A DNA stretch of 47,769 bases, the filler included, from Jimgerdemannia flammicorona (Eukaryota), in NCBI GenBank assembly GCA_003990765.1. It is 2 parts of 2 records of this genome, joined end to end, with 100 filler letters (N's around TTAATTAATTAA, not from the genome) between each part and the next. Parts side by side here need not be neighbours in the genome. Positions count along the whole stretch, not along the records: positions 1 to 23,835 come from RBNJ01001054.1; positions 23,936 to 47,769 come from RBNJ01001055.1. One strand, written 5' to 3'. A model generated the notes under the pieces. It saw nothing but the letters and a program-made list of their open reading frames with translations, was not told the DNA's origin and ran no database searches. Numbering within the stretch: position 1 is the stretch's first letter; every line of letters begins with the position of its first letter. The translations under genes were made by a program, and so were the position numbers. This document shows, in pieces, positions 1 through 47,769 of the stretch.

Positions 1-265
1 ACTTATAATAAAACTGCACATACCCGACTTTGGGAATGGCACGCAAGCGACCCAAAAAGCACGTTCGACGGCCTTGCATTTGCATTGGACGAGGAAACAG
101 GTTTCAGAACGGTTGGATTTGGATTTGGGCGAATTGGGTTACTGCCACCAATCGAATTCTCGGAAAAACCGCATACAAACATACATTTGACAAAAGAGGG
201 GCGAATGGGAGGGAAGAGACAACCACATAATGTGTGTGTGTGAATCAATCAAATTGGGAATTGCC

Positions 266-293
266 AAAAAAAAAAAAAAAAAAAAAAAGAGAG

Positions 294-326
<33 letters not shown>
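266..326. repeat. Poly(A)-rich low-complexity tract
   Basis: Two long A runs separated by GAGAG, read directly. Confidence 0.9.
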
Positions 327-328
<2 letters not shown>

Positions 329-607
329 TTCGCCGATCATGCGGTTAATACGTAATTAAAGCAAACTCGTTGGAATGTAAAACTTATAAACCTTAAAAAA
401 GAAAATATCTCAATTCAAATTTCGGTTATTCTCACTTTCAGATACGTCAGCACAGAAACCATTCTTAGTATGGGTATCCAGACAAATCCGCTTATTACGG
501 TGATGGTTATGAAAAGTATATAACAAAGTATATAACAATTGGCTTGATACAATCCAAAAAAAATAAAATGAATGAACGATACAACTCACACTCCTGCCCC
601 TTGTGTC

Positions 608-3600
608 CTACCCGCCCAACTTCAGAGCCCCTTCGCCCAGTTCCGGGTCCAGTTCCTCGTCCTCATGTCTCCCCCTCTCCCCTGCAGCTGCCACGACAGC
701 CTCGATCGCTGCCTTATCCGCCGCGGCCCTTGCCGGATCAACGAGATCGATCTGCTTGATGGGCCCATGGTAGACGGCATGGCCCCACGTGAACCATGTA
801 GCGAGCGTGACAAGAACGACCGTGGCGACAGCGACGATGGCGTAGTTCATTGATTCGGCTGTTTCAGAGAAATGATGATTAACAGGATGATATGGATTCA
901 GAGACCATTGTTCGAAATAATCAGTAATCAAATCCAAGAAAAATTACGCACCCGTGATGGGATATTCCGGCGGCAGCAGGAACAAAATAGAGGCAAATAT
1001 GGTCCATAGCAGCGCAATGATGTTGATAGGGAGCGAGAACCGGCCGAGGGTCCAAGGACCGCGAGGCATATGGGAAGGGCTGAAAACACGAGCGCATAGG
1101 AGGATGGCTGCAAAGAAATTCATAGAAATAAGGTCATTGCCAGGTGAAATGATCAAAGAAACATAACTCATTCCGCAAGGGTGGCTGCTGACCGTATGTG
1201 ATATTCGAGGTGACAGTAGAGGCGGAGATGATTGCGTGGAAAATGTAGGGGCTCGCTACGTACTGGTGTCGAAGGTATCGTGAGATTGAAATATAAGAGA
1301 CAACAAAAATCTTGTGGAATACTTAAAACTTGCCCGATCTTTTTTCATCTGCACACACCCAACCAACTCACCGGCACTGTCACCATCAGGCCGACCACGA
1401 CGCTCATCCACACCCCAGTGTCGGGAATCTTGAACCCGTTAAGACGGGAGAAGCTCTTTTTGTAAGGGCACGCGCCGTCGCGTGCAAGAGCGTACATGAG
1501 GCGCGAGGAAACGGTGATTGATGTTGCGCCTGTGGTGTACTGCGCAAAAGCAAGGATGGCAAGTAGGAGGAGTGTCGTCTCACGGCCGACAGAGTCCTAA
1601 TAGATGTTGAATACAATATAGACAGGAACACGGGCAAAGATGGAACAGATATTAGGGACATCTACTTTCTCCCAGCTCGACAACTTACAACACCTCTCTT
1701 TCGCTCAATCTTTCTCCTCGTTCCATTCCAATTGGCAATCCCATCCATCTTGTCCTCGTTCCCTTCTCCGTCCTCAACATTTCATACAACTCAACCTACC
1801 ATGAACAATTGCGCAATTGGCATTCTGTAGTTTGTGTCAGAAATTCCCTGGATACTCTGCACAGAGAAAAGCAACCCGAACAAGTAAACTAGGCCGAGAA
1901 CCCATGACGTCACCATAGACATTGTGATGGCCACGGGGGAGGCTGTGTCGGCGCGCTTAGTCTCCTCGTTTATCTGCGCGGCGGACTCACATCCTAGAGA
2001 TTTTTCGAGAATGAAACACACGTTAAGTAATTATAAGAGGTCGTGGAAAAGCAGATTCCCAGTGGAGGCTCCCCTATTTCCAAATCACAAAAGACAAACA
2101 GTAGTCCCCAGAATTCATTCAACCATTCAGATAAAGCAATCACTTACCGACCAGCGTGTATGCCCCCTGCAGCAGCCCCAGCAAGACGACGTAAGTTTCG
2201 CTGTTCCATCCGCTGTGGTTCTCGTAATGCCAGAATACAAATTCGGGGCCGTTGAGTTTCGGCGTGGCGATTAGTAGCGTGGAGGTGACGACCAAAAGAC
2301 CCACGCTAGTCCACCAGACGTTCAGCTGGTTCAGGCCGGAGATGACGCGCGCGCCCAACACGTTGACGACGCCGTGCGAAAAGAGGACGAGCCAGCAGAT
2401 TGCAACGGTTGTAAGTGGGCCGGGGATGTAGGAGTTATTAGTCGCGATAGAAATCATGGAAGTGATAACGAGGCCTGTTGTGGGGATTAAGTGGAAATTG
2501 AGGGTGGGCGGATGGGTGGTGGTTTGGTAAGGTGTGTTGTATAGTCAGGGCGTGTTGTATAGTCAGGGTGTGTTGTATGGTTAGGATGTATTGCATGGTC
2601 CGGGTTTGGGCAAGAGATGTGAATAGAAAAGCCGACTTACTGACAGATAAATCGACGGCCCCGGCCCCGATGACGTTGCCGATGGCGTAGATCCACCCTG
2701 TGAAGAATGCTCTATATAAACGGGATAAATGAGCATAAATGGGGATAAATGAATGACCGTCGCAAAATGACTTTTCAATTCAAACCGAATAACACTCACA
2801 CAAATGGTCCCCTCCGATTTCCTGCAAGCTGAAACGCCCAAAAATAAACACCGCCGCTCGTGGGATAGGCAGAGCATATCTCGGACAGCGACAGTGCTAG
2901 GCAGATCATGAAGAAAGCCACAATGTTCCAACCCCAAAACATGGCGAGGGGGCCTATGCCGAAGCAGAAAATGTGTGGGAGGTGGCAAATTCAGGATTGA
3001 TACTGATTGCTAAACAAGGCAGAGCGAGTGGTACTAACCTCCCGATAGGAGACCTGGACGGCGAGAAATCAACACATTCAATCAGAAACAATGTTACCCG
3101 CAACAAAAGCACAGTTTGACACTCAGGATCGATTGAGCAAGATACTTACTCGACTGCAGTGTCGCCGACATTCCCGAGAAAATGCCAATGTTCGTGAAGG
3201 CCAGACCTACGTGAGATTGAATTTGGGTAAATGTGGAAAAGTTAAGACCACCGCCTCTCCATCTCCTTCCAATCCCCACCAGTACATATAATCCGCTATC
3301 CACTCATACGGCGAGCAAACACGACTGACCGAAATTCGCAAAGAATGTGAATTCACGCGACAGTTCCTATGACGGTGTAAGGAGAGATGGTGTCAGGATG
3401 GTAGCCGAAGCGATGGAACGGCATGCATTATCCAAAATACAGGATGCGTTACCAACCTGCCTATAACCTAGCTCCCGCAATCGAAGTTCCGCCGGATCCA
3501 TGGTCTTGTTGAGAAATAGCTCCTGCGGGTCGCGTAAGTAATGTGAACGTCGTGCGTCTTCATCGTTATCGCGAACACACAAACATTACACAGGAGCGAG

Positions 3601-3714
3601 TGTAAAAAGCGCACAGACACCTCAGCCTACCCTGGCGTTGATGACCACCTTGACCGCTTTGGCTTCCCTAGACGGAACTACAGGCTGGTCGGGTATCAGA
3701 GGAAATTCCTCCAT
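608..3714 (-). CDS. Multi-exon amino acid permease, APC family (GABA/choline permease-like); exon boundaries approximate
   Basis: Minus-strand segments carry family motifs: AELRLRELGYRQ, LLGLLQGAYTLVG, ESAAQINEET..A....P.AI, RGPWTLGRFS, P.YPIT and MNYAIV. They are separated by GT-AG introns. Probable ATG at 3714 and stop at 608-610. Confidence 0.85.
2531..2578. repeat. Intronic 18-bp tandem repeat, about 2.7 copies (GGYGTGTTGTATAGTCAG)
   Basis: Read directly inside a permease intron. Confidence 0.85.
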
Positions 3715-4005
3715 GGTATATGCCTTTTGAAGCGAACGGGCGAGTATTACGATGTGTATGTATTGACGCAGGCAAGGCTGCAGTGGTAATATTCCGTTGA
3801 AAAGAAAGAAAAGAAAGAGTTATAATTATCGGATAAGGGGGCCAAGCAGGGCCGGTGGCTTGGGGCTGGGGCTTGGGCTCGACTATTTTAATGCGCTTAA
3901 ACTTAGTTTGTAATTATATAAATTAAATACAGGCGTGGTATATAAATACACCTGCCCCAAGCAGCCCATCTATCTATTCGGGTTTCGACCTCGAAAACCC
4001 CCGCA

Positions 4006-5961
4006 ATGTCCATCACAAATCTCCCGGCCTTTATTCTCGAAAACATCATCGTCTATTCAGACCGTGTCGCCTGGAGCTTGGTCTCCAAACAATTCGCTGC
4101 CCTTGCGAACTCTCCCATGGTCAAATCGGAATGGTTGGCAGGCCAGGCCATTTTGCCCCGCGAAACTCGAGACACCGGGTTCCAGTGCATGTGTGGAGTG
4201 ACGATAAATGAGCCTCAGCTCGCTCCTTTATATGGGAATCTCGAATGGAGACATCTTTTTCTAGAAAATTGCGACAAAGGACACTTGAAGAACTTCAGAT
4301 ACCACCCGCAGATACCCGTAGCCCAAAAACTTGTCCGCATCCCCTCCAGCGAGCATTTCCTGGATTACGCCGTCGTCCACATGATTTATACCCGACATCG
4401 CGCCGTCTTCAAACAGCTCCGAGAGTTCCTCCTGTGCTGGTCGGCGTTCTTACTGGACGAGAGGATGACGTGCTTTTGCATCGAGCACGGCGCGCCCGTC
4501 AACTACGCTCGTGGTTGGGTGCTGGCGCGGTTCGCATGCGCCCGTCAGATGTATTGTAGAGAGATGGTGCGCAAGCTTGTGTTCAAGTACGGTGCTAGGT
4601 TAGATTTCCATTACCACAACGATGGTTCGATTAATGTGCTTGGTGCTATTTTGTTCTATCGCGACGACGAAGAATTGGCACTAGAGATCCTCGAAAACAC
4701 GTGGTCCATCGACTTGCTCGAGAACCATGGGAACCCCCTCATTATTCAGGCTGTCGACCAAAAAAACCTGAAGGTGTTGCGCTTCCTACTGGAGTATCAG
4801 CGCGACAAGAGTACCGACGTCATGCAACTCGTAGTCGCAGAATTAATAGCGCACATCAGGACCTGGGGTGGTTCGGGTGCAGTGATGCAAATGCTAACGA
4901 TCGAGTACAACGCTCCTCTTGAAGTAAGTCCTGACTCCTTTTGGTGCGCCATTAGGGCGCATGATGGAGTATCAGAGGATTTCAGCCTTATTCAATGGTA
5001 TCTGGACCGGGGGGCTGCCCTCAATGAACATCAACTCGCGTACGCCATCGGCCAAAAGTCGCTCTTCCGCTTTCTATGCAAGCATGCCCGCGCCCACTCC
5101 CTATCCTCCGGTATCGACTTTCTTTGGAGCTTTGTCGTCCAGGTGGCCGTCGCGAAGAAGAACCTCGAGGCGGTGCTTGTCCTGCTGGATGATGGGTACT
5201 GGGACGTGCATCAGGACGACGACCTCGCGCTCCGAAGCTTCGGCCGTGACGAGTCAGCACTACAGGTTCCTGATTACAATCGGCCGGCGCCGACGCGGCA
5301 TTGCACGGGATGGAAAACCCGCGAATCACACTTTTACCAGACCACCATACGGCTGATCCCAGGTTATAAGGACCGATCGGTCCTCCTGCTGCTCCTGGAG
5401 CGCGGCGCAAACGTGCACGCAAACCGCGAGGAGAGCCTTCGGAACGCGCTGCGACAGGGCGATGTGCTGACCATGTTGATGTTGCTGGAGTACGGCGCGG
5501 ACATCGAGGTTCTGCGCGAGCCGTCCGAGTTCGTCGACGGGTCGTCCTTGGTCATCCCGTTGCCACATGGGGCCGACATTCACGTCAGCAAGCCGTGGAA
5601 ATCGTTTGTGGATATATATCGTCAGTTGCACGCCATCTCTTTCATCATCGAAGTGGGCCATAGGCTTGGGTTTTGTAACGAAGGACGGGAGGTGCGCGTC
5701 ATTGGAGAGGACGGCGTCTTGGCGCGCTCGCAGGTTTTGATTACCGCGTTGTGGGCACACGACGCCGAGCTGAATCTCCTTGACGACAAGGATCCGCTAG
5801 ATTATTTGACAAACAGCGGATATCATAGCTTTACTCTTGAATCGTATCGGGCTCGCGGCCGGGTCTTGAGGCGGCAGCACAATAACAAGATTGAAGCTTA
5901 TCGAGAGATGGGAAAGAAGACCTGGATGAGGGCGTTTAAAAATATTCCAAAACAATTGTAG
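4006..5961 (+). CDS. Intronless 651-aa protein with N-terminal F-box-like motif and degenerate ankyrin repeats
   Basis: N-terminus ITNLPAFILENIIVY...WSLVSKQF is F-box-like. Ankyrin-like units include NPLIIQAVDQKNLKVLRFLL, LLLLERGANVHA...LRNALRQGD..MLLEYGADI and IEHGAPVN. Confidence 0.75.
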   Translation: MSITNLPAFILENIIVYSDRVAWSLVSKQFAALANSPMVKSEWLAGQAILPRETRDTGFQCMCGVTINEPQLAPLYGNLEWRHLFLENCDKGHLKNFRYHPQIPVAQKLVRIPSSEHFLDYAVVHMIYTRHRAVFKQLREFLLCWSAFLLDERMTCFCIEHGAPVNYARGWVLARFACARQMYCREMVRKLVFKYGARLDFHYHNDGSINVLGAILFYRDDEELALEILENTWSIDLLENHGNPLIIQAVDQKNLKVLRFLLEYQRDKSTDVMQLVVAELIAHIRTWGGSGAVMQMLTIEYNAPLEVSPDSFWCAIRAHDGVSEDFSLIQWYLDRGAALNEHQLAYAIGQKSLFRFLCKHARAHSLSSGIDFLWSFVVQVAVAKKNLEAVLVLLDDGYWDVHQDDDLALRSFGRDESALQVPDYNRPAPTRHCTGWKTRESHFYQTTIRLIPGYKDRSVLLLLLERGANVHANREESLRNALRQGDVLTMLMLLEYGADIEVLREPSEFVDGSSLVIPLPHGADIHVSKPWKSFVDIYRQLHAISFIIEVGHRLGFCNEGREVRVIGEDGVLARSQVLITALWAHDAELNLLDDKDPLDYLTNSGYHSFTLESYRARGRVLRRQHNNKIEAYREMGKKTWMRAFKNIPKQL

Positions 5962-6297
5962 AGAAGGCTTCCTTGTCCTGTGTCGTTCTTTGATATACTC
6001 AAAGTCACGTCTTCACCCATCATCGCATTGTGTTGTTCCAGTTAAGGTCATATGGACGGATGGACGACTTCATGTAAATTAATACCAAGAGCACTGAAGA
6101 ATCACAAATTGTGAATGTGCTTATTGTTAGCAACCGTAAATCACAAAAGAGGGCTACACAAAACATGCGCTGGGGTTTTATTGAGATAAATAAAATAAAA
6201 AAGTGTCCAAGCAACGTCCGCTTACTCCGCAACCTCCACGACCCGCTGGAAAAAAGCCACCCTTCCTTTTTGATCTTGGCCGTCTCGCACCGCACTT

Positions 6298-7610
6298 TCA
6301 CTTCTTCTTGGAGGCCGCCTCTTCAATGCGTTTTTCCTTGCGGGTACTATGGTTGGTCATTGGCAGATTGAGAATGATTGTGAGATTAGTTACGTCGCTC
6401 ATCCCCAAAATTTAACTTTGGAAATGCAGAGAGAGAAAGTCATAAACACAAGACTATTATACAACAACAACAAAAAAAAAAACTTCCCACCTATCAGCAT
6501 TCACGTTCAATAGCAACGTGTCGGCATCCAGCATGACCTTGTTATTTGAATGGTTCAGGATCCCTGCAATATCCCGCGCCGTCTCTATCCTCCTTAGGTC
6601 CAAGAATCCCGGTTTATTCTTAATGGCTTCGCCAATCAGCTCAGCGCTCTTGGCCTCACCCTCGGCCCTCACGATGATGCTCTGTTTCTCCTGTTTGGCC
6701 TTCTCGACGACGAAGGCGGCGCGCTGGGCCTCCTGTTGAGCAATCTGCTTGGCCTCGACGGCGCCCTCGAAGCCGGGCGAGAATCCTACATGGGTGATGG
6801 AGACGTCGTCGAGGACGATATTGAAACGTAGGGCGCGCCGAGTCAGGTTCTCACGGACAAGACGAGACACCCGCTCGCGCTGCGTTATCAGCTGCGAGGC
6901 GTTGAACTGAGCCACCACCGACTTGAGAATCTCGTTCACAATCGACGGTAGCACCCGTTCATCGTAGTCCTGGCCGAGCGTGCGGTAGATGGTCGCCAGG
7001 GCGTCGACGCGGGGTTTGGAGAGGACACGGCAGGTGATGTTGACCATTTGGAGATCTTGATGGGAATTGGTTTGTCATGTTAGCCAATGCGAATAAGTAA
7101 AACTCCTCCAAACACAGCAACAAAAAAAAAAAAAAAACTCACGCACCCTTCGTTCCCGTCAACGAAGCAATGTTCCGCGGCTTAGCGCGCACGTCGTACA
7201 CAACGGGGGTCTCGAACCAAGGGATCATGAAGTGCGTGCCTTCGTTGTAGATTGTGGGCTGAACACCAAAGAGGCGCGTGTACTTGATAGCGCGGTGACC
7301 ACCATCGACTGGGGAGAATAAAAAAGACAATAAAATGGGTTAAGGAGATAGATATCATACAGCTCTTTGCTGTATGTGACCAAACTCCTCGTTGGATGCA
7401 AGCACCTTCTTTCTCCCTGACCCACTCACCATTGAACAGACTGGCATTGATTCCGTAGCCCAACGCGCCCAAGAGGATCAGCGCACCCGTGGGGCCACCC
7501 AGGCCACGGGGGCTAGCGCCCGGGAACATGCCGCGGATGTTACTGTTCCGTATGGTTTGTTTCCACTGTTGTGCCATTTGGGCGGGACGAGGAGGAGCCT
7601 CGGGTCCCAT
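6298..7610 (-). CDS. PHB2: Prohibitin-2 (SPFH/band 7), four exons: 7610-7430, 7308-7147, 7055-6491, 6346-6298
   Basis: Conserved [61 protein letters not shown] and [19 protein letters not shown] introns keep the frame. Confidence 0.95.
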
Positions 7611-7735
7611 TTTTTTTTGGGAGTGACTGCTGCTTCCGTCACCTGACTTCAATAATTACGTATTAAGGATGCAGTTCAAAATTCCCAGGTCGTGGGCAGT
7701 CACGGAAACGGGGTATTGATTTTTTAACTCAATAT

Positions 7736-10732
7736 TTCTTTTTTTTTTTTCTTTTTCCCATGGATATTAGGCTCTTTTATTAACTAATCTATAACAAACA
7801 CATGGTCCTTATATCACACTGATAGCTCCAACCTGACCCCACCCTACTTTATCTCAATATATCTTCTCTCTCATTTCTTCTTTTTTAAAAACTATCAGAT
7901 TATTAATCACTTCAACCCACTCACTACTCCTCTCACATATCTCTACTATCTATCTCTTATTCTCAAATATATATAGCCAGTATCCAGCTAACTCTACCCA
8001 CACTGCTAATATTTACTTAACAGTGAGTTACTCATTATCTATATATTTCATCAACTACTTTTTCAAATTATCTCATCTTTTTCTCTCTTTACTATCCTAC
8101 TATCTTACCCCTAGATGACTCTCAACTATTGTCCAGAAATCATCAAGTACCTTACATTTACTTAGCCAATATTCAGATATCTGTATAAATTTCTCTCTTC
8201 TACTTAATATTATAACTCTTTCTATCAAATATTTTGACTAAAAGTTCAATATAATATTTCTCCTCAAGATATACCACCACACTATCTAGAATTTAGGAGA
8301 AAGACCTTAGTACTCCAAGATCAGACTCTAGCTTAGTTTTACATCTTTCTAATATCTACTAATTATTAGTCTAATGATTATAGATTCTGTCTCACTCTCT
8401 ATTAATATTCTATACTAATACTAATATCAAAGTCTATTAGTAGTAAACTATTTAACAAAAGTCTATCTTATCTCTATATTGCAAGTCCTTATTATATCTC
8501 TTCCTTATTATTATATCAATATAAACTAATGTAATGAGTACTCTTCACTACTCTCTTTTTTTTTTTTATATAGCCCTCTACTACTCTCTATCAAAATCTC
8601 CTATACTATAAGTACCTACTATACTTTAGGTCAATTATTAATAATAAATCTCCTAAAAAGCTTTTAGGGGAGAATGACCTTCTATATCAGTAATACTTAT
8701 TCTCTATTCTGTAACTTAATAATCTTTAATCACCAAGCTCTAAGATAATACAACTTCTTTAGAAAGTCTACCAAACTTAGATCTTTTCTGTTCACTGAAG
8801 TTGATATTATCTCTCAACTTATTTGACTTTATCTTTTAGTCCAAATTTGGTCCTTAGCTATCTTTAACAATCTCTTTACTACTTAAGCTAGAAAGTCTAA
8901 ATAATATACTACAACTTTAGTAATTAGTAGATATTAAGAATCAATATCTACTTAGTAAGAGAAATATAATATTTCTCCCAACTCTAAAAGATCTCCCTCT
9001 ATTTTACCACCTTTCTCTTCTACTAAGCTCTAGGTAAGACTAATCTATATATTAATAGAAAAATATTCAGATACTATACTATCTCTCTTATAGAGATAAT
9101 AGTGATCACAATATCTCTATTTATTAAACTATTCTCTAACATCATCATCTTATACTTATATCAGTTGAGCTTACTCTAAAGCACTCCTTATACTAATCTA
9201 TAGCAGCTCTCAGCTCATTAATATCCTTAACAGAACTAAGTCTAACTATTATATATTTTATCTATAAAGACTCTAATCTTTCAGATAACTCCTAATACTA
9301 TAAGTTTCAATATCTTGTAGTGAATTCTATCTATCAATAGTTCTAATGATAAAGTGTACAAAATAGAAGATAATAGGTTCTTCTGAGAAATTCTCTCCTC
9401 AATAAGACAAGATATTATAATAATTATTGTACAAAATTACTACTTGGCTACTCTTTAATAAACTAATTATTAATAACTAAAATCAGTAAGAGATACTAAT
9501 TCTTACTAATATCTTCTCCAGCTAGATATACTATATCTGATCATAGGTCTTCTTCTGATTCAGAAAGACCAACTGTCCATTTAGTTTACTAGTTTTTACT
9601 CTTTCAATTATATTATAAACTCAGGCTGTCCTATTTCTAATTAGCCTACTACTAATAAAGCTCCTCTACTCAACTTCTAATATATACATATCTATTGAGC
9701 CACCTTCTACAACCTTATAACAATCACTTTTATAACCAACTTTCTGTTTATATCTAAGAGTATAATTAGTCTCCAATTCTTCCAATTCTCTCTCCTATTC
9801 TTATCTTTATATAGCAGTACTATCAGACCAAGATTCTGACCTTTAACTCACTTCTCAGATATAAGGACAAAGTTATATAATACTGTCATCTTCTCTAACA
9901 CTTTTAGGATATTTACTATCTTCTTTTAAAAGTCCCAAGATAGGTCATCTTTATCAAGAGTAATGCCCTACTTTATAGCTAATAAGATACTCAAAATTTT
10001 GCCCTTCTAGATCAGCAAAACTAAGTTCTCAAGACTATTAACCTATAGAGAGTACTAATTCTCCAAAGAGTGCTCAATATCCTGCTCATTAGTATTTTCT
10101 TTTTTCTCATCTCACAGATCTCTCTATCTACTTTTCAAAGAATCTAAGATCTTCTATATCTTATTCACAAGAGTATTCTTCTTATTGATCACTCTATTTT
10201 ACTACTACTACCTCACTCTTCTTACCTAAAGAAGTCTAGTTAGATACTTAATATGTAGATCTCTCACCTTTCTCAAGCTTTTGCCACTATAGCTAAGCTA
10301 CTATACTCTATATATGTATGAGCCTTCTTTTTCTCTCTCAATACTCTCTTTAACTTCTCTATCTCTAGCTGGACCCATTCTAACCTCCAATCTTCTATAT
10401 CTTCTTGCTCTAATATCTCAGCTTACTCCAACTATAACCTCTCTATTCTGCAAAAGGCCCACATCACTCTTTATCTCTGCTGAGCTTCTTGAAACCTACT
10501 AGCCTTACCCCAATATACTCTAGTAACCTTCTTCAACTTTATCCAATAGATCTCTACTGAGGATCTCTTATATATCTAGCAAATAATCTTTATTCTAATA
10601 TTCTCTATCTAAGTATCACATAATCTCTTTTTTTCTAATAAGAAGAAATTAAGATACCAATGTTCAGACTCATCTCTACTCTCTCTAAACTAGTTATATT
10701 TTAATAGCTCTCAGTGATCAGACTATGGATAC
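7736..10732 (-). mobile_element. Heavily mutated L1-like LINE, 3' part (RT, 3' end, poly(A))
   Basis: The reverse complement near 9530-9580 reads DGQLVFLNQKKTYDQ, homologous to DGCLVFLDQEKAYDH of the LINE at 33720. AATAAA (TTTATT on +, ~7776) lies just before a T-tract at ~7736-7756. The endonuclease SDH motif is at ~10715. Confidence 0.75.
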
Positions 10733-10885
10733 TATTGAAATATGTAGGTTACAACTCAATATATGGTGGCACAGCCTTTCTTAACTACATCATCATGTAA
10801 ACGTCACTAATTGTGACATGTAAAAGCATGTAAGAATTAGCAATAAACAAAAAGCTTCTCCCTCCATTCCAAGTATTCCACAACA
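10733..10885 (+). repeat. Copia 5' LTR (TATTG...CAACA)
   Basis: Direct repeat of 15659-15811. Confidence 0.95.
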
Positions 10886-10888
10886 AAA

Positions 10889-10900
10889 GGTTATGAGCCC
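10889..10900 (+). promoter_or_regulatory. Primer-binding site GGTTATGAGCCC (copia-type, internal initiator tRNA-Met region)
   Basis: Lies 3 nt after the 5' LTR and matches the copia half-tRNA PBS pattern GGTTATGRGCCC. Confidence 0.8.
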
Positions 10901-10951
10901 CGCTTAGCGGCTATACACCCCTCTTATACATACACTACACTATGCTATACA

Positions 10952-13900
10952 ATGGCTACTAGTCCAAGCAGTGCTAGTAGTGCGCCACCAAGTTCTGGTA
11001 ACATGAACACAAATACAGCTGGAACAGATTTTGCTTCCATGATGACGAACATTCCAGCAGTGGCACCAATGTCAATGGTGAAGAGGATGATTCCTGTCTT
11101 TGATGGTAAGAACTACGCCATATGGGCATACCATATGAAGAATCTCCTAGAAGAATGTGGTTTGGAGGACTACTGGAAGCCACAGGTGCAAGTAATAATA
11201 TACAACACCGCGAAAGATCACAAAGCGCTAAGGGAGATTACGTTCACCCTTTCGAATGCACAAATGAAGCTAGTAATCAACACTACGACAGTGAATGAAG
11301 CCTGGGAGATTTTATGCAATCACCATCAACAGGCATCCACATCAAACAGATTCCACTTAAAGGCGCAACTATTCAATCTTTGAATTAAGTCTAAGGAGAG
11401 CATCTGGGACTATGCTAATCGAGTCGATGAGCTGGCGAATCAAGTGAATTCTCTTACATCTATGCTGGCGGACACCATCAAGGATGAAGACAAGGTCCTG
11501 GCTCTTATATGAGGCCTTCTCGAAGTATACAATGTGGTTGTCACTACTATAAGGGAATCCGGCAGATTATCAGATTATAAGCACATTATCACAAGTCTTT
11601 TAAATGAGGAAACAAGGCTAGGCAGCAACAATGCCAATGAGGAATATGATGAGAAAGCATTCTATGGCGGAGTATGTGGATGAGACACAGGCAAGCCGAA
11701 CAAAGGTCAAGGCCAGCAATGCAAGAAATTTGACGGTAAATGCTTTTACTATAATAAGCATGGACATCGTGAGCAGGACTACAACTGCAAGAAGAAGGAA
11801 AAGGGTGGCCAACAGCAAGGACAATGGCAGGCAAACACAGTAGATACCAACAACGAAAACAGTGGTGGTGGAGGTCTATTCTTTGCAGAAGTGGTGACCT
11901 ATCTATATACAGAAACTATTGAAATAGGAGGAAATTCAGAACCAACTGCCAGTTCCACCAACACCAGTTACAGATGCAATTCCACCAGTTCGACATCTAC
12001 AAATCCTGGTCAACAAAATACTTTTCAGACAGCGAAAAATAGTGACGTCAATGTCGGTGCCAGCACAAATGTAAGCTATATGCCGAACAGCACTTATGTA
12101 TGCAGTGAAGAGGTCTGGCTCATGGATTCGGGTGCAACACAGCATATGACGGCTCACTGGGAGTGGTTCTCTACATACAAGAAGTTTGAGTATCCCATAC
12201 CTATCAAGCTAGGTGACAATAACGTCATTTACGCTCAAGGGAAAGGCAACATAGGCATACATCTACATAGAAACATTGATGAACCTTCAGGCATCTTCAT
12301 AGATGTACTATATGCTCCAGATATAGACAAGAACCTCTTCTCGATAGGCCGGATGATGGCTTGCGGGGACAGAGGAGTAGATATACACCCAAATGGTGTA
12401 ACGGTAATCAATCTGAAGAATAATAAGGAGTTAATATACATATCGAAAAAGGGGAATCTATATGCAATCAATGGCATGCCGAGTGGCGCATCATTCACAT
12501 ATTCTGCAACTATGACTGGAGAAGATCTCTGGCATATATGGCATGAATGCTTAGGACATATCAGCAAGACGAGCCTGGAACGGATGATAAGGAGCAAGTC
12601 CATGTATGGTTTACTGGACTATATGCCACCAGATTTCTTTTGCGATGGATGCGCAGCAAACAAGGCTTCCCGGCAACCTTTTCAGGAATGAATGAAGCGA
12701 GTGGCCGGCATTCTCGATTTGATTCATATGGATATTTGTGGCCCCATGCAAATGGCATCACACTCTGGAAAAAAGTATTTTATTACATTCATTGATGATT
12801 ATACATACAAAGTTCACATATATTTCATTACAGGGAAAAACGAGGCATTCGACAAATTCCAGAAATTCAAGGCAGCCATGGAGAACAAGACAGGATGTAG
12901 AATACAAACCCTATGCTCAGATAACGGTAAAGAATACGTCAACAAAGGTTTCAGACACTTCTTGAAGAAGAATGGTATACAGTACTCTACGACAGCCCCT
13001 TATACACCTCAGCAAAATAGCATGGTGGAACGATTCAATCGAATGGTAGTGGAAATGGCTAGAATGATGATGAATACAGCCAGCTTACCGAAGTCCTTTT
13101 GGGTGGAAGCAGTGAATATGGTGGCATATATTCGAAATCATTGTTTCTCTTGAGCTCTAAGCAAGGATCTAGCAAGCAATCTAGGAATGACAGCAATCTT
13201 ACCCCTGAGGAATTATGGAATGGATCCAAGCCTGACATTTCACACTTATGCATATTCAGAAGTGAGACATACATTCTGGACAAAGGTGGCAACCGAGGCA
13301 AGTTCAAACCTAAGGCAGATAAGCATATATTCCTTGGATATGATGGAGTGGGATACAGACTTTGGAACCTGCCGAAACGATGTATGATCATTTCACGCAA
13401 TATACAGTTCAAGGAGATTAAGCAAGAAATTTACGTGAAAATTCCTATCTTGAATCCAATGGTGAATCCAACGATAAATTCGACTATATAGCCAGAAACA
13501 TCTATGCCAACTGCAAAGGCTAGCAGAACAACATCTACACCCAGAACAATACCGAAGACTATGCCAAAGACATCATTGGGACCTATGCCAGCGAATGCGC
13601 TACCCATTCAAATGGCAATGAAGTTGCAAGAACCAAGGATAACAGAAATTATAGATGAGGACGATAAAGAGGATACCTCTCTGAAGGGTAAGAAGAAGTG
13701 CAAATCTGGGATGGATAATGAAGTCCAAGCGGATCTGGGAAATTACTGGAACCCACCCAAGTCATCTTGTCACAAATAATATCACATAAACTACACCTGC
13801 GAATGTACTTACATAGCAATGACTGGTGAGCCAGCACACTACGACGAAGTCATTCATTCGAATGATAAAAAGGAGTAGAAAAAGGCTATGGACGAGAAGT

Positions 13901-15401
13901 ATAACTCACTCATTGAGAATGATATGTGGGACTTGGTCCCTCTTCTGGCAAATTGACAAGCCATAGCATCCCAATGGGTGTATAAAATTAAACATAATAG
14001 TAATGGCGGTATAGAATGATACAAGATCTGATTCGTGGCAAAGGGGTATTCATAAGACTTTGGAGTCGACTATGACGAAACATTTTCCCCAGTATTTAAG
14101 CTTACTTCACTTAGAATACTTCTTGCGATCAGAGCCAAGTATGACTATAAGATACATCAAATGGATGTTAAGACAGCCTTCCTAAATGGAGACATAGATA
14201 CCAAACATATGTTCTTCAACCACAAGGATATGAACTATATGACAATGACAGAAACAAGCTCATATGTAAATTATGCAAAGGGCTCTATGGAATCAAGCAA
14301 GCGGCAAGATTGTGGAATCAAAAGATCGATGGATATCTCCTAGACAACAGATTCAAGCGTTGTGAAGCTGATCCATGCATATATACCCAACATACATCCT
14401 CAGGAATGGTATACCTGGAAATTTGGGTTGATAATATTATTTTAGTCAGAACAGCAAGTGAAATCAATGATGTAAAGGCTATACTATGCCAGGAATTCAA
14501 AATGACGAACTTAGGTGAAGCGTCCTATCTCCTTGGAATATCGATTACATATAATAGGTGCGAGTGCGCTATACACCTAACACAAGCCACATACATTCAA
14601 AATATTCTCGAGCGATTCGGGATGAGTGAATGCAAACCAGTCAGGACACCTATGGAAACATTCGTGAAACTAAAGAAGTCTGACACTACGCCCGAGGGAA
14701 ATGACATCCCCTATCAACAAGCTGTGAGATCCCTCATGTATCTTATACAAGGGACGAGACCTGATATCTCTTTTGTGGTAAACAAAGCGGCGTAGTATTC
14801 TTCATACTACAATAATATCCATTGGACAGCAATCAAGCGAATTTTCAGGTACATCAAAGGAACTGTGGACTATATGCTCACTTTGGATGGTGATAATGGG
14901 CAAAGCGGGAGTACTATATTCCTACTCGGTTCTTGTGATGCCGATTGGGCCGGCAACTTAGATGACAGAAGGTCTATAACTGGATACATCTTTAAAGTAA
15001 ACAACGGAGCCATTTCATGGCAAACGCATAAGCAACCTTCAGTGGCAATATCCTTTATACAAGTGGAATATCAAGTGTTGTCAACAGCAACAAAGGAGGC
15101 TATCTGGCTTTGAGAACTGTTAAAGGAGCTGGAATACAAGCAATGGCACTCTACGCTACTCCAGCAAGATAACCAATCAATGATTGCTTTGACAAAAAAC
15201 CCTATACATTATGCCAGAATGAAACACATTGACATACAGCATCATTTCATATATGAATGTGTGGAAAACAGCACTATACACCTTGAATACACCCCAACAG
15301 AATATATAACGGCAGATTCATTGACTAAAGCCCTTCCAAAGGCAAAGTTTGACTTATGTATGCAAGGAATGGGTATTACGGGACTCTACACTGGTAATTA
15401 A
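10952..15401 (+). pseudogene. Copia gag-pol polyprotein pseudogene
   Basis: ORF fragments are broken by CGA>TGA and TGG>TAG type stops and a frameshift near 12688. The zinc knuckle is eroded to CFYYNKHGHREQDY. Confidence 0.92.
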
Positions 15402-15658
15402 GGACAATTCGGGATGAGATAGGATAATAGAGTGACAGCAAGCTTCTTTAACATTGATTCCTGCATTGGTGATTTCTACCAACATTGCTCATCTATGAAT
15501 GTTCACATTTCTACTTTTCAACCTATTTTTCGAGCTTTAAGTAGGCAATTCAGGTGTTTTTCGGTTTCTAGATAGTGGTCTGAACATTGCAGCGAGATTT
15601 GCAGTAATTATAGCTTAGTATTGCAGTTTGGGAATTTGCATATCTCGTTGAGCGGGAG

Positions 15659-15811
15659 TATTGAAATATGTAGGTTACAACTTGATATATGGTGGTGCAG
15701 CCTTCCTTGACTATGTCATCATATAAACGTCACTAATTGCGATGTGTAAAAGCACATAAGAATTAGTAATAAACAAAAAGCTTCTCCCTCCATTCCAAGT
15801 ATTCCACAACA
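15659..15811 (+). repeat. Copia 3' LTR, preceded by purine-rich tract GAGCGGGAG
   Basis: Direct repeat of 10733-10885, followed by the TSD GATAC. Confidence 0.95.
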
Positions 15812-15980
15812 GATACTACTCTATCTTTAAAGCTACTCAGATATTTAGTCTCCAGTAATCAGTAGTCAGTATTCTGTCTATTCTTATCCCAAGTTTATTT
15901 ATTCAGTGAATATAAACCTTCTAGTCACCCCACACTATTCTGCTAGTATCTATTAATAAACTTAGATACTCTACTTTACT
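15812..15980 (-). mobile_element. Continuation of the old minus-strand LINE (endonuclease region)
   Basis: The reverse complement aligns by eye with 36400-36550 of the intact LINE (RIDRIL-type motif) and joins the SDH motif left of the copia. Confidence 0.7.
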
Positions 15981-17440
15981 CTTCTAGATATATTTTACAT
16001 TATACAAATATATATTACTATATTTTACACAGTTTTTTTTTAGTAAAAAGTATTAAGAATATATTATTAATTCAGAGTTCTGAGAAGTATACGTATTAGG
16101 CAGAGTGGCCCTAGTATATTCAACTAGCAGTATATGAAGAGAAGCTATAGCTTGAGAGGAGGTTTGTTGAGCTCTTATTTAGGTGAACATAGTAGTGATA
16201 AGAGACCAGATACTGAAGGACAGGAGGCTAGGAGAGTAAGCTTTGCTGATAAGATCAAGGCTAGAGATCAGTCAATAGATCTAAATAGCTGGCTACAGGG
16301 GGGCAAGGAGAAGATAAGAGCTATAGGGCCTGGAGAGATTGTACAGAGTGGTAATAAGAGTAGGGCTAGGGGAGTAGTAGCTGGGGGGGAGAGGAGGACT
16401 ACTGATAGAAGAGTAATTACTGATCTGGAAAAAAATCTAAATATGATAGTGATTGGAAGATCTGGACAGAAGATGATATAAGGTCTGGAGACTTGGCTAT
16501 CAGTATAATAGACCTGGTGATAGTATTATTACTTAAGAAATCAGTATCTGAATTCATAGTTACTCTGTGTTTCTAGAACTTAACAGTTATGGTAAAGCCA
16601 GTTCTAGAGTTGCTGGCCCAGAAGATGAAAGAGACAGTCTCAGTAAAGTTTTTGAAAGAGCTCAAGATAGTCAAAGTAGACTTTGAGGAAGAGGATCAGA
16701 TACTGAAAGTGCTGGAGAAAAGAGTGGTAGTTAGAGGAGTAGTAATTCTGATAATAAGATATCTATATTGAGACTCCTGAGTGGTTTAGCTAGTAGTGAT
16801 AAATGTTTCTACTATGAAGAAAAAAGAGGCCAGAAAGCTGATTATTGATACTATTAAGAAGTATAAAGATATAGTAGATATTGAATTCTCTAAGAGGGTG
16901 CAAAGTTCAGAATGAATAATGTAGATATTTGGATAAGGCTGATAGAAAAGAAAAATATAGAGAAAGAGAGAGATTGGCTAATAATGCTGAAGTGGAGCTC
17001 AGTAGAGTATAAGATATTGAGAGTAAAGAGGATATCTGAGGAAGAGAAGAATTTTCTAGAGGATTTGGTAGAGATAGTTAAGAGAAAGAGGCTGACTTAA
17101 AAGAAGTTTAAGACTAAGACAATAGTGGAAATTATATATTAATAACAAGAGGGTGCATCTGGATTGAGCTGCTTGAGAGAGAGCTTAAGAAAGACAGTAG
17201 TAAAGAGAGTTATTGGTGAGTTTAGAGGGAGGTTTAAAAGTAGTAAGATCTATTAAGATAGCTGAATCAAGGGCTAGTATCTGGACAGAAGAGACAGTAA
17301 TATTATGAGAGAGAGATCTGAAGGAGAGTGTAGCTCCAGAGCATAGCATAGTGATTGAAGATGTAGTAATAAAAGAAGAGACTTAGGTCTAGTATAAGGT
17401 TCTGACTATAGAGGAGAAGGGGGGAGATGAGTTAGTATAA
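15981..17440 (+). mobile_element. L1-like LINE 5' UTR and ORF1 relic in opposite orientation
   Basis: Homologous to 33735-35330. For example, TTACTTAAGAAATCAGTATCTGAATTCATAGTTACTCTG matches TTACTCAAGAAGTCAATCTCAGAGTTTGCAGTTACTTTG, and VSVKFLKEL matches VSVKFLKGL. Confidence 0.75.
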
Positions 17441-20177
17441 TAGTATATCTTTACTGTTATAGTAATTATACTCTTTAAGTTAATAATTCTTATTATTAAT
17501 GACTTAAAGACACTTATATCAGATATCTATAGCTTGAGAAAGTAACTATCTTAATACTTAAGTACTATCTGTTATACTTCTAATTAATCTAGTCTCTTTT
17601 TGGTAAACTTGGATAATAATTTAGTAATTACAGACTTTAATTCTTTAAAGTCTAAGTCTTTTAGTATATATTTTTTTAGATATAATCTAGTTCTGAGAAT
17701 TATATTTAGATTCTTCAAAATATTTATAGAATTTAGGACATTTAATTTTAAATATAGTCTTTTAATCTAAGATCATTTAGAGACTTATTTATATATTATA
17801 GACTTAAGTCTTAATTGTTCTCTTTTTTTGAATTGAATATTCTATAAATTCTGAGAGTTTTTGAGTTATTTCTCTAGGGGTATTTATATATTTTAAAGGT
17901 CTTTTAATATTAACTATAAATAATATAAAAATTATACCATAATAGTATTATTACTAAGTTATAATAATGCTATTTTATGATATTATTTTTATGTATTAAC
18001 TATGAAGTAATTATTCTAGATTTTAACTAAGACTTTATTATATATTATATTATATTATATAATAGTAATAAACTTCTGTGAAAGGGATTAAGACTTCTTC
18101 CAGAGTCTCAGATTCAGATAATATAACACTAGACTCTTCAGAGTCTAGTTCTGATCTTATAGTCTCAGATGATAATATAGATACTAATAAGACTAGTCTC
18201 ACATTAGCTAGTACAGGAAATCTTTATGGTTAGATGTTTATAAATATCTGGACCTAAGAAATAGGTGCTTAGAATAGATTAATGAGTTTATTGAAGATAT
18301 TATTTTATATGGCTAAGTATCATTATTATAATACTCTTGCAGACTAAAGTCATTTATGAGATCTAGCTCAATTTGACTTATTAATTAGTTATCAAGACTA
18401 TCAATTTCTACAGAAGTTACTCCTCTTATATTACTAATAACATAGGGTGTTTTTTGAAGTAATTGATAGATATGGATCAAAATATATTATCTAAATATAA
18501 AGATATTATATTTATCTACTATCTCTGATAGAGTTATGCCACTCTTTACTAAAAGTCTACTAGCTTGATAGTTTCTTAATATTTGAAAGTATATTATGAC
18601 TGACTGTATTCTAGCAGCAATTTCATCAATAGCTTCTAAAAACTACTCTATATTATAAGTATTAAAATTAATATATTCTCAGTAATATGGTATTGATAAT
18701 TAAAGACTGCTTCTCAGAAGACTTCATAGATATATTTAGAAGAAGAGGATATAATTTGTTTATGTTTAGTTTTGTTTTTTAGGGATATATATCTATGAGT
18801 TTATATAACTATTATTTGATTAATTATTTTTTAGAGATAATTACTAGTCTTTTATTTATTTACTAAATAAACTATTTTAGTATATAGTACGTAACTATGA
18901 TTTCATAGCTTATCATGGTCTAGTTTAGCTCATGAAGTCACTGGTCTTGAAGATCTTACTAGCTTATAACATCAGAAAGCTGATGATATTAGTAGCTAAT
19001 TTTAATATACTCTAGTTCCTATAATATTATAGACTATTTTAGCTTATGACATCAATGTGACTATAGACTAATTTAGTCTTATGCTATTTTTAGTATTCTT
19101 AGTCTATTTTTGAGGCATATTTATAGTGATGTCAGTATAAGTATATATATATTAAACTAGTACAGAGACTAGTATGACTACTATAATATTACTAGCTAAA
19201 GAGTAAAATTATTATGATCTTACTAATATTCTTGAGTTTTCTAGTATATAATCTTACTGGTGATATAAATTCAATAATGTTAGCTTAATGATATCATTCT
19301 TTGTGATATTGAGATATAATTTTATTATATTATTCCCTCTTTAAGATTTAATATTCTTATTAAATAGTCTTATAAAGTTTTATTTGAAATAAGGTATTCT
19401 TAAGATAATTTTTATCTCTTTTTCTTTCTAAGATCTTTGTAGAGTATTTTCAAAATTTGGAGCTTAGTTTTATTATATAATTAAGAAGTTTTAATTTAGT
19501 TCTTAAGCTAAATTTTAAAATTTTTCTTGACCTTTTATAGAGAGTTAGTCACTTTGTTAAGGTATTAGACTTTTGGTCTACAGGCTAGAGGTTTGACCCA
19601 TTCTGAGTCCTTCTGATAAAGATTTGCTATATTATATACTAGATATATTTTAATACTCTAGAAGTTTCTGGCTTTATTTTACTATATTATTAAGTATAGG
19701 CTAGATATAAGTTGAAGTTAGAGCTAGCTATTCTTTAAGCTATATTGATAAGTGCTAACCTGTACTGAGTTAGTTACCTGATAAGCTGTATTGGAATGTA
19801 GATACTCTATCTGGACTTCTAGATATAGGAGTTATTGATAGTATAAAGAGTTATATCTCTTTTGTCCTAATTTTATTATTATTCTCACAGTCAACTAGTC
19901 TTAGTTTATGAAAATTTTCTTATAACTTTTTCTATATTTACTTATTTTATCCTAGAAATCAGTATCTTGTGATATAGTGAATAGTAGGTTAATCTTAGAA
20001 CTATAAGTTAGAGGTTCAACTTCTCCAAATTTGATATATTATATATATTCTTTAGCCTATATTACCTAGACCTATTATATCTATTCATTTTCCTTGAACT
20101 AAGAGATATGAGTGATATATTAGTAAAATTGTAGTTTTCTTTCTTATTGTACTAAATATTTTAAGATCTTTTCTTTA
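17441..20177. other. Extremely AT/TA-rich degenerate repeat relic, family unassigned
   Basis: No ORFs, almost no CpG, and the same TA/TAG-rich texture as neighbouring old TEs. Confidence 0.5.
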
Positions 20178-21175
20178 GCAGTAGTAAAAGAGGGTATAAT
20201 GAGAGCCAAGAGAGGGCTGAAAGAATCAGTAAGAGGAGTAAAGCTTAAGCCATTATCAAAGAAAAAGAAATAGAGAGAAGATAAGATATAGATAAAGAAT
20301 AGGGTAGAAATTGCATTTATTATTTATTACTATATAAAAGTATAGTCCTTATATACAAATATGAAGTTCCAAAAAGAAATAATACATCACAACATAGAGA
20401 TGACTAGATTAAGAATCTTATGTCATATGAAGATAAGGGAGGAGCCAATCCTAAAGTGAATATAAAAATCAGAAACAAATAAATCCAAATCAAATAGTAG
20501 GAGGAAGTACAATGAGAGTCAAGAGAGGGTCATAAAGACTGGTGAGAGGGGTAAAGTCTGAGCTATTATTAAAGAAGAAAGAAATAGAGGAGAGATAAGA
20601 TATGTATAAGAAAAGTGAAAAATAAGGATAGATAAAGAACAGGACAGAAATTGCATCTGTTGTTTATTATCATACAAAAGCACAGTCTTTATATATAAAT
20701 ATGAAGTTCTAAAAAGAAACAATATACTATAATACAGAGATAATCAGATTAAGAATCTCATGCTTACTGTGGCTTGCTCTACTTGATCTCACCCCTTACT
20801 TATACTCATCCAGAGTCTGTAGTTGTTTTATAATCTTGATTTAGATTTATTTATTTCTGATTTTTATACTTGCTCTGAGATTGACTCCCCTCTTATCTTT
20901 ATATGATATGAGATTCTTAATCTGATTATTTCTATATTGTGGCATATTGTTTCTTTTTAGAACTTTATATTTGTATATAAGGATCATACTTTTGTATAGT
21001 AATAAACAATATATATATTTCTGCCCTATTCTTTGTCTATACTTATTTCTCATCTTTCTCATATCTCATCTTCTCTCAATCTTCTTCTCTTTTGACAATA
21101 ACTCAGGCTTTATCTCTCTTGCTGGTCCTTTTGGCCCTCCTTTGGCTCCTATTGTACCTCTTCTACTACTGCTAC
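20178..21175. repeat. About 320-bp repeat: two tandem copies (20178-20493, 20494-20762) followed by an inverted copy (~20835-21175); pseudo-LTR-like
   Basis: GAGAGCCAAGAGAGGGCTGAAAG and GAGAGTCAAGAGAGGGTCATAAAG recur, and the reverse complement CTTTTGGCCCTCCTTTGGCTCC is at ~21128. Confidence 0.9.
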
Positions 21176-23835
21176 TGCTTTTACCTCTGGAGCCCCTGCT
21201 GCTGATGCAGCTATAGAAGATACTCTTCTTGTTTCTCCCTCTGCCCACTTCTCTCCTGTCAATATCTCTTTTGATGCCTATATATCTTCTACTGTCTTTC
21301 TCTCTCCCTTGACCTTCACTTGTCAGACTGTCTACTTCTTGCTCAGTTTCACTCAGTTCTTACTCTCTTCTCTAAGGAGGCTTATCTTTAATGTGACATC
21401 AATATCATAATTTCTCTCACTATCAAGTTCTCTGTTCTCTCTGAGGAAAATCATTAAGCCTTCTCTAAGGAGGTCTGTCAAGCTTCTATCAATACTAAGA
21501 CTGCTACCACCAATCCAGCATATGATGCTACCTCTATGGTCTCTGGCCAATTCCATCAAGATTACACTGTCTTTATAGTTTTTGCTACCTCTTGTCTTGC
21601 TGATACTGCCCCCTTCTGTGGCTTTAAGCTAATGAGGTTTTTTTTTACTACTGCTGATGTCAATACTGTTTATTGTTTCCTAGTTACTAGCTGCTTTTTT
21701 CTGTCTTACCTTTACACTCTCATACTACTGCTGCTGCTTATACCACTACTACTGCTCCTATCTCTATCTCTTCTAAGGTTTCTATCTCTGAGGCCATTCA
21801 GGCCAAAGTCTGGACTGCCACCTATGCTGAGATTCACTCCTATACTACTGCTATCACTAAGGACCCCAAGGCCTTCAAGGCCCCTAAGATCTCTACTACT
21901 AAGGAGTTTTCAGCCTCTTCTTACTCCTCCTCCTCTAAGGCTGTCTTCTGTTGTAATCATAGCCTCAGTATTCATCCTGTTGGCTCTTGGCCCTACTCTG
22001 CCTGCTCCAACTACCTCTACCAGATCTATTGATACCCTGTCAAGTCCACCTGCTCTCATAGAAGTACTTCTCCACCAGCTGCTACTTCTGCTACTACCTC
22101 CTCCTCTTCTTTTAAGACTCTGTTCTGCTCTTACTCCCTCTCTGCCTCTTCTGCTATCTTCTCTGGGTCTTACTCCCCCTATATTCCTGAGTGCAAAGAC
22201 TTGTAGCCATAAGGTCTGGCACTCTAATGGGGTCTGCTCAAGGTCATCTGCCTTACTTCCTTCAAAAAAAGTCCAAGAAAAGAGAAAGACCTCTCACTCT
22301 TAAACTTCCCTTCAGTCTAGTTCTCTTCTGGTATCTCTGTCTCTTCTTGGATCCTATTATCACTTCTAATATATCTTGAGTAGTTTCTCATATTGTCTCT
22401 CCTTTATCTTTCTTAGTTACTTATCCTGAATTTTTGGGTTTATTTTTCTTTTGGGGTTCTTTTGTTCTCTTCTTTTTCTTGGGCTAACTGCCCTCTTACC
22501 TCTCTTTAAACTTTTGCACTCTCCTTGAGTCTCTACTTCATTTTTCTGACAACTTATTCCCAATTCTCCTTTGTTGACCCAGCTCATCTCAAGTGCTTTC
22601 ATCATACCCTTGATCTTATTATCTTCTTTAAAGATTATACTAAGTTGTCCTCTAGCTATTATATTTCTAACAAATGGGTCCTCTCTCTTAATGTCTCTTT
22701 AAACTGCATATTTCAAGATATGGTCTACTCACTGATCCTTCTAGGTCATGCTTACTCTTATTTGGTTTGGGCCATACTATGTATACTATACTTAAATTGG
22801 TCAAGTAATTGCCTTTATATTTACTCATAGTCACTGATAAGAACTAAGGTTTTACTCTTATTCCTCAATTGCTCTACCTTGGTGACCTTACTGTCCTCCT
22901 CTATACTATGGCTTATGAGTTACATATATGCTCTTAGATTGGATGAGGTACTCTCTCTTCTCTAGGTTGTTCTGGCTCATACAGCCTTACTTTTGGATTC
23001 TCCATTTATGCCTTCTGTTTTTCACTTCTTCCAAGACTCTTTGTCCTTGCAAGATGTTCATCTCTCAGTTTTCTATACTCTTTCTAAAGTTTACAAGCCT
23101 ACTTTGGCTTGGCATCCTATTACAACTACCTTTTACTCACCTACTACTGAGGTTTTGAAGTAGTTATTCTGCTTCTTTCTCTTATAGATGGCTCTTCTTC
23201 AGCACCAACTTAGGCCTGAGTACACTATTTTTTATAATACTCAGGAGCTCATACTTTTCTATTCTATCATTATACCTGTTCACTATTTTTCCCATTTGGC
23301 CTCTCTCCTTCTATACTACTATTCATTTTAACAAGATTGATAATTGCCTTCATTTCTTGGTATCTATTATCTTCTCTAGTTTCAATAGCTTCTATTATTG
23401 AGCTTATGTTTCTTATCTATCACTTCAATTATTTTAAGTCAGCCCTTGGCTCTTTCTGTCAAATTTCTGGCATTACTATAAGAATAAATTATTTTAACGT
23501 AATCCCCCCCCCCCTTACTGGCCTGGCCTATAAACTTTATATAATATATGATTCTTTTTCACCTCTTACTATTGTATTCTGAGCTGGAGATATCTTCTTC
23601 TACTGATATATTGATGACTTTATTGTCCTTACTATTGTTGATATTGATATTCTTAGTGTATTTTATAGTATCTACTCTCTCCATCATTCTATTATATAAG
23701 TACTTAGTATAACTAGTATCTCCTTTTTAGACCTTTCTATCTCTCTTTCTCCTTTTTGAACTATTATTTATTTCAAATTCTCATATTCCCAACAGTTCCC
23801 TGACTATTATTTCAATTATCCTTAGTGTACTTTTT
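20763..23835 (+). mobile_element. Degenerate Penelope-like retroelement (PLE), RT truncated by the assembly gap
   Basis: Eroded PLE RT motifs appear in order: DKN*G (22836), FYTLSKVYKP..WHPI (23071, cf. LPK.HK..RPI), NYF....FCQISGITIRIN (cf. Q..G.AMG.N) and FY*YIDDF (23598-23621). An upstream low-complexity ORF relic and pLTR-like repeats are also present. Confidence 0.75.
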
Positions 23836-23935
23836 NNNNNNNNNNNNNNNNNNNNNNNNNNNNNNNNNNNNNNNNNNNNTTAATTAATTAANNNNNNNNN
23901 NNNNNNNNNNNNNNNNNNNNNNNNNNNNNNNNNNN
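23836..23935. other. Artificial 100-bp scaffold gap: 44 N + TTAATTAATTAA + 44 N
   Basis: Symmetric N runs around a 12-mer with stop codons in all six frames. Confidence 0.97.
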
Positions 23936-23940
23936 AAAAA

Positions 23941-24218
23941 AGACCATCACCCAGAAATCGCATACTTTTGGAGATTGCCTCACTATACAAAATTGTACTA
24001 TTCCCAGTTGACCCAAGAAGGAAAAGACATACAAATCACTGCTATGCTCAGAGAACTGTCCCAATAAGGAAATTGCTCACAGATATCCAGTCTTGACTAT
24101 TATATCGTTAAACACTAAGAACATTTTATTGCTTTTTAACAAAGTAACTGGGGGCTCAAGCCAAACTACATCAACCCTCCAACCTTGTAATTTGCCTCCA
24201 TTGAGCCAGCATGTTACA
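23941..24218 (+). repeat. Gypsy 5' LTR, 3' portion only (cut by gap)
   Basis: Matches ~31286-31562 and ends in TTACA. Confidence 0.92.
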
Positions 24219-24220
24219 TT

Positions 24221-24237
24221 TGGGGGCTCAACTGGGA
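24221..24237 (+). promoter_or_regulatory. tRNA-Pro-type primer-binding site TGGGGGCTCAACTGGGA
   Basis: Directly follows the LTR and resembles the canonical Pro PBS TGGGGGCTCGTCCGGGA after CpG decay. Confidence 0.75.
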
Positions 24238-27200
24238 AGATTTTAAAAATCAACATGACTTTTCAGCTCACAAGAACCTACAGTCAAACTGGATACATTT
24301 GATACAATACCAATCTCTGCCACTATAGGAGAATCAGTCATTACTAGCATTTGGACAGGAAGAGAAGTAATCACCTCAAGACTTGCCAACTACCCAGCAT
24401 CAGAAGGATCCCAACCAGAAGCAGGAGGTAGTATAGCCCAAAATCCCCAACCAGATCAACCAGATCAACCAGACAATACAGGCAGTTCTGCTAGAGATTT
24501 TGGAGAACTTGCACAAGAACTAAAAGACTTTATTACCCAGACCCAACACTTTACAGCCAGACACCCCACACCAGTCCCACTGATCTCACCAATAGAACCC
24601 CTACTACAACCCTTTGCAGAATCAGAAGTAGCTCCTACAAGAATACCTAGGCCTATTCCACCTCACTCAAGGACCAGAACACCATCTTCAAGATACCCAA
24701 GCACCCCTGTCTCTAGTGACAGTTCAGAAAGTGAATCAGAATCAGAATCCGAACCTGAACCAGAATCAGAAAAAAGTGACGATGAAATGGCCACCTCATT
24801 GCCAACCTTTGCAGGATACCCGGAGGAGGACCCCAGAGAATTTCTTGATGGAATTGAAGGAATTGCAGCTTTGAGAAATCTCTCAGATGAAAGAAAATCG
24901 CCATCTACAAAGCCCAGCTCAGAGAACCAGCCAGAGGAATTTTCCATCAAACAGCAAACAACCGAGATTCAGAACTAGCAAGACAGATACAAGCAGCAAT
25001 GTCTGATGAGCTAGAATATGAGGCCATGGTCCACTGGTTCATCAAAAAGTATGCAGGAAACAAAACCTACCACAAGGCTCAGAAATCTATTATAGGAATG
25101 AAGATGAATCTTGGAGAATCACCCAGAGTCTTCTTCACAAGAATCCAGAAAAGAATACATTCTGCTGGATTCAATGCCACCAACCAAGACATCATAGGTC
25201 CAATGACCTTCATGAATGAAATTCCTCTGAATATTGCCCAGCATGTCCGCACCCTAGGCATCAGAAGGTCTGAAGAACAAGTAGATACAGCCCAAGGATT
25301 CTTTGATGTCAGGCAAGGAACTACCTGGAGTGATCATGACAAGAAGGAAGATAAAGAAGATATCCTGGTCAAAGCCCTACAAGGACTCCTTCAAGGACAA
25401 GAAAGATTCGAAGAAAGAAGGCCTTCCAAGGAAGGAAAGAAGGACAGAAGTAAAATCCAAGACCTCAGCTCCAAGTTAGACCGATTGGTTGGCCAGATTG
25501 AAAAACTCACTACATGCAAAAATTGGAGCTACCAAGATAACAAAGGATACCCACCACAGAGGAGCCAAGGTTATCCACCAAGAGATAACAGGAATTACCA
25601 GCAAGAAGAAAGAAGGTACTGTGTCTGAGACAGAGCCCAGGTCCAATGCTTCCACTGTGGACAATTCGGACACTATGCTACTGAATGTGACAATAAAAGA
25701 AGTGACCAAAGGGACTCAGAACCAGCAAACTGAAGGAATGACACTCAGTACAAAAAGACTGAAGCCCATCCTGTTGAAGATTTTGAAGAAGCAAGTGACA
25801 GTAAAGACTACAGTGACCTAGACTTATACCCCACTAGGGTTACAACCCGAAAAACAGTCTATCCAGCAGAGAAAAGAAAGAGACCCATAGGAAGACCATC
25901 CAGGAATACCAGCAGAAGAATTATCCATGAAGAGGATGAAGAACATGAGGAGGAACAAGTAGAAACACCTCCCTGAACCCCCTTACCTTTTGTCCCCAAG
26001 ACAAACGAGTTGCCACCAGAAGATGAAGAAATGGAACAAGAAGAATGGGAACCTGCTGCTCCAAAGTCTAAGAAGAAGTATATCCTGAAGATCATGCCTA
26101 GAGTTATTTACAATGAAGCCTGGCAGAAGATTCAAGAAGCCAAGATGGAAGTCCCTCTCCTGCAGTTCTTGCAACTGACACCAGCTGGAGTCCAAAACAA
26201 ATTGCTGAGAACCACCATGTCTAGCACTGGCTGAGTTCCAATCCCACAGCAAGAACCAGCCTCCATCCCTGTCCAAGCAGCTGAAAGACATGTCAGCACC
26301 TACTTACATAGAGACATTAGTGGACAAAAAGCAAAAATCCTCATAGATACAGGAGCAGCTGTCTGTGTCATTGCCAAACGATTCTTGGACACCCTCCAAT
26401 GGCCCATTGATGGACCATCCAACCTCAGCATCATAGTAGCAGATGGAGCCCGAACTCAATCCCTTGGAGAAGTATGAAATATCACCATCTCCCTTGGACA
26501 CATTCAGTTCTCCATCCCTAAAGCTGTTGTCACCGAAGCTGTCACCTATGACATGATTCTTGACACCAACTGGATGAAGGAAATGAATGCAGTTGTTGAT
26601 ATCGGCCAACAAGTACTCAAGTTTGATTACTGAGACAAGAAGTATAGGGTTAAGGTGACCAGCTATGAGCAATTGAAGAAGAAAAAGAAGATCACTATTC
26701 AGGAAGAGTATGCCAGCAGTGAAGAATCCATCACAGAAGAAGAGGAAGAATCTGAAGATGGAAATGATCCCAGACTCAATCCCCGAATCAATCTGGTGGA
26801 TGACAGACCAGAAGACAATGTGTGGGCCAAAAACACTATCCCTATCACCATCAGAGCTATTGCAGAAGAAGTCAAAGGATGCTCTATATGCCTCAAGAGA
26901 CACAAGTGTCCTGAGCACTCCTCCAAGATCATGGGAACAAGGAAATTGCCTGGCATAGCCTGCCCAGAGTGCAGAAGGAAGAAAAAGAAATGCAGATATG
27001 TCCCAGAAACACCTGCAACTGAAGCTGCAGAAGTACAAGCAATTTGGGGTCAAGAATCATCCAAGGAAGAAGAAACTTCTGATCAAGAAGTTCCTGAACA
27101 AGAAGCACCTGATGAAGAAGAAGTCCCTGAACTCATCCTCTGGGATGACCCTTTCTGGACACCACCTAAAGACAATGACCCCTGGAATATAGAGGAAGGA

Positions 27201-27974
27201 CCCAGTACTATCACCATTATCTCTAAGGAAGAAACTCACCAAGAGAAAGCTTTCCAGCTAGGAAGATGTCTACATCAAATGGTCTTCCACTCTCCCCAAG
27301 ACTACTGCTATCAGTGTCATCTGTTGGACCAACAAGAAAGACAGAGACCCCAGAGACCAGAACCCCCAACTACTCTTGCACAGTCTACCACCTTCCAAGA
27401 AGTCACCACAAGGTTACAAAGTCAATTTAGGGGACAAGGCTTCTTCACTTGAACAGAAATATATCCCTTGTCTACCCTTCCCCCAACCTATGATCAAGAT
27501 GGGTACCGATTCTCAAGACAACAAGAGATAAATAGCCAGGAATATCATTTCCAAGCAATGGGATATTGCAACCATGGGAGATACCCTGATTGCTAAGACT
27601 GCAGACATCAGAAGATTCACCTCAGTCATGATGTTACAGTGCACACCTTGAAGAAAGGAGATAACCAAAGCCAGATCTGAAAAAGTCAGACTCAAAAAAG
27701 CCAGACCAAGAAGCCTGGAAAAAGAATTCTCAAGATCTATGATTTGGGAGAAGACATCATAGCTCTTATCAGACATGTAACTCACCAAGGATGGGCAGAA
27801 GATGCCACCAACTTCATGGAAGCCCTTGACCCTACAGGAAGGAGGGGAATCAACTACCTCCAAGATCCCTCTACTGGAGCCAGATGGCCACACCTCAACC
27901 TTAGAGCTTGGAGGCTTTCCGCTAGTGGAGCTTCAGCCTCTGGAAAGCCTGAACTCAGCAAGGACATTGCCCAG

Positions 27975-28374
27975 TATGTTCTACTGCACCCCAAGGCCAA
28001 ACCCCCAACCAAAGTCCACCCAGAAGATATAGGATATAACCTTCACAGCCTGGAGGATGAATCTATCAAGCCTGGAAAAACCTTTATGGTCAGAACTGGA
28101 TTAGCTATGCAGCCATCTCAAGGAGCCTATATTCAACTGACCTCAAGGTCTGGACTTGCCAGACAAGGGATAACTGTAGAAGGAGGAACCATTGACCCTG
28201 GATATATAGGCAAAATCAAGATTATCATACACAACAGCAGTGCAGAATGGCACTGAATCATTAGAGGACAAAAGATTGTCCAAGCAGTCTTCATGAAGGT
28301 CAAGACTCTACAGTTACAGGAAGTCTCTAAACTAACTGAAGGAACAAGACAAGCCAAGGGATTTGGAAGTTCAG
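27975..28374 (+). pseudogene. Trimeric dUTPase domain inside gypsy pol, with one in-frame TGA at 28254
   Basis: All five motifs are recognisable: DIGYNL, RSGLA, GTIDPGYIG, IVQ and RQAKGFGSS. Confidence 0.9.
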
Positions 28375-30161
28375 ACAGGAAAGAGGTACATCTCCTTCAA
28401 GTCAACCACCTAAAGAGGAATGTTCTCCAGCAAGTATACCAGCAACCAGTCAGACTACACAAGAATCTCATCCTGGAGCCTAGAGAACAAACTACCTTCG
28501 AAATATTTGCACCACCTGACCCCAGGAACCTTTTCTTTGAACCCAAGGAAGATATCCCACACCTGGACATAGAAGGACATACATTCCCTGACAAAATGAA
28601 CCCAGTACACTCCCAAGCAACCAACCAAAGTTGGGAGACCATCATCTTGCTGAAAGGAACCACCATAGGACATCTGGTGCCTTTTCTCAACTGAACCCAT
28701 AGGGAAGTTTATGAACTAAACCTATCAGGAAATGGCAAAAGGTCCCAGAAGAAAGGAAAGACCTCTCTGCAACCCAGGAGACAGTGAAGCCTTCCACCAA
28801 TATTGGAGAAGAATTGACACCTCAACAATAGCAACAACTAGTAGAACTTCTCAACAAATATCAAGATATCTTTACTACCAATTATGGCAACCTGCCATAC
28901 AATCCATCATATCACCATAGCATAAATACAGGAAATGCAACATCCATCTGGCAGAAACCCTATAGAATACCCCATCACTTGAAAACATTTAAAAAGGAGC
29001 ACATCCAAGAACTCTTAGACAATGGAGTCATCTGACCCTCTACCAGCCCCTGGGCCAGCCCTATACTTATTGTACCAAAGAAAGGAGGATGGAGACTCTG
29101 TGTGGATTACAGGAAACTCAACTTAGTTACTGAAAAGGATACTTATCCTTTGCCCAGAATCGATGACCTTTTGGATCAGTTACAAGATGCCAGATACTTC
29201 AGCAGTATGGACCTCTTCACAGGATTCTATAAGATCCCCATGGACCCCAAGGACATTCAAAAGACAGCCTTCCTTGCTCTAGAAAAACTGTTTGAATACC
29301 TCTGAATGCCCTTTGGACTCTGCAATGCACCCCCCACCTTTTAGAGGATGATGAATTCAGTCTATGCCCCCTTGATCCACCACTGTCTGATTGTATATAT
29401 GGATGATTCCAACATCTATTCAGCAAATTTTGAAGAACACTTGTACCACCTAGAAGAATTCTTCAAGCTCACCTATAAGAATCACTTGAGATTGAATGTA
29501 AAGAAATGCTACTTTGGGAAACAGAAACTTGAATTCTTGAGATTCATAGTTTCAAAAGAAGGAACTCATGTAGACCCAAAGAAAACCAAGAAGATCAACA
29601 ATTGGCCGGTACCCAAGACTCCAAAGGAAATACTATCATTCTTGATGTTAGTATCCTACTATAGAAGGTTTATCAAAGATTTTGCCCAAATCGCTACCCC
29701 AATTCGGCCAAGCCAATGGAAGCCCCCTTCAAAGGATCCAAGCTCATCAAGAAAATCTCACCTTGGCCAGACACCTACTACAAGTCCACCAACTGCAGGC
29801 CTATTATGCAATTGGTGAATGATTGCAGAACCTTCCAGCCCCAGAACAGACCTACATCAGGAATACCACAGGTCTGACCAAAAGAGACACTACTGCTGCA
29901 GACAGACTATATACTATTTATAAACGAAATGTCACAGCCCTGACACAGGCACAATTCTCCCTGAATGATATTTAAGGAATGAACCCTGTTACCTATTTGA
30001 GCATCATCAACTCTGAAGAAGCAGAAGAGCCCATAGAATAGAGTAACCCCAGTACAGACAATGAAGATGATGGAACAGGTATAGATGCAGAAACAGCCTA
30101 TGCTTATTGGGATGATGACTGAAGAATAGTCTGAGACAGACTACCCTTCAGTAGGGGCTGA

Positions 30162-31562
30162 TGTGACAAACCAAAATGTATCATCCGAATTATATCTTAA
30201 CCAGATGATATGAACAATTAGGCAAGATGATACAAATACACAGCATAGTAACTAGTAACCATTGCTGCAGAAAACTGTATAAATAGCCAGAGATACCAGA
30301 AAGGGTCTGTTTACCTGTACAGACTCTGTACACCTGCCATAAATAGCAGATCTATAGTTAGCCACATAGTAACCAGATAGCAACCAACTTGTATAAATTA
30401 CCCCAGAGACAAGAGTGAATAAACCTCAGTCCAAATTGAAGTGCAAACCAAAGAAGCCTCTAAAGATTGAGCAATTGGTCCTCTTATTCCCACTCTGGTC
30501 CACTTTCTGATACAAAGCTTGAAGATTTGCCACCTAAGTTCAAGGAAGAACTTTGCCACCTTTTGAAGAACTTGCCACTTAAGGAATACGCTGCGCTATT
30601 GGTATGCTTGCCAGATAAGCCTGAAGAACCCCAGTTTCTGCATTCCCAGAGAGCCTTGCCACAAGTCAGTCCCTGATGCAACTTCACAGTAGAGCCAGTC
30701 TATTGACACAACTCTATACAAATGAAGCCAGTCTCAACATAACTTGCCAAGAACCTGAGTTATTATTCCCAGAAGAGCCTGATTCAGGAAGAATCTATGC
30801 CACCCAAGTTATCTGAGTTATCCACCATTTCTAAGTTATCCGAGTAGTATTCTCAGTTGAAGCCACTGATTCAGGAAGAATCTGCACCATCCGAGTTAAT
30901 TCCCAGTTAAGCTGCCATTTTCAAGAAGCCTGCCGATTTAGGAGAATTCACATCATCCGCCGCCTTTGAGTTACCCACCGTATTCCCAGTTGAAGCTGCC
31001 GATCCAGGAAGAATCTGCACCATGTATTCCCAGATGAGCCCGATTCATACCTTCTGAGTTATCTGTTGTTCCCAGTGAGCCCAGTAAGGAGAACCCACGC
31101 CATATATTCCCAGTGAGCCAAATTGAGCTATCCACCAGAAATCGCATACTTTTGGAAATTGTCATGCTACACGAGGATTGTCATGCAGAGATCATCATAC
31201 TATACAGAGATTGATACACAGAAATTACATAAGGAGAACCACTAAATTACCAGACTATCATGTACAGAGATTGTCATACTACACAAGACCATCATCCAGA
31301 AATCGCATACTTTTGGAGATTGCCTTGCTATACAAAATTGTGCCATTCCCAGTTGACCCAAGAAGGAAAAGACATACAAATCGCCGCTATGCCCAGAGAA
31401 CTGTCCCAATAAGGAAATTGCTCACAGATATCCAGTCTTGACTATTATACCGCTAAACACCAAGAACATTTTGTTGCTTTTTAACAAAGTAACTGGGGCT
31501 CAAGCCAAACTACATCAACCCCCCAACCTTGTAATTTGCCTCCATTGAGCCAGTGCATTACA
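30162..31562 (+). repeat. Gypsy 3' LTR (~1.4 kb, TGT...ACA) with internal repeats
   Basis: Starts TGTGACA after the PPT and ends CATTACA. It contains repeated CAGGAAGAATCT and CCAGAAATCGCATACTTTTGGA units. Confidence 0.88.
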
Positions 31563-33719
31563 CTATAAAGGTCTTAATATTTTTGTCATTTTTGATTAGT
31601 AGAATTCTCTAAAGATAAGATTATAGATATTTTCAAATTTAAGTATTCTATTGCTAGAGTATTATGAAATTCATATATAATCTTGAGATAGAGAATATTA
31701 TTCCTAGATATTTACCACTCTTTCATAGTTCTGATAGATGAGTCTATCTTGATAAGTAAACCTTTTGACTATTCTTTTTATTAATTCTGATACCTTAGTC
31801 TCTGGATCCTGATAGTACCAGAGAAAATTTAATAGTAGACTATCTTATTAGTAGTTATTTATGATCAGTTGGATGAGATATATATCTAATTATCTCAACT
31901 ATGAAGATAATTTTATCTTCCATATATCTTGAGAAACTATTAGTTATTTAGTTAATTTTATCTAGAATATACTTAACTTCTATATTAAAGAGAGTAATAA
32001 TTTCTATCTAATATACTTATCTATATATAGATCAGTATTGACTAAGTATAGATATTATAATATACCTAGCTCAATGGAGGTAAATTGCTACTATATAGAT
32101 TGGCTTAAGCCCTTAATTACTTTGTCAAAAAGTAATAAAATATTCAATAGTTTCTAGTACAAATTTATATAATACAGATAATTTGAGTATATAATTTTCT
32201 TATTAAAATGAGTTCTTAAAATATAAGCAATTTTCTTATAAAAGAGATAATGGTAATTTTTATATAGTATGAGTACTGGAGTTAGAATTAAAGTACTCAA
32301 GATAACAAGTATAATCTCTACCATAATAGTCAATCAAAATACACTATAGCCAAAAGTTATAGAATAATAGAGAAATAGTAACTCTATAGAGAAACTCACA
32401 AAGAAGTTTGCTGAAATGACTGCTTATCTAGAAGATATAATAAAGAAAATCAGAGAGAGAGATTGTTGAGCAGTTCAGAATATTGCTGCCATCTTAGATA
32501 AAAAGAGAAATACCTACTACAGTATAGAGAAGAAGGCTACTACTCTTACAAATATATAAGTAAGACTAAGTATAAGGTCTAGCCAAGCAATGCTATCTGA
32601 AACAAAGAGTAGACCAATATTATCATCTTCAAAGAAATTAAAGAATCTGATGAAGAAGAATAGGAGACCTATCTTACTTAGACTACTAAGAAAGATGTCT
32701 ACAAAGAGTCCATAAGAGACCACCAGAAAGGCCTAAGAAGAATATAGTAAAAAAAAAATGGAGGCAATTATAGAAAGTAAAATTACTACTAAATAAATAA
32801 ACCAAGATATAGAGCTTAAGCAAGTAGTTAAAGATATCATCCAAAGAACTACTCTGACCAGTGAGAGAGAAAAAGAGAAGAAGCTTCACAAGACTAAGAT
32901 CTTTAAATATAATATCTTCAAAGATCTCAGCCAACAAAAGGTCAATACAATCTTTGGCCAACTAGTAAAAATCCTCACATTTAGAAAACAAATGAAATTT
33001 AAACTTACTGAGATAGCTAAAAACTAAGGTTGAAAGATAACTGAGGTCAATAATATTTAAAAAGACTCTGGAGAAGAGAGTGAAGATAATTGCAAGATCT
33101 CTATCTATACAATCTATCAGATTGAGAACAGAGTCTTTGAAGACATTATTAATACTAGAGTGAGAGGATGCCTCCTCAGTAAGAAGACAGTAGACTGTCT
33201 AGGATGAGTGATTGAAAAAGCAACCAAGTTAGTATTTGTTATAACAGATAATATAAAAGCCACATCTCTAAGAAAGATCTAAGATATTTCCATTAAGTTA
33301 GAAGAGTAACTATCCTAGTAGATATAATTATAATCAATATGATATTCTCATTAGCAATCAATAGCTTCATAAAGTTAGAAAAATAATTGATCTGAATACT
33401 TAGAAGATACAGATCATCTACTATAGACAGAAGATATAAATTTCTATCAATATTAACAAAAGAGTCCTATCTGAAATAGAGGAAGGAAAAAGTGAGCAAG
33501 AAGAAGCTTATATAGTGACTACTCAGAAAAAGAAGAAGGACTGACTAGTACAGATATTAATCTTCTTAGTTCTATAGCCAAAGATTATGAAAGTCAAAAA
33601 GTTAAAGAAATAAATAAAGAAAAGAAAAGATTCAGATCTACAAGAAGAGGAGTTATTATTAGCACCAAGATCACTAACTGATCACAAAAAGAAGGAAACT
33701 ATAAACAAGTACAGCTATA

Positions 33720-36700
33720 TACAGGCATCTTTCTCTAGTAACATTTGGGTTATACAACCTCTTGGCAATACTTTCAATACAGTTTCTAGAGAAAAGCTAC
33801 TAGTATTATAGCAACCATTGAGCATTCCAAGGTACATACTGGGCAGGATGGCCCAGGTGCTTTTGACTGACAGTATGTGGGAAGAAGTCCTGGCTTGGGG
33901 GGAAGCATGAGGGGTCTGCTGATAGGAGGATGTGGTAGGAGAGGGGGAAGCACTGGAGGTCAGGGGACAGAGAGAGAGAAGCACTGGAGGTCAGGGGACA
34001 GAGAGGGTGAGCTTTGTAGATAAGGTGAAGGGAGGTCAGTAGGATACTGGGCTGGAGGGCTGGCTTAGGAGAGACAAGGAGACAGTGAAGACAGCAGAGT
34101 GGTGGCCCCAAGGGAGAGTCTCTCTGGGGGGCTGGAATAGTGGGACTGGTGGTGTAGGAGCAGAGAGAGTGACTGCTGATGGGAGTATAATGGGTGATCA
34201 GGAAAAAAATATAGATAGGACTGCTGATAGTGGACCAAGCAGCAGGAAAGGCATGAAGCCTAGTAACCTGACAGATGGTGTAACAGGACTGGCAGTAGCA
34301 CTATTACTCAAGAAGTCAATCTCAGAGTTTGCAGTTACTTTGTACTTCTGGGGCTTAGCAGTGATGATGGAAATGGTCCTGGGGCTGATTGCTCAGCAGG
34401 TGGCTGGAGCAGTGTCTGTAAAGTTCCTGAAGGGACTAGAAGAAGTAGAGGTTGGCTTCGAGAAGGGTGGACCACTGGAGGAGGTACTGAAGGCAGGGTT
34501 GACAGTTGGAGAGATATGTATTCTAATGGCATGCTGCTTGAGGTGGGACCCCAGAGTGGTGCAATTGCTAGTGAAGAGAGTGCCCATGGTGACTACTGCA
34601 GAGATAAGGAGAAGAGTGGAAGAAGTTATAGCCAAGTATAGCAAGGTGGTGAATGTTGGGTTCTAGGTCTGAGAGGGGACCTCATTCAGAACTAGGGATA
34701 TAGATGTTCAAATTCAGTTAGCAGGGAAGGAGGCTACTGGGAAGACTAGGGACTGGCCCTCAGTGATGGTCTGGGGGGCTTTCTTGTATAAGGTGACAAG
34801 GGTGAAGGAGAGCAAGAAGGAGGAAGAGGATCTGCTGAAGGCACTAAAAGAGCTGAGTGGTGCTGTGGAGTGGAGGGTGAAGGCTTGGAAGGCATATGTT
34901 GAGTTGGTGCATTTGGAAATAGTAGATAGAAAGAGGATTTGGATGGATAAGGGGTGGTGGGAGAGATCCCAAGAGTGTAAGCAGTAGAGAGAGCTATTGG
35001 CAAAACTGAAAAATAGAGTGAAGAAGGATACTGATGATGTTGAAATTGTGGGGAGAGCCAAGGAGAGTATATGAGCTAATGAGAAGAGAGAGAATGCAGA
35101 GAAGGGGCCAGAAGGAGGAGAGGTGGCAAAGGGTAGCAATCCTTATGTGAATGATACCTTTGAGGTCTGGGAGCTGTATCTGACCCCTATATCACTTATT
35201 AGATGAGATCCAGCTTTGAGAGGCAGGGTGGCAGAAGATGTACCCAAGTGGAGAGCCCAGAGAGTACACTTTGGAGTTCCTGAGGTAATAAAGGAGGAGC
35301 AGATAGTGGTGGTAGGTGAGGATGAACTGGTGGATATTCAGAAGGAGGTATGGGATGAGGCTGTAAGTACTGGGGCTGATATCTCAATGCTGGATAGAGG
35401 GCAGCTAGCAACTTCTGAGGGGAAGGAGGTGGGAAATTTATTATAGATGTGTAAGATGATAAACAACTTTGTAGTGGAGGAGTTGGGGAAGGTGGACCTG
35501 CAAGTGATGAGTGATGAGCATTGAGTGTGTATTCTGTGAGGTGAGGAAGTAGTAGAGGCACTGAAGGCAGAGATTCTTATAGTTTTCCTGGAGGAGGAAG
35601 GTTATGAGGTTGATAAGGAGTGGGAGGCTGGGCTGGCAGTTATTGCTGGTGAGAAGGCTGCTTACTATTGGGCAGAGCAGCATGGGTTGCAACCCTGATA
35701 GGAGGTCTGCCTGGAATATTATAAAGAATTTAAGGAGAAAGAGGATAGAGAGCTTAAGGAACTTCTGGTTAAATTGAAGGCAGAGGAGGAGGAAGCTGCA
35801 GAACATAATCTGGACCTAGCTCAGGATGAGATGTATATAGAGCAGTAGAGGATTTGCTTACTCTTATATATTATTCCTTATGAATAGTACAACTAACATT
35901 TTTTCTTTGAATGTGAATGAGCTACAGAGTTTATTTCATCAATGGAATATTTTTACTTGGTTGAAGGGATTGGAGGCTGATCTCTTTCTTTTGCAGAATA
36001 TCAGGTGTGAGGATGATTTGGATAAACTGAAATAGATGAAGAAATGGAGAGAAGAGGCAATCTGGAAGGGCAAGGTTGGAATTCTGGTCAGGAAGAGCAG
36101 AGGGGAGATATATGATATATAGAACTGGGGAGACAGGTTGGTTTGGAGTGAGTGGATTCAAACTGGTCAAGAACTGGTTACAGTGGGATCCTGCTACTGT
36201 CCTACAGTATGGGGTGAGTGTGTAGAGTAGGTGAAGAGACTCCTGGAGGAAGAGCCACTGGTGGAGGCTAGAGTGGATGTACTTGGTGGAGACTTTAATA
36301 TGGTCTGAGATATACTGACAGATAGAACTAATGGAGGGTGGAGGACTGTGGATAAGAGTGAAGGCTTGGAGATATGGGAGGAAGTCAAGAGGCTGAGTGC
36401 TTTAGTGGATGCTAGCAGGGAGCTGTAGGGTAACAGAAGGGTATATACATATTGAGCAAGTGGCCTGGAGACATGGATTGACTGGATTTTGATAGCAGAC
36501 TGCTGGTGTTTGGATGTTTGGAGGTCTCTGGAGATGGAATAGTATCTGTGGTCTGATTATTGGAGACTGCTGGGACAGGGATATTTTGGAGAGAGTGGGG
36601 ATGGGCTGGGACATTGACACCTCAACTCCTCCTTGTTAGACAATAAGATACTGTGGGACAAGTGGGCTGCAGATATTCAGCAGAGGGTGGAGGGGTAGAT

Positions 36701-39593
36701 ATAGGAAGGTGTCTCAGTTAGTGATAGGTGGATATGGCTGAAAGAGGCTGCTAGAATCTATTGGAGAGAAGTAGGTACAGTAGCTGGGAGACAGAGTAGG
36801 AAGAAGAGATTGTGGGTCTCTGCTAGATTGACAAGGCTATTGGGAGTCTGTTGGCTCTGGAGAGGATAGAGGATTGGAGACTACTAAGGATGAGAAAGGA
36901 GATTGTGAAGCTACAACAGATATTGTAGGAGAAGGAGGAAGTACAGATGTAGAGTATGGCAGTACAGCTATATTGACAGGGGCTAGAGGAAGGAGAGAGG
37001 CCCTCTAAGTTTCTCACAAGAGCCCTTCAAGCAAGGAGGGTTCAGCAGTGGTGGGAGGGGGTTATTGATTTGAAGAGGACATTGGTATATAGTATACAAG
37101 ACATTCTCAGATTACTGAAGGAGTAGTAGAGTGGCTTGTGGAGTGAGAAAGAGGGTGGGGCAGAAGATGATACCATTGGTATTGTCTTGGAGAATTGGCA
37201 CCCACCTCCAGTAGAAGGGCTGGGTGAACTGATGATGCTAGTACAGGAGAAGGAGATTTACCAGGTTCTTGCTATGACTGCACTGGATACAGTACCAGGT
37301 GAGGGTGACCTGCTCTGGGATTTCTAGAAGAAGATAGTGGATGTCCTCAGTGTGCTGGGTGAGCTGAGGGCTCTCTGTGACTTGGTACTACAGATCAAGA
37401 GATGGGTTGGGGAGCAGGATCTGGGGCTAGTGATACTGCTATATAAGAACAAGAGTAGGAGGGAGGACTGGAAGAACTGGAGGCCAATTATGCTACTGGA
37501 TATAAATAGAAAGTTGATAACTAAGATGGTAGTAGCAAGGTTGCAGAAGGTAGCTCAACAGATCTTGGGGGTAGAGCAGTAGAGATTTGTTGGAGGCCAA
37601 CTCATTTGAGATGGCACAGCTTGGGTCCACAGTGTTATTGAAGGAGTATATGCCTGTAGATTGGATGGGTGCCTGGTCTTCTTGGATCAGGAGAAGGCAT
37701 ATGACCATGTTTGGAGGGTCTGGCTGATGAAGGTACTGGACAGGATTGGAGTTCCTCAACAGTTCCAAGGGGCAATGGTCAGTCTACTGAAAGGTAGCAG
37801 GACTGCACTCATGTATAATGGGCATCAAGGGGTGGCATTCCCTCTGAGTAGAGGTGTGCTCCAGGGGGACCCCCTGTCCTCCATTTTGTATACACTCTCT
37901 TTGGAGTCCTTAATGAATAAGATTCAGTAGAAGATAGGAGGACTTTCAGTTTATGGCATTGAGTGGAAAGTTGGTGCCTTTGCAGATGATATAGTGGTTG
38001 GTCTGTGTTTGATCATTGATGTTGAGAAACTCAAGGAGACTGTGGAGTGGTATGAGATACACTCTGGGGCTAAACTCAACTGATACAAGTGTGAAATAAT
38101 GGTGCTGAGTAATGGACTGATGGGGGGGGATGTCATTGGAACAATTGTCCCTACTGGAGAGGCAGTGAGGTATTTGGGCATCTATCTGTCAGTGTATGGG
38201 TCTATTCTCCCAAGACTCTGGTGAGAGCAGCAGGTGGCTATCTGGGGGAGGGGCCCTGTGAAGCTAGGGAGGCCACCATCTGTCTCTGGCAGGGCATGTT
38301 TTCATCTTGAATACTTACTGGCTACCAAAGCTATAGTATCTGGCATATCATCTGGACTTCCCAGCCTGGGTGGTAAAGAGACTGCTGAACCTGGCCAAGG
38401 GGTGGATCTGGGCAGAGAGGAGGAGTCAGATTAGCTAAGAAATTCTGTCCTTATTGGTGACTAGAGGGGGTCTTGGGCTGGTTGACTTCCCAAAGAGATT
38501 ATACTGCCTGAGAGTATGGTGGCTGAAGAGAGCTGTTGAGTTGGGGAGCAGCAGCTGGGTTCCTCTATTGGAGAAGATCTGGGAGATGAGGTCCTTATCA
38601 AGAGGCTCTACAGGAGATCTTCTGTCTTTGGTTGAGCTTCAAAACAAAGGGCATATACCATTTAAGGACTTCTGATAGTGAGTCACTGATGGGACACACT
38701 GCATTGGTATTCATTAGCAGAGAGATGAGGGAGAAAGGCCTTGAGGCCTAGCAATGTTGAGATGGGACCAAGTATTGCTAGAGAGCATTCCACTAAGAGA
38801 CTTTAATATTAGTGATGGGGTTGAGTGTCAGTGGGAGTTGGGGCAGGATCTGTGGTCCAGCAGATGGTAGTTAGTGGATATTGGTGAAGAGTAGAACTAG
38901 AATAGGATCTGGAACTAGAGTACTGAGGTTTGATAGTAACTATCACCAAAGTATTGAGTGGTCTGGTAGTGCATACTGAGGAGGAATGTCATGCTCAACT
39001 TCCCCTCTGGTCACTTGGTGGAAGGGGGATTCTTTGACTGTAAGGAGTGCTATAATGTTGGGCAGGAAGGGGGTTTAGTACAGATGTCTGAACATTGGCT
39101 AGGGGAGTATGAGATGCTCAGTATCTTCTGGATAGCAGTTGGAGAGAGGTTGGATGTCATCTGGAGGGGGGATGGTGTGAGGGGTTGGTGGGAGGATTTG
39201 TGAGACAGATTGGTAGGAGGGGTTGGGAGGGAGTGGCTTACTTTGGAGTGGGCACTGGCTGTATAGATAGGGTTGGCAGGTCACTGACTATATATGTTTG
39301 AGGATGAGAGATGTTTGGACTTAGAGGTATAACTGGGATAATGGGAAAGGCTGATAGAGGATACTCTGATGGGTTGGTGGCTTGGGTGGGGATTGCAGGG
39401 GGGTCAGTGGTATTGTTTGGTAGAGAAGATATGTAGACAGAGTGGGGGAAGAGTTGGGGTTGTAGATAACAAGATGATTTTCAAGCATGAAAGAGTGGGT
39501 GAGAGAGAGAATTCCCCTATAAGGATTGGGTAGTGAGAGAAGGTTATGTAAATTTATATATAGACTAGTAATAAATGGCTAAGTTCAAGTATC

Positions 39594-39672
<79 letters not shown>
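33720..39672 (+). mobile_element. Full-length L1/Tx1-like LINE (ORF1, APE endonuclease, RT), inactivated by stops
   Basis: 17-bp TSD AAACAAGTACAGCTATA (33703-33719, 39670-39686), AATAAA at 39570 and poly(A) at 39597-39672. Motifs include LNVN, GDFN, NWRPIMLL, LDQEKAYDHV, GVLQGDPLS and AFADD. Confidence 0.95.
33947..34006 (+). repeat. Tandem duplication GAAGCACTGGAGGTCAGGGGACAGAGAG in the LINE 5' region
   Basis: Two adjacent near-identical copies read directly. Confidence 0.85.
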
Positions 39673-39673
<1 letters not shown>

Positions 39674-40637
39674 AAGTACAGCTATACTATCAGAATTGAA
39701 TTTTTACTCAAGAAGGAACTCAAGAAGATACTTTATAATTTTAAGGATGTCTTTATTATAGATTTCAAAGATATTAAAGAAAAGACACTATACTACTACT
39801 ATAATATAGATATAGGAGATGCTGAACTAATCTATTAGAAGATAAGACCCATCTTACTAGATTACTATAAATGACTTAGAGAAGAAATTAAACAAATGAA
39901 AAAAGTCAGTATTATTAAAGAAGCCAGTAGTTCTTAGGCTTTACCAGTTGTACTAGCTCTGAAGAAAGAAAGCAAACCTGGAGAATTTGTCTCAAGACTC
40001 TGTACTGATTATAGAAAGCTCAACCTAGTTATTGAAAAGGATTACTATTTACTACTCCTCATCAATAACATCCTTATAATTCTGGGAGATAAAGTATAGT
40101 ATTATAGTATCTAAATTTATATTCAGAATTCTACCAAATTAGTCTTATTGAAATAGTAAGCAAAAAGTCAGCCTTCATTACTCCAGATAGAATCTATATA
40201 TATCTACTTATAAATACTATTTAGAATATATAAGCTTCTAGTGAATGATGAACAAAATCTTCTACAATAATATAGAAAGATAGATAATAGTTTATATAGA
40301 TGATATTACTATATACATATCTATAGTAAGATAGTATAGAATCACCTATAGTATATCTAATAGATAATAGAGAAATTGAGAAACTATAGCTTATATATTA
40401 AGTCTAAGAAGTATAAGTTTACAGAAATTAAGATTTTCTATCTTGGTTATATCATCAATCAGAATGGAATATATACAGACTCTCTCAAAATTTAAGCAGT
40501 AGTAGTATATCTAAGACCTATCATTATTATAGAAGCTCAAGCCTTCTCATACTATTATAGATTTATTAGAGGATTCTCTAACATTATAAGTTCAATCTAC
40601 AAATTCAATAAAAAGAATATTAAGTTCCAGTAGACAG

Positions 40638-42197
40638 TATTATGTAGTAGCTACAAAGTTCTTCAAATATATCAGATTTTCTTCAAGGTATATCTCTTAG
40701 ACTAACTATAAGTTTGTTATAAGTAAGTTTTAATTGAAGTATCTTCCCAAGATCTTATAGTCCTCAAACTTCTTATCTTTAAACTATCTTGTTATCTCTT
40801 AGATTGTTTGTATAGAATTAAGTATAGGTAAACTGGAACTGACTTTATTTCAAAGGAAATAAGAGAGGTATTTATATAAAATATAATTCAATGATTGCTA
40901 AGTTATAAAGCTAAATATAAATTCCAATAATTAAATAAAATACTGGAATATAGAAAACTATGGTTGTAAGTACAAATTCAAGTATCTGTACAAATGGTTG
41001 TATAAGTTCAGAATGTCAGTAGATTTTAGTAGTATAGGAAAAGAGTGCCTAAATATTCAGATATTATAAAAAAAGAATGCTGATAGAATTCAGTTATATA
41101 GAAAAAGGATATCAGAAGATTTTGGTATTACTAAGAACTTAGAGCAGAATGTTCAGAACCATGGGGGCTTCATCTTTATTACTATCAGAGGTCAGGATAT
41201 CTTTGAAGAAAATGAGGTCTATGAATATTTTGTCCATCTCACATATTTTGCATATATTGCATAGGATGATATCATCACCAGTGACATCATCATGTTCAAT
41301 AGCAGCAGGAGCTCTTCAATCTATGAAATTCTCTTCTACAAAATGAGGAACAAATATAGGGTCTTGGAGAGGTCTAATCTAGATGCTGGGGTCTTGAAAT
41401 ACTGAGATCAATTCTTATATAAATTGATCTGGATTGTCCTGGAGAATGGGATACCAGAACTCTTCTACTTCATCACTATTGAGAGTGATGATAGACTGGG
41501 CTTCTGTGGCCACTATGGCCTTCAGTACATTGGTATAGTGGGCTGACAGTTCCTTGAAGTCTGAGATTCTAGTATACTCCAAGTTGGAGATTGACTATAG
41601 TATATATGTATCTGAAGACTTAATGAATCTTCTTGACTGTCCTTATTCCACATGTATCCATGAGAGTAGTATCTTAAATCTCTTGAAGACTAGCCTGAGA
41701 GAATTCCTAACAGAGGAGGTTTCCTATTTTATACTTCTGCCACATTCAAAGATATTCAGTAGTAATGGTGATTCTTGTTTCCATTTCATAACAGTAGAGA
41801 ATATAATGATAAGGGTCACCAGTACTCAGGTTGAGACTAGGAGTCCTTCTTATATACATAGGTCCTTATGGCTCTTCTGATATCTTGGAATATTCTTTCC
41901 TGAACTGAGAGGCCTTGGTGGTTCCTGGACCTTGAGGTTTGGTGAGTAGCAGATATTTATTTATGATAAGTCTTTTGAACTATTTTTGTGAGCCTTGTTT
42001 GGATTGCTGCTACTATAATTTCTTGATTCTTCTTTTATATTTCTCAAGATATCTGTCTTGTGGTCATGATGACTCATGGTTGATCATCATTACTCATCTT
42101 GTAATCTGGGTGAGTCATGCTGTATGCTCTAATCTAATGGCTTATAAGGAAAGGCTGTCTCCTGTGATGATATCATTATTCTGAGATCACTATTATA
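40638..42197. mobile_element. 1.56-kb solo-LTR-like insertion in the old gypsy RT/RNase H junction
   Basis: Flanked by ACAG duplication (40634-40637, 42198-42201). Ends TATTA...TTATA look like mutated TG...CA. The host pol reads through when the insert is removed (FQ*T | ..QKIFNEL..KLIQAPIL). Confidence 0.65.
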
Positions 42198-42580
42198 ACA
42201 GATAGATAACAGAAAATATTCAATGAGCTCAATATCAAGCTAATCCAAGCACCTATTCTCAGAATACCAGATAGGTCTCAGGAATTCATCTTATAGACAG
42301 ATGTAAGTATACAAAGACTAAAAGTAGTTCTGGTTCAAAAAGAAGACAAAGTAGTATATATTATTATATATCTCAGCTAAGGAGTCCAAGAAGCCAAAAA
42401 AGTATATGAATTATATAAGTTAAAATATCTTACAGTTATCTGAACTATAGAAAAGTTCCACTACTATCTCACTAAAAGACATTTTACTATCCAGACAGAT
42501 CATTCAGGTCTTACTTAACTATTAACTACTAGATAACTCAAGAATATATGCCAGATAGATTATAAAGTTATAAGTCTATA

Positions 42581-42758
42581 TATATTTATATAGTCACTCA
42601 GACTTCTACTTTTATTACAAATTATCATCCAATCTAAGTTCTATTAATACAAAGATAATAATATACCATTTACCCAATTCTATATAGACTCCTCACCCTC
42701 CCTTCCTTTCTTCCTCACCTAAGAGTCACCAATCTCCCAGTAACCCCAACCCTCTCTT
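42581..42758 (-). mobile_element. 5'-truncated LINE 3'-end fragment (178 bp)
   Basis: 16-bp TSD AAGTTATAAGTCTATA (42565-42580, 42759-42774). The minus strand is G-rich with AATAAA and a TA-rich tail, resembling the LINE 3' end at ~39440-39590. Confidence 0.75.
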
Positions 42759-45281
42759 AAGTTATAAGTCTATAATATAATTATTGTATACTACTCTAGA
42801 AGAACTAATATCAATATAGATACTCTTTTATAGATATCTCAAAAGACTTTCAACTAGTAAACCAACTATAAATAAAGAAGCTCTATTATAGAATTATTAT
42901 CTATCTAGAACAGTGAAGATACCCCAATATCTGAAAGATTAGATATAAATAATTATCAACAGAATATAGAAATAATTTGAAACTGATAGAGAAATATTAA
43001 AAAAAGAAAAGCTATTAGTCATATCTGACTATAGGTATAAGTAATGAAATCAGTATATAAACTTAGCCATTTAGGAGAAATAAATATATACTATAAAGCA
43101 AGAAGAACAATATGATAGTTGAGAATAGAGAAAGATATTAGACAATTTGTCAAGACTTATAACAAATATTAGAAACAGAAATAAGATCAATGAAATCAGA
43201 CTCTAGGAATAGAATACATAGAACTAGTATCCTTTACACATATTGAAATAGATATAATTGGTCCTCTATCCTTAACTTCGACTAATAACTGATATATCAT
43301 TATCATTATAGACCTTTTTATAAAATAGATAAAAGCAGGATCTCTCAAGAAAGCTAATACATAGTTAATTACTGATTTCTTCTATAAAGAAATCATCTGC
43401 TAATTCAATACTATAATATAAGTAACTACAGATAGAGGAACAGAATTCATGAATTAATTCTTTGAGGTTTTCTACAAGAAGTACAAGATCTAGTACATTC
43501 AAACTATAACCTATCACTCTTAGGAAAATAGATAAGTAGAAAGGACTAACAAGACCTTCAAGAATATTATCACCAAGATCTATAATAATTATGAAAACTG
43601 AGATCACTATCTGTTAATAATATTATCTGCTCTTCAGAATATCTAATCACAAAATATCTATTTTATCTTCTGAGAAATACTGTTCAGAGAAGAAAGTTTT
43701 TTAGAAACTCTATTATCTAATAGAGATACTATATGAAAACATATAGATATAGAGATACAGAGACTATACAAAATTAGAAAGAAGACTAAGGATTATATAA
43801 CCAAGATACAGGCTCTATAATAGAATAATATAAATAAGATTTATAAGACTTTGAAGATTATTAAGATAGGAGAGAAAGTTCTAGTATATCAGAATATAGT
43901 AGAAGCTTTATGGTTACAAAAACTAGAGCCTAAGTAAGAGGGACCTTATTAGGTATAGGATATAAAAGAGACTATCTTTGATTACAAAAACTCTTAAGCT
44001 AATTATCCTCATCACTATCTATTAAAACTTACTCAAGAAGTATTATGATCAACTAATAAAGTAATGCCACAGCTCTTAAGATCACCAGTGCTACACAGTG
44101 AGCCATAGAATGATAGTGGTATTCTATCAAGTTACCAACTATAAAAGAATCCTTTAATAATATTCAGAGTATAGTATAGTCATACTTGTCATGAATTTCA
44201 TATTTCAAAATCTATTAGAACTAGACTGAGTTCTAAGAATACTTCAAGTTGGAACAGCTACTAAACTCAAAGTCAGAAATGAAAAAAGAAGATTGAATTA
44301 GAGAGTTTCAGCTCCTCTATACTCAAATCACTATTGCTAAGAGAGTATATAAGTTATTCAAAGAGGATGAGCCAGTCTTAGCTTATTTTCAAGAAGTAGC
44401 TTCAGAAGACTTCAGATATATTAGAAGACAATATTGAGAGACAAATTATATAGTATAAGAAGATTCAACTGATTAAGACTTCAGAGTTTGAGTGAATAGG
44501 ATATTTCAGAGATAAATTACTTATTTAGAAAAAAGTTATAATGATTGATTCAAATTAGTAACATAAATCAGAGGAATAGATATTTGATCATGGTACCTAA
44601 ATCTAATTCCAAATAAATATAGTCTTACAAATAGCAGTTATTCTATAAATATAAACTTTAACTTTAATAATTACTAAAGATTCTACAAATATTGAAATTC
44701 TTATAATTATCAAAATCTTAGCAAATGTTAAAAGATTTAACACTTGTGAAAAGTGACTTATAAATATAGTCATAACTTAGCCACCCTATAGCTAGCAAAC
44801 TTGTATAAATATCCTTAGTATCTAGAGTGAATAAATCTCAGTTCAAAAATAGTTCAAAGCAAAGAGAAAGCAAGAAGATTAGTAAGCCTGCAGGCAGATA
44901 CACTTCAAACTCATACCCCTGCACCCTGAGGACTCTGTGAAAGTCAGAACAAGATCAAGTTTCCAAGATACCGAAATCTGCCATATTCCCAAGGTTAGAC
45001 ATCCGCTACGTTACAATACTAATTAATACTGCTCACAAATATAGTGTTACCACCTCTCCGGGTGTTGTCGTCTTATGCATGGAGTCAAAGTTGTATAAAC
45101 AAACCACGAGAGATTCCAAACCCTTCATATTTCATATTGGACCCAAACGTATCTATCCTGGATCACAATCAAGAACTATACGAACAACGTTGGCGTATCA
45201 CCAAGTCATGAGATCATGTGAGAATTAGTGGCTGTTAATTTGTCTTCAGAAACGTTTTACGCAACCCTCTCCATTAAGAAC

Positions 45282-47270
45282 ATGTCGTCCGAGTCTCAAG
45301 TGAGCATATTCAGTTGGCCGAGAAAGGAGAACTTTTTACTAGTCTCCAGCGTTTCTGCTCTTCCCCTTCTAATCTCCCATGTGAAAATTCACTGCCCCCA
45401 TAGGCATCCCAAACTTACGCGCAAACGCTCCCCTTCCCCACCATGATGGTGATCCCTGACAATCTTCGAATGAAGAAAGTCGAAGAATGGGACCGCGCTG
45501 ACGTGCTAGAATTTCTCAATGCCAACAAGGCCCAATATGCCATTTCCGACCGCCACATCCAAGTCATTGGTGACAAAGTCGCCGGCGCAAACTTTCTGGA
45601 CCTGACCAGAAAAATACTTACTCGGGAATCAGGCGGGTTTGAATTGCCCTATGCACCAGCAACGAGGATAGCAACCCTAGTCGAGACGTTGGAGAGAGCC
45701 AGAGGGTTCGGGCTCGTTGGAGGACCAGGTAAAAAACTTCATTTGGCGAACGGTCCGCATACTGTTGCTTGGGAGATGAAGTTGGTCGTAAGTCCTGCTA
45801 GGTTAACTGCATTCACACGGGAAAGGAATCGTATTAGCAGCATGGCTCGCCATAGCCTGGCGACTGTGAAGAGAACCTGTGAATCACCATGAAGGCTCTC
45901 GCTTACGTATTATGTTTCTGTCGATTTTATCCTGCATATTTTGTTAACAGGGTCTGGGCAGCCGGACACTGAACAGAACATCATCTTGTCTACTGGCGAT
46001 AAGAAGAAACGCAACTTGAAAGCATCATTTTTCAGGCGTATCCAAAATATATTCAAAGCAGAGAAAGGTTGGAGCTGTTTTCATTGTTGATGATGTTTTT
46101 TCAGATTTCTATTTTATCCTGATGTTCAAACCAACCACAGCTGGGAAATCGTCCAACCCTCCCGAGACCCTCGAATCCCTTCATGTTTACGAGAAGCAGC
46201 CTGGTCAAGCGCAGAAATTCTTAGGTATAGTTCACGTACCCTGAATAGCATAGAGGTGACATTTGTGGGCAGTGCTCTGATATGTATTAGTTTCATTCCT
46301 CCAGATTGTATGGGCAAAAACTTCAGGTGGCCCTCTTCAATGCCTGAGCGTTTCAGGTCTCATGCCTTCCAGAGTATCGTTTATGCCGATGATGATGAAG
46401 AGAGTGTCGAATACATCGACAATGTGGCGGCCTTCAACCTGCTCAGCTTTTATGATAAACTTGATAAAGGCGAGTTTGTCGGACATGAGAACGAATGGGT
46501 GGTGATATATAATCAAGCAGTCGAAAGATTTGGGCCAGAGTTAACGAGAGATGAGGAAGCAGATATTCTCGAAGCAATGCCTGGTGCAATTCAACTTCCA
46601 GTTGATCAATCACATCTTCCACGTTCTAAACCAGCCAAGATGGTGGATTCCAAGCGTACTGCTGATGGAAGTGATCACAAGGTCTGATATTTGTTTAGTG
46701 CAATTGTTAAACCATTGCTGCAATTTCTCATTGTAACTTGGAAACTTTATCAATAAAGTGTTAAATCATTGCTGCAATTTCTTATTGTAACTTGGAACTT
46801 TATCAATAAAGGTTCAAGTGCGAGTGAGAAGAATTGGAGCCTCTAATGAAAGTATTGCAACTATTTCGTACAATTTCGTCGATAATATAAGTGGCAAGCC
46901 CTATACGTGCGTGGTCGATACAGGTGCACCAGCAACGGTTTTGCCATATCACATCCGTTTTCAACTTGGGAAACTCGGTTGGAGTACTGTCCCTCGCTAT
47001 GCTACAGGTTATGGAGAACCAGCACAACAGATTTGCGCATGTCGGCCATTTGAGGTATCTATTGGCGATGATAACTGTTGGACCAAATGGGTGCAAATAC
47101 AAGGCCTCCTTGTCTGGGAACTGAACCCTGGCGATCAGGTCAAGTATGCTCTTATAGGGAATGATGTAACAGATCAACTTGCCTATGCACATGAACCACA
47201 AGGAGTAATCAGATTTTTGGATGCTAGCGATGAACTTAACTTTAGTAGATTTTTAAGTGGATGTAGTTAA
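45282..47270 (+). CDS. Six-exon gene encoding SAM-like domain + small DUF5678-like module + clan AA aspartic protease; exons 45282-45299, 45404-45728, 45951-46067, 46141-46224, 46305-46681, 46812-47270
   Basis: GT-AG introns join an open frame. VEEWDRADVLEFL...VAGANFLDLT...LPYAPATRIATLV is SAM-like. CVVDTGA and ALIGNDV are retropepsin motifs. CpG content is normal. Confidence 0.75.
46705..46811 (+). repeat. 54-bp tandem duplication at the 3' end of intron 5
   Basis: TGTTAAAYCATTGCTGCAATTTCTYATTGTAACTTGGAA(A)CTTTATCAATAAAG occurs twice (46705-46758, 46759-46811). Confidence 0.92.
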
Positions 47271-47769
47271 CTACGACTGTAAGAGCGTTTTCCGATGTAA
47301 AAGCGTTTTCCTAATCGAATCTTAATTCTGCAGTTCGAGTGTGAGAACAGGTTGCTTGGGTGGTAAACGCACCATTATTATTCTCGGTGTAATTTGCTTG
47401 ATTTCCACCCTTGTTTATGATAGCATTCCAGTTCATGGTGCCCAGCTGCAATTTTACACTACAAGTGCACTCCAGCCGGGTAACAGCTTGAAAATCACGC
47501 AAAAAATTATTTATGACGTTTCGAGCAGTCACATTTTGTTGAGGGTGGGTCACTAGCTCGGACTTCAAATTTATATATATACATATTAGATACAAAATTA
47601 ACTTTTATATTTTTTTTTAAAAAAAAAAATAGTTTTTATAAATAAAAAATTTATAGATAAATTAATATTTTCCAGATAATTTGGATTTGTTTGAGGGATG
47701 GGACACAGGTGGTGATTTTGTTTAGAGAGATGAAATCTAACATACTAATTTCTAATTATAGATACTCCA

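What the first reader, a model, noticed from the sequence alone, without database searches (positions are those of the whole stretch)
7736..45015. Repeat-targeted, staged C-to-T hypermutation (RIP-like) across the whole TE block in an apparently early-diverging fungus
Seen: the flanking genes are CpG-rich, whereas the TEs are eroded almost only by C>T/G>A. Severity follows nesting order. The copia keeps some CpG. The dUTPase gypsy and the full LINE have lost nearly all CpG but keep TG/CA. Their older hosts have also turned TG/CA into TA. Non-CpG hits are visible as TGG>TAG stops and Cys TGY>TAY in zinc knuckles. Established: RIP (RID/DIM-2 dependent, CpA-biased) is characterised in ascomycetes, and CpG-biased RIP-like patterns are known in some basidiomycetes. 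Inference: a CpG-then-CpA genome-defence mutator, or very strong 5mC deamination, acts here in a lineage where RIP is not established.
Basis: partly seen in the sequence, partly recalled or inferred. Interest (0 to 1): 0.75.

Follow-up and report, generated by a model that had tools for sequence, protein, structure and literature searches.

The report
Steady cytosine erosion of fungal transposons
In an early-diverging mycorrhizal fungus, nested dead transposons have steadily lost cytosines to C-to-T change at CG, CA and CC sites while neighbouring genes, including duplicated ones, are spared, which fits DNA methylation by DIM-2-type enzymes better than the burst-like RIP defence of moulds.

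Summary
The erosion is real. The host is Jimgerdemannia flammicorona (Endogonales, Mucoromycota). CpG observed/expected is 0.83-0.97 in introns and intergenic DNA, and 0.00-0.54 in the transposons. Copies differ by transitions 6-11 times more often than by transversions. Twin LTRs differ by 274 transitions and 14 transversions (19 pairs), so the change follows insertion. It is not staged and not CpA-specific: five families share one rate order, CG about 6-10: CA 1: CC 0.7-1.1: CT 0.2-0.5, and a constant-rate simulation reproduces the apparent stages. Copia and gypsy are equally eroded; the gypsy started CpG-poor. RIP hallmarks fail: no same-strand clusters, and a three-copy gene at 85-91% identity keeps CpG. 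The genome has three DIM-2-like methyltransferases; no RID-like or DNMT1 gene surfaced in lossy searches. The rate order matches Dim2-dependent methylation in Zymoseptoria (PMC8016269). Best reading: heterochromatic methylation followed by deamination; enzyme-assisted deamination is the main rival. No methylation data were seen. The scan found this pattern before on other DNA of this genome (94 notes).

The parts
370..3630 (-). Amino-acid permease gene, spliced; CpG-rich control
   Evidence: weak Pfam AA_permease_2; intron joints in RNA-like contigs; CpG o/e about 1
3946..5961 (+). Ankyrin-repeat gene with two paralogues at 67-73% identity that keep CpG
   Evidence: ts/tv 0.9-1.6, CpG o/e 0.9-1.3
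6491..7580 (-). Prohibitin-2 gene; fixes the lineage
   Evidence: exon 100% identical to a protein named J. flammicorona prohibitin-2
7736..10732 (-). Old LINE, 3' part with poly-A tail at 7736-7756; most eroded element (0 CpG, GC 0.30)
   Evidence: 57-59% identity to the younger LINE
10733..15811 (+). Copia retrotransposon, 153-bp LTRs at 10733-10885 and 15659-15811, target-site duplication GATAC; 29% of ancestral CpG left
15812..15976 (-). Continuation of the old LINE beyond the copia
   Evidence: copy L142 is continuous across the copia
16094..17073 (+). Eroded 5' fragment of another LINE
   Evidence: 57-60% identity to LINE copies
17074..23835 (.). Eroded repeats, not mapped to families; 2 CpG in 6.8 kb
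23940..31562 (+). dUTPase-bearing gypsy; 5' LTR cut by the assembly gap; progenitor already CpG-poor in the interior
33550..45015 (+). Old gypsy host (33550-33719, 39687-40633, 42204-42579, 42759-45015) split by later insertions
   Evidence: LTR end at 45015
33720..39670 (+). Full-length LINE with poly-A tail and 16-bp target-site duplication (33704-33719, 39671-39686); 1 CpG in 5.9 kb
40640..42200 (.). Unclassified repeated insertion in the old gypsy; no CpG
45004..45010 (+). Two ancestral CpG kept at the LTR end next to genes; lost in 24 of 24 other copies at each site
45189..46900 (+). Three-copy host gene region (85-91% identity) without hypermutation; duplicate control
   Evidence: ts/tv 1.6-1.9, CpG o/e 0.77-0.81

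Best explanation
After insertion, transposons are packed into heterochromatin and methylated by DIM-2-type cytosine methyltransferases, most at CG, less at CA and CC, least at CT. Methylcytosines deaminate to thymine one at a time on either strand and are poorly repaired, so every element decays on one clock (about CG 6-10 : CA 1 : CC 0.7-1.1 : CT 0.2-0.5). CpG runs out first; the TG/CA left behind then decay to TA, which looks like stages. Shown: direction, context order, post-insertion timing, strand independence, restriction to transposons, presence of three DIM-2-like genes. Inferred: that these enzymes methylate the repeats in that order, that targeting is by chromatin, and that deamination is spontaneous.
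For: Constant context order in five families and simulation; LTR pairs 274:14; same-strand adjacency 0.514 v null 0.508+-0.007 and per-copy strand chi2/df 0.96, where 100 or fewer strand-exclusive rounds would give 3.1-45; low spread among copia copies (chi2/df 1.8); duplicated host gene spared; gene-adjacent LTR end keeps CpG that 24 of 24 other copies lost; three C5-methyltransferase loci, two with RFD+DUF7893 N-termini, best solved match 9BAP/9BAQ (9BAP is named in the Neurospora DIM2 paper PMC11315935), motifs I, IV, VI present in all three. Zymoseptoria Dim2-dependent 5mC in TEs runs CG 43-61%, CA 10-22%, CC 3-8%, CT <0.01% (PMC8016269). Phycomyces methylates TEs in CG and CHH and has DIM2 (PMC11258239).
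Against: No methylation data for this fungus. The excess is very large: CpG hits about 0.6 per site against T>C about 0.0016 in copia (different estimators), far above the roughly tenfold CpG effect of mammals (recalled). A TDG-like glycosylase gene fragment exists, so missing T:G repair is not shown. In Zymoseptoria, Dim2-linked mutations were >98% at CA and spared CG, which its authors read as not spontaneous. Neurospora DIM-2 is listed as preferring CpT. CpT here is still about 6 times T>C in copia singletons. Non-CpG hits lie closer together than shuffled in three of four families (z 4.2, 10.6, 4.2; copia 0.6). Edge protection did not generalise (rho 0.30, p 0.13, n 26). Only one duplicate family above 80% identity was tested, and it is probably under selection.
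Confidence: 0.5

Rival explanations
1. Enzyme-assisted vegetative mutator: one of the DIM-2-like paralogues (or a partner deaminase) converts C or 5mC to T in heterochromatin directly, site by site, as proposed for the mitotic Dim2-dependent mutator of Zymoseptoria. Same targeting as the best reading, different chemistry.
For: Size of the excess; TDG-like gene present; three paralogues, the two placed in a tree on long branches (1.47 and 1.49 v 0.2-1.1 for neighbours); mitotic precedent; a bacterial methyltransferase can deaminate its target without SAM (PMC3804486, search listing only).
Against: Mutation order follows the published Dim2 methylation order rather than the CA-only mutation pattern of Zymoseptoria. 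Long branches may reflect faulty gene models. No deaminase search was run.
Confidence: 0.3
2. Homology-sensing, premeiotic RIP with a broad CG/CA/CC spectrum, acting in many weak rounds.
For: Repeat restriction, sharp borders, C>T on both strands; short-range clustering in three families; sexual fruiting bodies exist in Endogonales (mentions field-collected fruiting bodies); RID searches were lossy.
Against: In Neurospora 91.9% of clusters are single-strand (PMC7296669); none seen here. Duplicated gene at 85-91% over 1.6 kb spared. All three enzymes found carry BAH-type regions, which RID lacks (PMC7862722). Species scored no_rip (PMC12543289 supplement file 12), though that screen targets AT-rich k-mers.
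Confidence: 0.1
3. Editing during retrotransposition (cDNA deamination or reverse-transcriptase error), inherited by the copies.
For: Mild excess of sense-strand CpG loss in copia and gypsy (0.48 v 0.42-0.43).
Against: Twin LTRs, identical at insertion, carry the signature; non-CpG rates are near-equal on both strands; load grows with nesting age.
Confidence: 0.03
4. Genome-wide C>T bias with ordinary ageing; genes look spared only through selection.
For: Transversions and indels also rise with age (0.006 to 0.032 and 0.001 to 0.013 per site); the duplicated gene shows a mild CpG effect.
Against: Introns and intergenic DNA keep CpG; duplicates have ts/tv 1.6-1.9 and near-balanced C>T v T>C (76 v 58 private changes).
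Confidence: 0.04

Closest known systems
Dim2-dependent methylation and mitotic C>T mutation of transposons in Zymoseptoria tritici (PMC8016269)
   Same: TE-restricted, DIM-2-type enzyme, 5mC order CG>CA>CC>>CT equals the mutation order here
   Different: There >98% of new C>T were at CA and CG was spared; here CG is hit 6-10 times more than CA and CC about as often as CA; different phylum; three paralogues
CpG methylation and deamination of fungal transposons (Tuber melanosporum CpG+CpA; basidiomycete CpG; PMC4352252)
   Same: CpG-dominant transition bias in TE copies, read as methylation then deamination
   Different: Tuber has RID; basidiomycetes show CpG only with Masc2/DNMT1-class enzymes; CpC is not a listed signature
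Canonical RIP of Neurospora crassa (PMC7296669)
   Same: C>T/G>A erosion of repeats, AT-rich relics, TG/CA to TA
   Different: RIP is CpA-led, clustered on one strand, hits duplicates and needs RID; none of these was met here
TpCpG hypermutation of Pucciniomycotina (PMC3318451, abstract)
   Same: CpG-focused C>T in TEs outside Ascomycota
   Different: TCG is the least-hit CpG here (0.32 v ACG 0.62 in copia, 0.37 v 0.69 in gypsy), and non-CpG hits are abundant
5mC on Phycomyces blakesleeanus transposons (PMC11258239)
   Same: Mucoromycota, CG and CHH methylation of TEs, DIM2 present
   Different: Described as silencing; the passages read report no mutational erosion; that species also has DNMT1

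Membership tests
Canonical RIP | C>T/G>A confined to repeats | tested here: met
Canonical RIP | CpA preference | tested here: not met
   CG 6-10 times CA; CC 0.7-1.1 times CA
Canonical RIP | Strand-exclusive clusters | tested here: not met
   power run excludes 100 or fewer strand-exclusive rounds per copia copy, not several hundred single-hit rounds
Canonical RIP | Homology sensing: any duplicate is hit | tested here: not met
   one three-copy gene region at 85-91% spared; a second family at 67-73% spared but may be too diverged
Canonical RIP | RID/Masc1 gene | tested here: inconclusive
   none; no RID query was available, one search missed one real locus, assembly has 35,354 contigs
Canonical RIP | Premeiotic timing | not testable with these tools
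   needs crosses or parent-progeny genomes
Pucciniomycotina TpCpG hypermutation | TCG preferred | tested here: not met
DIM-2-linked methylation and mutation | DIM-2-type enzyme with catalytic motifs | tested here: met
   class of the C3657 enzyme weaker (123 v 116 bits; tree had one DNMT1 outgroup)
DIM-2-linked methylation and mutation | 5mC in CG and non-CG contexts on transposons | not testable with these tools
   no methylome available
DIM-2-linked methylation and mutation | H3K9me3/HP1 targeting | not tested
   no search for HP1 or an H3K9 methyltransferase was run
DIM-2-linked methylation and mutation | CA-only mutation as in Zymoseptoria | tested here: not met

The most novel reading that the evidence does not exclude
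Endogonales run a RID-independent, enzyme-driven genome-defence mutator: an expanded, fast-evolving set of three DIM-2 paralogues, without canonical DNMT1, that turns CG, CA and CC cytosines in transposon heterochromatin into T one at a time during vegetative growth, and has pushed long-resident gypsy lineages to shed CpG from their coding regions.
Probability: 0.25. Interest if true: 0.8.

Novelty: new variant of a known kind. Interest (0 to 1): 0.5.

Why it matters
A kingdom-wide screen restricts RIP-like erosion to ascomycetes and scores this species no_rip, yet its transposons are driven to zero CpG and lose half or more of CA and CC cytosines. That extends mutagenic transposon decay to Mucoromycota with a spectrum (CpC hit, CpT spared) and an unclustered mode that standard RIP indices misread. 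It gives a testable prediction for the methylome, a natural clock for ordering insertions in a 231-Mb genome, and a warning that LTR dating with neutral rates will overestimate ages here. It also bears on the open question whether DIM-2 is itself a mutator.

Tried and rejected
Staged CpG-then-CpA switch: rejected. CHG-type plant-like context: CAG/CTG/CCG not raised over CHH. Flank dependence of erosion: no relation to flank CpG in copia (n 21) or LINE (n 25); the gypsy and old-gypsy correlations are confounded because their flanks are largely the same element. General edge protection beside genes: not shown (4 v 21 copies). Loss of T:G repair: a TDG-like fragment is present. RNA-like contigs of 4 runs cover the flank genes and not 8005-19990; absence of cover in contigs is no evidence of silence. 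Inter-isolate differences in genes were too few (13 in run X2) to give a spectrum. Self-tblastx did not map the old elements. Two tree runs did not finish; the FastTree run has one DNMT1 outgroup and a query-biased set, so it is weak. Two exon searches of solved structures found nothing. The host of the dUTPase gypsy was left unmapped.
Full report
Organism and layout. A prohibitin-2 exon is 100% identical to a protein named Jimgerdemannia flammicorona, next Endogone 95%: Endogonales, Mucoromycota. The window joins two contigs of a 231-Mb, 35,354-contig genome across a gap. Genes lie at 1-7700 and 45016-47270. Between them are an old minus-strand LINE split by a copia, further eroded repeats, a dUTPase gypsy, and an old gypsy split by a full LINE and another insertion. 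Nesting was shown for copia-in-LINE and LINE-in-gypsy only.

The observation. CpG o/e is 0.83 in 13 introns and 0.97 in intergenic/UTR DNA, 0.54 in copia, 0.09 in the gypsy interior, 0.00 in the LINE (1 seen, 324 expected) and 0.02 in the old hosts (7 v 422). The left border is sharp: CpG at 7691, 7703, 7709, then none to the copia.

Copy sets. Genome searches scored only their best candidates (27 of 1793 copia, 20 of 5580 gypsy, 27 of 19451 LINE, 40 of 9974 old gypsy, 40 of 4483 old LINE), so the sets lean to copies like the window's. Aligned: 23 of 30 copia loci (length filter), 20 of 30 gypsy loci (10 were LTR pieces), 25 of 30 LINE loci (27 passed, 2 dropped as second pieces of contigs already used), 28 of 30 old-gypsy loci, 20 of 20 old-LINE loci.

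Direction and timing. Transition/transversion ratios are 10.8, 10.4, 7.4, 8.3 and 6.0. Copia singletons give C>T 15.4 and G>A 14.7 against T>C 1.0 and A>G 1.2 per 1000. Outside ancestral CpG columns, C>T is 0.042 per C against T>C 0.0016 and transversions 0.0017. Nineteen of 23 copia copies had both LTRs; they differ by 274 transitions, 14 transversions and 2 gap columns in 2896 sites, so the change is genomic and post-insertion.

One rate order, not stages. Hits per site for CG, CA, CC, CT are 0.62, 0.096, 0.065, 0.025 (copia); 0.63, 0.083, 0.079, 0.040 (gypsy); 2.5, 0.26, 0.20, 0.059 (LINE); over 4, 0.57, 0.51, 0.13 (old gypsy); saturated, 0.71, 0.78, 0.16 (old LINE). A simulation on random DNA with fixed rates 6:1:0.7:0.22 passes through the copia-like, LINE-like and old-host-like compositions in turn; its CT+AG excess at matching GC is somewhat lower than observed (1.5 v 1.6-1.8). 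CpA is already hit while 28% of CpG remain. Copia and gypsy retain the same share of inferred ancestral CpG (0.28, 0.29); the gypsy began with 22 per kb against 77. A 5' A and a pyrimidine at +2 favour hits; TCG is the least-hit CpG in copia and gypsy, and CHG is not raised.

Mode. At 328 clean CpG columns in copia, neighbouring hits share a strand in 0.514 of 4364 pairs (null 0.508+-0.007) and per-copy strand chi2/df is 0.96; gypsy gives 0.485 and 1.07. Simulated strand-exclusive rounds give chi2/df 3.1-3.7 at 100 rounds and 1.6-1.7 at 400 for copia. Non-CpG hits show no same-strand excess in four families (z 0.1-0.5). In Neurospora, 91.9% of RIP clusters are single-strand (PMC7296669, passages). 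Against full independence: non-CpG hits lie within 10 columns more often than shuffled in gypsy, LINE and old gypsy (z 4.2, 10.6, 4.2; copia 0.6), copies are overdispersed (chi2/df 1.8-5.5), and LINE strand chi2/df is 1.69. Context cascades, age spread and alignment error could cause these; I did not separate them.

Target. A three-copy gene region beside the block (85-91% identity, about 1.6 kb) has ts/tv 1.6-1.9, CpG o/e 0.77-0.81 and 76 C>T/G>A against 58 T>C/A>G private changes, with only a mild CpG effect. Ankyrin paralogues at 67-73% also keep CpG. The window's old-gypsy LTR keeps two ancestral CpG in its last 12 bases beside the genes; 24 of 24 other copies lost each, but this did not generalise. 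These are few controls and genes are under selection, so chromatin targeting is favoured, not shown.

Enzymes. Searches found three BAH-type C5-methyltransferase loci (G000 C8187, C3657, C11271) and two DNMT2-like pieces, the latter named from recalled motifs. C8187 has RFD, DUF7893, BAH and catalytic domains, matches 9BAP/9BAQ at 136 bits against 92 for DNMT1, and its nearest relatives are Mucorales proteins, one named Dim-2. The C11271 N-terminus is 29% identical to it and matches only 9BAP/9BAQ. C3657 is less clear (123 v 116 bits). 9BAP occurs in the Neurospora DIM2 structure paper (PMC11315935, listing and passages). An algal DNMT1 query and the RFD family found nothing further. No RID query was available and one search missed C11271, so absence of RID, DNMT1 or DNMT5 is not established. 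A TDG-like fragment is present.

Mechanism. In Zymoseptoria, Dim2-dependent 5mC in TEs runs CG 43-61%, CA 10-22%, CC 3-8%, CT under 0.01%, and Dim2 raises mitotic C>T more than tenfold, but over 98% at CA (PMC8016269, section 8 and passages). Phycomyces has CG 3.4, CHG 0.5, CHH 0.9% methylation, on TEs in CG and CHH, with DIM2 and DNMT1 (PMC11258239, passages). The mutation order here equals the Dim2 methylation order, which is what deamination of methylated sites predicts (inference). The several-hundred-fold CpG excess over T>C leaves room for enzyme help. I give 0.5 to methylation plus spontaneous deamination, 0.3 to enzyme-assisted deamination with the same targeting, 0.1 to RIP.

Prior art. 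PMC12543289 (abstract, section 9, passages, supplement files 1-12 searched; 13-19 and three oversize tables not seen) restricts RIP-like signatures to ascomycetes and scores this species, Endogone, Bifiguratus and Phycomyces no_rip; it filtered to scaffolds over 50 kb. PMC11105155 (passages) reports index-based RIP signals in Entomophthorales with caveats, so RIP-like claims outside Dikarya exist. PMC4352252 (passages) ties CpA/CpT to RID and CpG to Masc2-class enzymes in ten Dikarya genomes. PMC3318451 (abstract) gives TpCpG. PMC13297926, PMC7862722 and PMC10386755 were read as passages. Searches listed no paper describing this pattern in Endogonales; the library lacks most subscription papers and the original genome paper was not read.

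Verdict. Real, strong, genome-wide in this species (94 earlier scan notes fit, 8 seen; they are leads, not support). It works like DIM-2-linked methylation-mutation, fails three tested RIP features, and is a new variant in spectrum and lineage. Interest 0.5.

Noticed in passing
window 24219-29706 and L066-L084: The dUTPase gypsy's progenitor was CpG-poor in its interior (22 per kb v 77 for copia) while a young LTR piece (L109 4500-5129) has CpG o/e about 1: possible long-term escape from methylation by shedding coding-region CpG.
   Followed up: partly
window 10733-10738 and 19 copia copies: All 19 complete copies start both LTRs with TA, not the usual TG, so the non-canonical end is a family trait, not erosion.
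   Followed up: partly
copia and gypsy alignments: Ancestral CpG ends as TG more often than CA on the sense strand (0.40 v 0.28; 0.39 v 0.29); may reflect selection for synonymous changes while the lineages were active, or strand-biased deamination.
   Followed up: no
L058 1000-1500, L059 1000-1500, L150 1000-1500, L083 1-750: Small CpG-bearing repeated elements sit inside fully eroded nests beside LINE ends; probably young insertions.
   Followed up: partly
G000 C8187, C3657, C11271 (L130, L131, L135, L163): Three DIM-2-like paralogues; the two placed in a tree have long branches; one public gene model (P0121) skips the motif I exon that the DNA holds.
   Followed up: partly
window 23940-31562: The gypsy carries a dUTPase, and other copies stop matching at 29706 while the window copy reaches its 3' LTR about 450 bases later, suggesting an internal deletion in the window copy.
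   Followed up: no
window 20264-21014: Three related copies of a 180-340 base unit, two direct and one inverted, 81-85% alike.
   Followed up: no
window 45404-47270: Uncharacterised three-copy gene region with a weak SAM-like N-terminus (E 0.12) and a weak aspartyl-protease match (E 0.003).
   Followed up: partly
L162 (G000 C34337 1-118): TDG-like glycosylase exon at a contig end; the family search returned no UNG-type match, which is probably a search miss.
   Followed up: partly
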